Shown one piece after another: positions 1-64,000 of a stretch of DNA of 64,000 bases. The DNA is taken from NCBI GenBank assembly GCA_963921275.4, contig OZ001293.3, positions 4,544,001 through 4,608,000 of the forward strand, given 5' to 3'. This stretch comes from an uncultured Hormoscilla sp. Lineage in GTDB: Bacteria > Cyanobacteriota > Cyanobacteriia > Cyanobacteriales > Desertifilaceae. Both the position numbers and the translations under genes were made by a program. The stretch's first letter is position 1; every line of letters starts with the position of its first letter. A model generated the notes under the pieces. The model made no database searches and was not told where the DNA came from. It saw only the letters and a program-made list of their open reading frames with translations.

Positions 1-17
1 TGTGGGCAGGATTTGGC

Positions 18-1019
18 TTGGTGGGATTCAACCTAACAGTCAACACGCCTTTGCGGTATCTATTGAAAATAGCTCAGTGGTTGGTGTTTTTGGAACTAGG
101 GTTAATCGGGGCCACCATAATCCCAGGATTGGGCACGACAATCAATGGTGCGACGCGCTGGCTATTTTTTGGTTCTTTTCCCCTGCAACCTTCGGAGTTG
201 ATTAAACCATTCTTGGTGCTGCAAGGTGCCAAGGTGTTTGGTAACTGGGAACAGCTGACTGCAAAGGCTCGCTGGCGGTGGCTAGGGGTTTTTGCGGCGA
301 TCCTGGTAGGCATTTTGCTTCAGCCTAACCTGAGTACGGCGGCTTTCTGCGGCATGACCCTATTTTTAGTGGCTACAGCAGCTGGCTTGCCTTATGTTTA
401 TCTGGCAGCAACTGCTAGTGGTGGTTTGCTGTTAGGGACGATCAGTATTAGCTTCAATGAGTATCAGTGGCGTCGGATCATGTCTTTTTTGAATCCCTGG
501 GCAGACCCCAAGCAGGACGGCTATCAGTTGATTCAAAGTCTGCTGGCGATCGGTTCTGGTGGCACTTGGGGGACTGGCTATGGACTGTCTCAGCAAAAGT
601 TATTTTATTTGCCCATTCAGCACACGGATTTTATTTTTGCTGTCTATGCTGAAGAGTTTGGCTTGATTGGCAGTTGCCTGCTATTACTAATGCTGGCTGC
701 CTATGCTACCCTGGGATTGATGGTGGCCCTGAAGGCTAGCCCCAAGCTCCATCAGCTAGTGGCCATAGGGGCGACGGTGTTGCTCGTGGGGCAGTCTCTG
801 TTAAATATTGGTGTTGCTACTGGTGTACTGCCGACTACAGGGTTGCCTTTGCCGATGTTTAGCTATGGTGGCAATTCCATGATTGCGAGTTTGCTGGCAG
901 CTGGGTTGCTGATTTGCGTGGCCCGGGAAAGTTCTGAGGCTGAGGCGGTCCCGATCTATCGCACTGGCTTCCAGGGGCGATCGCCTTCTGGCCGCAAGTT
1001 TACCTCAGGTCGAAGATGA
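18..1019 (+). CDS. ftsW: FtsW/RodA/SpoVE family cell division protein (N-terminus probably outside the window)
   Basis: Motifs LQPSELIKP, GYQLIQSLLAIGSGG, LPIQHTDFIFAVYAEEFG, LPTTGLPLPMFSYGG. Confidence 0.9.
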   Translation: MVGFNLTVNTPLRYLLKIAQWLVFLELGLIGATIIPGLGTTINGATRWLFFGSFPLQPSELIKPFLVLQGAKVFGNWEQLTAKARWRWLGVFAAILVGILLQPNLSTAAFCGMTLFLVATAAGLPYVYLAATASGGLLLGTISISFNEYQWRRIMSFLNPWADPKQDGYQLIQSLLAIGSGGTWGTGYGLSQQKLFYLPIQHTDFIFAVYAEEFGLIGSCLLLLMLAAYATLGLMVALKASPKLHQLVAIGATVLLVGQSLLNIGVATGVLPTTGLPLPMFSYGGNSMIASLLAAGLLICVARESSEAEAVPIYRTGFQGRSPSGRKFTSGRR

Positions 1020-1099
1020 AAGCCGCAAAACTGGGAAAATACTTGACATTAACAGAGCTTTGTATTTGCACTTATACTTATCAGCAAGTTAGCCGATCG

Positions 1100-1777
1100 C
1101 ATTAATCCGTTTCTGCAAAACCTAGAAGAAACAATTTCCGCACTTCAGGACTTAAACAAGTTTATCATAGATGGGGCGATAGACTATTTTGGCAGAGAGA
1201 GGTTTGAACTGACATAAGGTTTTTACTCTCAGGACTTAAAAAAGTATCTGGAAAGGAAAGATCCAGCAACAGGATTAAAAAATGGTCGGGTAGCGCCTGA
1301 TAATGAATTGAAAATGTACGGATAAAAATGTTACGCACATTCAAAGCTGTACTGAAGTGAAATCAAGAATTTTTCCAGATAAAAAGTCAAAAAAGTAGAC
1401 CTTGTCTGATAATTTTTAACCGCTTTAATGAAAGATCCTTACTTATTTGAGTGTAAGATAAATAGTGAGGTAGTCATATCATGTATAGATAATTTTTGCT
1501 CGACGCTAGAGAAAAAACAGGTGATGGATAATAGATTTATTCCTACGAGTAATGCAGCAAAGAATAAACAAGAATAATGGGAAAAAGCTTTGACAATCTT
1601 CTATTTATCCACCTATTCTCTGGAATTAAATATCATTTAAATTTTGTGGCGCTTTATTAAATATGAGTGGCTAAATATTGATGCATATGAGAGTTGGAAA
1701 AGTTTGGTTAAAGCGGTGGAAGATGTGCTTCGAGACGTTGGAAAAAAATATAAAATTAATTTTGCCTAACTACTTAT
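1100..1777 (+). pseudogene. Decayed IS630-family transposase
   Basis: Broken frames read FYLSTYSLELNII*ILWRFIKYEWLNIDAYESWKSLVKAVEDVLRDVGKKYKINFA*; ends in AATTTTGCCTAACTACTTA, similar to the MITE ends at 8691-8848; left boundary approximate. Confidence 0.7.
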
Positions 1778-2947
1778 TGCAACAGGTGCAAGATATGAGT
1801 TCAAACTCACACCCTGCACCATTTTAAACTAGAGGCTGAGCCTCAATAACTCGTTCTCAGGGGTCGCCGGTGGGAACGACTGAGGGTAATTTTAGGCGAT
1901 CGCCTGCCCACGACGGCAGGGTTCCGAACCAGGTTCCCGCCAATATACCACCATCCAAAGTGGCAAATTACGAGCCATGAATGAAACAAGCCAGAAATAC
2001 TGACTACCCGTCCATCTCCAGGGCGATCGCTGATTATAACTCTGCTGCTGGCTCGGCATATTCAGATCCAAGGTAGCGCCTCCCAGATCCAACAGCAATA
2101 GTATTCATCCGCGATCGCGCTACCAGCAGCAGTTGTTGCCAAAGAGCGATCGCCTATGTTAAAATAGTTAAATCTTAGATATTGCACCTGTCGCAATAAC
2201 CAGTCTCTGGTTGCCAACTTTCTTCATAAGGCTTGAGCGTCGGTTTTAACCTAATGCTACTAAGAAATCAATTTTTATGGCAATTTTGAGCAAATTCTGG
2301 TATGATCATGAGCATTATTACCTAAAAAACGCTCATACCTATGCCAGTAAATGATTTCAGCCAGAACACTTGACATTGGTAGGCTACCTATGATCTAGTA
2401 TAGGTAACAGAACGTTTGGAATCAACCATTATGAGATGCGATCGCGATCCAGCTTGGCCTCGACGACAAGCTACAACAGTCAAAGTATTGGCTGAAGAGA
2501 TATTGCCAATTTTTGATGAAATATTCTCACGGTTATTAAAAAATGGGTAAAAAACTCCAAATTCCGGCTCTACTGGCGAGTATTAACCCCATTAATAATT
2601 TTATGGGGATTAATATATCAACCTTTAAACCGCGATCGCACATGTGATGCTGTAATAAGTCATTTGCATACAGGCGCAGTTTAGACAAAGAAGAAACTCA
2701 CCCATTTCCCCTCTCGCGTCGATTAAAATCATCAAGTACATCTAGTGCAAGGGCGATTGCGACTGCCACATATATAGCAATTATAAATCATTCGTGAAAG
2801 TTGAGAAACCAAGTTTATGGGCATTTGTGAACTCACAAATGCGGAAGATGGCCGTCCGGAGAAATTTCCAGGGTCGGCGAGGTTTTAAGGAGAGGATTTA
2901 GGGTATAGTGTAAATAGTCAAGTGACATAGTACCAGATCGCCCACGA

Positions 2948-3463
2948 GTGACCAGAAAAGCCCGATGGCCAATGGAGCGTTTAGCAACAAAGATAGAAGC
3001 CATACTATACCTAAAGGGAAAAGCACTGTTGATCGCCGAGATCGCCAACTTAGCCAAATGCGACAAGGGTCAGGCAAAAGCAGGGATGAAAGAACTAATG
3101 GCAGACTATGCCAGTCGAGACAGCGCCTTGGAAGTGGTAGAGACCCCAACAGGATACTCTCTGCAGCTGCGATCGGACTTTCAGGAGATCGCCTACAACC
3201 TACTGCCAGCAGAATTGGGAGTCGGAGCCTTGCGGACATTAGCGGCGATCGCCCTAAGTGATAAGATCTTACAAAGCGAGTTAGTGGAGTTGCGAGGCAG
3301 CGGCGCCTATCAGCACGTCGGCCAACTGGTAGAAATAGGGTTAGTGAAGCGACAGCGGCAAGCAAATGGGCGATCGTACTCCCTGCAGGTAACCAACAAA
3401 TTTCATCAATATTTCCAGATCGAGCAACTCCCGACCCTTACTGGTGAGGGAGTGAAGGGGTGA
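2948..3463 (+). CDS. scpB: SMC-Scp complex subunit ScpB (start probably ATG 2972)
   Basis: KIEAILY, ALRTLAAIA, ELVELRGSGAYQHV, VTNKFHQYF. Confidence 0.9.
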   Translation: MTRKARWPMERLATKIEAILYLKGKALLIAEIANLAKCDKGQAKAGMKELMADYASRDSALEVVETPTGYSLQLRSDFQEIAYNLLPAELGVGALRTLAAIALSDKILQSELVELRGSGAYQHVGQLVEIGLVKRQRQANGRSYSLQVTNKFHQYFQIEQLPTLTGEGVKG

Positions 3464-3576
3464 AGGTACGTGAATACAATTAACCTCCTTGGCAGGTTCA
3501 ATTCTCGATTTTCAATTCACTTCCCCAGATTAATGATATAATACAATAGTAGGCCAATCAGGTATTTACAAGTTTC

Positions 3577-3915
3577 ATGGTTTTTCCGCTTGAGGAATCA
3601 GAATTTTTCCCTGAATCTGCAACACAAGATCAAGGCAACGGCAACGATTTGCTGAAATACCTCAAAAAACAGGATTCTGATGTTTTAGCCCGAGTTGCCA
3701 AGTATATCACACCAGAAGTAAAATATCTCATCTCCCAGAAGGTTCACCCCCTGGTCGGAACCTTACCCTCGGAAAACTTTAACATGCAGATTGTCACTGA
3801 AAGGGAAAATCTCGCCAGTCTGCTGGCTTCTGCCATGATGAGCGGTTATTTCTTACGCCAGATGGAACAGCGGATGCAGCTAGATAGGAGCCTAGAAAAA
3901 GATCCTCCCCTGTAA
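3577..3915 (+). CDS. DUF760 family protein
   Basis: N.LLKYL, LVGTLPSENFNMQIVTERENLASLLASAMMSGYFLRQMEQR. Confidence 0.85.
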   Translation: MVFPLEESEFFPESATQDQGNGNDLLKYLKKQDSDVLARVAKYITPEVKYLISQKVHPLVGTLPSENFNMQIVTERENLASLLASAMMSGYFLRQMEQRMQLDRSLEKDPPL

Positions 3916-3944
3916 AATGGGGTGGTCGGCGATCGCATGAACCA

Positions 3945-5114
3945 TCAATCTTCATTCTGTCTGAGGGCAGCAGGTCGCACCGGAATCGAGAGGATCTTAC
4001 CATTGCGGTTGACTTGCACCCTCAATAGTTCTCCGACAACGCTAGCTTCTACCAGATCCTGAACTTCTGTGGCAGACTGGACGGGGGTACGATCGATTTT
4101 GACAATCACATCACCAGGAAGCAGACCAGCTTTAGCAGCAGGTGAATCTGAGAAGACTTTGACAATCAAAACCCCTTCGTCAGAGGTAATCTTTAGCTGG
4201 CCGTATGAATTAAATTTAGCACTGACAGCAGGGGAAAGCTTGGCCATTTGAATACCCAAAAAGGGATGCCAAACCTCACCGTGAGCAAATAGCTGTGCGG
4301 CAATGCGCTGGGCCGTTTCGATCGGGATAGCAAAACCCAAACCTTGAGCATTGGCACGAATAGCTGTATTCATGCCAATAACTTCACCCCGAGCGTTCAG
4401 GAGGGGGCCGCCGGAGTTACCTGGATTAATAGCCACATCGGTTTGGATAAACCGGACTCTTTGATCAGATACGCCCACTTGGGAACTGGAACGACCGGTA
4501 GCGCTGATAATCCCGGCAGTCACCGTATTGTCCAAACCCAGAGGATTCCCGATCGCGATCGCCCATTGTCCGGGCACCAGGTCAGCGGAACTGCCCAGCT
4601 GCACCGTCGGCAGATCGGACGCCGCAATTTTCACTACGGCCACATCCGTGACTGGGTCTATGCCCAGCACCTCACCTGCAAAGTGGCGACCGTCCTTGAG
4701 GGTGACATCTACCACCTCCGAACCTGCCACAACATGAGCATTAGTGATAATATTACCATCTCTACTGAGGAGAAAACCCGAACCCGTGCCCCGGGCCAAT
4801 CTTTCTCGTCTCGGAAACCGATCGCCAAAAAACCGCATCAGGGGAGCAGGCATTGTCTCCAGCACAGAGGAGACCACTTGGCGAGTGGCATCAATGCGCA
4901 CTACAGCCGGTCCAGTTTTGGATACCGCCTCAGCAATAAAATTAGGATGAGAATGGCCGCGAAAGGCCGGCTGAGGCAGGGCTAAAGGTTGCAGAACCAC
5001 CGACGGGCGATCGGGAGTTTTGGGGAACATATAGCGACTGCCTAACAATCCCGCACCCCCGCCAATTGTCAGCAAACTCAGATAAATCGTCAATTGCTTG
5101 AAAGATAAACTCAT
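3945..5114 (-). CDS. HtrA/HhoA/HhoB (Deg) serine protease with PDZ domain
   Basis: TNAHVV, DVAVVKI, INPGNSGGPL catalytic motifs; C-terminal PDZ (SPAAKAGLLPGDVI). Confidence 0.95.
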   Translation of the reverse strand: MSLSFKQLTIYLSLLTIGGGAGLLGSRYMFPKTPDRPSVVLQPLALPQPAFRGHSHPNFIAEAVSKTGPAVVRIDATRQVVSSVLETMPAPLMRFFGDRFPRRERLARGTGSGFLLSRDGNIITNAHVVAGSEVVDVTLKDGRHFAGEVLGIDPVTDVAVVKIAASDLPTVQLGSSADLVPGQWAIAIGNPLGLDNTVTAGIISATGRSSSQVGVSDQRVRFIQTDVAINPGNSGGPLLNARGEVIGMNTAIRANAQGLGFAIPIETAQRIAAQLFAHGEVWHPFLGIQMAKLSPAVSAKFNSYGQLKITSDEGVLIVKVFSDSPAAKAGLLPGDVIVKIDRTPVQSATEVQDLVEASVVGELLRVQVNRNGKILSIPVRPAALRQNED

Positions 5115-5574
5115 ATTGCCTTGCCCACCACCGTCAGTTGTCCGTTGTCCGTGAAAGAATTTTGAATTGGGAATTTTGAATGCTGGATATGCTTCAAACT
5201 ATATTAATGATTATATTAGCAACAATAGTCCGGACAGTTTTGAGAAGAATTTTTATAATTCACTATTGTTAATATCCAGTCATCGTCATACATATGTATG
5301 ACGACAGCCAGTTGAAAAGGGAGTTGGTCCGAAAGCTATCCACCCTGTAGAGTGTTATAGTAAACCAAATCTAAGAAGCACTCCTGGGATAGTCGAGTCG
5401 AGTCTTCTCGCCTCACTGCTGGAAACAGCAGGCCATTTCTACAAACCCCCCTTGCCAGTTTCTTGACCATTGATAACCACCATTTTCGTGGCCATTAGGC
5501 ATTGTCAACTACACTCTCCGTCGGTACAGCCACTTGTCAACCTAGCGCATGGCGCAGCCATGCGTACCTATCGC

Positions 5575-6323
5575 CGATGTCTCCTGTGTGCCGTATGGAC
5601 CCTGGGACAAGAGCACCGGCAGAGATATCGAAAAGTAAGAAGTACATCGGACCACAGAAAAGAAGGGGACGCCGATGTCTCCTGTGTGCCGTATGGACCC
5701 TGGGACAAGAGCAAGGAGCAGAGATATCTTCGTCGCGCTATACGCTACGCTGGTAAGGTAGATAAAACCTTCCCCAGTCGCTTTCAGTTCCTTAAGACCC
5801 GCATTGGACGGCGTCCAGCAGGAGACAGCGGTGGTGTGGTCTGTGAGTCTCCGATGTCTCCTGTGTGCTGAGTCCCCTGGGACAAGAGCAAGGAGCAGAG
5901 ATATCGAAAGCCAGTATCACTTGACATGGGTGATAATATGTTAGATAACCCATGTCAAGTGATACTGTCGGCGCATTCGGTTGGTCTATTTGCTTCATAT
6001 GCACAATGGCAAGGGCGGTTATGTGGTGCAAGTTCGATGGCTGACCTGGATATTGACAAAAAGATCCGATCGCATTTCGGCGGAGGCGCCCTTGTTCCAG
6101 ATTGAATTCATTTTCCGCTCCGGGGCGTCAGTTTACTGGGCTTGCCCATTGTCAGGCACCCTCACGACTAAGCAGGAATTCCCATGTCGATGTCTCCTGT
6201 GTGCCGTATGTCCCCGGGCCCGAAGACAAGAGCTCTGGCATAGATATCGAAAATGTTAGTCTCGATGTCTCCTGTGTGCCGTATGTCCCCGGGCCCGGGG
6301 ACAAGAGTTCTGGCAGAGATATC
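5575..6323. repeat. Cluster of five ~56-62 bp hairpin repeats (CGATGTCTCC...GGACAAGAGC...AGATATCG)
   Basis: Copies at about 5575, 5673, 5852, 6188 and 6263 with inverted termini. Confidence 0.85.
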
Positions 6324-6717
6324 TTCTGGGCCGGTCCGGAAAGCCAAAACAGCCAGACAACAGTCAAGGGCCAGCAACCTGTGTCCCAAGACATGCATGG
6401 GACGATAGTATCTCATGCATGTCTTGGGACACAACCACTCCGTTGAGTTTCAAATCTTGCCGACTATAAACGCGCTTCTGAGAGCATATGCATGAACTTA
6501 TTTATTTCCTTGTTTGAGCCAACGAAAGATTAAATCTCACAAAGATGTCTCCCCACCAGTTGTGCTTTTAGCGCTCCCAGGAGACATCGAACGAACTACC
6601 AGAACCTGCTTGCCTACGGGGCCATAGCCTTCTAATTTTGTCCGGAGTATTGTACTGAGCTGATATGCTTAATCCTAGATCTCTGAGCTGCTGGATTGAC
6701 CTGTTTTAATCCTTTTT

Positions 6718-7467
6718 GTGATGTCACGAACGTTAACCACTTCCCTGCAAGAGCAACAACATCCTCTGATGCGCCAGCTAGCTGCATGTCTGGAGGGCGT
6801 CTGGCGCAGTCACCTGAACCTGAGTCCTGGGTACCTGCCGGATGAGTTGGGCTATGTGGAGGGACGCTTGGAGGGGGAGAAGCTGGCGATCGAAAATCGC
6901 TGCTATCAAACCCCCCAGTTCCGCAAGATCCACCTGGAGTTGGCGAAGGTGGGCCAGACCCTGGATATCTTGCACTGCGTCATGTTTCCCCGCCCTAATT
7001 ACAATCTACCCATGTTTGGCTGCGACTTGGTGGGGGCCCGGGGACAAATTAGTGCGGCAATCGCCGACTTGTCTCCTGTCAGTCCCAACCGCACTTTGCC
7101 CGACGCCTATCGCGAGGCCCTGGACGCCACCCCTAAACCTGAATTTTCCCAACCCCGTCAACTTCCGCCCTGGGGAGAGATATTCTCGGAGTTTTGCTTG
7201 TTTATCCGACCCGCAGACTCCCAGGAAGAGGCCCTGTTTCTCCAGCGGGTGGAGACCTTTGTGGATATTCATTGCCGTCAAGCGGTGATCGCCCAGCCAG
7301 TGGAACCGTCGCAACAGAGTGAAATCCTCGCTGGTCAGCGCTATTATTGCACTCAGCAGCAGCAGAATGATAAGACTCGTCGGGTGCTGGAAAAGGCTTT
7401 TGGTTCGGAATGGACCGATCGCTACATGACTTCAGTGCTATTTGACTATGTTGAAGATCTGGCCTAG
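6718..7467 (+). CDS. pcyA: Phycocyanobilin:ferredoxin oxidoreductase
   Basis: [41 protein letters not shown]. Confidence 0.97.
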
Positions 7468-7598
7468 CTGCTGGGATGGTGAAGGGCGAACAATTACCAA
7501 TTCCAAATTGACAGTTGAAGATCTGGCCTAGCTGCTGGGATGGTGAAGGGCGAACAATTACCAATTCCAAATTGACAACTGACAACTGACAATTGACA
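7451..7598 (+). repeat. 63-bp tandem duplication spanning the pcyA stop codon, followed by TGACAAC/T heptamers
   Basis: GTTGAAGATCTGGCCTAG...CCAAATTGACA occurs twice. Confidence 0.9.
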
Positions 7599-7683
7599 AT
7601 CGTTAACAACCTATAACACTTGTAAATTAGCAATTGGCAATGAATAATAATTGAACTGCTGTTTTCAGGGAGAACATCACATA

Positions 7684-8052
7684 ATGGACGATATGTTTTT
7701 GAATATGCTTAGCTTCCTGTTTGAGACGACAGAATTTATCCAGTCAGAAGAAGAGGAGGAGATACCAGAACGAGACATAATTTGTCTGCAGATATAAAAC
7801 ATGATTAAGAAGCTAGAGAAAGAACAAAAAGTTACAGAAGATATCAGAGTAGAAGTAGAAGCATTGAAGTCAAAGCTGCCCGTTATTGAAAAGTGGGATG
7901 AAGATGATGAAGTTTATTATTATGAAGATGATGAGGATGAAGATGACGAAGGGGATGAAGATGATGAAGAGTATTCAGAAGAATATGAGTCCGATGAAGA
8001 TTTAGATGATGAGGATGATTTAGATGATGAGGATGAAGATGAAGATGAGTAA
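7684..8052 (+). pseudogene. Small protein with acidic D/E tail; in-frame TAA just before the 7801 ORF
   Basis: ATG 7684 is in frame with ORF 7801-8052, separated by one stop. Confidence 0.5.
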
Positions 8053-8301
8053 GTTCTAGGGGAAGATGATGAAGATTAGAATGAGTACGATGAGTATTAC
8101 TAGGTCAACAGTTGATTAAAAAGACAAGAGTATTCATACTTTAGAGTTCCTTTGTATGCTTCACAAGGATTAGAATGAGTAGGATGAGTATTACTAGGTC
8201 AATAGTTGATTAAAAAGACAAAAAAATTCATACTTTACAGTCATAAAGAGCAAAAGTTCTCTACTCTATCAACGGTCTGCATGACCGCACCTATGGGACA
8301 A

Positions 8302-8525
8302 GTCACCCTTACTATGTGGCATATCACCCTTACTATGTGGCATATCACCCTTACTATGTGGCATATCACCCTTACTATGTGGCATATCACCCTTACTATG
8401 TGGCATATCACCCTTACTATGTGGCATGTCACCCTTACTATGTGGCATGTCACCCTTACTATGTAGCATGTTACCCTTACCATGTAGCATGTTACCCTTA
8501 CCTTTGACATGTAACGCTTACTATG
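8302..8525. repeat. 21-bp minisatellite (TCACCCTTACTATGTGGCATA/G), about 9-10 units
   Basis: Direct reading; explains the repetitive ORFs in several frames. Confidence 0.95.
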
Positions 8526-8554
8526 TGACCAAGTCGGCTACGAATTCCGAAGCA

Positions 8555-9136
8555 CTAGGATAGCTTGCGGAAGTTTACTCGCAGTCCATCGCGAGGATGG
8601 AGAGTCGGCACCGCATCCAGGGTAAGATTTTGTTTAGGGCATCCTGTCCGGGCTCTTCTTGCCGATGTCGCGCCACTTGTTCGATAGGATCTAAGTATAT
8701 AGGCAAAATTATTTTGATATTTTTTACAGCCGTAAATTTTCAATAATTTAGATTGCTGAAATCTTTATGGGGTAAGGCTTTCAACTATAATTTTACTGCT
8801 CGATCGCCTATGCCACAAATATAAAAATAATTTTGCACAATTACTTAGCAATTGGTTCCGTGCCCGCAATGCCTTACCATAGGTTGTCCAACTCCAGCGC
8901 AGTGGCAGGGCGAATAAACCAGCCGTCAGTTCAGTAAACCATTGGGAAAGACGCCCTGTCATCTCTCCGGGTTTATTACCCATTAGCAAGGTGCTGGCAA
9001 TTTCAAAGGTCAGTTGTTTGAGTTCCCCAAACCAGGTAAAGCTACCCATACTTTCCCATTTTTCCAGATAGCTGAGGGTAATGTCTTTCATTATAGTCAG
9101 GTAATTTGCTAAAGCTGGACCGTGAAAAGCGGGCAT
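8555..9136 (-). pseudogene. Cytochrome P450 (CYP120-like) remnant; central part lost at a MITE
   Basis: PAFHGPALANYL...TTYGKALRARNQLL and C-terminal QNLTLDAVPTLHPRDGLRVNF; no heme-Cys region. Confidence 0.75.
8691..8848. mobile_element. IS630-type MITE (~158 bp)
   Basis: Inverted ends CTAAGTATATAGGCAAAATTATTTT / AAAATAATTTTGCACAATTACTTAG. Confidence 0.7.
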
Positions 9137-9290
9137 TAGCAGCTTCTGGTGTCTCCTGGGTAGTGCGAGTACGATGTCTCCCGGGTAGTGCGACTAGCCC
9201 TCCGGGGAGAGATTGAGTTTCCAGGAGACGCCAGGTAGACCAAAGCTGCCTGGAGGTAAAGGTTTTTCTCTTTTTGTCATGTCGCGAGTG

Positions 9291-10082
9291 CTATTCGTGC
9301 AATTTGACAGCGGTTCTGATTATCTGTCCTGCTAACATGGCCGCCCCGAAACCATTATCTATATTAACCACGCCAATGCCAGCAGCGCAAGAATTGAGCA
9401 TTGCCAACAGGGCAGCTAAACCTTTAAAACTAGCACCGTAACCTACACTGGTAGGCACGGCAATCACGGGACAATCTGCCAAACCCCCGACTACACTGGG
9501 CAAGGCCCCTTCCATTCCTGCTGCTACGATTAACACATTAGCAGCATCAATAACTTGGCGGTTACTCAACAGGCGATGGATGCCAGAAACCCCCACATCC
9601 CAGAGGCGCTGCACTTGAAAACCGCCCAGTTCCGCTGTTACTGCTGCTTCTTCTGCTACGGGTAAATCTGCTGTTCCTGCTGATAATATCCCTATTTTAC
9701 CCGGATGCTGCACTTGAGGCGTCCCTAGAGCACATATTCTAGCAGTCTGGTAATAGCGTAAGTCAGGTACTTTTGATTGTACTTCAGCATAGACATCTGG
9801 TTCGATCCGCGTTGCCATCACTACAGCCGTGCGATTTTTCGGACCGTCCGCGGGCCGATCGCGCATCACCTTGATAATCTCAGCAATTTGTGCTGGAGTT
9901 TTCCCTAGTCCCCAGATTACTTCTGGAAAACCCGTTCTCAAACTGCGATGATGGTCGATGCGGGCAAAATCTCCCACCGGTTCAAAGTCAAAATGCTTAA
10001 GCCGATCTAAAGCGTCACCTGGGGTTACTTGACCAGCTGCGACTGATTCTAACAGAGTTCGTAAGGCTTCAGGTTGAGTCAC
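9291..10082 (-). CDS. larB: LarB/CpmA family (AIR carboxylase-like) protein
   Basis: ARIDHHRSLRTGFPEVIWG, AGTADLPVAEEA, AGMEGALPSVV, VVNIDNGFGAA. Confidence 0.9.
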   Translation of the reverse strand: MTQPEALRTLLESVAAGQVTPGDALDRLKHFDFEPVGDFARIDHHRSLRTGFPEVIWGLGKTPAQIAEIIKVMRDRPADGPKNRTAVVMATRIEPDVYAEVQSKVPDLRYYQTARICALGTPQVQHPGKIGILSAGTADLPVAEEAAVTAELGGFQVQRLWDVGVSGIHRLLSNRQVIDAANVLIVAAGMEGALPSVVGGLADCPVIAVPTSVGYGASFKGLAALLAMLNSCAAGIGVVNIDNGFGAAMLAGQIIRTAVKLHE

Positions 10083-10369
10083 GAGATTGTTAATTGTTAA
10101 TGGTTAATATAAATACTCACTTCGCACTTCACCCGCCGGGGGTTCACCAGGGGTTAAAACCCCCGGCAACCCGCGTCATAATGCGGTAGCTAGTTCATGT
10201 AGGGTGGGCAGTGCCCACCTTACTGTAGCATGGGATTAGCGGGCGATCGGGCACTGCCATCCGATCCACCTCAAACAGCTTTTCAGGTAAAATAGTAGCA
10301 CAGTGGTTTGACTCCAAACTGCATACAACTTACATTTGGCACCAGAAGTCCTGATAGAGGTAAATTGTC

Positions 10370-11764
10370 ATGAACCAACAGACGATCGAGGTAGTAGTAC
10401 TCGGGAATGCACAAGGGCCGCCCACCAGGACTACCACTCCACCACGCAAGCCAAAGTGGCATGATACAATTAATTACATAGGAAATCCCGATAGTTTCTG
10501 TCGCCAAAATCGGGAAAAATATGGTCCCTGCTTCAAAACAGCGCTACGGTCTTTGTGGGGTCTGCTAAAGCAATTCAAATGGCTTTTAATGGGGACATGA
10601 AGTATACAGAGATTGACTTGCCACTTACGACAATGGACATGTTTGGTCCCTACAGCCTGTTTCAGCGTCCTGATTTACATCGCCAGCGCAAAACTGCTCT
10701 GGGACCGGGTCTGACTAGTCGCGCCCTTGATGGATATACGCCCCAGATCGATGAGACGATCTGGCGTGGCCTCCAGGACTGGAGGTCCCCCGGTAGCATA
10801 GCACTCTACCCGACAGTGGAGAAGATCTGTTTTGACGTGCTTGTCCCTCTGTTGCTGGGAGTCACCTGGAATCACTCTGATCGGGCGACCTTCGAGGGTC
10901 TACCCGTTTCCTCGAAGGCGGAACTAAAGGCTTTGTATAAGACATATTTTGATGGCTTCTATGGCTTGTTGAAGTGGATGTCTCGTTTCACAGCATATGG
11001 TCGGGGACTCAAGGCGCGGGCGGCGCTGATCGACTTTATGAGGGCTGTGATTCGCAGGCGGCGGGTAGAAGGGCCCAATTAATCCTGCTGCGGTATTTCT
11101 GTCGATGATGCTAGCTGGCCAGCAGGAAAATCCAGATGGGGTTTTTAGTGATGACCTGATAGAGAGTTAATGCTTACTACGGTTATGGGCGTCACACTAC
11201 AACATTTCCGTACTGATATGTTCTCTGATCTACTAGCTGGGGGGACACCCACAGGTGGTGCAGCGGCTGCTCGAAGAGCAAGCAGTGGTGATGGGTATAC
11301 AGAGCAATGTCAACAGGTTTGAACCGGAGCATTTGAAGCAGATGCTTTTTCTAGAGGCGACTATCAAGGAGATACTGCGCACCCTACCTCCGAGCTCAAG
11401 TGCTAATCGTCGGCTCATTAAGTCTGTGGTGTTGGATGGGGTGCTATACGAGAAGGGCTGGGTTCTGATTGCCGAGCCACGGATTGCTAACATGATGGCA
11501 GAACATTTTCACAAACCGGAGCTATTCGATCCAGATTGTTTCGGACCAGAGCGTGGCGAGGGAAAGATGTATCAGTTCATTGCCTTTGGCGGTGGCGTCC
11601 ACGCCTGTCTGGGAGCCCAGATGACGATGGTAGTCACTAAGCTGTTCGCCTCTCATTTGCTGCGCCTGTTTGACTGGAAACTGACGGGGGAGGCCAAGTT
11701 CGTGCAGTTTCCCCTCAGGAAGATTAAGGATGATTACCAAATTGATATTGTACGCCGAGTGTAG
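10370..11764 (+). pseudogene. Cytochrome P450 (CYP120-like), frameshifts and stops
   Basis: Fragments across ORFs 10370, 10555 and 11255; EILR motif and FGGGVHACLG heme motif. Confidence 0.9.
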
Positions 11765-11888
11765 AGAGCATTCAAGAATTAAGATAGAAGCTAGAAACCG
11801 GGTTTCTACTGTCGCGAGCAACGAGAATTCAATGCTTCGACCAGAGAAACCAGGTTATCAGTACCGACGCTCTAGGAATTCCACATCC

Positions 11889-13664
11889 CTAATCAATTTT
11901 CACTTCATAGATATTCCAGAGTCCCCAACTAGGCAGTCCCGAGTATTTTAACCCCGTGACCCGATCGCGCACTGCCATCATCGTCACTTCATTCACCAAG
12001 AATATCAGAGGTAGTTGCTCCTGGACGAGCTGCTGAAACTCCGCATATATCTTTTTGCGCTTTTGTTCGTCTAACTCCCGAGCCCCTTTGACAAACAGTC
12101 GGTCTATTTCCCGTTCCCAGTCGGAAACTTGCCAAGCTTGAATGGATGTTTCTCCTGGTTGCGGTCCTTGATTGAACAGATGGGAACCGCCGCTGCTGGT
12201 CCAAAGATTGGCGCCATTGTGCGGTTCTACCCCACCCGTAAAACCGATTATATGAGCTTCCCAATCCCTGGTATTGGTCAACTTGCTGACTAGGATGTTG
12301 AAGGCGATCGGGCGAAAATCCACCTGTATGCCTATTTTACCCAAATCTTGCTTGACCTGCACCCCGATCGCCTCGCGAATTTTATTTCCTGCATTTGTCA
12401 GCAGGATAAAGCACACCTGATTTCCCTGGCTATCCAACAGTAACTCTTGTTTGTCATACTGGAATCCTGCCGATCGCAGCAACTCTTGCGCCTTTTGCAG
12501 ATTGTATTCATAAACCTGTAACCCCGCTTCGGGAGAGAGAAAGTAAGGACTTTGCACGGAAACGGGAGAGTTTTCCCGGACCCCTATGCCGCGAAAGATG
12601 TTATTTACCATCCGCTGGCGATCGAGTGCATAAGCAACGGCCTGTCTAAATTCTTTGCTATGAAACCAGCGCGACTTAACGGGGTCTACAAAGGGTTCTC
12701 CCCTTTCATTTTTAGCTTGATTAAGATTGAACGCCATAAAGGTCGTACTCGAGGATGGTCCGCCAATCTTAATCGTAAACTTGCCTTGCTTTTCCTCGCG
12801 CTTGAGCAAAGAGAAATATTCCGGACGCAGGGGACGGGAATCTCCCATAATATCTAATGTCCCCGATCGAAATTGCAGCAGTTGGGTTTCCGTAGATTCT
12901 ACCACTTGCCAGACAATCCGGTCAATGTAGGGAAGTTGATTGCCCTTTGCATCTTGACCCCAGTAATAAGGATTGCGGGTAAAGATTACTCGTTCGCTTG
13001 GATTATAACTTTCTATTTTGTAAGGACCGTTGACTACAATCTCTGATGGTTTCGTACCCGTATGCCAAGTGGAAGTAAACTGCGGATTTCCTTCCCCATC
13101 CAGAGAAAGCACTGATTTTTGTAGCACATGTGCTGGTAAAATGCTCACTCCAGTCGCTCTCAAGAAGGGCGCAAAGGGTTCGGGAAGGGTAAATTCCACC
13201 AGGCGAGGATCGCCCAGTTTTCTGACTGTAGGAAATGAGCGCTTTTCCCCTATGCGCCCTATGCGCAAGGGCTCTTTAGCATCCGTAGGAATGTCCGGGT
13301 TAAAGACCACCTGTTTGTAGGTAAAGACAACATCATCCGCTGTCAGGGGTTGACCATCTGACCATTTTAATCCTTTTCTGAGGGTAAAAACAACCCGTTT
13401 ACGATCTGGGGATATTTCCCAAGATTCTGCTAAGGCGGGTTCTATTTTTCCCGTGATGCCATTTTCCTTAGTCAACCCCTCAAAGGTGAAGAGGAAAACA
13501 TTCGGAAATTCCTGATTCAATGCCGGGTTAAAGGTTTTGGGGTCCCCCAGGGTAGCAAGCACCAGTTGGGATTTTCTAGGTATTTCCCGTGGAGTGCAGC
13601 TGACGATACTCAGCTGGGTAATCACGATTAAAGCGATCGCGCCTATAATTTTTTTTATCCCCAT
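11889..13664 (-). CDS. Peptide/nickel ABC transporter substrate-binding lipoprotein (family 5)
   Basis: Lipobox IVSC, PALAESWEIS, LKWSDGQPLTADDVVFT. Confidence 0.92.
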   Translation of the reverse strand: MGIKKIIGAIALIVITQLSIVSCTPREIPRKSQLVLATLGDPKTFNPALNQEFPNVFLFTFEGLTKENGITGKIEPALAESWEISPDRKRVVFTLRKGLKWSDGQPLTADDVVFTYKQVVFNPDIPTDAKEPLRIGRIGEKRSFPTVRKLGDPRLVEFTLPEPFAPFLRATGVSILPAHVLQKSVLSLDGEGNPQFTSTWHTGTKPSEIVVNGPYKIESYNPSERVIFTRNPYYWGQDAKGNQLPYIDRIVWQVVESTETQLLQFRSGTLDIMGDSRPLRPEYFSLLKREEKQGKFTIKIGGPSSSTTFMAFNLNQAKNERGEPFVDPVKSRWFHSKEFRQAVAYALDRQRMVNNIFRGIGVRENSPVSVQSPYFLSPEAGLQVYEYNLQKAQELLRSAGFQYDKQELLLDSQGNQVCFILLTNAGNKIREAIGVQVKQDLGKIGIQVDFRPIAFNILVSKLTNTRDWEAHIIGFTGGVEPHNGANLWTSSGGSHLFNQGPQPGETSIQAWQVSDWEREIDRLFVKGARELDEQKRKKIYAEFQQLVQEQLPLIFLVNEVTMMAVRDRVTGLKYSGLPSWGLWNIYEVKID

Positions 13665-13718
13665 TCTCTATTCTCCATTCTCCCTCATTCCCTGGATCCC
13701 GCCTGGGAACGTCATTCC

Positions 13719-15509
13719 CTATTCTACAATTTGCAGTTCGTGAATGTTCCAGAATGCACCCCCAAGGGCGGAGTATTTGATTGGTTGAACGCGAGCGCGC
13801 ACGGCAGTCATGGCCAAAGGATTAACCAGATAGATAAAGGGCAGATTTTCCTGAGCGATCCGTTGAGTTTTGGCATAAATTTCCTTGCGCTTTGCTTCAT
13901 CCAGTTCCCCAGCACCTTTAATATAAAGCCGTTCGATTTCCAATTCCCAGTCAGAAACAGTCCAACCATCTATAGGAGGTTGACCCTCTTGGGGGCCCAT
14001 ATTAAAAGTATGCAACCCACCTTCAGTTAACCAGAGATTTGCTTCCGCATTCGGTTCCACGCCACCGCCACCAATAGCGCCAATGTAACTGTCCCAGTTT
14101 CGCTGACTGTAAACTTTGTCTATGAGAGTATTAAAACTGATGGCTGTGAAGTCTACCTGCATGCCAATTTTACCCAAATCTTGCTGAATTTGCACCCCGC
14201 TCGCCTCCCGGAGTTTATTGCCAGCATTAGTCATTACTGTAAAGCGGACCCGATTTCCCTGGGCATCAAACAACTCTCCTTTCTGATTATACTTAAATCC
14301 TGCCGATCGCAGCAACTCCTTAGCTTTTTGAGGGTCATAGTCATAAACCTTCAGACCTTGTTCGGCACCAATATAGTAAGGACTTTGCTTGTAAATGGGG
14401 GAAATTTGCGGTTCTCCCAGTCCCCGGTAGACATTGTTAATCATTTTCTGGCGATCGATCCCGTAAGCAACCGCCTGTCGGAATTCTTTGGTATTAAACC
14501 AGCGGGACTTCATTAGGTCTACAAAGGGTTCGCCTTTTTGATTTCTTGCTTGATTGAGATTGAACACCAAAAATGTCGTAGTCAGGGTCGGGCCGCCGAG
14601 ATAGATAGTAAACTTGCCTCTATCTTCTTCTTGCTTCAGCAGAGAGAAATATTCGGGGGAGACGCTGAGGGAGTCCAACCCGCCAGAACGAAATTGCAGA
14701 AAGGAGTTATCTGTTGATTCGACAATTTCCCAGGCCACTCGCTCGATGTAAGGCTGAGAATTGCCCTCCTCGTCCTGACGCCAGAAATAGGGGTTACGGC
14801 GAAAAGTCACTCGTTGACTGGGAACATAGCTCTCCAGAGTATAGGGTCCATTGCAGATAATTTTAGCAGGATCGGTATCCGTTCCCCAGGTAGAGAGAAA
14901 CTTCGGGTTTCCCTGAGAATCATAACTGTATACTGATGCTCGCAAAGCATGGGCGGGTAAAATCGGCACCCCCGTGTTGCGCAAAAACGGAGCAAAAGGT
15001 TGAAGGACAGTAAATTCTACCCGCCTGTTATCCAATTTTCTCACAGTCGGGAGCGCCCGTTCTTCACCAATTTTGAGAATGTCTCTGATATCCGTGGGAA
15101 TTTTTTCGTTTAAGTAGATATCATTGTAGGTAAAAACTACATCATCTACGGTCAGAGGCTCTCCATCCGACCATTTCAGTCCCGATCGCAGGGTAAAAAC
15201 AATCCGCTGATTATCTTCCGAGATTTCCCAAGATTCCGCTAAAGCAGGTTCAATTTCCCCCGTGATGCCATTTTGACCGACTAACCCTTCGTAAATCAGC
15301 CCAAAAACATTTGGTGCGCCTTGACTGAGGACATAGTTAAAGCTATTGGGGTCGCTCAGAATGCTCTGCACCAAACGGGGTGTTTGAGCAGCTGCGGTTG
15401 TGAAGTAGGTCGGGTTGCAACCGCTAAGGGCGATCGCCGTTATCAATGCCAGAATAACCGTAAGTAAAGAACGCAATTTTTTAAACATCATAGTCAAGTA
15501 TATCGTCAT
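13719..15509 (-). CDS. Peptide/nickel ABC transporter substrate-binding lipoprotein (family 5), tandem paralog
   Basis: Lipobox LSGC; same family-5 motifs. Confidence 0.92.
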   Translation of the reverse strand: MTIYLTMMFKKLRSLLTVILALITAIALSGCNPTYFTTAAAQTPRLVQSILSDPNSFNYVLSQGAPNVFGLIYEGLVGQNGITGEIEPALAESWEISEDNQRIVFTLRSGLKWSDGEPLTVDDVVFTYNDIYLNEKIPTDIRDILKIGEERALPTVRKLDNRRVEFTVLQPFAPFLRNTGVPILPAHALRASVYSYDSQGNPKFLSTWGTDTDPAKIICNGPYTLESYVPSQRVTFRRNPYFWRQDEEGNSQPYIERVAWEIVESTDNSFLQFRSGGLDSLSVSPEYFSLLKQEEDRGKFTIYLGGPTLTTTFLVFNLNQARNQKGEPFVDLMKSRWFNTKEFRQAVAYGIDRQKMINNVYRGLGEPQISPIYKQSPYYIGAEQGLKVYDYDPQKAKELLRSAGFKYNQKGELFDAQGNRVRFTVMTNAGNKLREASGVQIQQDLGKIGMQVDFTAISFNTLIDKVYSQRNWDSYIGAIGGGGVEPNAEANLWLTEGGLHTFNMGPQEGQPPIDGWTVSDWELEIERLYIKGAGELDEAKRKEIYAKTQRIAQENLPFIYLVNPLAMTAVRARVQPIKYSALGGAFWNIHELQIVE

Positions 15510-16163
15510 CTAAGTTTGAGATTGTAGCCAACCCAGGAAATCTTGAGTCCGACTGAAATAATGACTCACTCCCGCCTGACGCAAGGCTTCTCGAACTTTC
15601 GGCGTACCTGTGTCCCTCGGGAGCGCTACTCGCACTACCCGAGGGACACAGCAAAATCATTAACATTGCCACTCAGGAACACATTCACTTCGGTAGGGCG
15701 ATTGCGGGCGTGTCCCAATATACAGTGTAAAATCAAGTTGTCTGTACGGTCTTGAATGATAGTTTGACTCACGCTTGACTGTAGCATCTCGCTAGTTAAG
15801 GCTATTAGCTCTACTTGACTTGCTATCTGGTTAAATGCTTGAAATAGATGCGCCTCAGTTTCTCCAATTAGCATCTGATTATCATCGCGAACCAGTCGTA
15901 AATGGAAGAGGATAGACTGGGCCGCAGGCGAGATCCGATTTCGCTGTGCCCGGCTGTGCCCGGTTGATTTGAAGATCCAGTTCTTGCTCAAAAATTTTCC
16001 GAGACTTTTCCTCCTGTTCTAACACCGATAAAGCTTCCAGACAGCAAATGCATGGAATTGCTATCTGGACTGACTCTGGAGGGTTTTGCAGTAGAGTCAA
16101 TGCTTCGGGGTCGCGTCCTGTGGCAATGCTCATCAGGAAGTTAGTTTCTATGTAGAATATCAA
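15510..16163 (-). pseudogene. PIN-domain protein, broken by a frameshift and a hairpin insertion
   Basis: MIFYIETNFL...DRTDNLILHCIL...FLSGNVNDF; short duplication near 15945-15962; hairpin at 15609-15650. Confidence 0.7.
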
Positions 16164-16722
16164 TTCTAATCTCCACATCTGATTTTGTCTGTCCACTGGA
16201 GAGCAGCGGTAATAAACCGATCGCTTCCATTTGTTCTGTTGCTGGAGGTATTTCTGACTTCCAGCGATAGGCCAAGTCATCCAGCCACGATTCTACTTTT
16301 CCCACAAGGTAGCTAGCATTCAAGTAGTAGGGCGACTTCTCCTTGTTGCCAATTTCCGGGTCATAACGACAAAGCACGTCTACTACTTTCAGCGTGCAAA
16401 TTGGTTCGTACAGATTTGCACTGTCTATAGCATATATCTGAATCTATTCTTTGTCAACCATCATCCCAAAGGGAATTACCCCTTGAGCTGCTTTCATGTA
16501 GCCAATGAACTCCTCTTTGTCCAGTTGCGTTATCTCTCTCCCTTGGGATTTAATTAACATGACGATTCTCTCCTCAGAGTCGATCTCCACGCTTTGAAAG
16601 ACCCGGCGCAGGGCGATTTCCCATTGAGGCGATCGCCCCTCTATCCCATTTGACGTGCTTGTTGCAGGGAGAACAATACGGAATTTAGTTCGCCTCGCCG
16701 CTTCATAATAAGTTTCAATCAT
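16141..16722 (-). pseudogene. Frameshifted paralog of the 17140-17702 hypothetical protein
   Basis: ORFs 16444-16722 and 16141-16377 match the two halves of the upstream paralog. Confidence 0.8.
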
Positions 16723-16769
16723 CTTCTCTCCTCATTGTTGATGGGCAGAATTAAATTATCCGTACTATC

Positions 16770-17162
16770 CGTAATAATAGTTTGGCTCCTGCTTAACCGT
16801 AGCATCTCAGTATTTAGCGCAATTAACTCAGCCTTTGTCTCAATCATGCTTTGGGCTTCAAACAAACTCGACTCTACATCCTAGCGCCTCATTCTCCGTG
16901 CCATCCTGTCGTAAGTGGAACAATAGAGACCGTGAGGTGAAATCAGATTTCGCTGTGCCTGGTTTATTTGAACGTTGAGCTGTTGCTCGAAACTTTTGCG
17001 AGACTTTTTATCCTGTTCTAATACTGATAATGCTTCCAAGCAGCAAATGCCCGGAATCGCTATTTGCACCGATGCTGGTGGGTTTGCCAGCAGAGTCGCT
17101 GCTTCCAGGTCACGTCCTGTAGCAATGCTAATCAGGAAGTTAGTTTCTATGTAGAATATCAA
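16770..17162 (-). pseudogene. PIN-domain protein paralog, truncated
   Basis: IFYIETNFLISIATGRD...CCLEALSVLEQ; 3' boundary approximate. Confidence 0.65.
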
Positions 17163-17702
17163 TTCTAATCTCCACGTCTGTTCTTGTTGTACCACCTTCT
17201 AGCAACGGCAACAAGCCGATCGCTGCCATTTCTTTTGATGCCGGAGGGATTTCCGACTTCCAATTATATGCCAAGTCATCCAGCCATGATTCTGCCCCAC
17301 TCAGACCATAGGGGGACTTCTGCCTTTTGCCAATTTCTGGATCGTAACTGCTTAGCACATCTACCACTTTTACCGTGCAAATTGGTTCGTACACATTGGC
17401 ACTGTCTATAGCATAAATATGCATATCCTCGGAGTCAATCATCATTCCAAAGGGAATTACACCTTGAGATGCTTTCAGGTAGCCAATGAAATTCTCTATG
17501 TCCAGCAGGGTTATCTCTCTAACTTGGGCTTGTATTAACATGACGATTCTCTCCTCTGAGTCGATCTCCACGCTTTGAAAGACCCGGCGCAGGGCTATTT
17601 CCCATTGAGGCGATCGCCTCTCTGTCCCATTTGACGTGCTGGTTGCAGGGAGAACAATACGGAATTTCGTTCGCCTCGCCGCTTCATAATAAGTTTCAAT
17701 CA
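17140..17702 (-). CDS. Hypothetical protein whose stop overlaps the start of a PIN gene
   Basis: Open ORF; start inferred from the paralog (MIETYYEAARRTKFR). Confidence 0.65.
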
Positions 17703-17986
17703 TTTTCTCTCCTAATTGCTGATAGTAATATTCTATCATATTCTGTTAGGTTTGATGTCGCTGATTCCAGGTGACGTATTGTAGCAATGTAGAATATCAA
17801 TTCTCAATGGCTTCGATCGGATTAGATATGTTTTTTTCAACATTGATGACCGATGATAATAATGTCTGAAAATTTGTGTTTTTCAAACAAATAACATATT
17901 TAAAATAATTACAATTGACGTTCATTTAATTTTAATTTTGAACAGGATTTATTATTATCTATGCTAGCTAAGAGTTGTGCGTATGC

Positions 17987-18169
17987 TTAGCAAAAGATAC
18001 ATGAGCTAAAAAAATTGTCCTGTACTGAGACCGCTGCTACTTGGGGAAATAACCAGCTATGGGGCACTGCTTCTACCTGAATGATGTTTTTTGGCAGTTC
18101 ATACGCCTCCAAACCTCCCCAACGTTTGGCTATTATCCCCCGCTGACCGCACTTTACGGGTGTGGTCAT
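17987..18169 (-). pseudogene. UDP-glycosyltransferase (family 1/28-like) fragment
   Basis: VEAVPHSWLFPQVAAV motif. Confidence 0.6.
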
Positions 18170-18224
18170 GCATTTGTTGGCAACCGATCCCCCCCAGCCC
18201 CCCTTAAAAAGGCTATGCCTTACT

Positions 18225-19054
18225 CACATATTTCTTAACATTTGTCAGGGAGTGGAGGAGGGCTTTCAAGGGTATGTTTTTAAGATTCATCCAGGATCAG
18301 GGTCAAACTCGGGGTACAAACCGCCTGTTGGTAGAGGTAAGCCCTTAATCACTGCTGCCAGCATAATCAGAAATCCCCGTGCTCTTTCAGCTCAACAAGC
18401 GAGTTGGATTCGAGGTATAGGTTTGGCCAAAGGGATTCAAAGGTTTTTGTGGTTCAAGGCTGAGATTGCTTCCTGGCTCAGGGGCGTCAAGCGCTAAACT
18501 GCTTGGCATAATTTGAGAATCTGCCTTTCCCCCCACACTGACCAACCATAAAGTGGCTACGGCAATGGCTAACCAAAGCCGTTCGGCTCGGGAGGGGTCG
18601 GTCCGGAATGGTGTGATGCCACCCAAAACCACCGCCCTTGAAATCCTTGAACAGACATTCTATCCAACTACCCATGGCATACCAATAAATGTTAGCCTCG
18701 TCGGGAGTTAAATCTGTCAAAATCAACCACGGCTCGCTGTAGCCGGAATCCCATTGGGCTAAAAGAGTACAGTCCAAGGAATGGGTTTTGAGACAGGTGA
18801 CCAGACCCGCCCAACTTTGTCCAACTTCTGTAATCAGTTTCTTCAGTGGCCAAAAATCACTTTCTGCTTGTAGACGATATTGACCTTGATCGTTAATGCG
18901 CTATTTAGGATGCCATTGCAGAGCAGTAATCGCTTCATACATCCACTTGGCATACAACCCTCTATCTGTGGTGACAATCACAAACCAATCATCTCTTACC
19001 CCAGCGAGAGAGAACTTCAAACAGCGCACAAACATGAGGTTTCCAACTGCCAAG
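18225..19054 (-). pseudogene. IS4-like transposase remnant
   Basis: VIVTTDRGLYAKWMY, EPWLILTDL, WIECLFKDFKGGGFGWHHT, RAERLWLAIAVATLW. Confidence 0.75.
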
Positions 19055-19208
19055 ATTAGGGGTCTCCCTGGGAATCGCTTCCCAACCCTCCCGTTCGGAA
19101 CCGGACTTGCGACTTTCACCGCATCCGGCTACTGGGTAGTAGGCCCTTGTCATTGGTAGGATTACTGGGGATTACTCCCGTTGTCCCTTATCTCATACAA
19201 TTTGGTGC
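19055..19208 (-). ncRNA. Group II intron 3' fragment (pre-DV motif, DV, DVI)
   Basis: Reverse complement reads AGCCGGATGCGGTGAAAGTCGCAAGTCCGGTTCCG; closely similar to the 3' end of the intron at 36555. Confidence 0.85.
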
Positions 19209-19357
19209 CCATCATCCCGTCCGAAGTGCAACGCCAACTAATTATAGCGTTTGTCAGATAGATGCGATCCGCTCTGCGATCTATCTGAATACGGGTGTGG
19301 TCAAAACCAGTTGGTAAAGAAAAGGTAAAATTATGACGATTTCACTGGTTGATAAAC

Positions 19358-20870
19358 GGTTCCCGCCCGGATTTGTATTATAAATAATTACAGGTAACAC
19401 TAATTTTTTGTATTACATGCACTACCAATATAATACGACGAAAAGGCGGGAGCCTCCCACTTTGGCAATGAGTATAAATACTCGTGATTTCTGTCCTATA
19501 CATTTGTGCAAATTTCCTTCCGTTGGGAGATGGCGGCGCTGAGTCCTTGCAGGGTAAGGCTTTGCTCTCATCGACCAGTTGCACAACTCCCGCAGCGGCA
19601 AGCTAAGCGAGAAAAAAAGTTATTCTGGTAATATGGAAAAAATATCCACGGTAGAGCAGGCTACATGACCCCAGAAGAAAATCAAAAACTTAAATACCAT
19701 CTCAAAGAATTATCAAAACTCCTCTATGCAGACACAAGAGCATCTTCAAGACTTTGAAAGCAGAGAAAATGGTAGTCAGAAGCATTTACTTAATACAGTT
19801 GGACCAGAAATAGGAATTTTTTTTTGCTGATGGTGAGCCGGAGAAACCGGGCCGCAAGAGGCAAGTCCCGGACCATGTGAGTGGCGAGATTACAAAGCGG
19901 TCAGCCTACATGGGGAGGTGTGTGGAGCTTACTTTCAGGATAATGTTGCCCTCGTGGAGTGGGTTAAGCAACAGCCCTTCACGGCTTTGGGAGATGGTCA
20001 CTCTGGGCATTTGGAACATTATTGCCCAATTGCTGCTAGCTCATGGCAAACGTGAAGTTCTTGATTGGTATCATTTGGTAGAGAATATCTATAAAATTGG
20101 CGGTTCCAAGAAGCGTTTGAGGCAAATAAAATCATCTCTGTGGCGAGGCTTTATTGATGAAGCCTTAGAGTTGTTAGCTACTTGTAAAGGACCGCAAGTA
20201 CAGAACTTGCGCACTTATCTAACTAAACATCAATCTAGGATTGTCAACTACGACATTTATTAATCTTTGGGAATTCCGATTGGTTCTGGAGAGGTTGAGT
20301 CTACGGTCAAACGCATTGCCTCTCGTCTCAAGCTCTCTGGGGCACAATGGCGAAGGGAAGTCAGTTAACCAAATGCTTCGCTTACGCTGTGCTTATCTTA
20401 ATGGCGTACCCTAAGTACAATTACTTAGGGTAAAACTGGGATGCTCCAAAAAGGCTCCCGCCCGGATTTGTATTACAAATAATTACAAGTAACACAAAAT
20501 TTTAGGATTACGTGCGCTACAATGTAATCGGTCAGAACGGCTTCCGCCCGAATTTGAATTACAAAAATTATATGTAGTATATTTTAGGATTACGTGCGCT
20601 ACAATGTAATCGGTCAGAACGGCTCCCGCCCGGATTTGCATTACAAATAATTACAGGTAACACATATTTTAGGATTACGTGCGCTACAATGTAATCGGTC
20701 AGAAAGGCTCCCGCCCGGATTTGTATTATAAATAATTACAGGTAATACGAAGTTTTAGGATTACGTGCGCTACGATGTAATCGGTCAGAAAAGCTCCCGC
20801 CCGGATTTGTATTATAAATAATTACAGGTAATACGAAGTTTTAGTATTACGTGCGCTACGATGTAATCGA
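19358..20870. repeat. ~85-bp tandem repeat: one unit at 19358 and five units at 20453-20870, separated by an IS
   Basis: GGCTCCCGCCCGGATTTGTATTACAAATAATTAC...GGATTACGTGCGCTACAATGTAATCGGTCAGAA. Confidence 0.9.
19448..20448 (+). mobile_element. Degenerate ISKra4-family element
   Basis: Inverted ends GGAGCCTCCCACTTT / AAACTGGGATGCTCC; AAAAGGC on both flanks; REVLDWYHLVEN, IGSGEVES. Confidence 0.8.
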
Positions 20871-21167
20871 TCAGCGTCGATCACGTAGCGAAGCGTGTGC
20901 GCGCAGCGCAATCCTTTTGGCCAGGATATTAGAATAACGTCCCTGAAAGTAGGGCGGAGTCGGGGGGTCGATCGGGAAGTCGATCCCTAAAGTCGGCTCT
21001 AACGGCTGCACGAATGTCGTGACCCGAAGCTGGTTGCCCGGATCCGAGAGGCTGTCCCCAAACACGTAAAGCTTACTGAAACTTTCCGGTGCGTCGGAGA
21101 TCGGCAACATCTCTTCGGAGAGGTCATTTTCTGTGACTGGCATAGTTCTGATCATATTTTTCAGCAC
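20871..21167 (-). pseudogene. SGNH/GDSL hydrolase N-terminal fragment
   Basis: FSKLYVFGDSLSDPGN...PPYFQGRYSN, then truncated. Confidence 0.75.
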
Positions 21168-21249
21168 AAATCCTAGTTTTTTAGATTCGATGGCGGCGAT
21201 CGCCCCGGTATCTTTATGCTAATATTAGCATAAACCATAACCTAAGATA

Positions 21250-21717
21250 ATGGCTACTAACAAAATCAAGATTGCTAAAGACAAGGCTGATTTAGTGAAA
21301 GCCTTACTAGACGAGAGCGAGACCACCGGACCATTCCAGACCTATGCTGATGTGATGGCCTTTGCCGCCGCCTTGGGGGCCAAGCGGAAAAAGCGATCGC
21401 CCCTGGGAGCAGTTGCAAAAAAAGAACCGGGCCCGATCGGACTGGAAATATTTGCCTCCAGAGGATATGATGTGATGATGAAATTACTGGCGATCGTGGA
21501 AACCTAAGACCCCAAAATCCTCTCTTCATGCGACCCAAAATATGAGTCACAACGCATCCAAATATTTGAAGAATATGCCAATGGCGGACTAGAAGTATTG
21601 CGAGAAGAATTGCGGGGTGTAGTAGATTATACCGAACAACTTTTATTGATTATGCAAGCTGAACGGGATAAACCACAGCAGTCAGAACAGGAATTCGATT
21701 TAAGCAGATTTCTTTAG
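21250..21717 (+). pseudogene. DNA phosphorothioation-associated protein 4-like, one in-frame stop
   Basis: IKIAKDKADLVKAL...FQTYADVMAFAAALG; frame continues after the TAA to IFEEYANGGLEVL...FDLSRFL*. Confidence 0.75.
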
Positions 21718-21809
21718 GCTGGCGAATAGTGAGCGGTGCCCACCCGACAGCTTCCGATTACCCACATTGTTATTGTGATATAATCGGATATTAACCCGCC
21801 TGGGAGGAA

Positions 21810-22994
21810 GTGAAAGTTGAGGAGGAGTCTATATTTGTGAATATCGGTCAATGGCTGGGCTTTTTCAGTTTAGTTTTATCCCTATATATTCTCTGGGAAA
21901 TTAGACATATTATTTTGCTGGTATTTACAGCCGTAGTATTAGCAACAGCATTAAATCGTGGCGTGCAGCGGTTACAGAGATATACTCCTTTGAGCCGTAA
22001 CATGGCAGTTATCTTGATGATGATCTGTACCCTACTGTTTTTCGTGCTGTTTTTTTGGCTAGTTGTGCCACCCTTTATCGAGCAAATTCAAAGCTTGATC
22101 GACCTATTACCTAACGGGTTGAAACGCATTGGCATCCTGCTGGATGAATTGAGTCGTAACCGCCCGGAGTGGATGCCAGAACCGCCAGACCTTTCCAATT
22201 TAATCCAAGAATTACAGCCCTTTGTCACTCAGCTGCTGGGGAACTTTTATGCTTTTTTCTCCAATTCCCTGATTGCGGTAGGTCAACTGTTGCTAGTGAT
22301 TGTGCTGACAATTATGATGTCGATCAATCCCCAGGCATACAGAAAGATATTTGTGCGGCTGTTTCCTTCCTTCTATCGCCGCCGGGTAGATTATATTCTC
22401 TCTGAATGTGAAGAGGCGTTGGGAAACTGGTTTGGAGGCATTGTCATCAATTCGCTGTTTGTTGCTACTACCTGTGGCATCGGTTTGTGGTTATTAGGAG
22501 TAAAGTTAGTGCTAGCTCATGCTCTCTTAGCTGGGTTATTCAACTTTATTCCTAATTTTGGACCCACCTTAAGTGTGATCTCCCCGCTGACAGTCGCCCT
22601 TTTGGACAAGAATCCTCTGGGAAAGGCAGGTGCTGTATTGATTCTGTATGTGGTGATTCAGAATATTGAGAGCTACTGGCTGAGTCCTACTGTCATGCAG
22701 AAAAAGGTTTCCCTACTCCCTGCTGTAACCCTGTTAGCTCAAATCACATTTACCGCCTTTTTCGGTCCCCTAGGGTTGATCTTAGCATTGCCCCTAGCTG
22801 TTGTTGCTCAAACCTGGCTCAGAGAAGTATTGATCGAAGATATTCTCGACAATTGGACTGGTGACCAGGATGCAACCCCTTCGACCGAAAGCGATTTTCC
22901 CAGTGAAACTGATACCCCGATCGCCGATTACCCTCAGGATCCACCTATTCCCAGTCCCGAGAGACAACCTAACCAAGCTAATGCTGAGTCGTAG
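21810..22994 (+). CDS. AI-2E family transporter
   Basis: Hydrophobic; LFNFIPNFGP, QNIESYWLSP, FGPLGLILALPL. Confidence 0.9.
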   Translation: MKVEEESIFVNIGQWLGFFSLVLSLYILWEIRHIILLVFTAVVLATALNRGVQRLQRYTPLSRNMAVILMMICTLLFFVLFFWLVVPPFIEQIQSLIDLLPNGLKRIGILLDELSRNRPEWMPEPPDLSNLIQELQPFVTQLLGNFYAFFSNSLIAVGQLLLVIVLTIMMSINPQAYRKIFVRLFPSFYRRRVDYILSECEEALGNWFGGIVINSLFVATTCGIGLWLLGVKLVLAHALLAGLFNFIPNFGPTLSVISPLTVALLDKNPLGKAGAVLILYVVIQNIESYWLSPTVMQKKVSLLPAVTLLAQITFTAFFGPLGLILALPLAVVAQTWLREVLIEDILDNWTGDQDATPSTESDFPSETDTPIADYPQDPPIPSPERQPNQANAES

Positions 22995-23198
22995 TCAGTT
23001 GTTAGTTGTTAGTTGTCAGTCAGTTGTTAGTTGTCAGTTGTTAGTTGTCAGTTGTCAAGCTAATAGCTTGATAGCTGATAACTGATGCCCCGATCGCAGT
23101 CTGTGAACAAACATGTTTGGGAGAATAAAATGCAGATTATATGTGAATAGTTGGGGCATGATTATCAGAAATACAAATTACTTGAATAGGAACTACTT

Positions 23199-25493
23199 GG
23201 GTACATCTCAGTTAGGCGATGAGTAATTATACTTAGTGCTTGTATCCCTCAAAACGGTACATAATTTAGGCACTGTTGACCACCCTTGACCCATGAACTC
23301 CCAAAAGCAGGCTGAACTCCAGCAACATCTTGACGCGATTGCCGCGATTCTCTACCAGGAAGCCGACCCCACTGAACTCACCACCCTTGAAGGCATTGAG
23401 AAAAACGTTCGTGCGCTTGCCCAAGAACACGTCTGGCCTCAACTAGGAATTTTTTTATCAACACGGCGACTTCCCGCCGCACCGGAAAACAGCGCACCCT
23501 GACCAGTATCCTGGGCAAACTAACCCTCACCACTGCTCAAGCCCAACAACTGCAAGTTAAACCGGGAACTCGTTGGAGTCCGTATGTGGAAAAATGTTGT
23601 TGGGTCGTCAGTGCCAATGCCTCTTACCAGAGAGCCGATTTTTCGGGCCGTCCGCGGACCGTAAAAGATCTCGCGATGCTGACTGGGGTGAGCATCTCCC
23701 ACAGTACGCTCCAACGCTTTGTTCAACGAGAGGACTGGTCTGAGGTAGTGCGATTCGTTCCGGCATAAGCCAGTAGGTGAAAGTCGGGTCTGGCTCTATC
23801 AGCCAGATAACTCTGGTTATCATGGGGGTTAAATTCCCCTTCCCCAGGTACGGGGGTCGAGGGTACTACCGGTCGGAGGTGCTGCGGAGTCACATCACCG
23901 TGGTGTGGAGCGAGGACTTAAATGTAGGATAACTGGCAGCCTAAGCCGGTGACGCCGCTAGGAAAGATGTTAATGGTTAGAACAAGCGAACCTATGTAAA
24001 CCTCGTTAACCAGAACCAGCGGAAGAAGGCTTATGCGCTTGCCCAAAAAGGGAAATGGTAGTTAGTATTAGCTCTTGCCTCTGGCTAATAACGTACTCAA
24101 AGAACTCTCGGGGTATAGTAGGAACCTAAAAGCATCGCGAAATGATACCAGGGAACGGAGTAACCTCTCGTGAGCTGTCCCCATTTGGACAAGTTAGATG
24201 TAAAGCGCAAGCCACGAAGAGGAAGGATGTCCTAAGAAGCCAACGCCCGGGGTAATGCTTGTGGATATGCAGACGTAGGACGGATATGGTAAGACACCCT
24301 TGGGAAAAGTAACCTTAATGTCACAGAACTAGGAAGAAATTCCAAAAGTACGAATCTTGGATTCAAATCTTAGCCAGGTAAAGTTCAGAGCCCCTACGAA
24401 AAGCGGAAAGCAGAATGGGGAAGATGTTAGTAAAGAGCGGCGAGTATGGTTTGCTGAACTATCCTCCGCGAACCTTCCGGAGCTAAGTACTTAAACGGTC
24501 CAATAGGATTGACCATAAGGGGTAAAATTTCAAAGGGTAAGGGACAACGGGGGTAACCCCCAGTAATCCTACTGATGACAGCAGCTTACCAACCAGTAGC
24601 CGTGTGCGGTAAAAGTCGCTCTTCAGGTTTCGCTCTTGGAGGGTTGGTACGTGAGTACCAGCTCGACCCCGACCAAGATAGCTGAACCGATTCAGGAGCT
24701 CAGCTTGGATGGCGGCATGATTCGCCTTCGTACCGATTTTTCGGGCCGTCCGCGGACCGTGGAGGGTCAACCTGGTGAGTGGCGAGAATACAAAGCCTTA
24801 AATGTCCATGAGCAAGGCAGTGTGGCTTTCTTCAAGGATAATCAAGGGCTGCTTGAGTGGGTGAATGCCCAGCCCCTCGGGGCGCAGTTCACCGGTCTCG
24901 GAGATGGTCATGATGGGGTGTGGAACATTTTCAGTGGTATCGGGACACCAGAACAACGTATCGAAGTGCTCGATTGGTATCACCTAATGGAAAATGCCAA
25001 TAAGGTGCAAGGGACACCGGCTCAATCCGATTTTTCGGGCCGTCCGCGGACCGTGCAGATCCGATTTTTCGGGCCGTCCGCGGACCGTGCACTCCTGTGG
25101 CGAGGGGAGACCCAGAGGGCGATTAGTTATCTGCGCCAACAGCAATGTCGGGGAGCCACAGGGTTGATCAACTACTTGAAGCACCATCAGACGCGCATCA
25201 TTGACTACCAGACTAGCCCTCCTGGCGTCGGGCCGCTGCGCGAACGGGCAGGCAGCTCGGCACTCGATTGGCTCTGGTCGGGTTGAGTCCCTGGTGAAAC
25301 AAATTGGGTTAAGGGTGAAATTACCGGGGGCACAATGGCGAGCCGAGAATGTGCCGATTTTTCGGGCCGTCCGCAGACCGTAGGTGTTGAAGCATCGCTG
25401 TGCCTACCTGAATGGCGCATTAGTTGCCTAATCAGACTCAGTAAATCCACTTGTGCTGAGTAAATATACTCATCGCCTAACTGAGATGCACCC
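23199..25493 (+). mobile_element. ISKra4-family element carrying a group II intron and several short repeat insertions
   Basis: Inverted ends GGGTACATCTCAGTTAGGCGATGAGTA / TACTCATCGCCTAACTGAGATGCACCC; 8-bp target duplication AACTACTT; LGDGHDG, EVLDWYHL, IGSGRVES. Confidence 0.92.
23748..24674 (+). ncRNA. ORF-less group II intron (E), sense orientation within the ISKra4 transposase
   Basis: 5' GTGCGATTCGTT; DV-like AGCCGTGTGCGGTAAAAGTCGC (3' arm degenerate); removal restores EDWSEV-KIAEPIQE. Confidence 0.9.
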
Positions 25494-25896
25494 AACTACT
25501 TAGTGCGATCGCCTTTTGTCGGACAGACAGCAAATTTCCGATAAGTTCATTCCCTGATGATTACCTGGTATTTTTCGGGAACTGAGGCTAGGGAAATTCC
25601 CTGGGAGCATCCCAGATTTGCAGATGTATTAGAATTTGAGCCAATGTAGTACGATATGGGCTTTAAAATAACTACTTCCCGGAGAACTACTTCCCGGAGA
25701 ACCCGAGAATTTGTACTTTTATGCAAAAGTGAGATGCGCCCATTCCTATCCCCCAGCTGAAGGACGATCGTCCCAAAGGAATAATTTGCTTGCTCTTGAC
25801 AAATCATCCTGGTATTTACTATAATATTGTGTCAATCTCTAAGATATGGCTGAAAAAAGCCGGATAGGTCGCAGCTAATGGACTAGGAAATGTCAA

Positions 25897-27371
25897 ATGG
25901 GTATAGTATATAACATATTTTTCAAAGATAGTTTTTCTGTCAGAGGGCTGACAGGGACGGTTCAAAGGTCAGCCATCTCACAGGACTGCCAGTACACCGA
26001 ACAAGAGTCGCAACTCAGTTTAGAATCAACCCTGGGGGAATTGACACTTTACCAAGCAGAGATCGACTGCCAGCGCCCCGGCGCAGAGGTGACCCAGATC
26101 TTTGAAGCCAACCCCACGCTACCGGGTATCATTGTGACAGAGTCTGGTGAATTTGTGGGGATGATTTCCCGCAGGCGCTTCTTTGAACGCATGAGTCGTC
26201 CTTACAGCTTGGAGTTATTTTCCAAACGACCCCTGCTGACTTTCTACCAATTTGCTGAGAGTGAAATTTTAATGCTCTCACGGTCCACCTCAATTGTAGC
26301 AGCGGTGCAGCAGTCCTTAGCCCGCGAGCCCGAATTGATCTACGAACCGATCTTCGTGCAGCTAGAAACTGGGCCAACAGGCTATTGGACATGCATGATT
26401 TACTCTTGGCCCAGTCTGAAATTCATCAACTCACAACCCAAGCACTGCAACAATCAGAAGCCCAATTAACAGAAAAAGCCCAGCAACTAGAGGAGACTCT
26501 ATCTAAACTGAAAAAGACCCAAGTACAGCTGATTCAGACCGAAAAAATGTCCAGTCTAGGACAAATGGTTGCTGGCATTGCCCATGAAATCAACAACCCC
26601 GTCAGTTTCATTACTGGCAATCTGACTCACGTCAAAGGATACATGCAATACTTGTTACGCTTGCTCAAGCTTTACTGGCATCACTATCAGCAGCCCGTAC
26701 CTGAAATCCAGTCAGAAGTAGAAGCATCAGACCTGGATTTCCTCATGTCAGACCTACCACAAGTCCTGCAATCAATGCAATCCGGCGCAGACCGCATTCG
26801 TCAGATTGTCTTATCCCTGCAGAATTTTTCCCGCCTCGACGAAGCTGACTTGAAATCAGTTTATATTCACACCGGGCTAGAAAGTACATTGCTGATTTTG
26901 CAAAACCGACTGCAAAATCACAAGCTTCGCTGGAAATCTTCGGTAATTACCATTTACAAAGATTATGGTAACCTACCACAGGTAGAATGCTACCCCGGTC
27001 AGCTGAATCAGGTGTTTCTGAATCTGCTCAATAATGCGATCGATGCCTTAGAAATGAGAAAACCCTCCATCCATGAGATTCACATCGCCACCCAAGTATT
27101 AAACAGCAATTCTGTCGCAATCCGCATTGCCGACGATGGGTTAGGGATGACAGAGGAAGTATAAAAGAAGCTGTTTGACCCCTTCTTTACTACCAAGCCA
27201 CCAGGCAAAGGTACGGGTTTAGGATTGTCAGTTAGCTATCAGATAGTCGTCGAAAAACATGGCGGTCAATTGCAGTTTATCTCCTAGCCCGGTCAGGGAA
27301 CAGAATTTGTAATTTCCATTCCCATACGCCAGAAGTATCCTACATCCACCAATCTCAAATGCTGTGCTTGA
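25897..27371 (+). pseudogene. Sensor histidine kinase with CBS-like input, frameshift and stops
   Basis: AGIAHEINNP H-box, QLNQVFLNLLNNAIDA N-box, [17 protein letters not shown] after a stop. Confidence 0.85.
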
Positions 27372-27375
27372 AATT

Positions 27376-28290
27376 TTATACTAGAGAGACTGGGTAGATC
27401 CAGTCTGGGTAATTAGGAGCGCGATTTTCCATAATCGCCGTCAGTTTTTCTCGCAGTTTTTCCGTAATCGGTTTACTTGCGGGCAATTGATAATTTTCAA
27501 TCCGTTTTACTGGAGTAATCTTGGCAGCTGTCCCGCAGAGAAACACCTCGTCCGCAATCAAGAGTTCCGACTTATCCACCGGGCGTTCTGTGACTTTCAT
27601 CCCCAGGTCCGTCGCCATCTTAATAATACTATCTCTTGTGATTCCTTCCAGGATATCCTGTTCAAACCCAGGGGTAATCAGTGAGTCATTTATCACCAGA
27701 AAGATATTCATTCCCGTCGCTTCACAGACCTTTCCTTGAGAATTGATTAAAATCGCTTCATCAAAGCTAGACTCAAAAGCTTCCGTCTTAGCCAGAGAAG
27801 AGGTAATATAGGCTGCACTCAGCTTACCTCGGAGGGGAAAACTGCGGTCTTCTTGTCGATACCAAGAACTAATGCGACAGCTGACTCCCTCGGGGGACAA
27901 ATAATCTCCCAACTCCAACCCATAAACAAAAAAGTCTTTCTCAATCTTATGCAGTCTGGGAGAAATTCCCAAGCCTGACGTGTAGATGAAGGGTCGAATA
28001 TAGAAAGATTTTGTCGGCTGATTTTTCTTGACAAAATCAAGGATAACTGATTTAATTTTATCCGCTGGCAAGTCGTAGTGCAATAATTTAGCACTATTAC
28101 TTAACCTTTGGCAATGGCGGTCTAATCTGAACAGCAGTATTTGCTGCGGCTTTTGCGGATCTATTATCCCGCGCATCCCACCAAAGGCTCCAGTTCCATA
28201 ATGCAACCCATGGGTGGCAATGGAAATCTTAGCCTCAGCAAAAGGAACAAATTGGTTCTGAAAGTACGCAACTGGTAAAAAATTCTCCAT
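27376..28290 (-). CDS. ilvE: Branched-chain amino acid aminotransferase
   Basis: LHYGTGAFGG, ILEGITR, ADEVFLCGTAA. Confidence 0.93.
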   Translation of the reverse strand: MENFLPVAYFQNQFVPFAEAKISIATHGLHYGTGAFGGMRGIIDPQKPQQILLFRLDRHCQRLSNSAKLLHYDLPADKIKSVILDFVKKNQPTKSFYIRPFIYTSGLGISPRLHKIEKDFFVYGLELGDYLSPEGVSCRISSWYRQEDRSFPLRGKLSAAYITSSLAKTEAFESSFDEAILINSQGKVCEATGMNIFLVINDSLITPGFEQDILEGITRDSIIKMATDLGMKVTERPVDKSELLIADEVFLCGTAAKITPVKRIENYQLPASKPITEKLREKLTAIMENRAPNYPDWIYPVSLV

Positions 28291-28302
28291 GTCTGTTATT
28301 AG

Positions 28303-28704
28303 TTATTTTTGGCAAACCCATTTCCACAAGGGGTGAGTTGGACCCTGCTGGCGAATGCGGCAAACTCCCGTTTCCAGACGCTTTTGGTACTGGGGCGGCA
28401 TTCCCAGCAGGATGTTACGGCTTTGCCAGACTAGGACTGCTGTGGTCGTGGCAACACAAAAACCCAGACCAAGAGCTGGCACCAGGTTGTAAGACATGCC
28501 GTAGCGCACTGCTGCCCAAGTAAAATGCGATCGCAACAGGTCAATCTCCGATCGCAAACTCCAGAGACTCAGGGAACCGACAGGGAGCCATAGCAACCCG
28601 ATCGCCAACCACCTGAGAGCAACTGTCAGGTGGTGTAACCTTTGGACTTGCGCCTTAAAGATAGCATCCGTTGTCAGGGATGAAGTCTCTTTTGCAGTTT
28701 CCAT
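28303..28704 (-). CDS. Hypothetical membrane protein
   Basis: Two hydrophobic segments, QGPTHPLWKWVC end; lies between secF and ilvE. Confidence 0.7.
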   Translation of the reverse strand: METAKETSSLTTDAIFKAQVQRLHHLTVALRWLAIGLLWLPVGSLSLWSLRSEIDLLRSHFTWAAVRYGMSYNLVPALGLGFCVATTTAVLVWQSRNILLGMPPQYQKRLETGVCRIRQQGPTHPLWKWVCQK

Positions 28705-28714
28705 CTGTTTATAG

Positions 28715-29704
28715 TTATGCCTCATCAGAAGAGGCTAGTCCATCGGGTTGTTCGTCAGTAACCGCTGATGCCAATATAGCTTGACCCGTGCGTTCTCGCC
28801 ACCAAGCTAGCAGGGTACTAGCGATGAAGATACTAGAATAGGCACCTGAGATAAAGCCAACTATCAGGGCGAGGGCAAAGTATTTCAAGGTTTCGCCGCC
28901 GAACAGGAAGATGGACAATAATGGCAGTAGGGTAGTTAAGGTGGTATTGATAGACCGAGTCAGAGTTTGATTGACTGCATCATCTACCACTTGGTCGATG
29001 TGCTGGTCTGGGTGGAGTTTGATCGTCTCCCGCACCCGATCGTAGATCACGACAGTATCGTTAACGGAGAAGCCGATAATCGTCAGCAGGGCCACGACGA
29101 ACAAGCTATCCACTTCTAATCCCAGCACTAGACCCAACATAGAGAATACGCCTAGGGTAACAAAGACATCGTGGAACAGGGCCGCGAAGGCAAAAAAGGC
29201 GTAGTCTAGTTGGAATCTCCAAGTCAGGTAAAATGTAATGCCTCCGAAGGCGACTAGCAGGGCTAACAGACCAGAGGTAAACAGCTGTCGTCCTAGGGTC
29301 GGACCGACGGTGTCGATCTGGGTCTTTTGCGGGTCAAACTCCCCGATCTCCTCCTCTAGGGCTGTTTGCAGTTGGGTGCGTTCGGAAACATCTAAATCTT
29401 TGGTTCTAATGCTCAGGGCGTTACCTCGTTCGCCGACTATTTGGATGCTGCTATTGGCCAAACCCTGAGTTGCCATCACCCCTCGCACTGCGGCCAGGTC
29501 AATGGCCCGATCGCAGTTATTGGGTTGAGAACAGTCCCGTTCCAGTTGTAGCCTAGTACCGCCGACAAAATCCAGACTGGGACGCAGAGGTGCGCCGATG
29601 TCCGGTCGCGTCCAAGAAATGCCCATGGCCACCATCCCGGCCAGGACGATCGCCGCCGAAATTGACCACCAGAGCCCGCGTTGTTTGATAATCTTTAATC
29701 TCAT
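28715..29704 (-). CDS. secF: Protein translocase subunit SecF
   Basis: [33 protein letters not shown]. Confidence 0.97.
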
Positions 29705-31116
29705 AACGTTGCTCCTGATTGGGATTTCGCGGACAATTGCAGATTAGGACAGAACAGTTCTGGCTTGCGCAACCCAGGAAATTGCAATACATAGAGCATC
29801 AGGGTCCGACTACAGGTGAGGGCAGTAAACATACTCACCACCACCCCCAGTCCCAGAGTCAGAGCAAAACCTCTGACCAGACCTGAACCCAACCAGAATA
29901 ATGCTATACAAGAAATCAAGGTAGTCACGTTGCCATCTAAAATGCTGGAGAAGGCCCGATAGAAACCAGATTCTACTCCACGATATAAGCTCTTGCCGCT
30001 GCGCAGTTCTTCACGAGTGCGCTCGAAAATCAACACGTTGGCATCAACTGCCATGCCGATACTCAGGATAAAACCGGCTATTCCGGGCAAGGTTAAGGTA
30101 ACACCCAATAGCTTGAAGGCGGCAAAGGTCAGCAGGGCGTAGACAATTAATGCTACATCTGCAATCAGACCGGGCAGGCGGTAGTAGGCCACCATGAAGA
30201 TTAACACTGCCACCAGACCTGCGATCGCGGCCTTAATGCTGCTAGAAATACTATCTCGTCCCAGAGTAGCACCTACAGTCCGGTTTTGCACCACTTCTAC
30301 GGGGACGGGTAAAGCGCCACCTCGCAGCTGTACTGCCAAGTCATTGGCTGATTCGACGGTAAAATTCCCAGTAATCGAGGCACTGCCCCCGATGATCCCT
30401 GTTTCGGCAAATTCTACTCCTACCGTCGGCGCACTGATCAGCCTGTCGTCCAGGAAAATGCCAATGCTGCGACCCGTACCCGCCAGGTTTTTGGTAATTT
30501 CTGCAAACTTATCGCCCCCGGCGCTATCGAAGCGAATAATAATTTCCCAGCTGCTGCCACCCTGACGGGGTTGGGTGAAAGCATCCTCCAGGTTGTTGCC
30601 AGTTAAACCGATGCGCTCAAACAAAGGTGCGATCGCCTCATTGGCGCTGTCGATCGCCGCCTGATTTTGGACGATCGCCTTAGCATCATCGCTAGGTCTG
30701 AGATCGAGCTGTTGTAATTCTAATATCCTGAGGATCTGGTATTGAGCGGCAAACTCATCTTCACTTCCCTGCTTCTGCTGGCGAAATTCTAGCTGGGCCG
30801 TACCACCCAAGACTCGTTCTGCTTGTGCCGGGTCATTCACCCCTGGCAGTTGTACTAATAGTTGTTCATTTCCTACTGTTTGCACCACAGACTCGGAAAC
30901 TCCCAGGGCATTCACCCGTCCTTCCACGACGCGCTGTACCGCTTCCAGGACTTGCGGAGTTATTTCCGTCACCTCGTCGGTCGTCTTAACTTGGAGGGTT
31001 AGTTGAGCGCCCCCCCTCAGATCCAATCCCAGTCTGGTTTCAAACTGCACCAATACCGTAATGGCGGCAACTACCAGCACCAGAATCAGAGCCAATATTG
31101 AACGTTGTTTTCGCAT
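29701..31116 (-). CDS. secD: Protein translocase subunit SecD
   Basis: [25 protein letters not shown]; start set at MRKQR. Confidence 0.97.
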
Positions 31117-31245
31117 ACTACCACTTGTCTGCAATAAAAGATATGATATCCCGTCTAGAGTAATGTTCGTAGTAATGTTCGTAGTAAGCACTAAAGTGCT
31201 TCCCGAGCGCAAGCACTTTAGTGCTTACTACGAACTATCGCCAAC

Positions 31246-32229
31246 TCAAATCTGTAAAGTCGCCATTTTCTGTACCACTTCCACGATTTGCAGGGGTTGG
31301 ACGATCGTCAAGTTTTCCAGGGTGCCATTATAAGGGGTAGGGATATCCTGGGAAGAAAGCCGCAGCACTGGCGCATCCAGTTCGTCAAACAACCGTTCAT
31401 TAATGGAGGCGATCAATTCTGCGCCAATGCCACCAGTTTTCAGGCATTCTTCGACGATAATCACCCGATGGGTTTTGTGCACAGAAGCGCCAATAGTTTC
31501 AAAGTCTAGGGGTTTGAGAGACAATAGGTCAATCACCTCTGGGTCTAAACCCTCTTGTTCCAGGGTTTTCATGGCTTGCAGGACATGGTGGCGCATCCGA
31601 GAGTAAGTCAGAATAGTCACATCGGAGCCAGTGCGGACCACTTCCGCTTTATCCAGGGGTAGCAGATATTCCTGTTGTGGCAGGTGTTCTTTCAAGTTGT
31701 AAAGCAGGACATGCTCGAAGAAGAGTACGGGGTTATCGTCGCGAATGGCTGATTTTAGCAGTCCTTTAGCATTGTAGGGGGTGGAGCAGGCCACGATTTT
31801 CAGACCCGGGACTGCTTGGAAATATGCTTCCAGTCGCTGGGAATGTTCCGCACCCAGTTGCCGCCCGACGCCACCGGGACCCCGAATCACCATGGGAATT
31901 TTGAAATTTCCGCCTGATGTATAGCGCAGCATGCCTGCATTATTGGAGATTTGGTTGAAGGCCAGGAGCAAAAAGCCCATATTCATACCTTCGATGATCG
32001 GACGCAACCCAGTCATGGCTGCACCTACTGCCATACCGGTGAAGCTATTTTCCGCGATCGGGGTATCGAGAACCCTAAGTTCGCCATATTTTTGGTACAG
32101 GTCTTTGGTAACTTTGTAGGAGCCGCCGTAATGTCCCACATCTTCTCCAAGCACGAACACTGAGGGGTCACGGGCCATTTCTTCGTCTATAGCTGCCCGC
32201 AAGGCGTTGAAGAATAATGTTTCTGCCAT
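31246..32229 (-). CDS. pdhB: Pyruvate dehydrogenase E1 beta subunit
   Basis: [31 protein letters not shown]. Confidence 0.97.
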
Positions 32230-32386
32230 CTACACTTTCCGGTTTAGGGGTTGTCAGACTAGCATCTTAACCTGTTGCGGGCACAATGGTTTCTCGTTCC
32301 GCTTTATTGCGAATATAAAAGTATAATTGCAAATTCCTATACTTTGAAAGGGATTGCGAACGACGAGCGCAAAATGGAGAAGAACG

Positions 32387-32571
32387 TGTCATTGCGAGGG
32401 GGGGAATCCCTGACCGTTATTGTCGGGAACACAAGCGGATCCCCCCCGAAGCAATATCCTCACTAGCGCGTGGAGATTGCTAGCCCTCCTGGCGTCGGGC
32501 CGCTGCGCTAGCGGGGGGTGTTACTCAAACTGTTCAAGTATCTCTCAATTATCCCCCCCCTCGCAATGACA
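32387..32571. repeat. TGTCATTGCGAG...CTCGCAATGACA palindromic element with nested short repeats
   Basis: Terminal inverted repeats; partial second copy at about 40530-40552. Confidence 0.75.
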
Positions 32572-32809
32572 TTACCGCCCTAAAAGCTCAGTTTATGACC
32601 GTTTGGAGTATAATTGCGAATTGCTAATTGCGAATGGCGAATGGTCAGAAAAGTGGGTGGGCCCTGCCAACTGTCAGATGCTACCGGTACTAGATAACGG
32701 TTCAATTCTCGTCAAGTTCTTAACCTGTGTCCGACTTTAGTCCTCACTACAAACGTCGGACTGAAGTCTTCACTACAAACGATGTATTATATCATTTCTT
32801 TCTAATCCC

Positions 32810-33631
32810 ATGACTGTCTCAACTCACCTACCTATTCAATCGGACCCCCCGCTGCTACCTTGGCAAACTTTACCGACCATGTACGATTTACCTAGCGATA
32901 ACCCGGAGGATCCTGGTTTGCCTGACGAATTTCACTTTTTCCAACCCCTGCTGCTTTATCTCACTTTTTTACCAACTACCTATAGTCTGGAACTAACTTA
33001 CAGTGCTTGTGACCTCAATCTCTACTATGATGTAAATCATCTCCAATGGTATAAACGTCCCGATTGGTTTGGCGTCGTGGGAGTGCCTCGACTCTATGAG
33101 GGTCGCGATATGCGTTTAAGTTACGCGATCTGGCAAGAAAAAGTCAGTCCGATCGTGGTTGTGGAATTATTGTCGGCAGGAACAGAAGATGGAGATTTGG
33201 GCAGGACTGTAAGCGAGTCGGGAAAACCTCCGACAAAATGGGTAGTATACGAGCAAATATTGCACATTCCCTACTATTTTGTCTTCAGTCGCTATACTTC
33301 AGAAGTACAAGCTTTCCATCTGGCTAACGATCGTTATGAACCAATGCCAATGACTGAGGGGCGCTGGTCGGTCCCAGAGCTGGGATTGAGTTTGGGTTTG
33401 TGGCAAGGTGAATTTCAAAAAGTTAATCGCCTCTGGTTGCGGTGGATGACAGAGGAGGGAGAATTAATTCCGGTTCCCAGTGAAGTAGCATCCGCTGCTG
33501 AGACACGAGCCTCAGAGGCTGAGACACGCGCCTCTGAGGCTGAAAAAGATGCCGCTGCTGCTAAACTAAAGGCAGAAAAATTGGCGCAACGATTGCACGA
33601 GTTAGGATTCGATCCTGATGAGATTGATTAG
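32810..33631 (+). CDS. Uma2 family (DUF820) endonuclease-like protein
   Basis: LPTMYDLPSDNPEDPGLPDEFH, RPDWFGVVGV, VVVELLS, coiled-coil tail. Confidence 0.9.
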   Translation: MTVSTHLPIQSDPPLLPWQTLPTMYDLPSDNPEDPGLPDEFHFFQPLLLYLTFLPTTYSLELTYSACDLNLYYDVNHLQWYKRPDWFGVVGVPRLYEGRDMRLSYAIWQEKVSPIVVVELLSAGTEDGDLGRTVSESGKPPTKWVVYEQILHIPYYFVFSRYTSEVQAFHLANDRYEPMPMTEGRWSVPELGLSLGLWQGEFQKVNRLWLRWMTEEGELIPVPSEVASAAETRASEAETRASEAEKDAAAAKLKAEKLAQRLHELGFDPDEID

Positions 33632-33735
33632 AATTTAAAGTATTGTGCATATCCGGAGCGTTCTTTAGACAAAAAAATGTAGGGACAATTCATGAATTGC
33701 CCCTACATTTAGGACATTAGCAGGAAGAAATACTT

Positions 33736-34427
33736 ATGACTATCTCAACTCATTTACCTCCTCAATCGGACCCTCCGGCGGTGTCTCCTGGGAGATGCAG
33801 AAGTTGTGGGAGTGTCTCGACTCTATAAGGGTCGCGATCGGCGTTTAAGTTATGTGAACTGGCAAGAGAGACTCCGTCCCATTGTGGTTGTGTAATTATC
33901 ATCTCCAGGGAGAGAGGATGAAGATTTGGACCCGACTGTAAGGGAGTATAGTCAACCTCCAACAAAATGGGTAGTATACGAGCAAATATTGCGTGTTACC
34001 TACTACTTTGTCTTCAGTCGTTATACTTCAGAATTACAAGCTTTCCATCGGGTTGGCGGTCATTTTGAACCAATAGCAAGTACTGATGGGCTTCGGCATC
34101 CCCGAGGAGTTCGATGTTTCCCGGGAGCGCTAAGCGCACTACCCAGGAAACATCGTAACCGCACTACCCCGGGGACACCGATGGTGGATACCAACCTTGG
34201 GATTGAGTTTGGGTTTGTGGCAAGGTGATTATCAAGATGTGAATCGTCTCTGGTTAAGGTGGATGACAGAGGAGGGAGAATTAATTCCGGTTCCCAGTGA
34301 AGTAGTATCCGCAGCAGAGACACGAGCTGCTGAGGCTGAAAAAGAAGCTGCTGCTGCTAAACTAAGGGCAGAAAAGTTGGCGCAGCTATTGCAAGAGTTG
34401 GGAGTTAATCCTGGGTCGATTGATTAG
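33736..34427 (+). pseudogene. Uma2 paralog with deletion, frameshifts and nested hairpin insertion
   Basis: PPTKWVVYEQIL and LSLGLWQG...RLWLRW fragments. Confidence 0.85.
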
Positions 34428-34601
34428 ACTCCTGATCGGGTGCATATTCCCAGCGTTCTTGAGACGAAAAAGAACATAACAGGGTGCTTTTTTTTCATGT
34501 CTGTGTAGAAGGGAAGCATTCTGGCAGTAACTATAGAGAAAATAGTTTCTCTCTGCTATGCCAAAATGCTTCCCCCGCCGCCAAAGTAAGATGCAAAAAA
34601 T

Positions 34602-35060
34602 ATGACTGTTTCAACTCATCTACCTACTCAAGCGAAACTACCGCTTCCAGCTTGGCAAACTTTGCCAACTATGTACGATCTACCTAGCGAAAATCAGGAC
34701 GAACAGCCAGATGATTTTCACTTTCTCCAAACCCTGCTGCTCTATCTCACTTTTATCCCAACTACTTGTAGTGGTAAATTGGCTTACAGTGCTTGCAACC
34801 TCAATCTCTACTATGACTTAAATCATCCCGAATGGTATAAACGTCCCGATTGGTTTGCTGCATCTCTTGGGTAGTGCGAGTAGCGCTCCCAAGAGATGCA
34901 GCAGTTGTGGAGTGCATCGACTCTATCAGGGTCGCGATTTGCGTTTAAGTTATTTGATCTGGCAAGAGATAGTCAGGCGTTGTTGTAGAATTATTGTCTC
35001 CAGGCACAGAAGATGAAGATTTGGGCCGGACTACGATCGAGTCGGGTAAACCTCCAGGGC
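34602..35060 (+). pseudogene. Third Uma2 paralog, interrupted by a hairpin repeat and truncated
   Basis: MTVSTHLP...RPDWF then hairpin 34857-34902 introducing a stop. Confidence 0.85.
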
Positions 35061-35747
35061 AAACGCATCTTATTTTTGAAACGCTTACAGCCTACATTCA
35101 GCACGATAAAATGTATTGCGGGTAGTGGGTCACAAGTAGTGATTGCCTGAAACCCAGACTGTGGCCCCGGCTGGCCCCGGCAGGGACACAGGACCGCAGT
35201 CAAATCACTACGCTGACGCTCAGAATGACCACTACCTCCCCGCCAAATCTGTCTCCTACAGGCTAACGCTGCTGACGCTGCTGACGCTACAAGAGGCAGA
35301 GCCTCAAAGGTAGCATTCCGTGGCTCAGCCACGGAACCAATAAAGCCACGGAACCCTGGGGGGGCAACATGCAAGCCCAAACCCTTACTGGGTAACGATT
35401 TGGGCCCATAATCTCCAAAAATATATCTGCTGTTTTGGGCCGACAGACGACGTAGTTATAAGGGTTTGAGCTTCATGAAAATGAAAGAATGGTACTGATG
35501 CGACTGTATCAAGTCTAAGCCCATAGCCCTCAAACCCTTATCTAGTAAGGGTTTGAGGGCTCATGTCGCCCCCTCAGCACGGAACCAGTAACCTCCTGCT
35601 GCTTTTCTGTTTACCCTGTGTCCTGCAGAAACCGGGTCGCAGCCGAGGCCACAGGATAGGAGGGTGGGCGGTGCCCACCCTACAGTAATTACATTTAAAA
35701 ACTTACCAAAAAGTTTTTGAAATCATCAGTGATTGCCCGAATGAACC

Positions 35748-37401
35748 AGTCGGGGTCGAGCTAACTCTCACGAGCTAACCCTCCCATTCGGAACCGGACA
35801 TGCGACTTTCATCGCATCCGGCTACTGGGTAGATAGCCCTTTGTCATGGGTAGAATTACTCGGGATTACTCCCTTTGTTCCTCTCTTTATGTAATTTGGC
35901 CCCTTATGGTTAGTCTCAGACTAGATAAATGCCTAACTCCGGAAGGTTCGCGGGGGTTAACAGGACAAACCCATATAAACCGCTCTTTACTAACGTTGCC
36001 CTCGTTAATTAGGGACTTTACAAGTTTTACCCGGTTAGGTCTTTAGTCCAATATTAACTACCTAGGATTTCTCCTGGTCTAGAACATTTAAGGCTACTTT
36101 CACCCAAAGATTCTATCTATCACCAACCCACGTCAGCATATCCATAGGAGTTACCCCAGGCTTTAGCTTCTTGGGCTATCTCTCCCCTCATGGCTTGCGC
36201 TTTACATCTAACTTGTCCATATGAGGACAGCTCATGAGAGGTTACTTCGTTCCCTAATATCATTTCACGATACCTTTAGGCTCCTACTATACCTCAGTAA
36301 CTTTTCGAGTACGATGTTAGTCACGGGCTACGACTAACACTAGCTACTTTCCCTTTTGGGCCAGCGTAATAGCCTTATTCCGCTGGTTTAATATCATGAG
36401 GCTTACATAGATTTGTTTGTTCTAGCCTTGGGTATCTAACAAGCGCGGAGTCACTGGCTTAGGCTGCCAGCTATCCTACATTTAAATCCTCGCTTAGCAC
36501 CACGGCGATGTTACTCCGCAGCACCTCACGCGGTCACCCCCGTACTTGAGAGGAATTAGGGGTCGAGCTGGGAATCGCTCCCCAACCCTCCCGTTCGGAA
36601 CCGTGCATGCGACTTTCACCGCACACGGCTACTGGGTAGTTGGTCCTTGTCACTGGTAGGTAACTTCGGGATTACTCCCGTTGTCCCTCGTCTCATGAGA
36701 TTTGGCCCCTTGAGCTTATCCATCTCTGACAGGTTTCCCCCGAGCTGTAGGCATATTTAGGGCTACTTTTACCCAAGACTTCCAACTATCACCGACCGAC
36801 GTCTGCATATCCCAGGCGTTACTCCGGGCATTTGCTTCTTAGGCCATCTTTCCCACTCGCGGCTTGCGCTTCACATCTGACTGGTCCTTTAGGACAGCAC
36901 ACGAAGGGTTACTTCGTTCCCTGGTATCATTTCACGATGCCTTTAGGCCCCTACTTTTCCCCGGCAGTTATTTGGGTACAATGTTAGCCAATTCCCTAAT
37001 TAACACTAACTGCATTAACTTTTGTTCCAGCGCATTAAGCCTTATTTCGCTGGTTGGGTTTAACGAGGTTTACATAGGTTCGCTTGTTCTAGCCATGGAC
37101 ATCTTTCCTAGCGGAGTCACCGGCTTGGGCTGCCAGCTATCCTACATTTGAGTCCTCGCTTAGCACCACGACGATGTTATTTCGCAGCACCTCACGCGGT
37201 TACCCCTGTACCTGGGGAGGGGGAATTAAACCCCCATGATTACCAGAGTTACTAGTTTCCTAGGCCAGCGTTCCGTATATGACTACGTTAGGCTGGAACT
37301 CATCGCACGGGAATTTAACCCTCATGATAATCAGAGTTATCTGGCTAATGGAACCAGACCCGACTTTCACCATTACTGGCTTATGTCAGAACGAATCGCA
37401 C
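35748..37401 (-). ncRNA. ORF-less group II intron A1 (outer intron of twintron 1)
   Basis: DV (rc) AGCCGGATGCGATGAAAGTCGCATGTCCGGTTC; 5' GTGCGATTCGTT at 37401. Confidence 0.9.
36555..37308 (-). ncRNA. ORF-less group II intron B1 nested in domain I of A1
   Basis: 5' GTGCGATGAGTT, DV/DVI, ends CTCGACCCCTAAT; removal restores the domain I sequence seen in introns D and E. Confidence 0.9.
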
Positions 37402-38348
37402 AACCCGATTATTATCCTAAGATATATACAAACAGGAGTAGCGGGTCACAAGTAGTGATTTTAGCGCCTGAAACCCAGGACCGCAGTCAAATCACTATCG
37501 GAATGACCACTACCTTGGAATCCATGTTGCGGATATATAGCAGTCGGGGTCGAGCTAACTCTCACGAGCTAACCCTCCCATTCGGAACCGGACATGCGAC
37601 TTTCATCGCATCCGGCTACTGGGTAGATAGCCCTTTGTCATGGGTAGAATTACTCGGGATTACTCCCTTTGTTCCTCTCTTTATGTAATTTGGCCCCTTA
37701 TGGTTAGTCTCAGACTAGATAAATGCCTAACTCCGGAAGGTTCGCGGGGGTTAACAGGACAAACCCATATAAACCGCTCTTTACTAACGTTGCCCTCGTT
37801 AATTAGGGACTTTACAAGTTTTACCCGGTTAGGTCTTTAGTCCAATATTAACTACCTAGGATTTCTCCTGGTTTAGAACATTTAAGGCTACTTTCACCCA
37901 AAGATTCTATCTATCACCAACCCACGTCAGCATATCCATAGGAGTTACCCCAGGCTTTAGCTTCTTGGGCTATCTCTCCCCTCATGGCTTGCGCTTTACA
38001 TCTAACTTGTCCATATGAGGACAGCTCATGAGAGGTTACTTCGTTCCCTAATATCATTTCACGATACCTTTAGGCTCCTACTGTACCCCAGTAACTTTTC
38101 GAGTACGATGTTAGTCACGGGCTACGACTAACACTAGCTACTTTCCCTTTTGGGCCAGCGTAATAGCCTTATTCCGCTGGTTTAATATCATGAGGCTTAC
38201 ATAGATTTGTTTGTTCTAGCCTTGGGTATCTAACAAGCGCGGAGTCACCGGCTTAGGCTGCCAGCTATCCTACATTTAAATCCTCGCTTAGCACCACGGC
38301 GATGTTACTCCGCAGCACCTCACGCGGTCACCCCCGTACTTGAGGGGA

Positions 38349-40358
38349 AGTCGGGGTCGAGCTGTCCCTCGCGGGACAACCCTCCCTTTCGGAACCGTGC
38401 ATGCGACTTTCACCGCACACGGCTACTGGGTACTAGGCCCCTTTCACGGGTAGGATTACTAGGGATTACTCCCATTGTCCCTTACTACTTGCACGTCCGC
38501 CCCTTTCCTGGTTGGTGAGTGGAGCTGCCGGATAACCTTTAGTATCACCATTTAACACTCCGTTTTACCAGTTAAACATTCCTCAATCCTCAACTCGCTT
38601 TCGCTAACGCTGTAAATGGGCTTATGACATTTTAGAGCTACTTGTAGCAATAGTTTACTAGTATCACCGACCCGCGTCTGCGTATCCATAGGCATTACCG
38701 GCGTCTTCCGCATGCTCTTGTCCTGAAGGACTTTGGCGTCTTCCGCACACTCTTGTCCTGAAGGACTCGGTGTGCTCCAGACACCAAGGCATGCTCCAGA
38801 CACCGCCTAGGCATTAGCTTCTCGGGCCATCTCTCCCCTCATGGGCATGCGCTATGCGCTGCGCGCACGCTACGCGGACGCACATCTGACTTGTCCAAAT
38901 GAGGACAGCACCACGGGGGTTACTTCGTTCCTCTCGCTGAGGTTACTTCGTTCCCTGGTATCATTTCACGATGCCTTTAGGCCCCTACTTTTCCCCGGCA
39001 GTTATTTGGGTACAATGTTAGCCAATTCCCTAATTAACCTAAGTTGCGACCTATTAAAAAAAATATGAATTACCCACTTAGACTTTACAGATATTTGGGA
39101 TATTTCGTAGCTTTTGATACAAAATTATATTTTTTTTGTGCTAGACGGCGGGTTGGCTGTTTATAGGTTATAATGTACTAAAATAATAGTTAATTGCTAG
39201 GGGATGTAGATGATGGAAGATATGATTACAACAATTTTTGTTCTTTGTGATGAGCTACTAAAAGCGTTAAATATAAAAGAAGATCCACAAGTAAAAATGA
39301 ACAATGCCGAAGTGATGACAGTCGGATTAGTTGCTGCATATTTTTTCGGAGGACACCACGATCGCTCTTGTCAATTTATGGTCGAACACAAGTATATAAA
39401 AAATCTGTTAAGTAAAAGTAGGTTCAATCGTCGATTACACAATATTGACGAACCAATTTGGATGTTTTTCTTCCAAGTTATAGCTCAAACATTTAAAGAG
39501 CTCAATCCGTCAAGAATATATTCTTGATAGTTTCCCGGTGCCAGTATGTGATAATATTAGGATTGATAGATGCCAAATTTATAACAAGGAAGAATATCGA
39601 GGGTATATTGCCAGTAAAAAACGTTATTTTTATGGATTAAGAGTTCATATGTTGGTAAACAAAAATGGAAAGCCAATAGAATTTTATCTAGATCCTGGTA
39701 GTTATAATGATGTTAAAGTTTTGCAATCTTTTGGCTTTGACTTACCATCAAATTCAATAGTTTATGGAGATAAAGCTTATAATGATTATCAATTAGAGGA
39801 TTTACTAAAAGAGTCGTCAAGTATAATGTTAAAACCTTTGCGAAAAAAGAACTCAAAAAGAAAAGAATATTCTTGTTTTGAATATATACAAAAAGTAACA
39901 AGAAAACAAGTTGAAACCTGTTTTAGTCGAATCACCAATTTGTTTCCCAAGTCAATTCATGCTGTTACATCTAAGGGATTAGAGTTGAAAATAATTCTCT
40001 TTATCATAGCTTTTTGTATCCAATTTTTATAGGTCGCAACTTGAGTTAATTAACACTAACTGCATTAACTTTTGTTCCAGCGCATTAAGCCTTATTTCGC
40101 TGGTTGGGTTTAACGAGGTTTACATAGGTTCGCTTGTTCTAGCCATGGACATCTTTCCTAGCAGAGTCACCGGCTTGGGCTGCCAGTTATCCTACATTTG
40201 AGTCCTCGCTTGGCACCACGATGATGTTACTTCGCAGCACCTCACGCGGTTACCCCTGTACCTGGGGAGGGGGAATTAAACCCCCATGATTACCAGAGTT
40301 ACTAGTTTCCTAGGCCAGCGTTCCGTATATGACTACGTTAGGCTGGAACTCATCGCAC
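38349..40358 (-). ncRNA. Chimeric ORF-less group II intron (B-type 5' part, different 3' part) nested in A2
   Basis: 38941-40358 minus the IS matches B1; 38349-38931 is a different sequence type with its own DV/DVI. Confidence 0.85.
39037..40046 (+). mobile_element. IS982-family element; transposase 39210-40032 split by a frameshift
   Basis: Inverted ends ACCTAAGTTGCGACCTAT / ATAGGTCGCAACTTGAGT; TAATTA target duplication; DSFPVPVCDNIRI, YFYGLRVH, YGDKAY, RKQVETCFS. Confidence 0.92.
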
Positions 40359-41286
40359 GGGAATTTAACCCTCATGATAATCAGAGTTATCTGGCTAATG
40401 GAACCAGACCCGACTTTCACCATTACTGGCTTATGTCAGAACGAATCGCACAGTTCTCATATTAGTGTGATATGCTGTAGGATATTGCGTCGGGAGGGTA
40501 ACTCACCCCTCGCATAAGTTACTCGCCTTACTCCCCCCCCCTCGCAATGACAAGTCGGCGATTATTCTGTACCACATTAATTTGAGAAACGCTATACTTT
40601 CTGCAACAATAGTACGGATTGAGCGCTCGGGACATGGAAGATAGTTTGTATGACATCGTATCGATGCGTCAGTTTTCGGGATTGGGTATGGATGAGGTTC
40701 CTGACGAGACCAAGATATTGAGATTCCGGCATTGGCTGGAGGAACACAAATAGCAAAACTCGGTGGCGAAGCGGCAATCCTGAATTCTACCGAATACGAT
40801 CGCATCCCGGTTGACGACCCAAGAAGCCCCTAAGTCCGCCATACCCGATCGGAGCGGTAAAATAACCGAGATTTCCATTACATGACCATTAACAGGGACA
40901 ACTAACATTACTCGATCAATTTCGATACCAAGTATCAAAAGCAAATGAAAATCACCCTCATCATTATCCTATCCATACTGATATTTGTTGCCATTGTTTA
41001 TCTATGGGGCAGAACCTTACCCGCACACCAAGACCTACGGGTAGAAAGAACAATTAGCATCAATGCCCGCATATTAGATTGAGAAGAGCCGTCTTACGCA
41101 ACAATTTTGGTTGTTTGTAATGATCCTTTACAGAAATCCCAGATCCAGAGTCCGCTATCCATTTATCAGGACAGCCGTAGTGCCGGTCATAGAAAGAACC
41201 CAGGAAACCAGAGGGCTAAACAGCGAGAAACCGGGTTTCTGGCAGAAACCCGGTTTCTCAGTCCGTCGATGTTTGCCAGTGGTAGC

Positions 41287-42846
41287 TTAAAAGTTAGGCT
41301 CGACAATATAAGGAGAAGAAATTCTCGGAGCCTTGTTGGTGGCCACTAAAGCCTGGTAAATGAAGGCTGAAACTTCAGCTCTAGTGCTATCCAGCATGGG
41401 GTTAAGTATATTCTTCTGAGGATAATTGACCACCATCCACCTTTGGGTAGCAGTAGCCACTTCATCAGTAGCATAGCTGGGAATCTGGGCCCGATCGCTA
41501 TAAGCAAAAAGTAAATTAGTATTGCCCTCAGTTAAGCCTAAACCATTCACCAAAGAGACGATCGCCTGAACGCGAGTCAAATTATGCTCCGGACGAAAAG
41601 AACCATCAGGAAAACCAGAGATAAATCCCATGCGCGAGGCTTGCCCCATGCGCGAGGCTTGCCCGATCGCCGATGCGGCCCAAAAACGAGGGTCAACATC
41701 CCAAAAGTCAATCTCCGATCGCTTAAAAGGCAATGGGAAAGTCTTAGCAATCAAAGCGGCATACTGGGCGCGAGTGATGCTTTGGTCTGGTCGAAAAGTG
41801 CGATCGGGGAAACCACTAATAAAGCCCTTACTAACCATAGCAGCAATAAAGACTTCCGCCCAATGTCGGGCAATATCTGTCAATCCAGTTTCGCTGCGTG
41901 GTGCCGGAGTGGGAGTGGGAGTAGGGTTGGGAGTGGGAGTGGGAGTGGGGCTGGGAGTAGGGGCGATTGGCAGATCTGTGGCAACAAAATCGATCGAGCC
42001 TTTCACGCGGGTAGGATTAATCTGATTTCCCACCGAGACCAGCATCTTCTTAGTAGCATTATGCAAATCATATTGACCATTACCGCGCAGAATATTGCCA
42101 CCATTATCTTGAGGACTGCCCAAATCCGGTATCGCATTACCAATCACAACCAGACCATCCTCCGAGTTATTCTCAATTGTATTATTCCGCAGGACTGGAC
42201 GTGCTTGATTAGAAAGTACCATGCCAGAGCGATTGGCAAAAATCAGATTATCAACCACCACAGGCGCAGCATCATCGCTAATGGCAATCCCGTAACCAGT
42301 ATCTTGACAGACATTACCACGTATCTCGCCCTTCACATTTTTCGCGATCGATATCCCGTTAGCGTTATTTCTAATAAACAGATTACCCTCAATCACGGGA
42401 TGGGCCGTACCAGTAGCAAACAGCCCCTCTCGGGCCGAATTCGCTAAAGTATTGTTAGCCACGTAAGGGGCCGTAGATTCAATCCAGACCGCCGTCCCCC
42501 GTCCGGCCCGGTTAGTCACAGTGACTCCCCGCAATTGGGCATCATCGGACAGCTCTATGGTAATATTTTGACGGGCAAAGCTGCGCGAGAAATAACTGCC
42601 ACTGCCTTCAATTACAATCCCCTTGCCTTTGTCCGATTCATTCCCTAAAACCGTCACCCCAGCTGGCACGCTCAGGGGAAAAATCTCGCCACTGGCTTGA
42701 TTATAGACCCCAGGTGCCAGTTGAATCCTAGTTTCGCCCCTCGATTGCTGGAGTGCCCTGGTCAGGGTCTTAAACGGAGAATATTGATTACCGGCACCTC
42801 TGTCATTGCCAGTATCGGGATTAACATAAAGCATAGATTTGACCAT
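41287..42846 (-). CDS. DUF1565 beta-helix protein with PT linker and S-layer homology domains
   Basis: LYVNPDTGND...PFKTLTRAL, PTPTP linker, GFPDRTFRPDQSITRAQ. Confidence 0.9.
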   Translation of the reverse strand: MVKSMLYVNPDTGNDRGAGNQYSPFKTLTRALQQSRGETRIQLAPGVYNQASGEIFPLSVPAGVTVLGNESDKGKGIVIEGSGSYFSRSFARQNITIELSDDAQLRGVTVTNRAGRGTAVWIESTAPYVANNTLANSAREGLFATGTAHPVIEGNLFIRNNANGISIAKNVKGEIRGNVCQDTGYGIAISDDAAPVVVDNLIFANRSGMVLSNQARPVLRNNTIENNSEDGLVVIGNAIPDLGSPQDNGGNILRGNGQYDLHNATKKMLVSVGNQINPTRVKGSIDFVATDLPIAPTPSPTPTPTPNPTPTPTPAPRSETGLTDIARHWAEVFIAAMVSKGFISGFPDRTFRPDQSITRAQYAALIAKTFPLPFKRSEIDFWDVDPRFWAASAIGQASRMGQASRMGFISGFPDGSFRPEHNLTRVQAIVSLVNGLGLTEGNTNLLFAYSDRAQIPSYATDEVATATQRWMVVNYPQKNILNPMLDSTRAEVSAFIYQALVATNKAPRISSPYIVEPNF

Positions 42847-42970
42847 GATTTTGTCGCGACCGGAGGCTGCCACCCCTGGGAAATATTAACATATTCCGTT
42901 ACGGTAGGCTGATTAACTCTTCGGGGAAATTAAAATATAAAAGCATTGCTGCCGCTAGTAAGGGTGAAAA

Positions 42971-43294
42971 ATGTTCTACATAGTCATAGCTCTGAATCTA
43001 CTAATATCATTACTCTGCCTGTTCGTTGCCTTCCGAGTTTGGCGACTGCGGCAAACTCTCTCTCGGGTGGCAGATGCGTTGGTAAAAGCTGAACGCAAAA
43101 CCCATGCCATACTCCACAAAGCTCCCCATAGCATTATTAAAGGGCAACGAGGCACGTCAACACTGCAGCGGCGGTATCGCAGTCTCATGAATCAAGTCAG
43201 GCAGGTGCAGCAGATTTTAGCCATTGTCAGTCTGGTGCTGGGAGTTGGGCATCGGGGCGGTACGCGGGCCCCACGGCTGGGTCGCGCTACGTGA
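42971..43294 (+). CDS. Hypothetical membrane-anchored protein
   Basis: N-terminal TM segment; first of a co-oriented gene run. Confidence 0.65.
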   Translation: MFYIVIALNLLISLLCLFVAFRVWRLRQTLSRVADALVKAERKTHAILHKAPHSIIKGQRGTSTLQRRYRSLMNQVRQVQQILAIVSLVLGVGHRGGTRAPRLGRAT

Positions 43295-43469
43295 TTGCAC
43301 CAAGTACCGCGTACTGGCCTCCAGTAAGCAGCATGCTGAGATATTTCGATTTCCATACACAGACGCACTTGCGATCACAGAAGATAGAAGTAAGTTAGAA
43401 GGGGGTGGTCGGCGCTCTCCGACTGCGGCAGTCCCCAATCAATGTGAGTACAGCGAGGCTTAGCCCTAA

Positions 43470-43881
43470 GATGTCAAAAAACAGTTCTGGAAAATTCATC
43501 AGGGGTCTGTTGTTAGGTACTGTGATTGGAGGTGTAACTGGCATCCTGATGGCACCTCGGTCCGGACGACAGACGCGGCAGTTATTGGAAAAATCAGCTG
43601 AAGCTCTGCCAGAGTTGGCAGAGGATATCTCGGCAAATGTCCAAATTCAGGCAGACTGGCTCTCAGAAGCAACACTGCGCAATTTGGAGGAGACTCTTGA
43701 ACGACTCCGACTGGCGATCGCGGTGGCGATCGAGGCGGGAGCCAGGGAACAGGAAGCACTCTCTCAGCAGTATGCCTCCGATCCCGAAGATCTGTCCGAC
43801 GATCCTAATGAACAACTGCCTGGGGACACCCCATCAGAGACAGATTTACTTTTTTCTCAACAACAGGAACCATCGCTGTAG
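43470..43881 (+). CDS. YtxH domain protein
   Basis: FIRGLLLGTVIGGVTGILMAPRSGRQTR. Confidence 0.85.
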
Positions 43882-43890
43882 GTAAATTTT

Positions 43891-44532
43891 GTGCTCGATC
43901 CCCTCTTTTGGCTAGGACTATCTATCTTACTGGTTGCCGTCAGCCTCACCGCTGTGCTGGTGGCGGCCCTGCCCGCCTTACAGGAGTTGGCCAGAGCTGC
44001 TCGCAGTGCCGAAAAGCTCTTTGACACCCTCAGCCGCGAACTGCCCCCCACCCTAGAGTCCATCCGTCTGACCGGTCTGGAAATCAGCGATCTCACCGAT
44101 GAGGTGAACAAAGGAGTTCAAAGTGCCTCTCAGGTAGTCCAACAAGTCGATGAAAGCATCGATATTGCCAAAAAGCAGGCACAAAAAGTCCAAATTCACT
44201 ACAAAAGCATCTGGGCTGGCCTTAAAGCTGGCTGGAAAACCTTGACAAAAAGTAAAAAATATGCTAAAAAATATCGCCACCCGACCGCTCCTCTGCCTTC
44301 GTCAGCTGGAACTGCCCTAGACTTTGAGCCAGCTTCCGGTCATAAACGCACCGGCGATCGAAAAGGTGCAGAGCGATCGCAAGCGCGGCGAGAGGCTGAC
44401 TATTTGCCCAGTCAATATTTGCCGAAGCCAGAGTCAGACCGACCCTCATCTCAACCGGTGTCTCCTGGGAGCGCTACTCGCACTACCCAGGAGACACCGC
44501 CTGCACCTGTAGATCGGCGGGATGAATCCTGA
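43891..44532 (+). CDS. DUF948 family protein (hairpin repeat in-frame near the C-terminus)
   Basis: DPLFWLGLS...ARSAEKLFDTLSRELPPTLESIRLTGLEISDLT. Confidence 0.85.
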   Translation: MLDPLFWLGLSILLVAVSLTAVLVAALPALQELARAARSAEKLFDTLSRELPPTLESIRLTGLEISDLTDEVNKGVQSASQVVQQVDESIDIAKKQAQKVQIHYKSIWAGLKAGWKTLTKSKKYAKKYRHPTAPLPSSAGTALDFEPASGHKRTGDRKGAERSQARREADYLPSQYLPKPESDRPSSQPVSPGSATRTTQETPPAPVDRRDES

Positions 44533-44701
44533 ACGAAGTCGTTACTTACAGCAAAAAATATTAAAATCAAGTAAACAAGTGTAAAGTTTCGTTAACAAAT
44601 CTGTGAATTTGGCGACTTCTGTTTCCCTCGGGAGCGCCTTAAGCACTACTCGGGGACACAGACTCGTACTGGGTGTTGTTGAAGTAATGATCGAGTTTCC
44701 T

Positions 44702-45508
44702 ATGCAAAAGCAGTTTTTTAAGAGACTTTTGGTATCGCTGATGGCAGGTGTGCTGGGTTTGTCAATCTGGGCTCACGCCCCCGCAACCGCCGGTGCATAT
44801 AATAATCCCGAATTACTCCCCGCTCGCCAGACTCCGATAATAGACTTAGGCAAAACTCTGGCCGATATACAAGAAGAAAGACTGGTCCAGGAATTAGAAG
44901 CATTTGAAAGGTCAACAGGCTGGAAACTGCGAGTTTTGACCCAATTTGACCGCACACCGGGGCGGGCGATCAAAGATTTTTGGGACCTGAATGAAAAAAC
45001 TGTGCTGCTGGTTGCCGACTTACGAGGCGGCAATATCCTCAATTTTAACCTCGGCGATGAGGTCTACAAACTCCTACCTCGTACCTTCTGGGTGGAGTTG
45101 CAAACCCGCTACGGCAACCAGTTCTTTGTGCGCGAGAATGGCGAAGACCAATCCATCATTCAATCTCTAGAATCAGTCAAAACTTGTTTGTCTCAGGGAG
45201 GTTGCCGAGTAGTGCCAGGACTACCCAGAGAACAATGGATTCTCACCCTGATTACCTCGGTGATTGGTGGACTGGTCTGTGGTGTGGCCGCTATTCCCCG
45301 CAAACCAGGACAGGTGTTTGCCTGGCAGTGGGCTTTGATGTTCTCACCCCTGTGGGGCATCCTGTTTATCGCCTTCGGCATAGGACCGGTGATAGCCAGG
45401 ACGACGGATTGGCTGCCCTTATTTCGGAATGTGATGGGTTTTCTGCTTGGTGTAATGGTTGCCTACCTTTCCCCCACCATTAGCCAATCTTCGGCATCTG
45501 AAACCTGA
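44702..45508 (+). CDS. TPM domain protein (thylakoid lumen type); start uncertain
   Basis: Signal peptide, YNNPELLP, GWKLRVLTQFDRTPG, FWVELQTRYGNQFFVRE. Confidence 0.8.
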   Translation: MQKQFFKRLLVSLMAGVLGLSIWAHAPATAGAYNNPELLPARQTPIIDLGKTLADIQEERLVQELEAFERSTGWKLRVLTQFDRTPGRAIKDFWDLNEKTVLLVADLRGGNILNFNLGDEVYKLLPRTFWVELQTRYGNQFFVRENGEDQSIIQSLESVKTCLSQGGCRVVPGLPREQWILTLITSVIGGLVCGVAAIPRKPGQVFAWQWALMFSPLWGILFIAFGIGPVIARTTDWLPLFRNVMGFLLGVMVAYLSPTISQSSASET

Positions 45509-45569
45509 ATGCTCAACTAGATCCAGGCTCTGATAAGCTGATAGCTGATAGCTGATAGCCGATCGCTAT

Positions 45570-46112
45570 ATGGAATGGCACATAACAGATACCCAAAGTC
45601 TGGCAATTATTGACCGAGAAATTGGAGCCCATAGCTTCTCACCGGCGGAGTACGAGATTGTCCGCCGGGTAGTTTATGCCACAGCTGATTTTGAATATAA
45701 GTCGCTGATCAAATTCTCTGACCAAGCCTTACAGTCTGGGGCCGCTGCGTTAGCGGCTCGTACTACTATTGTGGTAGATGTGCCGATGGTACAGGTAGGG
45801 ATTGTACACACTATCCAGAACACCTTTGCCAACCCTGTCTATTGCAGCATGGAAACTCTGACGCGCCCCCAAAGGGAAAAAACTAAGGCCGCTTGGGGCA
45901 TTGAAACCTTGGCGCGACGATACCCAGAGGGGATATTTGTGATCGGCGAGGCTCAGACGGCCCTATCAGCTTTGGTAGAACTAATTGAGATTGAGGTGAT
46001 TAGACCAGCTTTGGTGATTGGGGTACCAGCTGGCTTTGTGGAAGTGGATGTCACAAAAGACCGGCTGAATGACTCCCAGGTGCCTCACATTCGCATAGAA
46101 TGGATTGGTTGA
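45570..46112 (+). pseudogene. cobH: Precorrin-8X methylmutase CobH/CbiC family, C-terminal deletion and frameshift
   Basis: SLAIIDREIG, IVRRVVYATADF, VIGVPAGFV; GRKG motif absent and NGLVELAWQAY lies in another frame. Confidence 0.75.
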
Positions 46113-46162
46113 ACTAGCGTGGCAAGCTTATAGCCAAGAAGGCGCAGGTATGGGTTAATTTT

Positions 46163-46888
46163 CTATTCCATCCTGGTCCGCTGGGATGATGTTCTACTCC
46201 GACGGCGGCGGGAGTCTCTGCCCGATCGCTTAGCGTGCGCGGAGCGCAATCGCAGTTTGCGACTAACTTCGACAAACAGGTCCCGCCGCAGGTACGGATA
46301 GTCACTCACCCACAGATTAAGACTGGGAATATAGATATCTGAGGTCTTGGCAATGCGGCTGAGGTCTGGTTTATTGGAGACTACTAGCATCTGGGCCACC
46401 ATCCCCACGTCGATCGATCGATATTCGCGGCGTATGGGAACCTGTAGCTGGCTCTGGAAACCAGACTCATCGCCCACTTCCAAGTTTAGCCTGCGCTCCC
46501 GGTTTTCTACGATCACTAATTCTCCCCGTGAGTTCACCGTTTCCTCCATGCCGATCACATCATCTGTGATAAAAACATCGAGTACCCGACCTTGCCAGAA
46601 GCCACTGTAGGGGTATTTCCGATACATTATATTCCTCCGACTTGCCCAGAAGATGGGACCCCACAGCCAGTAAGTCCCTACTGTAATGCCAACGGCAAAT
46701 ATAAAGATCCCAAGGCTTTGACCAAAGGGCGAGATGCGTAAGAAAAAGACAATCACGACGCCAATGACTGAAATTAATAGGCGTCTGAGAAAATCTGGGA
46801 ATTTTCCCCAATAATATTGGTACTGGCTACCAGTAGCGACAGTAGGTATCAGTTCTTCAAATGTATTGCGAGTTATTGAAATTAACAT
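46163..46888 (-). CDS. Conserved hypothetical membrane protein
   Basis: Two TM segments; GELVIVENRERRLNLEVGDESGF; SDR-like insertion in the tail. Confidence 0.75.
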   Translation of the reverse strand: MLISITRNTFEELIPTVATGSQYQYYWGKFPDFLRRLLISVIGVVIVFFLRISPFGQSLGIFIFAVGITVGTYWLWGPIFWASRRNIMYRKYPYSGFWQGRVLDVFITDDVIGMEETVNSRGELVIVENRERRLNLEVGDESGFQSQLQVPIRREYRSIDVGMVAQMLVVSNKPDLSRIAKTSDIYIPSLNLWVSDYPYLRRDLFVEVSRKLRLRSAHAKRSGRDSRRRRSRTSSQRTRME

Positions 46889-46893
46889 TGATT

Positions 46894-47246
46894 TGGTTAG
46901 TTGTCAGGGGTTAGTTGTCAGTGGTTAGTTGTTAGTGGTTAGTTGTCAGTGGTTAGTTGTTAGTTTTTAGCAGATTGGGCCCGTTTATGGGTAGTAATAA
47001 TTATACAGCAAGTGGCGATCAGGCAGGCTTGGGCAATAGTCAAGCGACTCGACAGCATGAAAGCCTTAGATTATTCATTTCATCAATTCCTCTTACTGTC
47101 AGGTTGAGAAAGAAGTATTATAGATTAGTATACCTCGTCATGAGTTCCAATGTCAATAAAATTAAAAATTCAAAATTGACAACCCACAACTGACAACCCA
47201 TAACCGACAACCCATAACTGACAACCCACAACTGACAACCCACAAC
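46894..47246. repeat. Two oppositely oriented STRR-type heptamer/14-mer tracts
   Basis: GGTTAGTTGTCAGT repeats at 46894-46965 and TGACAACCCACAAC repeats at 47178-47246; similar tract at 22995-23057. Confidence 0.85.
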
Positions 47247-47463
47247 TTTTACTGACTCTTCTCAACCTAGTATGCTAAATTTATAGCTAATGTGCCTGAA
47301 ACCCTTTACCCATGCTGGTTCCAACGCCTGTGCATTGCATATCAGTCGCTCTCGAGCGACGACAACCTCAAACCCATGCAAACTTTTGGTTTGAGGCTAT
47401 GAGGATGGCAATTTAGCATACCATTTCACGAAGAGCCCTTTTACTTAAAGGAGGCTAGGCAAG

Positions 47464-47713
47464 ATGAACAGTACAAAAACCATGCCCGTTCTACCCGTAG
47501 AAGCTTATACTTCTCAAGAATGGTTCGATAAGGAACCAAAATACATCTTTAGTCGCACCTAACAGTTTGCGAGTTTTGTGGAAGATTTAACCGCACCTGG
47601 AGAATATATTACAGTTCAAGCTGGACTTAACAATATTCTGATTATTTATGGCGAAGACAAGCAATTAAGAGCCTTTCACAACCTTTGTCGCCATCGCGGA
47701 ACTCAGTTATTAC
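47464..47713 (+). pseudogene. Rieske aromatic-ring oxygenase alpha subunit N-terminal fragment
   Basis: LPVEAYTSQEWF...RAFHNLCRHRGTQLL with an internal stop; cut at an ISKra4-like end GGGTGCATCCC (47714). Confidence 0.8.
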
Positions 47714-47799
47714 GGGTGCATCCCAAAGTTTTGCTAAGTACAAATATTTAGATTAAAGAGAGAGGCTTTTAGGATAATCTACCCGCAGCTTCCTCTGGG

Positions 47800-48480
47800 C
47801 TGTAACTAAAGATAGCATTACTAGCTATCAACTACTCTGAAGGGCATTAATTGAACAAGCAGTTAAGAAATTTCGCCGCATTGTTAGCAATAGGCGGACT
47901 TTCCCGTGCCGCCCAATAATTGGATATAGGAGTTTGGGGGAGACTCCCGAGAACGCGAATGGAAGCAGAAGCGATTCTCGGCCTGGTGCCCAAATCAGAG
48001 AGTACCCATGCTTTTGATTTTGCTGCCAATCGTGCTACTGTGACTAATCTCCAACTCAGTCAGTACCAAATTATCCATTTTGCTACCCACGGACTCCTGA
48101 ATAGCGTCAATCCGGAACTTTCTGGGATTGTCTTGTCGATGGTGGACGAACGGGCAAACTCCCAGAATGGCTTTTTGCGTATGCATGATGTTTTCAACCT
48201 CGATCTTGCCGCCGACTTAGTAGTTTTGAGTGCCTGTAAAACTGGATTAGGGAAACAAGTGCGAGGAGAAGGATTAGTGGGATTAACCAGGGGATTTATG
48301 TATGCAGATGCGCCCCAGTATTAGTGAGTTTGTGGGATATAGACGATGCTGCGACTGCCGAAATGATGAAGAGATTCTACCGCTTGATGTTAAAAGAAAA
48401 ATTATCAGCAACGGAGGCATTAAGAGCAGCACAGCGGCAGATACAAACCGAAACCAAGTGGAAATCACCTTTTTGTATGC
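47800..48480 (+). pseudogene. CHAT domain C-terminal fragment
   Basis: IIHFATHG, ADLVVLSACKTGLG, GEGLVGLTRGFMYA, VSLWDIDD. Confidence 0.85.
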
Positions 48481-49236
48481 AGCGATCGCCTGTGGTTTCA
48501 GGGCGATCGCCTTTTGGTGGCATGCGATCGCCTCTGCTAAGTTCCCCCATCCTTGATAGCAGTTACCCAACTGATTATAAAATTCCGCCTGTTCTGGTTT
48601 AATGGCAATGGCTTTTTTATAATAGGCGATCGCCTCTTTTCTGCGGTCATACTCTTCCATAATTCTAGCCAATTTATAGTAAACTTCCGCACCGTTGACG
48701 TTAATGCTGATGACCTTTTCGTAGCAGGCGAGCGCCTGTTGGTAATGAGCGCATTCGCCTCTCGATAACGCTTTTCCTCCTTCAGCATCGCCGCCAATTT
48801 TTCATGGGCCGCTCCACTCCGGATCAGCGGTACCACTTGCTGGTGCGTCTCGCGCGGCCTCTAATCTTTTTCCCTGTTTTTCCAGGGCCCAAGCCAGGTT
48901 ATTATAAGCATCAAGATAATCAGGCTTCACTGCGAGCGCCTGTTTGTAGGCAGCGATCGCCTGTTCTCTTTTTCCTTGTTGCCAGAAGCTAGACCCCAGA
49001 TTATTATAAGCCTCATGGTAATCTGGCTTTATGGATATCACCTGTTGGAAATAGCCGATCGCCCGATCGTATTCCTTCGTCCGATAAGCAATAATTCCCA
49101 GCAGAAGCATAGCCTCTAACTGGTGAGGCTGCTGTTCTAGCATCGCCAAATAAACAGCCCTCGCTTTATCCATACGTCCGGCTTTGTAGTGACTCAAAGC
49201 CTCTCTTAACCAATCGTTACCTGCTTGCTGTACCAT
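48475..49236 (-). pseudogene. TPR-glycosyltransferase paralog 1, frameshifted and truncated
   Basis: MVQQAGNDWLREALSHY start; TPR fragments in three frames. Confidence 0.85.
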
Positions 49237-49632
49237 TTCACCTCCTAATCATAACAGACAAACCAACGTTAATCATAGCTTCAATTTCCAACTGTTTAAT
49301 TTCTGATTCCCGGGATATTTTATTTTAACAGACCTGCGGCTGGAAAACTCCTTCCAGGAACAACAATTTCCTGGAATAATTTCTCTTCTAATTCTACATC
49401 TATGCTGCACCACCACAACAGGCCCAATGCCAAAAAGTGAGAAACTGCCAGTCCGATAGAGTTAACCCCTTTTCTTCTTATTCTCAACCCCGATCGCGTA
49501 GCGTGCGCGCAGCGCATTCGATGGAAATTACCTGAATTTTTGGTTGTTGCTCTAACAACTCACCCGCGGAGGCGCGATCCGGGAGGTTCTCCCGATACCG
49601 CCTTCGGCGCGCTCTTCGCTGTTAATACTGCT

Positions 49633-51642
49633 TTAACCTGGGCAAACACACTCGGCCAGTCTCCCAGTTTTGTTTGACGATCGGGGCCGCATCGTGGGAT
49701 ACCAAGGGCTATCCGATCGATCGAGGAACCAGCGCCAGTCAGGAGAAAAAGGTAACAGCACCCAGACAGGTTTTCCTAAAGCACCTGCTAGATGGGCAAC
49801 TGATGTATCTACAAAAATTACTAAGTCTAATTGTGAGATAACAGCAGCAGAAGAGGCGAAGTCATTCAACAGCTCTCTTAAATCCTGTATAGGTGCCCCA
49901 TCCAGGATATCTGTATGTTCCTTTTGCAAACTATAAAGAAAAATCCCTAATATCTGCGACAGTTCCAGAAACAGGGAAACCGGACAAGACCGCTTGCTAG
50001 CTGTAGGACTTTTAGCATTAACAGCCCACACAATGCCGACTTTTACTTCTCCTTCCGTTCGTAGCAAGCCACTGTACTTGACGGTGTCCTTCTCTTCAGC
50101 GTACAAATAGGGTATTCGAGCCGGAATAGTTTCTATAGTCGTACCCAGGATGCGGGGGAGACTCATCAGGGGGACTTGCACGTCAAATGCTGGTAATGGT
50201 TCGCCCATGACTACCACCTCCTGAACGCCAGAGACCGTAGTAAACAAGCGCCTGAGATCTGGATATGTTTCCACAATTACTTTACCAGCACCCAGCTGGG
50301 TTACTAAGGGCGCGTAACGGATGAATTGGATAGCGTCCCCGTGTCCCTGTTCTGTATGTAAAAGAATAGTTTTTCCTGCCAGTGGCGAACCGTCCCAAAG
50401 AGGTTTTCCCCCATCGCGCAGCGTGGCGCAGCCATAGCGTTGTTCCGGGGTCTGTCCCCGGAACAACCATGATGAATGGCGCCAGCGCCATTCATATTCT
50501 ACAAATCCTTGGCTCAAGTCCTGCAATAATAACAAGCACCTTCCCAGATTTAAGTGAGCCCTTACTGCATCTGGGTTTAAGGCAATAACATGACGGTAAT
50601 AGCCGATCGCCTCTTGTAATTTCAGTTTTTTTCGCAGGGCAAAACCCAGGTTGCTGTAGACTTCGGCAAGGTCTGGTTTCAGGGCGATCGCCTTTTGGTG
50701 GCATGCGATCGCCTCTGCAAACTTACGCTGCTCTTGCCAAGCGGTCCCCATCCTATTGTAAGCTTCTGGATAATCTGGTTTAATTGCCAGAGCCTGACGA
50801 TATTGTCCGATCGCCTCTGCTATTTTACCCTGCTTTTGCAGTATCACCCCCAGGTCGCAATTTGCGTCCAGATAGTTCGGCTTTAAGGCGATCGCCTGTT
50901 CATACTGCCTCGCCGCCTCTGCTAACTTTTCACATCTTTGATAGCATTTCCCCAACTGATTGTAAAATTTCGCTTCTGGTTTAATGGCAATGGCTTTTTC
51001 ATAATAGGCGATAGCCTCTTCTCTGCGGTCCTGCTCTTCCATAATTTTAGCCGCATTATAGTAAGCATCCGCACATTTGGGGTCAATGCCCCGAGCCCCC
51101 TTTTCGTAGCAGGCGATCTCTTGTTGGTAATGAGCGAGCGCCTCTTGATAACGCTTTCCTTGGCGACGCATCGCCGCCAATTTTTCAGGGGTCGCGCCAC
51201 TCGGGATCAGCGATCCCACTTGCTGGTCAGTCTCCTTCGCGTAGCGTGCGCGCAGCTCGATCGCCTCTAATCTTTTTCCCTGTTTTTCCAGGGCCAAAAC
51301 CAGGTTATCATAAGCATTAAGATAATCAGGCTTCACTGCGATCGCCTGTTTGTAGGCAGCGATCGCCTGTTCGATTTTTCCCTGTTCCCAGAAGCAAGCC
51401 CCCAGATTATTATAAGTCTCAGGCCAATCTGGCTTTATAGATATCACCTGTTGAAAATAGCCGATCGCCCGATCGTATTCCCTCGTCTGATAAGCAATAA
51501 TTCCTAGCATCTGCATAGCCTCTACCTTGTGAGGCTGCTGTTCTAGCATCGCCAAATAAACAGCCCTCGCTTCATTCAGACGTCCGGCTTGGTAGTGACT
51601 CAAAGCCTCTCTTAACCAATCGTTCCCTGCTTGCTGTACCAT
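49633..51642 (-). CDS. TPR-repeat glycosyltransferase (GT9-like C-terminus), frameshifted extreme C-terminus
   Basis: Many TPRs; EQGHGDAIQFIRY, DTSVAHLAGALGKP, DWRW...SPWYPTMR. Confidence 0.85.
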   Translation of the reverse strand: MVQQAGNDWLREALSHYQAGRLNEARAVYLAMLEQQPHKVEAMQMLGIIAYQTREYDRAIGYFQQVISIKPDWPETYNNLGACFWEQGKIEQAIAAYKQAIAVKPDYLNAYDNLVLALEKQGKRLEAIELRARYAKETDQQVGSLIPSGATPEKLAAMRRQGKRYQEALAHYQQEIACYEKGARGIDPKCADAYYNAAKIMEEQDRREEAIAYYEKAIAIKPEAKFYNQLGKCYQRCEKLAEAARQYEQAIALKPNYLDANCDLGVILQKQGKIAEAIGQYRQALAIKPDYPEAYNRMGTAWQEQRKFAEAIACHQKAIALKPDLAEVYSNLGFALRKKLKLQEAIGYYRHVIALNPDAVRAHLNLGRCLLLLQDLSQGFVEYEWRWRHSSWLFRGQTPEQRYGCATLRDGGKPLWDGSPLAGKTILLHTEQGHGDAIQFIRYAPLVTQLGAGKVIVETYPDLRRLFTTVSGVQEVVVMGEPLPAFDVQVPLMSLPRILGTTIETIPARIPYLYAEEKDTVKYSGLLRTEGEVKVGIVWAVNAKSPTASKRSCPVSLFLELSQILGIFLYSLQKEHTDILDGAPIQDLRELLNDFASSAAVISQLDLVIFVDTSVAHLAGALGKPVWVLLPFSPDWRWFLDRSDSPWYPTMRPRSSNKTGRLAECVCPG

Positions 51643-51836
51643 TTCACCTCCTAATCATAACAGACAAACCAACGTTAATCATAGCTTCAATTTCCAACTG
51701 TTTAATTTCTGATTCCCGGGATATTTTATTTTAACAGACCCTCCGACGGAAATTACCTGAATTTTTGGTTATTGCTCTCACAACTCACCCACGGAGGCGC
51801 GATCCGGGAGGCGCGCTCTTCGCTGTTAATGCTGCC

Positions 51837-54098
51837 TTAACCTGAGCAAACACACTCGGCCAGTCTCCCAGTTTTGTTTGACGATCGGGGCCGCATCGTG
51901 GGATACCAAGGGCTATCCGATCGATCTAGGAACCAGCGCCAGTTAGGAGAAAAAGGTAACAGCACCCAGACAGGTTTTCCTAAAGCACCTGCTAGATGGG
52001 CAACTGATGTATCTACAGAAATTACTAAGTCTAATTGTGAGATAACAGCAGCCGAAGAGGCGAAGTCATGCAACAGCTCTCTTAAATCTTGTATAGGTGC
52101 CCCATCCAGGATATCTGTATGTTCCTTTTGCAAACTATAAAGAGAAACTCCTGGTATCTGCGACAGTTCCAGAAATAGGGACACTGGACAAGACCGCTTG
52201 CTAGCTGTAAGACTTTTAGCATTAGCAGCCCACACAATGCCGACCTTTACCCTGTATTCGGGATGCGCCGTTCGTAGTACTCCACTGTACTTGACGGCGC
52301 CTTCCGCGTGCTCTTGTCCTTCAGGACAAAGGCCAGCTCCAGGCACCGCAGCTTCCTTCTCTTCAGCGTACAAATAGGGTATTCGAGCCGGAATGGTTTC
52401 TATAGTCGTACCCAGGATGCGGGGGAGACTCATCAGGGAAACTTGCAGGTCAAAGGCTGGTAATGGTTCGCCCTTGACTACCACCTGCTGAAGGCCAGAG
52501 ACCGTAGTAAACAAGCGTCTGAGAGTCGGATAGGTTTCCAGAATCACTTTACCAGCACCCCGCTGGGCTACTAAGGGCGCGTAACGGACGAACTGGATAG
52601 CGTCCCCGTGTCCCTGTTCTGTATGTAGGAAAATAGTTTTTCTTGCCAGTGGCGAACCATCCCAAGGGGGTTTTCCCAAGCGTTCTTCCGGGGTCCGTGC
52701 CCGGAAAAACTCTACTTTTAGGCGCCGGTCCCATTCAATTTATACAAATCCTTGTCGAAAATTCTGCAATAATAATAAGCACATTCCCAGACCCATGTGG
52801 GCCATTGCTGCATCTGGCTTTAAAACAATAGCATGGCGGTAATAGCCGATCGCCTCTTGTAATTTCAGTTGTTCTCGCAGGGCAAAACCCAGGTTGCTGT
52901 AGACTTCGGCAAGGTCTGGTTTCAGGGCGATCGCCTTTTGGTAGCATGCGATCGCCTCTGCTAACTTACCCTGATTTTGCCAAGCGGTCCCCATCCTATT
53001 GTAAGCTTCTGGATAATCTGGTTTAATTGCCAGAGCCTGGCAATATTGTCTGATCGCTTCTGCTATTTTACGCTGCTTTTGCAGTATCACCCCCAGGTTG
53101 CAAATTGCTTCTAGATAGTTCGGCTTTAAGGCGATCGCCCGTTCATACTGTCTCGCCGCCTCTGCTAAGTTCCCACATCTTTGATAGTATGCACCCAACC
53201 TATTGTACAATTTCGCCTCTGGTTTAATGGCAATGGCTTTTTTACAATAGGCGATCGCCTCTTCTCTGCGGTCCTGCTCTTCCATAATTCTGGCCGCCTT
53301 ATAGTAAGCATCCGCATAGTTGGGGTCAATGCTGATAGCCTTTTCGTAGCAGGCGAGCGCTTGTTCCTTATGGCCCAAGGAGTGCAAAACTACGCCCAAA
53401 TTATTGTGCAGGCCCATATCCTGGGGATTGAGAGCGATCGCCTCCCGGTATACCGATACTGCTTCTGCTAGCTTCCCGGTATTTTGGAGACATACCCCCA
53501 ACAAATTCATGGTTTTGCTATTTCCCGGATGGGCCAATAGCGCTTGGCGACAGAGGGCGATCGCCTTGTCTTTTTCTCTCTTTTGATACCAACTCATCGC
53601 CTGTTGGTAATGAGCGCTCGCCTCTTGATAACGCTTTTCCTCCTTCAGCATCGCCGCCGATTTTTCATGGGCCGCTCCACTCCGAATCAGCGGTACCACT
53701 TGCTGGTGCGTCTCGCGCATATCTAATCTTTTTCCCTGTTTTTCCAGGGCCAAAACCAGGTTATCATAAGCATCAAGATAATCAGGATTCACTGCGATCG
53801 CCTGTTTGTAAGCAGCGATCGCCTGTTCGATTTTTCCCTGTTTTCAGAAGCAAGCCCCCAGATTATTATAAGTCTCATGCCAATTTGGCTTTATAGACAT
53901 CACCTGTTGGAAATAGTTGATTGCTCGATCGTATTCCCTCGTCCGATAAGCAATAATTCCCAGCATCTGCATAGCCTCTACCTGGTGAGGCTGCTGTTTG
54001 AGCATCGCCAAATAAACAGCCCTCGCTTCATTCAGACGTCCGGCTTTGTAGTGACCCAAAGCCTTTCTTAACCAATCATTATCCGCTTGCTGTACCAT
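51837..54098 (-). pseudogene. TPR-glycosyltransferase paralog 3, two internal frameshifts
   Basis: ORFs 53844-54098, 52740-53792 and 51837-52679 tile the middle paralog. Confidence 0.9.
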
Positions 54099-54715
54099 TT
54101 CACCTCCTAATCATAACAGACAAACCAACGTTAATCATAGCTTCAATTTCCAACTGTTGAATTTCTGATTCCCGGGATATTTTATTTTAACAGACCCTCC
54201 GACGGAAATTACCTGAGTTTTTGGCGGTTCTCCCGATACCGCAAGTTATTGCTCTCACAACTCACCCAGGACATGCGATCCGGCCGCTCGACAGTGCTCT
54301 CGTCTTGCGGTGAGCGAAGTCAAACCGGCGGTGAGCAAAGTCGAACCGCAAGACGAGAGTCGGGCTAGTATTACACTAGCACATCAAAATCAATTCAGCA
54401 ACTTTAAAGTAAAGCATAATTTCTTTGCCAACACCATGGTAATAGTAGATGAATTACAACAGCACTCCGAGCAGATAATTATGTTAGCATATTAGATGGT
54501 AGTGTGTTGGCTAGCACCGGTAGTCTTAGATATTTACTTTGCCGCTGGGAGCTTGTAGCTTTGGTTCCGAAAAAACCAGTTACACCGGGAGAGTCGCGCG
54601 AAAAGCGCTTGCCGTTGGAAAACACCCCACCGCCCGAACTTTAAAAAACCCGGCTACACCTTTCCTACCCGCCTCCGCAGGCTAATACTCTCGTCACCGA
54701 CAATTTATGAAGTTG

Positions 54716-55035
54716 TTTTAGCCCAAACATGGCCTAGTTTAGCCCAAGCATGGCCCCGGTTAGCTCAGATATGGCTTAGCTTAGCCATCTTTGGACTAGT
54801 TTAGCTCAGACATGGCTTAATTTAGCCCAAAGTTGCCTAAAATAGCCCAAACATGGCCTAAAATAGCCCAAACATGGCCCTCCCATGGCCATTTTTAGCC
54901 CTCCCATGGCCTAGTTTAGCTCAGACATGGCCTAGTTTAGTCCAAAGTGGCCTATTTTAATCCCAAATGGTCTAGGTTAGCCCAAAAATGGCCATGGTTA
55001 ACCCCAAAATGGCCATTTTTAGCCCAAACATGGCC
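54716..55035. repeat. Degenerate ~21-22 bp tandem repeat (TTAGCCCAAACATGGCCTAGT)
   Basis: More than a dozen imperfect units by eye. Confidence 0.85.
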
Positions 55036-55588
55036 AAAAAACAGCGCAGCCTGCTTTAGTCAAAAATGAGCCTAAGCTAGCAAGGTTAAGACAGAACCAG
55101 AGAAAGATATATTACCATGACCGGGTGCTACCTCAGAATACTCCAGCTAACAATTTCAGGAAACGGTAACACTATTAGTAGTAACGACCAACACTGGCTG
55201 TTCTTTGTCAGAAAGCAGTACAAATTTCGATAACCGACCTTTAGCAACGGGGGCCCAGAAAGGCAATAGCGGCGGGGCGGCAGGCATAAGCGGTGCCCTG
55301 TTTGTCTTTAAATGGACGGTCAGAATGACCAACTTTCCGGATAGCATAAAAAAGTAATTTTATGTATCAGAGACGAAAAAACATAAAGATCCGTAAAGTA
55401 TAAGTAGGTAATCCATATTTCTTAAGATTTTTTAAATAGGTCGCAACTTGAGTTATGATAGACCTAGGTGCGACTCGTTCCGGCGTAAGTTAGAAATATG
55501 ACGATAGTCGGGCTAGTATTACACCAGCATTTCTACAGAAAAATACAAGAGAAACCAAAAAATAAAACATAATACCAATGCCAACACC

Positions 55589-58500
55589 ATGGTAGTAGTG
55601 GATGCCTCCCTAGAAAACTACCAGCAGCTTATAGACGGCATCCGGCCTGGGGCCAAATCTTTTTTCTTAGACCTTCGGTCCGATGGCATCGAACAGATCG
55701 GCGAACTTCTCCGACAGCATCAAGAAACAGAGGTTCTGCACCTACTCTCCCATGGCAGCCCTGGCTGTCTGTATCTGGGAAACTCCCAACTGAGTTTAGA
55801 TACTCTAGGAGATTACGCTTCTACCCTGCAGAAGTGGAAAGTAAAACAACTCCTACTCTACGGCTGTAACGTCGCCGCCGGAGATGCAGGAGAGGAGTTG
55901 ATGACTAAGCTACAGGCCCTGACCGGGGCATCCCTCGCCGCCTCTACTACCCGGACAGGGGCAGCAGCCCGGGGCGGAAATTGGAGGTTGGAGTGGCGAA
56001 CTCCGGGGATGAAAACTCCCTTAGCATTGTCCGCAGAAGCTCAGATGGCCTATGGGGGCATATTGATCTCCCAGCAGGAGTATCAGGCCTTAAGGGCTCT
56101 CTATCAAAGCACCAATGGGGCTTCTTGGAGTAACAATACAGGCTGGCAAGACTGGAATTTCAACAGCCCAACTCCCCCCAATGATTCTGTTGTTAATGGT
56201 TGGCATGGAGTGACGGTAGCTAGCTCCCGGGTGATTAACCTCGAGCTGAACTTCAACCAACTGACTGGCAGCATCCCGACGGAGTTAGGGAATCTTTCCA
56301 ATTTGGAGTCTCTCTTGCTGTCCTTCAACCAACTGACTGGCAGCATCCCGACGGAGTTAGGGAATCTTTCCAATTTGCAGTTTCTCCAGCTGTTTTCCAA
56401 CCAACTGACTGGCAGCATCCCGACGGAGTTAGGGAATCTTTCCAATTTGGAGAATCTCCGGCTGTACTCCAACCAACTGACTGGCAGCATCCCGACGGAG
56501 TTAGGGAATCTTTCCAATTTGCAGTTTCTCCAGCTGTTTTCCAACCAACTGACTGGCAGCATCCCGACGGAGTTAGGGAATCTTTCCAATTTGGTATCTC
56601 TCGTGCTGTTCTCCAACCAACTGACTGGCAGCATCCCGACGGAGTTAGGGAATCTTTCCAATTTGGTATCTCTCGTGCTGTTCTCCAACCAACTGACTGG
56701 CAGCATCCCGACGGAGTTAGGGAATCTTTCCAATTTTATTTGGCTCCGGCTGGACTCCAACGAACTGACTGGCAGCATCCCGACGGAGTTAGGGAATCTT
56801 TCCAATTTGCGATCTCTCCAGCTGTTCTTTAACCAACTGACTGGCAGCATTTCCCAAGAGGTTCTAGATTTGAGTGCTGAGAAGCGATTGGAAAACCCCC
56901 CTTATGTTTTAACCGAGATTCCCTACGTCCAACTCTTGCTAGGTAATAACCTCAACATAAACATTAGCGCAGATTTCCGCGACATCAATAACAACATTAG
57001 TAGCTACGGCGCTAATGGTTTGCCAAACGGTTTAACCATTAACTCCACTACTGGGGTGATCAGCGGCACTCCTACTACTGAGGGCAGTTTTACCGTGACG
57101 GTAACAGCAACGGATAGGGCGGGAGGCCGGGGAGAAGATGAATTTAATATTACGGTATCGATTCCTCTCAATGCAAGTGATTACGACGCCCTTCGGGCTC
57201 TCTATAACAGTACTTCTGGGAATAATTGGAGGAAGAGGACAGGCTGGGATGTCAGCAGCCCAACTCCTCCCTCTGCTAGTGTTGTTAATAGCTGGCATGG
57301 GGTGACGGTAGTGGGCGATCGGGTGACGAAACTCTCCCTGTTCAACAACTCCCTGAGCGGTACGCTCCCCTCGGAGTTAGGCTCCCTCAGCAATTTGCAA
57401 GTCCTCTCCCTGAACTTCAGCTCCCTGAGCGGTACGCTCCCCTCGGAGTTAGGCTCCCTCAGCAATTTGCAAGAGCTCTGGCTGGACAGAAACTCCCTGA
57501 GCGGTACGCTCCCCTCTGAGTTAGGCTCCCTCAGCAATTTGCGAAAGCTCTACCTGCACAGAAACTCCCTGAGCGGTACGCTCCCCTCTGAGTTAGGCTC
57601 CCTCAGCAATTTGCAAGAGCTCTCCCTGCACAGAAACTCCCTGAGCGGTACGCTCCCCTCAACCTTAGGCTCCCTCAGCAATTTGCAAGAGCTCTCCCTG
57701 CACAGAAACTCCCTGAGCGGTACGCTCCCCTCAACCTTAGGCTCCCTCAGCAATTTGCAAAACCTCTACCTGGACAGAAACTCCCTGAGCGGTACGCTCC
57801 CCTCTGAGTTAGGCTCCCTCAGCAATTTGCAAGACCTCTACCTGTTCAACAACTCCCTGAGCGGTACGCTCCCCTCGGAGTTAGGCTCTTTCAGCAATTT
57901 GCAAGAGCTCTACCTGAACAACAACGACTTTCGCGGTACGATCCCCGACAGTATCAACGCTTTGTCAGCATCCAAACGATTGGAAAACCCTCCCTATGTG
58001 GAAATTCAAATTCCCGACGTCAATGCCTTAAGTGGTGAGAAATTCAACTTCAAGGTGGGCGGGAACTTCGGCGACCTCAACAACAACATTAGTAGCTACG
58101 GCGCTAATGGTTTGCCAGACGGTTTAACCATTAACTCCACTACTGGGGTGATCAGCGGCATTCCTACTATTCCTACTATTGATGGCAGTTTTACCGTGAC
58201 GGTAACAGCAACGGATGGGGTGGGATACCGGGGAGAGGATGAATTTAATATTACAGTATCGCGTCCCACTAGCTTCAACCTTTCTGATAGTTTCGCTCTC
58301 AATGGCAACTTTACCAATTTGTACATCGGTGACTTTAATGGGGACAATCATGATGATATCCTCCGTCAAGAAAAGGGCAGTTGGTCCAACGAGGATGCCT
58401 ATCGGACTGCTGAAGTCCTCTTATCCCAAGGTAACGGCAACTTTACCCGCACCACCCTTCCTGATAGTAGATCTCTCAATGGCAACTTTATCAATTTGTA

Positions 58501-59707
58501 CATCGGTGACTTTAATGGGGACAATCATGATGATATCCTCCGTCAAGAAAAGGGCAGTTGGTCCAAGGACGATGCCGTAAGGACTGCTGACGTCCTCTTA
58601 TCCCAAGGTAACGGCAACTTTACCCGCACCACCCTTCCTGATAGTTTCGCTCTCAATGGCAACTTTACCAATTTGTATGTCGGTGACTTTAATGGAGACG
58701 AAAAAAGCGATATCCTCCGTCAAGAAAAGGGCAGTTGGTCCAAGGACGATGCCGTAAGGACTGCTGACGTCCTCTTATCCCAAGGTAACGGCAACTTTAC
58801 CCGCACCACCCTTCCTGATAGTTTCGCTCTCAATGGCAACTTTACCAATTTGTATGTCGGTGACTTTAATGGAGACGGGAAAAGCGATATCCTCCGTCAA
58901 GAAAAGGGCGATTGGGATAACGATGCCATTCGGACTGCTGAAGTCCTCTTATCCCAAGGTAACGGCAACTTTACCCGCACCACCCTTCCTGATAGTTTCG
59001 AGCTCAAGGGCGACTTGACCAAGTTGTATATAGAAGATTTGGATGGTGATGACCGAGATGAGATTCTGGTTCAAAAAAAATTGACCCAAGAGGGTCTGTC
59101 CCGCCTCCTGAAGGTATTGTCCTCAAATGATGGGCGCAATTTTACCGAATCTCTGCTCCCTTCTGCGCTTCAGTTTTCCAGTCAAAGCGGGCAACTGTAT
59201 ATTGCCGATTACTCCGGCAGTGGGCAAAACAATGATGTTCTGGTTCAGCGTTCTGGAAATAACCAAGCGCTGCTAGGCAGCATTACCCTGGGGAGCAATG
59301 ACTACCTTCAAGGGGGAACAGGAAACGATTCCCTCAATGGGGGTAACGGAAACGACTGGATTCGCGGATACGGGGGCGACGATACCCTTTTAGGGGGCAG
59401 CGATAACGATACTCTCTATGGCGACGAGGGAGAGGATATTCTCAATGAGGGTAAGGGGCACGACATGCTTTACGGCAATTCCGGTAGTGATACTTTTGTC
59501 TTGGCCCGGGGCATGGGCGGGGATACCATCCAGGACTTTTCAGATGGTACGGACTTTATCCGGTTAGAAGGAGGTTTGAGTTTTGCTGATTTAGGAATTG
59601 ATTCTCAGAACGATTCGACTTCTATTAAGGTCAGTGCTTCTGGGGAACTGTTGGGGATTTTGTCGGGGGTTGATTCTAGTCTTATTGGTGCTTCTGATTT
59701 TGTTTAG
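55589..59707 (+). CDS. Secreted DUF4347 - LRR - Ig (He_PIG-like) - LRR - Ig - FG-GAP/VCBS - RTX protein
   Basis: LHLLSHGSPG/LLLYGCNVA, 24-aa LRRs (NQLTGSIPTELGNLSNL), GLPNGLTINSTTGVISGTPT, GDFNGD repeats, GGxGxD repeats. Confidence 0.93.
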   Translation: MVVVDASLENYQQLIDGIRPGAKSFFLDLRSDGIEQIGELLRQHQETEVLHLLSHGSPGCLYLGNSQLSLDTLGDYASTLQKWKVKQLLLYGCNVAAGDAGEELMTKLQALTGASLAASTTRTGAAARGGNWRLEWRTPGMKTPLALSAEAQMAYGGILISQQEYQALRALYQSTNGASWSNNTGWQDWNFNSPTPPNDSVVNGWHGVTVASSRVINLELNFNQLTGSIPTELGNLSNLESLLLSFNQLTGSIPTELGNLSNLQFLQLFSNQLTGSIPTELGNLSNLENLRLYSNQLTGSIPTELGNLSNLQFLQLFSNQLTGSIPTELGNLSNLVSLVLFSNQLTGSIPTELGNLSNLVSLVLFSNQLTGSIPTELGNLSNFIWLRLDSNELTGSIPTELGNLSNLRSLQLFFNQLTGSISQEVLDLSAEKRLENPPYVLTEIPYVQLLLGNNLNINISADFRDINNNISSYGANGLPNGLTINSTTGVISGTPTTEGSFTVTVTATDRAGGRGEDEFNITVSIPLNASDYDALRALYNSTSGNNWRKRTGWDVSSPTPPSASVVNSWHGVTVVGDRVTKLSLFNNSLSGTLPSELGSLSNLQVLSLNFSSLSGTLPSELGSLSNLQELWLDRNSLSGTLPSELGSLSNLRKLYLHRNSLSGTLPSELGSLSNLQELSLHRNSLSGTLPSTLGSLSNLQELSLHRNSLSGTLPSTLGSLSNLQNLYLDRNSLSGTLPSELGSLSNLQDLYLFNNSLSGTLPSELGSFSNLQELYLNNNDFRGTIPDSINALSASKRLENPPYVEIQIPDVNALSGEKFNFKVGGNFGDLNNNISSYGANGLPDGLTINSTTGVISGIPTIPTIDGSFTVTVTATDGVGYRGEDEFNITVSRPTSFNLSDSFALNGNFTNLYIGDFNGDNHDDILRQEKGSWSNEDAYRTAEVLLSQGNGNFTRTTLPDSRSLNGNFINLYIGDFNGDNHDDILRQEKGSWSKDDAVRTADVLLSQGNGNFTRTTLPDSFALNGNFTNLYVGDFNGDEKSDILRQEKGSWSKDDAVRTADVLLSQGNGNFTRTTLPDSFALNGNFTNLYVGDFNGDGKSDILRQEKGDWDNDAIRTAEVLLSQGNGNFTRTTLPDSFELKGDLTKLYIEDLDGDDRDEILVQKKLTQEGLSRLLKVLSSNDGRNFTESLLPSALQFSSQSGQLYIADYSGSGQNNDVLVQRSGNNQALLGSITLGSNDYLQGGTGNDSLNGGNGNDWIRGYGGDDTLLGGSDNDTLYGDEGEDILNEGKGHDMLYGNSGSDTFVLARGMGGDTIQDFSDGTDFIRLEGGLSFADLGIDSQNDSTSIKVSASGELLGILSGVDSSLIGASDFV

Positions 59708-59977
59708 TTACGGTAAGGCTGTTGTTTTCCCTGGGGGGCCTTTGACTGCTATTGGGGTGTGGTCTTGCGCCCGTTGGTAGGAGACAGTAGCCGGGCCAGT
59801 GAAGGGCCGGGTCTGTCCTATGGTAAAGCAGGAAATGTTACCAATGTCGCCGGTAACCAACACTTGAGTTATAATAAACAAACGTGCCACTCGTTCCGGC
59901 GTAAGTCAGAAATATGACGATAGTCGGGCTAGTATTACACCAGCACCTCTACAGAAAAATACAAGAGAAACCAAAAA

Positions 59978-62900
59978 ATGAAGCATAATACCAATGCCAA
60001 CACCATGGTAGTAGTGGATGCTTCCCTAGAAAACTACCAGCAGCTTATAGACGGCATCCGGCCTGGGGCCAAATCTTTCCTCTTAGACCTTCGGTCCGAT
60101 GGCATCAAACAGATCGGCGAACTTCTCCGACAGCATAAAGAAACAGAGGTTCTGCACCTACTCTCCCATGGCAGCCCTGGCTGTCTGTATCTGGGAAACT
60201 CCCAACTGAGTTTGGATGGGGTCGAGCCGGGAATCGCTTCCCGACCCTCCCTTTCGGAACCGGACTTGCGATTTTCACCGCATCCGGCTACTGGGTACTA
60301 GGCCCTTTTCATAGGTAGACTTAATAGGAATTACTTCCGTTAGCCCTTGCCGCCTGTCTTTTCTTCCCTTTCCTGGTTTAGCGAGTGGTTGTTCTGATAA
60401 CCGTTAGTATCACCATTTTCAAGTCAGTTTTACCAGTTATCCATACCTTATCCTCCACTTGCGTTTCGGATTAGTTCCGTGGCTTTTTAGGATTACTCAT
60501 TCCAGCAGCTTCCTAGTATCACCGACCCACGTCAGCGCTGGCTACCCAGCATCATCTACATTACTGTAGATGTTATCCCAGGAATTACCCCGGGCATTCG
60601 CTTCTTGGGCCATCCCTCCCCCCGTGGCTTGCGCTTAACATCTAACTTGTCCTGATGGACAGCACACGAGAGGTTACTTCGTTCCCTAACAACATTTCGC
60701 GATACCTTTAGGTCCACACTATACCCCGGGAGCTATTTGAGTACTATATTAGCCAGAGTCTAAAACTAATACTAGCTACCATTTCCTTTTTAGGCCAGCG
60801 CATATAGCCTTATTTCGCTGGTTCCTTATAACGAGGCTTGCACATGTTTGCCTGCTCTAACCTTGGATATCTTTCCTAGCGGCGTCACCGGCTTAGGCTG
60901 CCAGTTATCCTACATTTGAGTCCTCGCTTAGCACCACGATGATGTCGCTTCGTAGCACCGAGGACCGGTGTCACCCCCGTACCTGGGGGGAGGGGAATTT
61001 AACCCCCATGCGGTCAGAGTTCCCGGCTAATGAAACCGGGCTAGCGTTCCGTGTTTGACCACGTTAGGCTAGAACGAATCGCACAGATCCTCTAGGAGAT
61101 TACGCCTCTACCCTACAGAAGTGGAAGGTAAAACAACTCCTACTCTACGGCTGTAACGTCGCCGCCGGAGATGCAGGAGAGGAGTTGATGACTAAGCTAC
61201 AGGCCCTAACCGGGGCATCCCTCGCCGCCTCTACTACCCGGACAGGGGCAGCAGCCCGGGGCGGAAATTGGAAGTTGGAGTGGCGAACTCCGGGGATGAA
61301 AACTCCCTTAGCATTGTCCGCAGAAGCTCAGATGGCCTATGGGGGCATATTGATCTCCCAGCAGGAGTATCAGGCCTTAAGGGCTCTATACCAAAGCACC
61401 AATGGGGCTTCTTGGAGTAACAATACAGGCTGGCGAGACTGGAATTTCAACAGCCCAACTCCCCCCAATGATTCTGTTGTTAATGGTTGGTATGGAGTGA
61501 CGGTAGCTAACTCCCAGGTGACTCGCCTCCGGCTGTTCTCCAACCAACTGACTGGCAGCATCCCGACGGAGTTAGGGAATCTTTCCAAATTGGCGGCGCT
61601 CTTGCTGAACTCCAACCAACTGACTGGCAGCATCCCGACGGAGTTAGGGAATCTTTCCAATTTGCAGTTCCTCGAGCTGGACAGAAACCAACTGACTGGC
61701 AGCATCCCGACGGAGTTAGGGAATCTTTCTACTTTGCGACGTCTCTGGCTGGACTCCAACCAACTGACTGGCAGCATCCCGACGGAGTTAGGGAATCTTT
61801 CCAATTTGACAACTCTCCTTCTGAACTCCAACCAACTGACTGGCAGCATCCCGACGGAGTTAGGGAATCTTTCTAAATTGGCGGCGCTCTTGCTGAACTC
61901 CAACCAACTGACTGGCAGCATCCCGACGGAGTTAGGGAATTTTTCCAATTTGCAGTTCCTCGAGCTGGACAGAAACCAACTGACTGGCAGCATCCCGACG
62001 GAGTTAGGGAATCTTTCCAATTTGGTGCAGCTCTTTCTGTACTCCAACCAACTGACTGGCAGCATCCCGACGGAGTTAGGGAATCTTTCCAATTTGGTGC
62101 TGCTCTGGCTGTACTCCAACCAACTGACTGGCAGCATCCCGACGGAGTTAGGGAATCTTTCCAATTTGCAGTTTCTCTACCTGTCCGGCAACCAACTGAC
62201 TGGCAGCATCCCGACTGAATTAGGGAATCTTTCCAATTTGAAGAATCTCCGGCTGGGCTCCAACCAACTGACTGGCAGCATCCCGACGGAGTTAGGGAAT
62301 CTTTCTAATTTGCGACTTCTCTTGCTGTACTCCAACCAACTGACTGGCAGCATCCCGACGGAGTTAGAGAATCTTTCCTATTTGTGGGCGCTCTACCTGA
62401 ACAACAACCTCCTGACTGGCAGCATCCCCCAAGAGGTTCTAGATTTGAGGGGCTTAGTCTTAAAGCGATTGGAAAACCCCCCTTATGTTTTAACCGAGAT
62501 TTCGACGTCCAACTCTTGCTAGGTAATAATCTCAACATAGACATTAGCGCAAATTTCGGCGACATCAATAACAACATCAACAACTACACAGCTACCGGTT
62601 TACCAGGGGGCGTAACCATCAACAGTCGGGGAGTTATCAGCGGTACTCCTACTACCGCAGACACCTTTACCGTGACGGTAACAGCAACGGATAGGGCGGG
62701 ATACCGGGGAGAGGATGAATTTAATATTACGGTATTGACTCGTAATCCTCTCAATGCTAATGATTATGCAGCCCTTCTGACTCTCTATAACAGTACTTCT
62801 GGGGAGAATTGGGCGAACAGGACAGGCTGGGATGTCAGCAGCCGGACTCCCCTCTCTGCCGATGTTGTTAATGGCTGGCATGGGGTGACGGTAGTGGGAA

Positions 62901-63994
62901 ATCGGGTGACAGGACTCAACCTGGACAGAAACTCCCTGAGCGGTACGATCCCGTTCGAGTTAGGTTCCCTCAGCAATTTGCGATACCTCTGGCTGGGCTC
63001 CAACTCCCTGAGCGGTACGATCCCCTCTGAGTTAGGCTCCCTCAGCAATTTGCAACGTCTCTCCCTGCACCACAACAACTCCCTGAGCGGTACGATCCCC
63101 TCGGAGTTAGGCTCCCTCAGCAATTTGCAAGAACTCTCCGTGAACAACAACCGACTGAGCGGTACGCTCCCTTCAGGGTTAGGCTCCCTCAGCAATTTGC
63201 AAAGCCTTATTCTGTCCTCCAACAACCTGAGCGGTACGATCCCCTCGGAGTTAGGCTCCCTCAGCAATTTGTCAGGCCTCTTCCTGCACAACAACTCCCT
63301 GATCGGTACGATCCCCTCGGAGTTAGGCTCCCTCAGCAATTTGCAACACCTCTACCTGTACAACAACGACTTTCGCGGTACGATCCCCGACAGTATCAAC
63401 GCTTTGTCAGCAGACAAACAATTGGAAAACCCTCCCTATGTGGAAACTCAAATTCCCGACGTCAATGCCTTCAGGAGTGAGAACTTCAACTTCAATGTCA
63501 GCCGGAACTTCGGCGACCTCAACAACAACATTAATAGCTACGGCGCTAATGGTTTGCCAAACGGTTTAACCATTAACTCCACTACTGGGGTGATCAGCGG
63601 CACTCCTACTACTGATGGCAGTTTTACCGTGACGGTAACAGCAACGGATAGGGCGGGAGGCCGGGGAGAGGATGAATTTAATATTACAGTATCGCGTCCC
63701 ACTAGCTTCACCCTTTCTGATAGTTTCGCTCTCAATGGCAACTTTACCAATTTGTACATCGGTGACTTTAATGGGGACAATTATGATGATATCCTCCGTC
63801 AAGAAAAGGGCAGTTGGTCCAACGACGATGCCTATCGGACTGCTGAAGTCCTCTTATCCCAAGGTAACGGCAACTTTACCCGCACCACCCTTCCTGATAG
63901 TTTCGCTCTCAATGGCAACTTTACCAATTTGTATGTCGGTGACTTTAATGGGGACAATCATGAATTATTTCACCCCAGTCTGAACCCACCATGA
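59978..63994 (+). pseudogene. Tandem paralog of the DUF4347-LRR gene, interrupted by an antisense intron, a frameshift near 62502 and truncation near 63962
   Basis: ORFs 59978, 61185 and 62384 tile paralog 1. Confidence 0.9.
60214..61084 (-). ncRNA. ORF-less group II intron D, antisense within the DUF4347 domain
   Basis: 5' GTGCGATTCGTT at 61084; DV (rc) AGCCGGATGCGGTGAAAATCGCAAGTCCGGTTC; flanks GAGTTT|AGAT match uninterrupted paralog 1. Confidence 0.92.
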
Positions 63995-64000
63995 TCTTAG

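Follow-up and report, generated by a model that had tools for sequence, protein, structure and literature searches.

Related ORF-less group II introns with diverged exon-binding sequences, including two twintrons, in an uncultured Hormoscilla sp.

The window, the whole stretch of 64,000 nucleotides from an uncultured Hormoscilla sp. that was analysed (GCA_963921275.4 OZ001293.3:4544001-4608000), contains group II introns of four types (A, B, D and E), six of them full-length and all of these ORF-less, and one 3′ fragment. As they lie, the introns measure 754-2010 nt, or 754-994 nt minus the elements nested in them.

19055..19203, minus strand: an additional intron, of which a 3′ fragment with domains V and VI alone is present (blastn match; RF00029, 43.1 bits at 19068-19133)
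23748..24674, plus strand: intron E, 927 nt, ORF-less, beginning with GTGCG, its end set by the host reading frame
35748..37401, minus strand: twintron 1, with A1 as outer and B1 as inner intron (RF00029, 46.4 bits at 35749-35826)
37401-37309 and 36554-35748, minus strand: 5′ and 3′ segments of A1, 900 nt summed
36555..37308, minus strand: B1, inner intron, 754 nt (RF00029, 45.2 bits at 36568-36633)
37542..40451, minus strand: twintron 2, with A2 as outer and B2 as inner intron (Rfam, 46.4 bits at 37543-37620)
40451-40359 and 38348-37542, minus strand: 5′ and 3′ segments of A2
38349..40358, minus strand: B2, inner intron, 994 nt without its IS element (Rfam, 47.9 bits at 38350-38427)
39031..40046, plus strand: IS982-family element in B2, about 1009 bp, the interval also taking in one copy of the 7-bp duplication TTAATTA
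60214..61084, minus strand: intron D, 871 nt, ORF-less (Rfam, 46.4 bits at 60216-60292)

GTGCG stands at the 5′ end of all six window copies, and identity between types is about 60-79% in pairwise comparison. RF00029 scores above its gathering threshold (43.1-47.9 bits vs 40) in A1, A2, B1, B2, D and the fragment at 19068, hence in all full-length copies except E (5/6). No Rfam D5/D6 match to E was obtained even at E ≤ 1, and its domain V is degenerate, with a mutated 3′ strand. The fragment at 19055..19203, which lies outside the range covered by the initial annotation, has a domain VI like that of B1. None of the Rfam D1-D4 models matched any copy, at gathering score or at E ≤ 1, so the class assignment is built on indirect features; EBS2 is unpaired (stem-less) in the covariation-supported model, which would suit a tentative placing in subgroup IIB (CL-like). 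Domain V resembles plastid intron models in Rfam below threshold only.

The surroundings of the introns are non-essential: E is in the remnant of an IS transposase, D in a broken gene on its antisense strand, B in another intron, and A in a spacer with few ORFs. E sits in sense and in frame inside the remnant of an ISKra4-family transposase. The two halves of the host ORF match the ISKra4 profile (NCBIfam) at 53-159 and 175-369, below the full-length cutoff, and a Pfam search gave no family for them; the host frame is preserved only if the intron ends at 24674. D lies antisense in a broken DUF4347/LRR gene, and comparison with the intact paralog at 55589 delimits the inserted piece as exactly 61084..60214. 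A blastn search for D in the plasmid collection returned no match. Insertion into introns or IS elements was seen for B, twice in A, and for E. Guides and target sites are located as follows.

24009-24013 (EBS2 ACCAG), 24076-24081 (EBS1 TGCCTC) and 24116 (candidate EBS3, T), plus strand: guides of E
23735..23747, plus strand: target site of E, IBS2 CTGGT at 23735-23739, a 2-nt gap and IBS1 GAGGTA at 23742-23747; IBS3 is A at 24675
36389-36393 (EBS2 TATTA), 36324-36329 (EBS1 AGCCCG) and 36289 (candidate EBS3, T), minus strand: guides of A1; A2 has the same EBS1 and EBS2, and its EBS3 candidate is C at 38083
37402..37414, minus strand: target site of A1, IBS1 CGGGTT at 37402-37407, IBS2 TAATA at 37410-37414, IBS3 G at 35747
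40452..40464, minus strand: target site of A2, IBS1 AGAACT (3/6), IBS2 TAATA (5/5), IBS3 G at 37541
37056-37060 (EBS2 AACCC), 36991-36996 (EBS1 GGGAAT) and 36956 (candidate EBS3, A), minus strand: guides of B1
60824-60828 (EBS2 TAAGG), 60756-60761 (EBS1 AGACTC) and 60721 (candidate EBS3, T), minus strand: guides of D
61085..61097, minus strand: target site of D, IBS1 GGATCT (5/6), IBS2 TCCTA (4/5), IBS3 A at 60213

The initial annotation had described an equivalent domain I hairpin with a different loop in each type, and all of its loops and exon words were found where it had placed them; the loop of E, TCTTGCCTCTG at 24073-24083, contains the EBS1 core TGCCTC. The hairpin is a terminal stem-loop that occupies one block of alignment columns shared by every type; covariation supports it and the helices around it, with 96.9% of 162 cells paired and double changes in 7/27 pairs; none of 500 shuffles equalled the observed values, and slid controls were 24-47% paired. 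RNAalifold independently gave the same terminal hairpin and left EBS2 unpaired. The 6-nt EBS1 core faces exon positions -1 to -6, and the 5-nt EBS2, an unpaired stretch of domain I about 65 nt upstream of EBS1, faces -9 to -13. This register is kept in 8/8 copies, two of them from other genomes: the eight intron-site pairs comprise six from the window and two from fetched loci, with six guide types (four in the window, two from the loci). Relatives were sought by scanning genome contigs with a 25-nt degenerate domain I pattern, which gave at least two loci; among the matches listed, the window's own genome was absent and the nearest relatives were Hormoscilla MAGs.

Pairing with the own site is extensive. 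EBS1 matches at 6/6 positions in E (against GAGGTA, 23742-23747) and A1 (AGCCCG against CGGGTT), each with one G-U, at 6/6 in B1 and B2 (GGGAAT against ATTCCC, all Watson-Crick), and at 5/6, one G-U included, in D (AGACTC against GGATCT). At least 5/6 is reached in 6/7 copies having EBS1, and EBS2 pairs 5/5 in 7/8. With both guides counted, A1, B1, B2 and E form 11 of 11 pairs, as does the relative in a Hormoscilla MAG (locus L001), D forms 9 and A2 forms 8; the truncated intron in locus L002 pairs 5/5 in EBS2. Guides set against the sites of other types form 2-8 of 11 pairs, which bears out the earlier description of related introns with diverged guides that each match their own site. The background probability is 1.6e-5 for the site of E, 2.3e-3 for that of D and 0.0125 at a random site for the 8/11 of A2; of 127,974 positions in the window, the site of A1 is the one place where A's guides form 11/11 pairs. 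Words of 6 and 5 nt are short, G-U pairs were allowed, and D and A2 pair imperfectly, which might suggest chance agreement between loops and exons. However, background P per own site runs from 7.8e-6 to 0.0125 and, in the four perfect types, from 7.8e-6 to 5.5e-5; the EBS1-only diagonal sum over five types is 29/30 vs a mean of 16.4 over 120 type-to-site permutations, and 29 is reached by the true assignment only (1/120). For EBS1 and EBS2 together the sum is 53/55, with other assignments at most 46. Chance matching was rejected on the background probabilities and the permutation test, the constant register also speaks against it, and we regard it as next to impossible: the match between guide and site is better than chance.

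Since splicing, like mobility, needs EBS-IBS pairing (in the part of PMC3706431 available), guides and exons could also have co-evolved in place, under selection for splicing after vertical inheritance and not through guided insertion. However, none of the sites belongs to a host gene that is intact and read in the sense direction: the gene around D is broken and D runs antisense to it, E, whose domain V is dead, occupies an IS remnant, A is placed where ORFs are few, and B is placed in another intron. Moreover, the near-identical A1 and A2 stand at unrelated sites, and co-evolution in place is therefore very improbable.

The preferred reading is guided insertion. The target of B, GGGTTNNATTCCC, has six exact matches in the window vs 0.07 expected, and all six are domain I hairpins, those of A1, A2, D and E, and additionally those of B1 and B2, which the initial annotation had not included. 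The domain I insertion point of B1 in A1 follows GGGTTAAATTCCC, and B2 occupies the same domain I site of A2 in the same orientation. The claim that B is aimed at its sister introns is supported, both A copies holding B in domain I. Perfect IBS1/IBS2 targets are filled in both A copies and empty in D (60993-61005), E, B1 and B2; because four perfect targets are empty, B targeting is not simply of 'any sister'. The +1 base at these targets is T only in A, and C at the empty sites of D, E and B.

Whether a third pairing could involve this base depends on the 3′ ends. The Rfam model ends the introns at AC or AT, and when these ends are used, +1 has no consistent pairing partner among the alignment columns. 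Comparison with the D paralog and the reading frame around E put the ends 1-2 nt beyond the Rfam end, at CC, CT or AT, and the adopted ends are not the usual AY. With the ends so reset, the column at A1 position 359 pairs with +1 in 7/7 copies, six of them Watson-Crick, but 10/30 label permutations likewise yield at least one matching column, and the fit may be luck; a gamma-gamma′ column (J2/3) fits 7/7 copies, as do columns in 8/10 label assignments, and so lends the adopted 3′ ends little weight. Each lineage probably has its own single-nucleotide EBS3 in this candidate column. The candidate A of B would need T at +1, so that the empty C sites would be spared. It is a tentative and rather doubtful proposal that B is a dedicated 'intron of introns', in which a single EBS3-IBS3 pair picks the invaded sister and spares B itself, and that RNA-guided targeting with a trans-acting reverse transcriptase is not limited to heat.

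How often B entered A depends on the relationship between the twintrons. Both are on the minus strand, with 141 nt between them; the A copies are identical at 895/900 positions, B1 and B2 at 381/386 within their 5′ 386 nt, and IBS1 of A2 is poor. All of this would suit a single ancestral A(B) twintron that was copied at the DNA level, by tandem or segmental duplication, with B having homed into A once at most. However, after such a duplication the B copies should resemble each other as closely as the A copies do, and outside the 5′ 386 nt only 269/368 positions are identical, with 240 gap columns besides, and the domain VI stems of B1 and B2 differ by compensatory changes. The flanks of A1 and A2 are, furthermore, unrelated on both the 5′ and 3′ sides apart from the IBS2 word, and IBS2 pairs 5/5 at the exact register at the A2 site. 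We consider duplication unlikely; the strong difference between B1 and B2 outside their 5′ parts, beside A copies that differ so little, argues for separate insertions of B and not one duplicated unit. The match of A2 had been called poor, which holds for IBS1, and arrival by another route had been suggested. Because the A2 site keeps a perfect IBS2, an ectopic insertion that was itself guided is the more probable origin.

B2 has undergone further change. The IS982-family element is placed in its EBS1 hairpin, directly 5′ of GGGAAT, and carries a transposase ORF at 39538-40032 (NCBIfam IS982, 4.1e-42; Pfam DDE_Tnp_1_3). Small tandem duplications are also present in B2 at about 38700-38900.

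Altogether, it is highly likely that these introns form a diverged-guide, ORF-less family that is RNA-guided and presumably mobilised in trans, with B homing into A. Lineages A, B, D and E would each use their own EBS1 and EBS2 in domain I; the excised RNA would find DNA by pairing EBS1 with -1 to -6, EBS2 with -9 to -13 and EBS3 with +1, and would reverse-splice into the site before a reverse transcriptase copies it into DNA. No copy encodes a protein, and the enzyme, which the initial annotation took to be shared and trans-acting, would therefore have to be supplied by a relative that carries an ORF elsewhere in the genome. Every copy is shorter than an RT ORF would require (754-994 nt once nested elements are removed), and neither the 90 ORFs of the window nor 14 ORFs of the two loci contained an RT/maturase (RVT) domain. 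As the guides of B match the conserved domain I hairpin of its sisters, B would home into A and so give rise to the twintrons. A RNA would then fold only once B has been spliced out, and an A copy made from spliced RNA would be empty and open to renewed invasion. The perfectly matched A1, B1, B2 and E may be retrohoming products, and D (9/11) and A2 (8/11) ectopic retrotranspositions. E, through its broken domain V, and B2 and A2, through the IS982 element in the B2 EBS1 hairpin, are probably dead; A1, B1 and D are counted as intact copies.

The guide-diverged pattern is already described in another cyanobacterium, T. elongatus, where the available part of the account reports EBS-diverged families, ORF-less copies and homing into sister introns and IS elements, with poorly matched copies put down to ectopic retrotransposition (Mohr, Ghanem, Lambowitz 2010, PMC2882425). 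Like the TeI3/TeI4 introns as presented there, the introns described here are related copies, most ORF-less in T. elongatus, of which there are many per cyanobacterial genome; their families are set by different EBS1/2/3, with mostly well-matched and some poorly matched sites, and include twintrons, an insertion into an IS element and some degenerate copies (PMC2882425). The register of -1 to -6 for IBS1 and -9 to -13 for IBS2 is also that given for TeI3c in the consulted portion of PMC3706431. In contrast, the invaded target is here the domain I hairpin of an ORF-less sister, whereas there it is the beginning of the domain IV RT ORF; types are about 60-79% identical vs 85-100%; and the window shows no member that encodes an RT, the TeI introns being compared by description (PMC2882425, in part).

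The family changes nothing in what is already established about how group II introns move. It adds a second natural case, independent of the first and more diverged, of group II introns escaping target-site saturation, in a cyanobacterial lineage other than Thermosynechococcus, through guide changes and the use of each other as safe landing pads. If discrimination at +1 is true, it would show by what means a hyperparasitic intron can keep from disrupting copies of itself. The nearest relatives among the matches listed are Hormoscilla MAGs and not a thermophile; if the host is mesophilic, nearly pure RNA-guided targeting with a trans RT would not be confined to high temperature, a restriction proposed for T. 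elongatus. Six natural EBS1/EBS2 sets, with candidate EBS3, on a ribozyme of 750-930 nt and with matched targets could inform targetron design.

A literature search combining Hormoscilla with group II intron found no paper. Nested introns are known from other organisms, and in Methanosarcina acetivorans their targets are intron ORFs. The host there is archaeal, unlike here, and nesting reaches up to five levels (Zimmerly and Semper 2015, PMC4424553, in the section available). In targetrons and thermotargetrons, as here, changes in EBS1, EBS2 and EBS3 redirect the same ribozyme, but the present variants are natural ones known from their sequence alone (Mohr et al. 2013, PMC3706431, as excerpted). 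The Tery_4732 twintron of Trichodesmium erythraeum is likewise cyanobacterial, with the inner intron in domain 1 of its host, and shares the 5′ start GUGCGAUUC, a stem-less EBS2 and an EBS3, here a candidate (Pfreundt and Hess 2015, PMC4649490, in the extract consulted). However, the same extract describes a conserved protein gene interrupted there by introns that both carry IEP ORFs, whereas here neither partner has an ORF, both are in non-coding DNA, and there are two such twintrons (PMC4649490).

Six domain V/VI group II matches, all on the minus strand, exceed the Rfam gathering score in the window (19068, 35749, 36568, 37543, 38350, and 60216), and a looser Rfam search of the window yielded no further domain V/VI matches. 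Comparing the window with itself by blastn revealed one more related element, the seventh, at ~23.8-24.7 kb on the plus strand. Six intron 5' ends carry the motif GTGCGAT (+23748, -61084, -40451, -40358, -37401, and -37308), and reading of the sequence gives six full-length ORF-less introns of four types (A, B, D, and E), including two twintrons (an intron inside an intron), besides one 3' fragment:

23748-24674, plus strand: intron E
61084-60214, minus strand: intron D
40451-37542, minus strand: outer intron A2, containing B2
40358-38349, minus strand: inner intron B2, within A2
37401-35748, minus strand: outer intron A1, containing B1
37308-36555, minus strand: inner intron B1, within A1
19055-19203, minus strand: B1-like 3' intron fragment, domains V-VI only, ending ...CCCCTAAT

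The two minus-strand twintrons are spaced 141 nt apart, and in both the inner intron starts 93 nt into the outer one, directly 3' of GGGTTAAATTCCC. Nested elements excluded, the introns measure 754-994 nt, far below the size of an RT ORF. The 5' intron part is absent upstream of the 19055-19203 fragment, and a second ISKra4 transposase fragment (19814-20260, plus strand, profile 269-370) lies ~600 nt from it. Around the introns lie cyanobacterial genes, such as one for a ferredoxin-dependent bilin reductase. An ORF at 11255-11764 (plus strand) matches no more than the C-terminal third of cytochrome P450 (positions 297-438 of the profile), Pfam gives no hit for the ORF immediately upstream, and 10555-11764 (plus strand) may be a split or decayed gene. 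A CHAT domain at 47920-48599 (plus strand) is divided between two ORFs that differ in frame (99-223 and 226-274 of the profile); next to them, the other strand carries several TPR-repeat genes.

A five-sequence alignment resolves the intron family into a conserved core and two short hypervariable blocks. The region of these blocks was aligned for A1, A2, B1, D, E, and one relative, and a five-helix model written from the alignment has 96.9% of 162 cells paired, with both-side changes in 7 of 27 pairs; none of 500 shuffles reached the observed pairing and covariation values, and pairing fell to 24-47% when partners were slid by 1-3 columns. RNAalifold independently predicts the same terminal hairpin. 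The loop singled out in the initial annotation caps helix 5 as its terminal loop, and the hairpin indeed carries EBS1, one of the intron guide sequences that pair with exon targets (IBS), its variable core being the six nt immediately 5' of TG[G/A]CTAA. EBS2 corresponds to five variable nt in CRTNA-NNNNN-AACCAGC, ~65 nt upstream of EBS1; their unpaired position fits the stem-less EBS2 of IIB introns, as described for a Trichodesmium intron (PMC4649490).

A domain I pattern scan of genome contigs found at least two related loci (L001 and L002), both in Hormoscilla MAGs and 70-81% identical to the window introns. The L001 intron is complete and carries a further, different guide pair; in L002 there is a 5' intron fragment with EBS2 pairing of 5/5. 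Pairing was scored with IBS1 at -1 to -6 and IBS2 at -9 to -13, a register identical to that stated for TeI3c retargeting (EBS1, -1 to -6; EBS2, -9 to -13; PMC3706431).

Own-site pairing, base at +1, and base in the candidate EBS3 column
A1: EBS1/IBS1 6/6; EBS2/IBS2 5/5; +1 G; column U
A2: EBS1/IBS1 3/6; EBS2/IBS2 5/5; +1 G; column C
B1: EBS1/IBS1 6/6; EBS2/IBS2 5/5; +1 T; column A
B2: EBS1/IBS1 6/6; EBS2/IBS2 5/5; +1 T; column A
D: EBS1/IBS1 5/6; EBS2/IBS2 4/5; +1 A; column U
E: EBS1/IBS1 6/6; EBS2/IBS2 5/5; +1 A; column U
L001 intron: EBS1/IBS1 6/6 (two G-U); EBS2/IBS2 5/5; +1 G; column C

Guides of one type score only 2-8 of 11 at the site of another. With five types and five sites, the true assignment alone, 1 of 120, reaches an EBS1 + EBS2 diagonal sum of 53 (next best, 46), and EBS1 by itself gives 29 against a mean of 16.4 over the 120 assignments. 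Each guide set was also scored against every 13-mer of the window (n=127,974). On this background the own-site score has a probability of 7.8e-6 (A1), 1.6e-5 (E), 3.9e-5 (L001 intron), 5.5e-5 (B), 2.3e-3 (D), and 0.0125 (A2); for A1, no window position other than its own site reaches 11/11. Because the hairpin bears EBS1 and own-site pairing exceeds chance, neither a hairpin outside the EBS1 subdomain nor chance-level complementarity, the two outcomes named as counting against the initial annotation, is what was found, and its interpretation is right in its core. Its suggestion that A2 arrived by another route is probably wrong, given EBS2/IBS2 pairing of 5/5 beside 3/6 for EBS1/IBS1. The RT that it has acting in trans on these ORF-less introns is putative; RT/maturase domains were found in none of the 31 + 59 window ORFs or the 14 ORFs of L001 and L002.

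Type B was proposed to be aimed at its sister introns, and its target word GGGTTNNATTCCC has six exact matches in the window against 0.07 expected, all six in the same domain I hairpin of introns. This hairpin is occupied by B in A1 and A2 and empty in D, E, B1, and B2. A1 and A2 are nearly the same (895/900 identical) and have unrelated flanks. B1 and B2 agree in their guide-bearing 5' part (381/386), but beyond it only 269/368 positions are identical, with 240 gap columns, and their domain VI stems differ through compensatory changes. Duplication of one A(B) unit, carrying B along, is the less simple reading, since it should have left B1 and B2 as alike as A1 and A2. The B copies being less similar than the A copies, the simpler reading of the sequences is that B inserted twice, separately, into fresh A copies. 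Separate insertions are also what intron biology would lead one to expect: A RNA would fold and move only once B had been spliced out, so every new A copy would arrive empty.

Against the intact paralog at 55589, the D host gene has precisely 61084..60214 as extra DNA, which ends two nt past the Rfam model end, and the host reading frame is kept across E only with an intron end at 24674. These two observations suggest that intron 3' ends lie slightly past the Rfam model ends, and every copy was given an equivalent end, eight nt beyond the bulged A. A column at A1 position 359, which follows the EBS1 hairpin by ~30 nt, then pairs with +1 in 7/7 copies (Watson-Crick in six), although an equally good column also arises in 10 of 30 cases when the +1 labels are permuted. 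Its position fits that of EBS3 in TeI3c, downstream of EBS1 (PMC3706431), and it is a candidate EBS3 only. A J2/3 column pairs with the final nucleotide of the intron in 7/7 copies, a weaker test in which 8 of 10 permutations succeed too. If the column at position 359 is EBS3, the A of B would have a partner in the +1 T of A-type hairpins but none in the +1 C of D, E, and B, which would account for the four empty B targets. In L002 (2928-3197, minus strand), the Hormoscilla GUM202 intron breaks off a little beyond EBS2, at ~270 nt, where unrelated sequence takes over; within domain I it has an empty GGGTTCAATTCCC and then T, a complete match to the B guides including the candidate +1 base.

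Host context differs among the copies. E sits in sense orientation within the remnant of an ISKra4-family transposase, whose two ORF halves cover profile 53-159 and 175-369, and the lower helix of domain V in E is lost. A 23-nt GC-rich word, TTTTCGGGCCGTCCGCGGACCGT, has six copies at ≤3 mismatches (0 expected; 23640-25381 and 9836-9858), five of them within or beside this remnant; there it reads DFSGRPRTV in the open frame, and it looks like a small repeat element scattered through the host IS of E. D is antisense in a DUF4347/LRR gene, flanked by its N-terminal and later parts. Paralogous giant surface-protein genes with DUF4347, LRR, He_PIG, FG-GAP, and RTX repeats stand side by side: 55589-59707 is intact (1372 aa), and 59933-63994 is broken by antisense D and, further downstream, split into overlapping ORFs. 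A1 and A2 are located in an ORF-poor stretch. An IS982-family element (39031-40046), antisense to the intron and flanked by a 7-bp TTAATTA duplication, splits B2 at its EBS1 hairpin; A2 and B2 are disabled by this element and small duplications. The transposase ORF of the element reaches only profile positions 81-242. At 38700-38900 (minus strand), B2 has short tandem duplications in the domain II/III region and a duplicated GGAACGAAGTAACC word, neither of which occurs in B1.

A literature search combining Hormoscilla and group II intron found no paper. A plant mitochondrial intron is reportedly "invading itself," in the words of one paper's title (PMC7049729). Homing of the kind proposed here, by EBS-diverged intron families into their own sites and sister introns, is already known from T. 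elongatus. Its 28 related introns, 17 of them ORF-less, are described as six families by EBS1/2/3, with well-matched sites for most copies and poorly matched ones for some; one family homes into sister introns, generating twintrons, and another into an IS element (Mohr et al. 2010, PMC2882425). In the cyanobacterium Trichodesmium, a twintron is described whose inner intron lies in domain 1 of the outer one (PMC4649490), and introns of Methanosarcina are described as homing repeatedly into other introns (PMC4424553). An expansion of CL-type introns is reported for Cyanobacteriota, some species having >100 group II introns (PMC8919778). The loops first noticed are confirmed; the present analysis adds EBS2, the constancy of the register, the structure of the twintrons, and a candidate EBS3. 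Compared with T. elongatus, the lineages here are much more diverged, their closest relatives among the matches listed are in Hormoscilla MAGs, and, for insertion into a sister intron, the site is a ribozyme hairpin of an ORF-less copy, whereas there it is the RT ORF.

Follow-up and report, generated by a model that had tools for sequence, protein, structure and literature searches.

How did two copies of a group II intron, lying next to each other in a Hormoscilla genome, come to be interrupted by other introns at the same point? We have analyzed the whole stretch of 64 kb which contains them (the window, whose positions are used here); the nested introns are all on its minus strand. The original prediction described two adjacent twintrons of ORF-less introns, nested three levels deep. 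The observation of nested ORF-less group II introns holds, with two intron levels; what had been counted as a third level is an IS982, a DNA transposon, which destroys the EBS1 hairpin of one inner intron. With a probability of about 0.8, the arrangement would be due to two insertions of an intron A, followed by homing of B-type introns into a hairpin in domain I (DI) of A. This would have produced two twintrons of ORF-less introns mobilized in trans, one with a recombinant inner intron (B2) later hit by IS982.

Arrangement and fold of the nested introns

The outer introns, A1 (37401-35749) and A2 (40451-37543), are tandem copies of one ORF-less group II intron of 899/900 nt. Once the inner elements are removed by coordinates (899 nt each), they show 5 substitutions in 899 positions, a 99.4% identity. 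Both are interrupted after nt 93 by an ORF-less inner intron with the same orientation as its host: A1 holds B1, while A2 holds B2 (40358-38350), which contains the IS982. As predicted, the inner introns are found at the same DI site; both begin directly after ...GGTTAAATTCCC.

The 5' segment of A2 (nt 1-93, 40359-40451) starts with GTGCGATTCG at 40451, is identical to that of A1 and ends with one half of a DI hairpin, GAGGGTTAAATTCCC (40373-40359). It is followed by the 5' segment of B2 (40047-40358), which starts with GTGCGATGAG at 40358, covers DI as far as the EBS1 hairpin and has 98–100% identity to B1. After the IS982 comes the 3' segment of B2 (38350-39038), with EBS1, the end of DI, a chimeric joint and DII-DVI, and then the 3' segment of A2 (37543-38349), with the remaining DI and DII-DVI. 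A non-coding spacer of 141 nt (37402-37542) separates A2 from A1; it holds a copy of a short repeat which is also present at 35122-35237. The 5' segment of A1 (nt 1-93, 37309-37401) is recognized by its 5' end, its identity to the A2 segment and the family profile. It is followed by B1, a complete ORF-less inner intron of 754 nt (36555-37308), and by the A1 3' segment (35749-36554).

The nhmmer profile of the family, which includes the window's own copies, gives split matches mirroring this nesting. Profile positions 1-93 match at 40451-40359, 1-325 at 40358-40044, 314-823 at 39039-38350 and 93-823 at 38349-37543; in the second nest, 1-93 match at 37401-37309, 1-820 at 37308-36559 and 90-823 at 36554-35749. 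These matches and the similarity of A1 and A2 bear out the prediction of an inner intron in each of two near-identical hosts: As in other twintrons, each nest has a complete intron within another one of the same strand, and the boundaries of both are intact. The 5' ends at 37401, 37308, 40451 and 40358 are all GTGCGA, in agreement with the GUGYG of group II introns, and the 3' ends (...GAC or ...AAT) agree with their AY. We have placed the ends of A1, A2 and B2 at 35749, 37543 and 38350 because most family members end in ...CGACCCCGAC. The coordinates predicted earlier were correct overall, with 3' ends off by one base.

The Rfam model RF00029 (DV-DVI) has six matches in the window. All four nested introns are above its gathering threshold: A1 (35749-35826, 46.4 bits), B1 (36568-36633, 45.2 bits), A2 (37543-37620, 46.4 bits) and B2 (38350-38427, 47.9 bits). 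The other matches are at 19068-19133 and 60216-60292. In DVI, CUCGA-CCCCGAC or CCCCUAAU puts an unpaired A 7 or 8 nt before the 3' end. The Rfam scan proposed with the original prediction is positive for this model, while the D1D4 covariance models match nothing at E<=1; support for DI-DIV comes instead from covariation in the family alignment. For 12 unjoined family members, RNAalifold gives a six-domain consensus of 182 pairs, with 96.4% of paired cells, compared to 85.5% in shuffles. Changes on both sides of a pair are found 86 times, compared to 46.4 ± 3.8 in shuffles (0 of 500 reach 86) and 16–24 with slid partners. The fold of A has been tested solely on the sequence joined by script: In joined form, A1, B1 and B2 have 90–97 of the 100 DI pairs and almost all DII-DVI consensus pairs, and A1 has 97/100 and every DII-DVI pair. 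The values for B1 are 90/100 in DI, 19/20 in DII, 13/15 in DIII, 30/33 in DIV, 14/14 in DV and 13/13 in DVI. The 5' end of A, GUGCGAUUC, agrees with what is termed IIB2 in the excerpts of PMC4649490.

Targeting loops and insertion sites

The EBS1 loop and EBS2 are found at 36333-36321 and 36395-36385 in A1, at 38127-38115 and 38189-38179 in A2, and at 37000-36988 and within 37063-37052 in B1. In B2, EBS2 (AACCC) is in the 5' segment, within 40113-40102, and EBS1 (GGGAAT) in the 3' segment, at 39030-39025. Both B1 and B2 match the flank in A completely (EBS1 6/6, EBS2 5/5); by eye, the sequence immediately 5' of the insertion point shows a pairing of 7 nt (AATTCCC) plus 5 nt (GGGTT). Such EBS/IBS pairing is a retrohoming signature and shows that the inner introns arrived by reverse splicing. 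Their target is a conserved DI hairpin of A with 5 bp and a 7-nt loop (GAGGG-UUAAAUU-CCC^UC), which corresponds to consensus helix 5 (columns 102-106 with 115-119). An identical or almost identical target (GGGTT-N2-ATTCCC) is also found in B1, B2 and two other introns of the family, C and E, always unoccupied. The unoccupied targets have C at +1, while A has T; that this base plays a role in target occupancy is a guess.

A1 also fits its own exon (EBS1 6/6, EBS2 5/5), the 3' end of the spacer providing IBS2 (TAATA) and IBS1 (CGGGTT). In A2 the values are 5/5 for EBS2 and only 3/6 for EBS1, so its insertion would be ectopic, or its flank was altered later. Across 17 introns of the family EBS and IBS covary, and EBS1-IBS1 pairing is 6/6 in 12, 5/6 in three, 3/6 in A2 and 2/6 in L004a. 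With EBS columns which were picked after inspection of the data, the mean for 11 distinct specificities is 5.45/6 in cognate and 2.54/6 in the 110 non-cognate combinations; for EBS2-IBS2 it is 4.27/5 and 1.99/5, and none of the 110 reaches 5/5. As for EBS3, no covariation is seen between exon position +1 and the base 5' of EBS1; the candidate columns 313 and 378 fit in 14/17 cases, plus 2 wobbles.

The IS982-family element (39039-40046, plus strand, 1008 bp) has terminal inverted repeats of 29 nt, 90% complementary, and an 8-bp target duplication, GTTAATTA, at 40047-40054 and 39031-39038; B1 retains the uninterrupted site. Its transposase is found in two different frames, ORF1 and ORF2 (39210-39527 and 39538-40032, plus strand), so this copy may be defective. 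ORF2 matches NCBIfam NF033520 with 1e-47 (162.8 bits, cut-off 130, profile positions 70-242) and ORF1 with 6.9e-07 (positions 2-67); the transposase also matches Pfam DDE_Tnp_1_3. The element had been correctly recognized inside the second inner intron.

We propose that the introns of this family are non-autonomous retroelements, each with its own EBS1/EBS2 targeting loops in DI, which would reverse-splice into DNA complementary to these loops with an RT/maturase presumably supplied from elsewhere, in trans. A would have inserted twice in non-coding DNA, probably as the first event, at sites 141 nt apart: The A1 site is well matched, while the A2 site fits EBS2 and only half of EBS1. Introns with a B-type DI would then have homed into the conserved hairpin, giving two twintrons of the same orientation. 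B2 would be a recombinant, with the DI of B and domains II-VI from another lineage, and IS982 would later have entered it four bases upstream of EBS1. As this splits the EBS1 hairpin, exon recognition by B2 should be abolished and A2(B2) is presumably dead, frozen as a fossil. A1(B1), with every structural hallmark retained, may still be able to splice, B1 first and then A1: The insert splits a helix of the ribozyme core of A, so B must leave the RNA before A folds and splices. The flanking exons are non-coding; neither their junctions nor the joined exons are spanned by any ORF. Since splicing restores no host gene, the arrangement appears to be selfish DNA.

Mobility of the family and alternative histories

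No ORF of 35748-40451 matches RVT_1 or GIIM, and none of the 71 scanned ORFs of the window (out of 101 with 100 aa or more) is an RT. With the intron RT of a relative, the best tblastn match in the window has E=0.47, and no RT remnant is detected. DIV of the nested introns has about 100–220 nt, without RT; the claim that they lack one is confirmed. Among the window and the matches listed, RT-encoding introns are only seen in related Hormoscilla genomes: An RT with RVT_1, GIIM and HNH domains is found at L010:2558-3928, and RT pieces at L002, L004, L009 and L012. These introns have a DV of the RF04357 type and their DI is only distantly similar to the family (nhmmer E=1e-13 to 7.5e-23), so they are not obviously cognate helpers.

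A and B represent two sub-families, with about 74% identity to each other, of a single ORF-less group II family whose introns have about 750–930 nt. Seven copies or fragments are found in the window, several of them nested, and relatives are present in at least three Hormoscilla genomes among the matches listed. In these relatives, an inner family intron is found inside DIV of its host, on the same strand (L003), another stops directly 5' of the DI hairpin which B targets (L014), and an antisense family insertion is found in an EBS1 loop (L007).

The family might be extinct in this genome, the twintrons being inert relics which neither move nor splice at present, without recent spread. We find this possible, if rather doubtful. 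The window has no detected RT or maturase, A2(B2) is disabled by IS982, and the introns are located in non-coding DNA. DV is decayed in intron E (23748-24673), which Rfam misses, only a 3' fragment is left at 19059-19210, and intron C is antisense within a gene which it disrupts. Nevertheless, DV/DVI is intact in C, A1 and B1, which retain at least 90% of the consensus pairs overall, and A1 and A2 are nearly identical. A related genome has three copies (L008a, L011a and L015a) which are 100% identical at three different loci, and also two copies (L010 and L015) which lie in sense within the reading frames of LRR proteins. The opposite claim, that the family is recently spreading, is not supported here: Its sole basis is the high identity of the two A copies (99.4%), with A2(B2::IS982) inactivated, half of IBS1 unmatched in A2 and no RT detected within the window.

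B2, the second inner intron, is more than a further copy of B1. Its DI is 99% identical to that of B1 (5 differences in 403), and DII-DVI only 72%. The DI/DII joint shows a 13-nt duplication, GAACGAAGTAACC (38953-38941 and 38930-38918), and 10 filler bases. To judge from its sequence, B2 is a chimera of a B-type DI and the DII-DVI of another lineage. A 35-nt tandem duplication is also found in its 3' segment (38700-38767).

A single A(B) twintron might also have been copied as a unit, either by retrotransposition of an unspliced composite RNA via the loops of A or by DNA duplication, and one inner intron would later have had its 3' two-thirds replaced by recombination with a family member. Co-inheritance predicts that outer introns and inner DI are similarly close, as in fact they are (5/899 and 5/403), and both copies share one and the same 5' junction. 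The mobility of composite twintrons has been discussed for T. elongatus (excerpts of PMC2882425). On the other hand, the flanks of A1 and A2 have nothing in common beyond the IBS2 pentamer, which excludes a simple segmental duplication. Replacement would also need to stop exactly at the last base of the intron: B1 ends in ...CCCCTAAT and B2 in ...CCCCGAC, with one additional T after the insert in A2 compared to A1. Retrohoming of an already chimeric B2 accounts for the same facts in fewer steps, and copying as a unit is unlikely. An assembly artefact is most improbable: The region has near-identical repeats of about 0.9 kb and many mobile elements, and related genomes on public record are metagenome-assembled, but A1 and A2 differ by 5 substitutions, their distinct flanks each fit EBS2 of A, distinct inner introns are placed precisely at canonical boundaries, and mis-assembly usually collapses repeats instead of building an ordered nesting.

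Returning to independent homing of B-type introns into two copies of A, a more speculative extension, to which we give little weight, is that this is an old, species-spanning RT-less group II lineage, which would persist and diversify without any cognate ORF remnant. DI targeting modules would be swapped between lineages at the DI/DII boundary, as in B2, and B would be specialized on a structural helix in the ribozyme core of its siblings, the outer ribozyme depending on the inner one. In that case, B would be a hyperparasite, dependent both on a foreign RT and on sibling introns in which to land.

Comparison with known systems

Insertion of one ORF-less intron in another and twintrons located in DI both have precedents (PMC2882425, PMC4649490). 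The case described here is a known kind of nesting, with its closest precedents in Thermosynechococcus, Trichodesmium and Methanosarcina; the papers are compared below as excerpted.

For the TeI3/TeI4 introns of Thermosynechococcus elongatus, the IEPs of related introns provide mobilization in trans (Mohr, Ghanem & Lambowitz 2010, PMC2882425). As in our case, a sub-family homes into a conserved site of sibling introns, giving twintrons, one of them in the ORF-less TeI3h, and one of the introns is interrupted by an IS. Nevertheless, the homing site there is in DIV, at the start or remnant of the ORF, and leaves the outer core unsplit, while here it is a DI helix. ORF-less introns in T. elongatus keep recognizable ORF remnants and have RT-encoding siblings next to them; in our case, RT remnants have not been detected and no cognate RT is known. 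The inner copies there are identical and the outer ones diverged, while here the outer introns are nearly identical and the inner ones a mosaic (PMC2882425).

In Tr.e.I7/I8 of Trichodesmium erythraeum, the inner intron is also located in DI of a host intron which starts like A (Pfreundt & Hess 2015, PMC4649490). Splicing is sequential and the inner intron leaves first, the order predicted here. Both of those introns have IEP ORFs, with a total of more than 5.4 kb, in a conserved protein-coding gene; here both are ORF-less and the exons non-coding. In Methanosarcina acetivorans, group II introns have also homed into one another repeatedly and site-specifically, without coding exons, and the intron nests act as a perpetual homing site (PMC4424553, PMC2882425). 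In this archaeon, however, nests have up to five introns and RT-encoding members home into intron ORFs, while ours are two deep and have no ORFs. In plant mitochondria, "zombie" twintrons and a self-invading intron also involve the invasion of paralogous introns, some nests being non-functional, but the context is organellar (PMC7049729).

The locus is thus a further natural case of group II introns as non-autonomous retrotransposons which use one another as safe landing sites, a process which bears on models of intron proliferation and of dependence on trans factors. The mosaic structure of B2 hints at natural recombination of targeting and catalytic modules, and A1(B1), protein-free and with only 1653 nt, offers a compact substrate for tests of ordered twintron splicing. 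Current concepts are unchanged: The known cases are extended to another cyanobacterial lineage.

Layout and fold of the nested introns

Every element of the nested array is carried by the minus strand. The window has six matches to RF00029, the Rfam model for group II domains V and VI (DV-DVI), above the gathering threshold. Four of them lie inside the array, all on the minus strand: In the outer introns A1 (35749-35826) and A2 (37543-37620), and in the inner introns B1 (36568-36633) and B2 (38350-38427). The canonical 5' end GTGCGA is found at 37401, 37308, 40451 and 40358. Reading along the minus strand, the first 93 nt of A2 (40451-40359) are followed by the 5' part of B2 (40358-40047), an IS982 insertion sequence (40046-39039), the 3' part of B2 (39038-38350) and the remainder of A2 (38349-37543). 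A 141 nt spacer (37542-37402) leads to A1, whose first 93 nt (37401-37309) and remainder (36554-35749) enclose B1 (37308-36555). When inserts are taken out by coordinates, A1 and A2 have 899 nt each, with 5 differing positions. B1 has 754 nt and B2, without the IS, 993 nt; one extra T follows B2 in A2.

Most members of the family end in ...CGACCCCGAC, so the 3' ends lie one base inside those of the original prediction, which had placed the introns correctly in all other respects. The nesting it described as three levels deep is also present, the third level being a DNA transposon: Intron, intron, IS982. A family profile, built with the window's own copies included, recovers this nesting as split matches.

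The scan with the group-II-D1D4 Rfam models which had been proposed gives no match at E≤1 in a permissive search of 34500-41500, where only DV-type matches and one chance miRNA match are found. For this reason, DI-DIV have been tested by covariation. The alignment combines three full-length introns of the window with nine of Hormoscilla loci, all 12 of them unjoined, and its RNAalifold consensus has six domains and 182 pairs. Standard pairs fill 96.4% of the cells, compared with 85.5% in 500 shuffles and 36.7–47.5% with slid partners. Pairs changed on both sides are 86, compared with 46.4 ± 3.8 in the shuffles (0 of 500 reach 86) and 16–24 with slid partners; the slid-partner control somewhat favours the structure in both comparisons, since the structure comes from the same alignment. 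Counts for individual introns are taken from a script alignment which also includes the joined A and B2 sequences. Joined A1 has 97 of the 100 DI pairs and every consensus pair in DII-DVI. The values for B1 are 90/100 in DI, 19/20 in DII, 13/15 in DIII, 30/33 in DIV, 14/14 in DV and 13/13 in DVI; those for joined B2 are 91/100, 18/20, 15/15, 31/33, 14/14 and 13/13. A1, A2, B1 and B2 are real group II introns.

Target recognition and the mosaic structure of B2

According to the family alignment, the targeting loop EBS1 is a 6 nt stretch in a DI hairpin loop, and its partner (IBS1) is the final six exon bases. EBS2 is a 5 nt stretch about 70 nt upstream of EBS1, whose partner (IBS2) occupies positions -13 to -9 of the exon. 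In the 17 introns compared, the EBS1-IBS1 match is 6/6 in 12 cases, 5/6 in three, 3/6 in A2 and 2/6 in L004a, an intron of a Hormoscilla locus which also has a mutated 5' end. We have compared 11 distinct specificities, with 110 non-cognate combinations. The cognate mean is 5.45/6 for EBS1 and 4.27/5 for EBS2, the non-cognate means are 2.54/6 and 1.99/5, and no non-cognate combination reaches 5/5 for EBS2; the EBS columns were picked after inspection of the data, nevertheless the non-cognate control is clear. A search for an EBS3 column gives column 587 as the best one. It is located outside DI, and its covariation is probably a phylogenetic coincidence.

B1 and B2 (EBS1 GGGAAT, EBS2 AACCC) match perfectly the A sequence GGGTTAAATTCCC^ (^ marks the insertion point). 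The EBS of A1 (AGCCCG, TATTA) fits its own flank, TAATAATCGGGTT^. In the flank of A2, TAATATGAGAACT^, EBS2 pairs 5/5 and EBS1 only 3/6, so either this insertion would be ectopic or the flank was altered later. These pairings show that the A and B introns arrived by reverse splicing.

The B target in A is a hairpin with a 5 bp stem and a 7 nt loop, conserved family-wide (helix 5 of the consensus), and the 12-member alignment shows compensatory changes in it (GAAGG/CCTTC and GAGGG/CCCTC, among others). The insertion point of B falls within the 3' strand of this stem: GAGGG-TTAAATT-CCC^TC. The DI of the outer ribozyme cannot form before B is removed. Inner-first splicing is the usual twintron logic, as described in PMC4424553 and PMC4649490, and by this logic it would be the order here. 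The same target, or nearly so, is unoccupied in four introns: B1, B2 and two other family members of the window, C (60993-61005) and E (23826-23838). The first exon base after the target is C in these four introns and T in A. That this base is relevant to B insertion is just a guess.

B1 and B2 have 5 differences in their first 403 nt, which correspond to DI (99% identity), and only 72% identity in DII-DVI; the switch takes place exactly at the DI/DII boundary. The 13-mer GAACGAAGTAACC, formed by the 3' strand of the DI closing stem and the linker, is found twice in B2 (38953-38941 and 38930-38918), with 10 filler bases in between. To judge by its sequence, this joint looks like the scar of a recombination or template switch. 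The donor of the 3' part of B2 has not been found among the sequences compared. Two inserts are private to B2, a 35 nt tandem duplication (38700-38767) and a GC-rich stretch in domain II (around 38845-38880). The latter has an exact 19–23 nt motif in common with 49495-49517 and 51238-51256, both within TPR-protein genes.

The IS982 in B2 has terminal inverted repeats and is flanked by an 8 bp duplication, GTTAATTA. Its transposase (NF033520, 162.8 bits, cut-off 130) is spread over two frames. The element lies inside the EBS1 hairpin of B2, four bases upstream of EBS1, where it should abolish exon recognition, so A2 would never be completed. B2 should be dead. A region upstream of a DUF4347-LRR gene (55329-55449) has 72% identity over 127 nt with one IS982 end, it may be a remnant or a MITE.

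Genomic context and other members of the family

We have rejected a host gene interrupted by the A introns: When the exons are joined, none of the frames contains an ORF which spans a junction, so these introns are in non-coding DNA, downstream of an SLH/DUF1565 gene on the same strand (41287-42873). In the region upstream of A2, a scan finds promoter and terminator signals to be no more numerous than in shuffled sequences. One short repeat (GGTAGTGGTCA...TGACCC[G/A]CTAC), which has inverted symmetry in its interior, is found in the A2-A1 spacer (37438-37515), about 500 nt downstream of A1 (35122-35237) and in a Hormoscilla locus (L003:6401-6438). A different hairpin repeat of about 35 nt (GTCYCYNGGGTAGTGCG..TAGCGCTCCCNGGRGAC) is dispersed at 15613-15655, 34139-34164, 34856-34903 and 44461-44494, with several copies within broken Uma2-family gene copies (32810-34874).

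Three other members of the family are found in the window. Intron C (60216-61084, minus strand, 869 nt, ORF-less) is antisense in a DUF4347-LRR gene, so it cannot be spliced from the mRNA of this gene. With C in place, the DUF4347 domain is divided over two ORFs, 59978-60301 and 61185-62522, and an intact paralogue of the gene is found at 55589-59707. Intron E (23748-24673, plus strand, 926 nt) is a full-length member missed by Rfam, with a decayed domain V (11/14 DV pairs); it still fits its own flank (EBS1 6/6, EBS2 5/5). The third is only a 3' end, DIV-DVI (19059-19210, minus strand). This fragment adjoins IS4-like and ISKra4-like transposase fragments (18490-18900 and 19814-20260).

A DV-pattern scan of species-representative genomes gives at least 15 loci; among those listed, all come from three Hormoscilla MAGs, none of them the window's genome. 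Their introns are 65–92% identical to those of the window, and one genome has three copies which are 100% identical. PLSDB, which covers plasmids, has 8 records with matches, all of them short and at the level of DV. Nesting is also found in these loci. In L003, an ORF-less intron (1525-2684) lies in DIV of a sibling on the same strand (775-2914), with a 6/6 EBS1 match by eye, including one wobble. L014:1-477 is a same-strand nest, cut by the contig end, whose inner intron ends directly 5' of the outer intron's copy of the DI hairpin targeted by B, and in L007:3286-5083 an antisense intron lies within the EBS1 loop of another. In L010:4943-5723 and L015:4943-5724, sense-orientation introns interrupt LRR-protein reading frames at a common sequence, TGTTGTT..GGCTGG.ATGG.GTG^CACGGTAG. 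By our reading, this site would encode ...VVNGWHGV^TV, a peptide motif which is uninterrupted in the LRR genes of the window.

We have detected no RT or maturase domain in 71 scanned ORFs, from a total of 101 window stop-to-stop ORFs of at least 100 aa. A tblastn search of the window with the intron RT of a relative gives nothing better than E=0.47, and no RT remnants appear inside the introns by tblastn. In the Hormoscilla loci, one of 66 scanned ORFs codes for an RVT_1+GIIM+HNH protein (L010:2558-3928). These loci have 69 ORFs; the three left out belong to L013, which overlaps L012, and two of them duplicate scanned L012 ORFs. RT pieces are also present in L002, L004, L009 and L012. The RT introns have another DV type (RF04357) and a DI only distantly similar to that of the ORF-less family: They demonstrate the presence of helpers in the clade, which does not imply that the ORF-less family makes use of them. 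L010:868-1515, located upstream of the intron with the RT, contains a DV and a 33 aa remnant of an RT C-terminus, it looks like an ORF-deleted copy of the same lineage.

History of the array and known systems

The history we favour is that A was inserted twice, and that B1 and an already chimeric B2 would then have homed independently, with the same DI guiding both. Alternatively, a composite A(B) may have been copied as a unit, one inner 3' part being exchanged afterwards. Such copying fits the fact that the outer introns and the inner DI have diverged to a similar degree, but it needs a replacement tract which ends exactly at the last base of the intron. A segmental duplication of A1/A2 is excluded, the flanks are unrelated and the spacer only shares the short repeat with 35122-35237.

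The A/B array may be compared with known systems. In T. elongatus, ORF-less introns are mobilised in trans and home into sibling introns, one of which is itself ORF-less (PMC2882425). In Trichodesmium, the host intron is of the GUGCGAUUC type and carries an inner intron in its DI, as A carries B, and splicing is sequential (PMC4649490). M. acetivorans has deep nests in non-coding DNA (summarised in PMC4424553). In the literature searched, Hormoscilla is not linked with introns or group II introns, and among the papers listed for natural chimeric group II introns none looks relevant by its listing. In summary, each feature of the A/B nesting has a precedent. What is new is the combination of two ORF-less partners and a core DI helix as target, the chimera with a swapped DI, and the host lineage.

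Follow-up and report, generated by a model that had tools for sequence, protein, structure and literature searches.

Lampreys and hagfish assemble their variable lymphocyte receptors (VLRs) somatically, with deaminases helping to build cassettes from the flanks into a gene that is incomplete. The secreted TAL effectors of Xanthomonas carry tandem repeats that are near-identical in DNA save for two specificity codons, and they evolve by repeat recombination. Near-identical repeats with few hypervariable binding-surface positions under positive diversifying selection are described for the fungal HIC WD40, ANK and TPR repeats (Podospora het-d, het-e and NWD; Paoletti, Saupe and Clave 2007, PMC1805685; Dyrka et al. 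2014, PMC4986451). In these multigene families, repeats are swapped inside single members as well as from member to member, repeat numbers vary and some members are pseudogenes (PMC1805685, PMC4986451); repeats count as highly internally conserved (HIC) from about 85% identity upward over a stretch of 100 residues or more (PMC4986451). HIC WD and TPR repeats are also reported in cyanobacterial and actinobacterial NLR-like proteins, and the same preprint states that prokaryotic NLRs do not display LRRs (Dyrka et al. 2020, 10.1101/2020.01.06.895854). A survey of the ANK, TPR, WD40 and LRR proteins of SMART gives HIC counts in bulk by repeat type, and its section 12 describes neither a secreted LRR family nor per-codon patterns (PMC13449251, 2026). 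In the open-access literature we found no account of secreted bacterial proteins whose LRR units are near-identical but for hypervariable codons, and the papers found on DUF4347 were off-topic by title.

The window, that is the whole 64,000-nucleotide stretch analyzed here (C1:4544001-4608000 of an uncultured Hormoscilla sp.), contains four arrays of 72-bp units, which TRF delimited to within about 20 bases of the limits given in an initial annotation made from the sequence alone. The four arrays are parts of two tandem paralogues, gene 1 and gene 2 (Table 1). Gene 1 encodes, in this order, DUF4347, a type-A LRR array, an Ig-like He_PIG domain, a type-B LRR array, a further He_PIG, FG-GAP repeats and RTX calcium-binding repeats, with Pfam E-values of 7.3e-51 for DUF4347, 3.4e-31 for He_PIG (2 stretches), 1.3e-18 for FG-GAP_3 and 1.9e-13 for HemolysinCabind (residues 1235-1267). 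The LRR units matched Pfam LRR_1, LRR_8, LRR_4 and LRR_14 and follow the consensus xxLxLxxNQLTGSIPTELGNLSNL or xxLxLxxNSLSGTLPSELGSLSNL. Their DNA scaffold in gene 1 is NQLTGSIPTELGNLSNL for type A and NSLSGTLPSELGSLSNL for type B, and the exact 51-base scaffold is present in six of the eight type-A units. The region upstream of gene 1 also precedes other LRR paralogues (blastn identity 89-98% at C1:4786468, 5323221, 4388585 and 2173954).

Table 1. Coordinates of the features of genes 1 and 2, numbered from the first base of the window
Feature	Position	Strand	Remarks
Region upstream of gene 1	54099..55588	+	includes 20-21-bp tandem repeats at 54307-55036 (TRF)
Gene 1	55589..59707	+	intact ORF, 1372 aa
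Type-A LRR array of gene 1	56234..56881	+	8 x 72 bp (56234-56809) plus C-terminal cap-like unit
TRF 72-bp array	56240-56850		8.5 copies, 90% matches
Type-B LRR array of gene 1	57326..57973	+	8 units (57326-57901) plus cap-like unit
TRF 72-bp array	57347-57920		8.0 copies, 91% matches
177-bp tandem repeats, FG-GAP-like repeats of gene 1	58279..59028	+	4.3 copies, 91% matches; Pfam
Gene 2, 5' piece	60005..60217	+	DUF4347 to nt 213 of domain coding sequence
ORF-less group II intron	60218..61087	-	about 870 bp, antisense to gene 2, inside DUF4347 coding sequence
Gene 2, middle piece	61085..62522	+	remaining DUF4347, N-cap, type-A array; frame lost near 62495
Type-A LRR array of gene 2	61521-62384	+	12 units plus cap-like unit
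TRF 72-bp array	61538-62428		12.4 copies, 84% matches
Gene 2, 3' piece	62384..63994	+	different frame: He_PIG, type-B array, He_PIG, FG-GAP; reaches window end
Type-B LRR array of gene 2	62909-63343	+	6 units, one with 25 residues
TRF 72-bp array	62930-63388		6.3 copies, 80% matches

The initial annotation had described a nearly invariant scaffold with very few synonymous changes, interrupted by widely differing xxLxLxx codons, and the codon counts bear this out. In the 20 type-A units of the window, 72 of 100 variable codons were off-consensus, compared to 13 of 380 scaffold codons (5 synonymous, 8 nonsynonymous); in the 14 type-B units the respective numbers were 51 of 70 and 29 of 266. The six heptads it had quoted (ESLLLSF, QFLQLFS, ENLRLYS, RRLWLDS, AALLLNS and QFLELDR) are all present. 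The non-adjacent recurrence of cassettes could be located as well, gene 1 having QFLQLFS as its units 3 and 5 while in gene 2 the pair AALLLNS-QFLELDR occupies units 2-3 and 6-7, and the repeat number does differ between gene 1 and gene 2 (8 versus 12 type-A and 8 versus 6 type-B units, cap unit excluded).

Gene 2 is disrupted by an antisense group II intron and by a frame change. Nucleotides 1-213 of gene 1 align to C1:4604005-4604217, and the 5' piece holds positions 1-73 of the Pfam DUF4347 profile. The intron was recognized by Rfam RF00029 on the minus strand (60216-60292; 46.4 bits at a gathering score of 40, E 1.6e-07). The chromosome contains 140 copies of it (≥850 nt, ≥98% identity), six of which occupy the identical site in LRR paralogues.

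Both genes belong to a large family. The whole genome holds 277 of the 72-bp units in 41 arrays of 1 to 18 units, distributed over about 30 paralogues with the architecture DUF4347-LRR-He_PIG-cadherin or FG-GAP-RTX; with 224 distinct heptad 21-mers among the units, the large repertoire proposed from the window alone is indeed found. The arrays sit within full multidomain genes, and the copies are dispersed. Isolated single units were found at 104397, 2454147 and 3981140, the latter two upstream of LRR genes. Many paralogues look broken, six of them by the same intron and several by frame changes or truncation. A search with the 51-mer, allowing up to 3 mismatches, gave 171 matches in the genome and 0 for the reversed control; the pattern of scaffold and variable codons is far beyond chance.

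In the units of the whole genome, the scaffold codons differed by 2.8% in DNA and the five x codons of xxLxLxx by about 52%, and the two Leu codons interleaved with the latter share the uniformity of the scaffold. Per-base entropy was calculated for 179 of the 221 type-A units, namely those with at most 4 scaffold mismatches. Most scaffold codons were at about 0-0.3 bit, with up to 0.6-0.7 bit at codons 9 and 16, and the synonymous sites were uniform too (L18 TTA in 177, L3 CTC in 173 and L5 CTG in 169 of 179 units). Codons 1, 2, 4, 6 and 7 reached 1.3-1.95 bits at their first two bases; the contrast noted in the window extends across the genome. For type A, the Nei-Gojobori method gave a scaffold dS of 0.054 and dN of 0.031 and a variable-codon dN of 1.18, which is about 22 times the scaffold dS (for type B 1.08/0.066, about 16), ratios that rest on counts by a method ignoring recombination and that overstate the strength of selection because gene conversion lowers scaffold dS. 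For the variable codons themselves, multiple hits make the NG86 synonymous distance (0.54) unreliable, which is why scaffold dS served as the yardstick. Codon bias does not account for the scaffold uniformity, as the scaffold codons are minor codons in this genome (CTT 0.06, CTC 0.12 and TTA 0.17 of their amino acid's usage).

The third bases of the variable codons were kept far beyond the expectation from codon usage, with C at codon 6 in 163 units (67.5 expected), C at codon 7 in 156 (63 expected) and T at codon 2 in 121 of the 179 units (65.5 expected). The variation therefore arose in place from shared codons. Each of the five positions shows 13-17 residue types, dominated overall by S, D, E, R, N, F, Y and W, and W occupies position 4 in 44 of 179 type-A units (25%); such skewed usage points to selection on residue type. 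In 35 of the 67 type-A unit pairs that are distinguished by just one variable codon, that codon differs by 2-3 bases. Plain stepwise mutation does not predict these changes, which need either very short conversion tracts that reassort codon alleles or a codon-level process. Adjacent variable codons were linked (z of 9.7 and 6.7), but over 12-18 bases this linkage disappeared, with z below 2 in distal pairs. For selection acting on ordinary point mutations, a ratio of about 20 that does not extend to the interleaved Leu codons is extreme.

Divergence of the type-A scaffold was practically the same between arrays (0.028) as within arrays (0.027), whereas the flanks of the same genes were 4-5 times more diverged (N-cap 0.14, He_PIG 0.12) and had 0.07-0.08 synonymous differences per identical codon compared to 0.027 in the scaffold. 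In type B, scaffold divergence (0.047) about equals that of the flanks (0.06), and a merely young family would explain these units as well as conversion would. The first 512 bases (DUF4347) are 96-98% identical among about ten paralogues, so part of the scaffold identity may reflect recent gene duplication. Between the paralogues F33 and F6, 3 of 1674 bases outside the LRRs (0.18%) are different, compared to 24 of 43 among the first two bases of the variable codons, and elsewhere the same genes are 93-98% identical; this uneven divergence therefore indicates exchange after duplication. For all aligned paralogue pairs, divergence was 4.4% in non-LRR sequence, 2.5% in the scaffold, 23% at the variable third base and 48% at the variable first and second bases. 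The paralogues are mosaics.

The recombination-driven origin put forward in the initial annotation holds in part. Block duplications, an indel of three units and the mosaic genes speak for recombination, but cassette recombination fails to account for the diversity. Of the 224 heptad 21-mers, 182 occur once, 25 are repeated only within single arrays, where they were duplicated as blocks of 1-3 units, and 17 are common to several arrays. Some cassettes are shared with other loci, but only four runs of at least two units are common to different loci. The type-B array of gene 1 and the array at C1:4935642 have two 4-unit runs in common, between which the latter has 3 extra units. Since most 21-mers occur once and few runs are shared, most of the variety consists of base changes at five codons and not of cassette shuffling. 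Logan contigs from four sequencing runs were mostly 100-800 bases long and fitted several paralogues (collapsed); none of them spans an array.

Among the genomes searched, the scaffold is specific to this one. With up to 3 mismatches, the 51-mer had no match in G001-G003 and a single one, with 3 mismatches, in G004, although secDF/pdhB DNA of the four congeners is 94-98% identical to that of this genome; in the congeners' own arrays, the scaffold diverges by 0.13-0.25 within an array. A search across the class gave 30 loci including that of the window; of the 29 others, three carried LRR arrays, all of them ordinary and diverged. These DUF4347-LRR arrays of three other cyanobacteria served as the baseline, with a scaffold DNA divergence of 0.34-0.48 (0.028 here) and a variable-to-scaffold ratio of only about 2. 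The contig search for related loci gave three truncated loci of one Hormoscilla MAG, with arrays absent. The TPR genes and the upstream region adjoining gene 1 are multi-copy here and in the congeners; therefore no one-to-one orthologue of gene 1 can be named by synteny. An Okeania protein from a separate project shows the same pattern at the protein level.

The type-A array was modelled with AlphaFold2 from the single sequence as an LRR solenoid (pLDDT 83.7, pTM 0.85), in which a strand is formed by heptad residues 2-6 of every unit. The best matches among solved structures (PDB) were the ectodomains of FLS2, MIK2, RGFR1 and BRI1 (FLS2: E 6.4e-15, TMq 0.77). Solved LRR structures have this strand on their concave face. 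The x residues of xxLxLxx, which are the variable positions as initially proposed, are thus predicted by the modelled strand and general LRR knowledge to face the concave side of the solenoid. LRRs of the plant-specific (PS) class have a 24-residue unit with the consensus LxxLxLxxNxL(S/T)GxIPxxLGxLxx. With their 24-residue consensus and a predicted solenoid with a parallel beta sheet on its concave side, the units can be assigned to this class. Gene 1 has C-terminal RTX repeats and lacks an N-terminal signal-like start, and HemolysinCabind was found in 7 of 33 other family frames scanned with Pfam. The proteins of the family look secreted or surface-held and are probably substrates of type 1 secretion. 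No ATPase family was matched by Pfam in gene 1, the pieces of gene 2 or the 33 other frames.

We therefore regard the arrays as the likely ligand-binding modules of a secreted or surface-held family of about 30 genes, which was probably shaped by concerted evolution, that is unequal crossing-over and ectopic conversion, together with diversifying selection on the concave face. The identical 51-base scaffold would offer long perfect homology, by which unequal crossing-over within arrays and ectopic conversion between paralogues would keep duplicating, deleting and homogenising units. Selection for new binding surfaces would retain amino-acid changes at the five solvent-exposed strand positions, so that these codons stay different while the surrounding neutral sites are kept uniform. 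The outcome would be a germline repertoire of LRR binders of varied specificity and length. A single recent burst, in which one unit and one gene were amplified and the five codons then diversified by positive selection on point mutations without continuing conversion, would agree with the lack of the scaffold in the four congeners, the near-identity of DUF4347, the equal divergence of type-B scaffold and flanks, and the single-step networks formed by the variable-codon alleles with their third base kept. The more diverged type-A flanks, the variation of F33/F6 divergence by segment and the equal scaffold divergence within and between arrays make such a burst unlikely. That the diversity is not selected at all, the five positions being unconstrained and the remainder under strong purifying selection, is hardly credible: solvent-exposed LRR strand residues generally tolerate most substitutions, but neutral sites cannot exceed synonymous sites about 20-fold, homogenisation would level them as it did the interleaved Leu codons and third bases, residue usage is skewed, and ordinary arrays of the same family have the low baseline ratio. 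An artefact of assembly or polishing that copied a consensus over the repeats is the least credible reading. Such repeats are hard to assemble and single-base frame changes in some arrays may be errors, but the arrays retain their frame and distinct heptads, contigs of the four same-organism runs, which may be the assembly's own data, hold 56-59% of the sampled words, and the Okeania protein is independent of this assembly project.

The restriction of the variation to the first two bases in each of five codons, the neighboring bases being untouched, and the 2-3-base differences in 35 of 67 single-codon pairs, could also result from a programmed, site-directed mutagenic or templated process that rewrites these codons by a diversifier distinct from the classical diversity-generating retroelements (DGRs). 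The classical form is excluded here: DGRs change all adenines of the template, whereas about 14 scaffold adenines are invariant (entropy at most about 0.2 bit). The genome has 93 reverse-transcriptase (RVT_1) matches, but none of them lies in the window, in accordance with the initial statement that no diversifying enzyme is visible there. Most open frames around them have 400-610 aa, which we take to be the typical length of group II intron RTs, and RT genes near LRR arrays, with coordinates compared by eye, were in no clear excess over a rough chance estimate of about 9. A template-like copy was not found at the locus, residue usage is strongly non-random, and recent paralogues share 4-unit runs with unchanged variable codons and therefore give no sign of continuing hypermutation. 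We thus consider a programmed process improbable; the same holds for its specific form, a dedicated codon-resolution process with an antibody-like, changing repertoire in the population, in which either a non-DGR mutator or templated conversion in very short tracts between the roughly 277 units would rewrite the codons. The 2-3-base differences and the loss of linkage between distal variable codons would be compatible with it. If true, it would be a bacterial counterpart of VLRs, with surface LRR binders changing within one population. Still less probable is cassette switching of the kind known from VLRs and from antigenic variation in bacteria, where broken or silent paralogues donate to few expressed genes and the population varies. 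The many broken paralogues, the perfect 51-base homology blocks, which would permit copying, and the units and 2-4-unit runs common to loci would suit it; against it stand the predominance of 21-mers found once, the few multi-unit runs between loci, and copies that are dispersed full-architecture genes instead of cassette banks beside an expression site.

Concerted evolution with diversifying selection, as favored here, would carry the HIC regime beyond the WD, ANK or TPR repeats of cytoplasmic NLR sensors and over to secreted bacterial LRRs. The repertoire resembles an engineered repeat-protein library, with a fixed scaffold and five randomised surface positions per repeat in about 40 arrays, and its units could be a natural starting point for the design of LRR binders. 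The pattern points to strong pressure for recognition diversity at the cyanobacterial surface, candidates being kin or partner recognition, grazers and phages, and the contrast with the four congeners makes this a tractable system for measuring the origin and turnover rate of a repertoire.

The analogy to VLRs drawn initially holds for the outcome, a binder repertoire on a fixed LRR scaffold with the diversity on concave strand residues. It does not hold for the mechanism: here the genes are complete and germline, no incomplete acceptor gene adjoins them and few units are common to loci. VLR-like assembly is unsupported, the arrays lying inside full multidomain genes and 182 of 224 21-mers being unique. 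With TAL effectors the family shares bacterial secreted proteins and near-identical DNA repeats with variable specificity codons, but the fold is another one, the TAL ligand is DNA, and TAL repeats have two variable residues with few alleles compared to five positions with 13-17 residue types. Plant LRR ectodomains (FLS2, MIK2, RGFR1, BRI1, PGIP) have the same 24-residue unit and consensus and bind ligands on the concave face, and plant resistance proteins likewise have hypervariable xxLxLxx residues; plant units, however, are diverged in DNA, and the proteins described here have no kinase or transmembrane part. As in DGRs, diversity is limited to the first two bases of chosen binding-surface codons, but the locus has no template repeat or RT, its scaffold adenines are invariant and the target fold is neither C-type lectin nor Ig. 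The HIC NLR-like proteins of bacteria occur in the same phylum (cyanobacteria) and show the same kind of internal conservation, but are described as cytoplasmic, ATPase-linked sensors. As in the fungal HIC families, concerted evolution within and between loci and diversifying selection at few binding codons seem to act here too. With 19 of 24 positions nearly fixed and 5 about 80% different, the units come, by arithmetic, to about 80-85% protein identity, at the HIC threshold of about 85%. Fungal NLRs are described as being without LRR motifs (Dyrka et al. 2014, PMC4986451), whereas the arrays here are LRRs, in probably extracellular RTX-type multidomain bacterial proteins without a NOD ATPase (NACHT or NB-ARC); RIP is absent here, and 277 units in about 30 genes compare to 10 fungal genes. 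On the favored reading, the HIC regime would also cover LRRs, secreted proteins and a multi-locus, genome-wide scale in a bacterium.

The four arrays of 72-bp units described in the initial annotation were recovered by TRF at the same positions in two tandem DUF4347-LRR paralogues, gene 1 and gene 2, and the heptads cited for them (ESLLLSF, QFLQLFS, ENLRLYS, RRLWLDS, AALLLNS and QFLELDR) are all present. Each unit consists of a 21-mer encoding the heptad xxLxLxx and a 51-base scaffold, and two kinds of array, type A and type B, can be distinguished. The claimed contrast between a nearly invariant scaffold and widely differing x codons (codons 1, 2, 4, 6 and 7 of the heptad) holds for both kinds. 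In the 20 type-A units of the window, 72/100 variable codons departed from the window consensus as against 13/380 scaffold codons, among which we count the two interleaved Leu codons; for the 14 type-B units the corresponding values were 51/70 and 29/266.

When the source genome was searched with up to 12 substitutions allowed against either 51-base scaffold, 277 units in 41 arrays were found, 221 of type A and 56 of type B, occupying 34 stop-to-stop frames at about 30 loci. The exact type-A 51-mer occurs in 95 of the 221 units and 48 others carry a single change. A Pfam scan of 33 of the 34 frames gave He_PIG in 24, DUF4347 in 14, cadherin in 11, RTX repeats in seven and FG-GAP_3 in three, with no match in two. 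The array-bearing genes form a single family, and their large multidomain products are adhesin-like. Several appear to be disrupted, with intron copies, frame changes or short fragment frames. A frame change inside or beside the array was seen at four loci (L004, L011, L022 and L029); single-base frame changes in arrays could be assembly errors. Two lone units (table) sit in 172-codon frames that match nothing in Pfam, directly upstream of two LRR genes.

Per-site entropy and dN/dS over the genomic units showed that variation stays concentrated in codons 1, 2, 4, 6 and 7. In the entropy profile of the 179 of 221 type-A units with at most four scaffold mismatches, most scaffold codons were near-invariant, including their synonymous positions (L18 TTA in 177/179, G12 GGC in 178/179, N20 AAT in 177/179), codons 9 and 16 being looser. 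The Leu codons interleaved with the variable ones were invariant as well (CTC 173/179, CTG 169/179). Entropy was 1.3-1.95 bits at the first two bases of each variable codon, where 13-17 different residues are encoded per position, and the 53 of 56 type-B units retained by the same cut-off gave the same picture. Nei-Gojobori estimates for type A were 1.18 for variable-codon dN, 0.054 for scaffold dS and 0.031 for scaffold dN (1.08, 0.066 and 0.040, respectively, for type B), so that variable-codon dN is about 22-fold (type A) and 16-fold (type B) the scaffold dS. Codon preference does not explain the scaffold uniformity, since several scaffold codons are rare in the source genome. At the variable codons the third base is kept far above codon-usage expectation (C at codon 6 in 163/179 vs 67.5 expected). 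The variants thus represent changes made in place to a common set of ancestral codons, as opposed to old lineages. The residues used at the variable positions are skewed to typical binding residues, Trp accounting for 44/179 at position 4.

Type-A scaffolds are as similar between arrays (divergence 0.028) as within them (0.027; 21 core arrays, 162 units), while the N-cap and He_PIG region flanking the arrays in the same genes diverge by 0.14 and 0.12, respectively. Synonymous differences per identical codon were 0.07-0.08 in the type-A flanks vs 0.027 in the scaffold. For type B, scaffold (0.047) and flanks (0.06) are alike and extra homogenisation is therefore not demonstrated. Over their first 512 bases, about ten paralogues share 96-98% identity. 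Between the paralogue frames F33 and F6, 3/1674 non-LRR bases, 4/283 scaffold bases and 24/43 first or second bases of variable codons differ; over all aligned paralogue pairs, mismatch was 4.4% outside the LRRs, 2.5% in the scaffold, 23% at variable third bases and 48% at variable first and second bases. By this alignment pattern, the paralogue pairs are mosaics. We consider concerted evolution combined with diversifying selection to be the best, and a probable, explanation.

Other origins of the variety were weighed against this. Neutral drift at unconstrained sites cannot exceed synonymous change 20-fold, and drift at the variable codons would be erased by the same homogenising process to which the interleaved Leu codons owe their uniformity. 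A classical diversity-generating retroelement would randomise every template adenine; the scaffold adenines do not vary. The initial annotation had noted no dedicated diversifying enzyme, and indeed none of the 93 RVT_1 matches of the genome falls in the window. Its analogy to variable lymphocyte receptors holds for the outcome, a fixed LRR scaffold with a variable concave face, but not for the mechanism: nothing like a VLR locus was found, neither an incomplete acceptor gene nor cassette banks.

The proposal of a recombination-driven repertoire stood in part. Among the 277 heptad 21-mers 224 are distinct, and of the 42 that recur 25 are confined to a single array, where blocks of 1-3 units have been duplicated. 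The remaining 17 span at least two arrays. Just four runs of at least two units are common to different loci. Two of these runs join the type-B array of gene 1 to the array at C1:4935642 on the chromosome, which has three extra middle units. The duplicated blocks and the three-unit indel show that unit duplication, deletion and crossing-over within arrays are real; the variety itself, however, is mainly due to substitutions in five codons, 182 of the 224 21-mers occurring only once. Mutual information between variable codons was high for neighbours only (codons 1-2, z 9.7; codons 6-7, z 6.7) and no higher than in shuffled data where the codons were separated by 12-18 bases. Furthermore, 35 of 67 type-A unit pairs with one differing variable codon differ there by two or three bases. 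Neither observation fits plain stepwise mutation. Both would be expected if very short conversion tracts reassorted a limited set of codon alleles, and also if selection repeatedly picked the same favoured residues. A dedicated mechanism acting on the variable codons is a further, improbable candidate.

Features of the window and lone units on the chromosome (C1); bare positions are those of the window
Feature	Position	Strand	Size or state	Description
Short element between secD and pdhB	31150-31240 (query positions 2445-2530)		about 50-80 bases	hundreds of matches, both strands, all four congeners
TPR-repeat genes adjoining gene 1	49633-54098	minus	multi-copy
Region upstream of gene 1	54099-55588			89-98% identical copies before four other LRR genes
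20-21-bp tandem repeats	54307-55036		about 700 bp	550-1280 bp upstream of gene 1
Gene 1	55589-59707		1372 aa, intact	DUF4347, type-A LRR array, He_PIG, type-B LRR array, He_PIG, FG-GAP repeats, RTX repeats
LRR arrays of 72-bp units	about 56236-56850, 57328-57950, 61520-62430, 62910-63390
177-bp tandem array	58279-59028		4.3 copies, 91% matches	FG-GAP-like repeats of gene 1
Group II intron element	60218-61087	minus	about 870 bp, ORF-less	splits gene 2 DUF4347 coding sequence after nucleotide 213
Lone LRR units	C1:2454147-2454218, C1:3981140-3981211		10 scaffold mismatches	heptad ESLRLDG

The window spans C1:4544001-4608000 of the source genome (7.03 Mb), which contains photosystem II reaction-centre genes; the nearest named relatives of the LRR protein are from Okeania and Leptolyngbya. 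Both points identify the source as a cyanobacterium. Nothing resembling a signal peptide was found at the start of gene 1, which together with the C-terminal RTX repeats suggests that its product is a type 1 secretion substrate. The degree of matching in the 177-bp array indicates that a second repeat type in this gene is likewise kept similar. The upstream region that gene 1 has in common with four other LRR genes may be regulatory. TPR genes also lie beside LRR genes at several loci of the source genome and in two congeners (G002 and G004); being multi-copy, they appear to travel with the LRR genes as a duplicated module. Gene 2 is in three pieces owing to the intron insertion and a frame change near 62495. 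The inserted element contains a minus-strand group II intron domain V/VI (Rfam RF00029, 46.4 bits) and, being antisense, is not spliceable from the gene 2 mRNA. Six LRR paralogues carry an antisense copy at the identical site in the DUF4347 coding sequence. On the chromosome 140 copies were counted (at least 850 nt and 98% identity; median 99.65%), about 2% of its length. Scaffold mismatches per unit, summed by hand, were about 1.0 in the six disrupted paralogues, compared with about 0.5 in the remaining core type-A arrays, which would fit relaxed constraint after inactivation. Elsewhere, the element between secD and pdhB resembles a small, dispersed repeat with palindromic structure, and contig C3 (31,420 bases), with a G+C content of 17.6% vs 47% in the chromosome, could represent either contamination or a replicon of foreign origin.

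Compared with 40 related genomes, the array DNA matched in three same-genus genomes only, with a best identity of 72-75%. At secDF/pdhB, the congeners G002-G004 are 97-98% and G001 94-95% identical to the source genome. With up to three mismatches the 51-mer scaffold was found 171 times in the source genome, not in G001-G003 and once in G004 (reversed control, 0), G002 being a six-contig assembly and the others fragmented, so that repeats may be missing from them. Congener arrays have the same codon skeleton with more positions differing (within-array scaffold divergence 0.13-0.25, six arrays), and three more distant cyanobacteria have ordinary DUF4347-LRR arrays (0.34-0.48). DUF4347 is common, matching in 176/301 genomes of the class. 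One Okeania protein (60% identity over 99% of the query) shows the same pattern at the protein level, with its own scaffold about 27 times, and suggests that at least one further secreted family of this kind exists. Near-uniform scaffolds have thus originated in one or more further lineages, with a different sequence in each case.

An AlphaFold2 model of the first LRR domain, computed from a single sequence, is a regular solenoid (pLDDT 83.7, pTM 0.85) with a predicted strand on heptad residues 2-6 in every unit. The best solved matches were the plant peptide-receptor ectodomains FLS2 (E 6.4e-15), then MIK2, RGFR1 and BRI1. Ectodomains of this kind bind their ligands on the concave face.

Our search of the literature outside subscription journals returned no account of near-identical LRR units with hypervariable codons in secreted bacterial proteins. 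A bulk survey of near-identical-repeat proteins covers repeats of the ANK, TPR, WD40 and LRR types (PMC13449251, 2026). For bacterial NLRs, a 2020 preprint describes WD and TPR repeats of such near-identical kind, LRRs being absent from those NLRs (10.1101/2020.01.06.895854). In fungal NLRs, near-identical WD, ANK or TPR repeats are exchanged within and between family members, repeat numbers vary and a few surface positions are under positive selection (PMC1805685, PMC4986451). The LRR family described here broadly matches the evolutionary regime of the fungal NLR repeats; what is new is the use of LRRs, the presumed extracellular setting and the extension over a whole genome.
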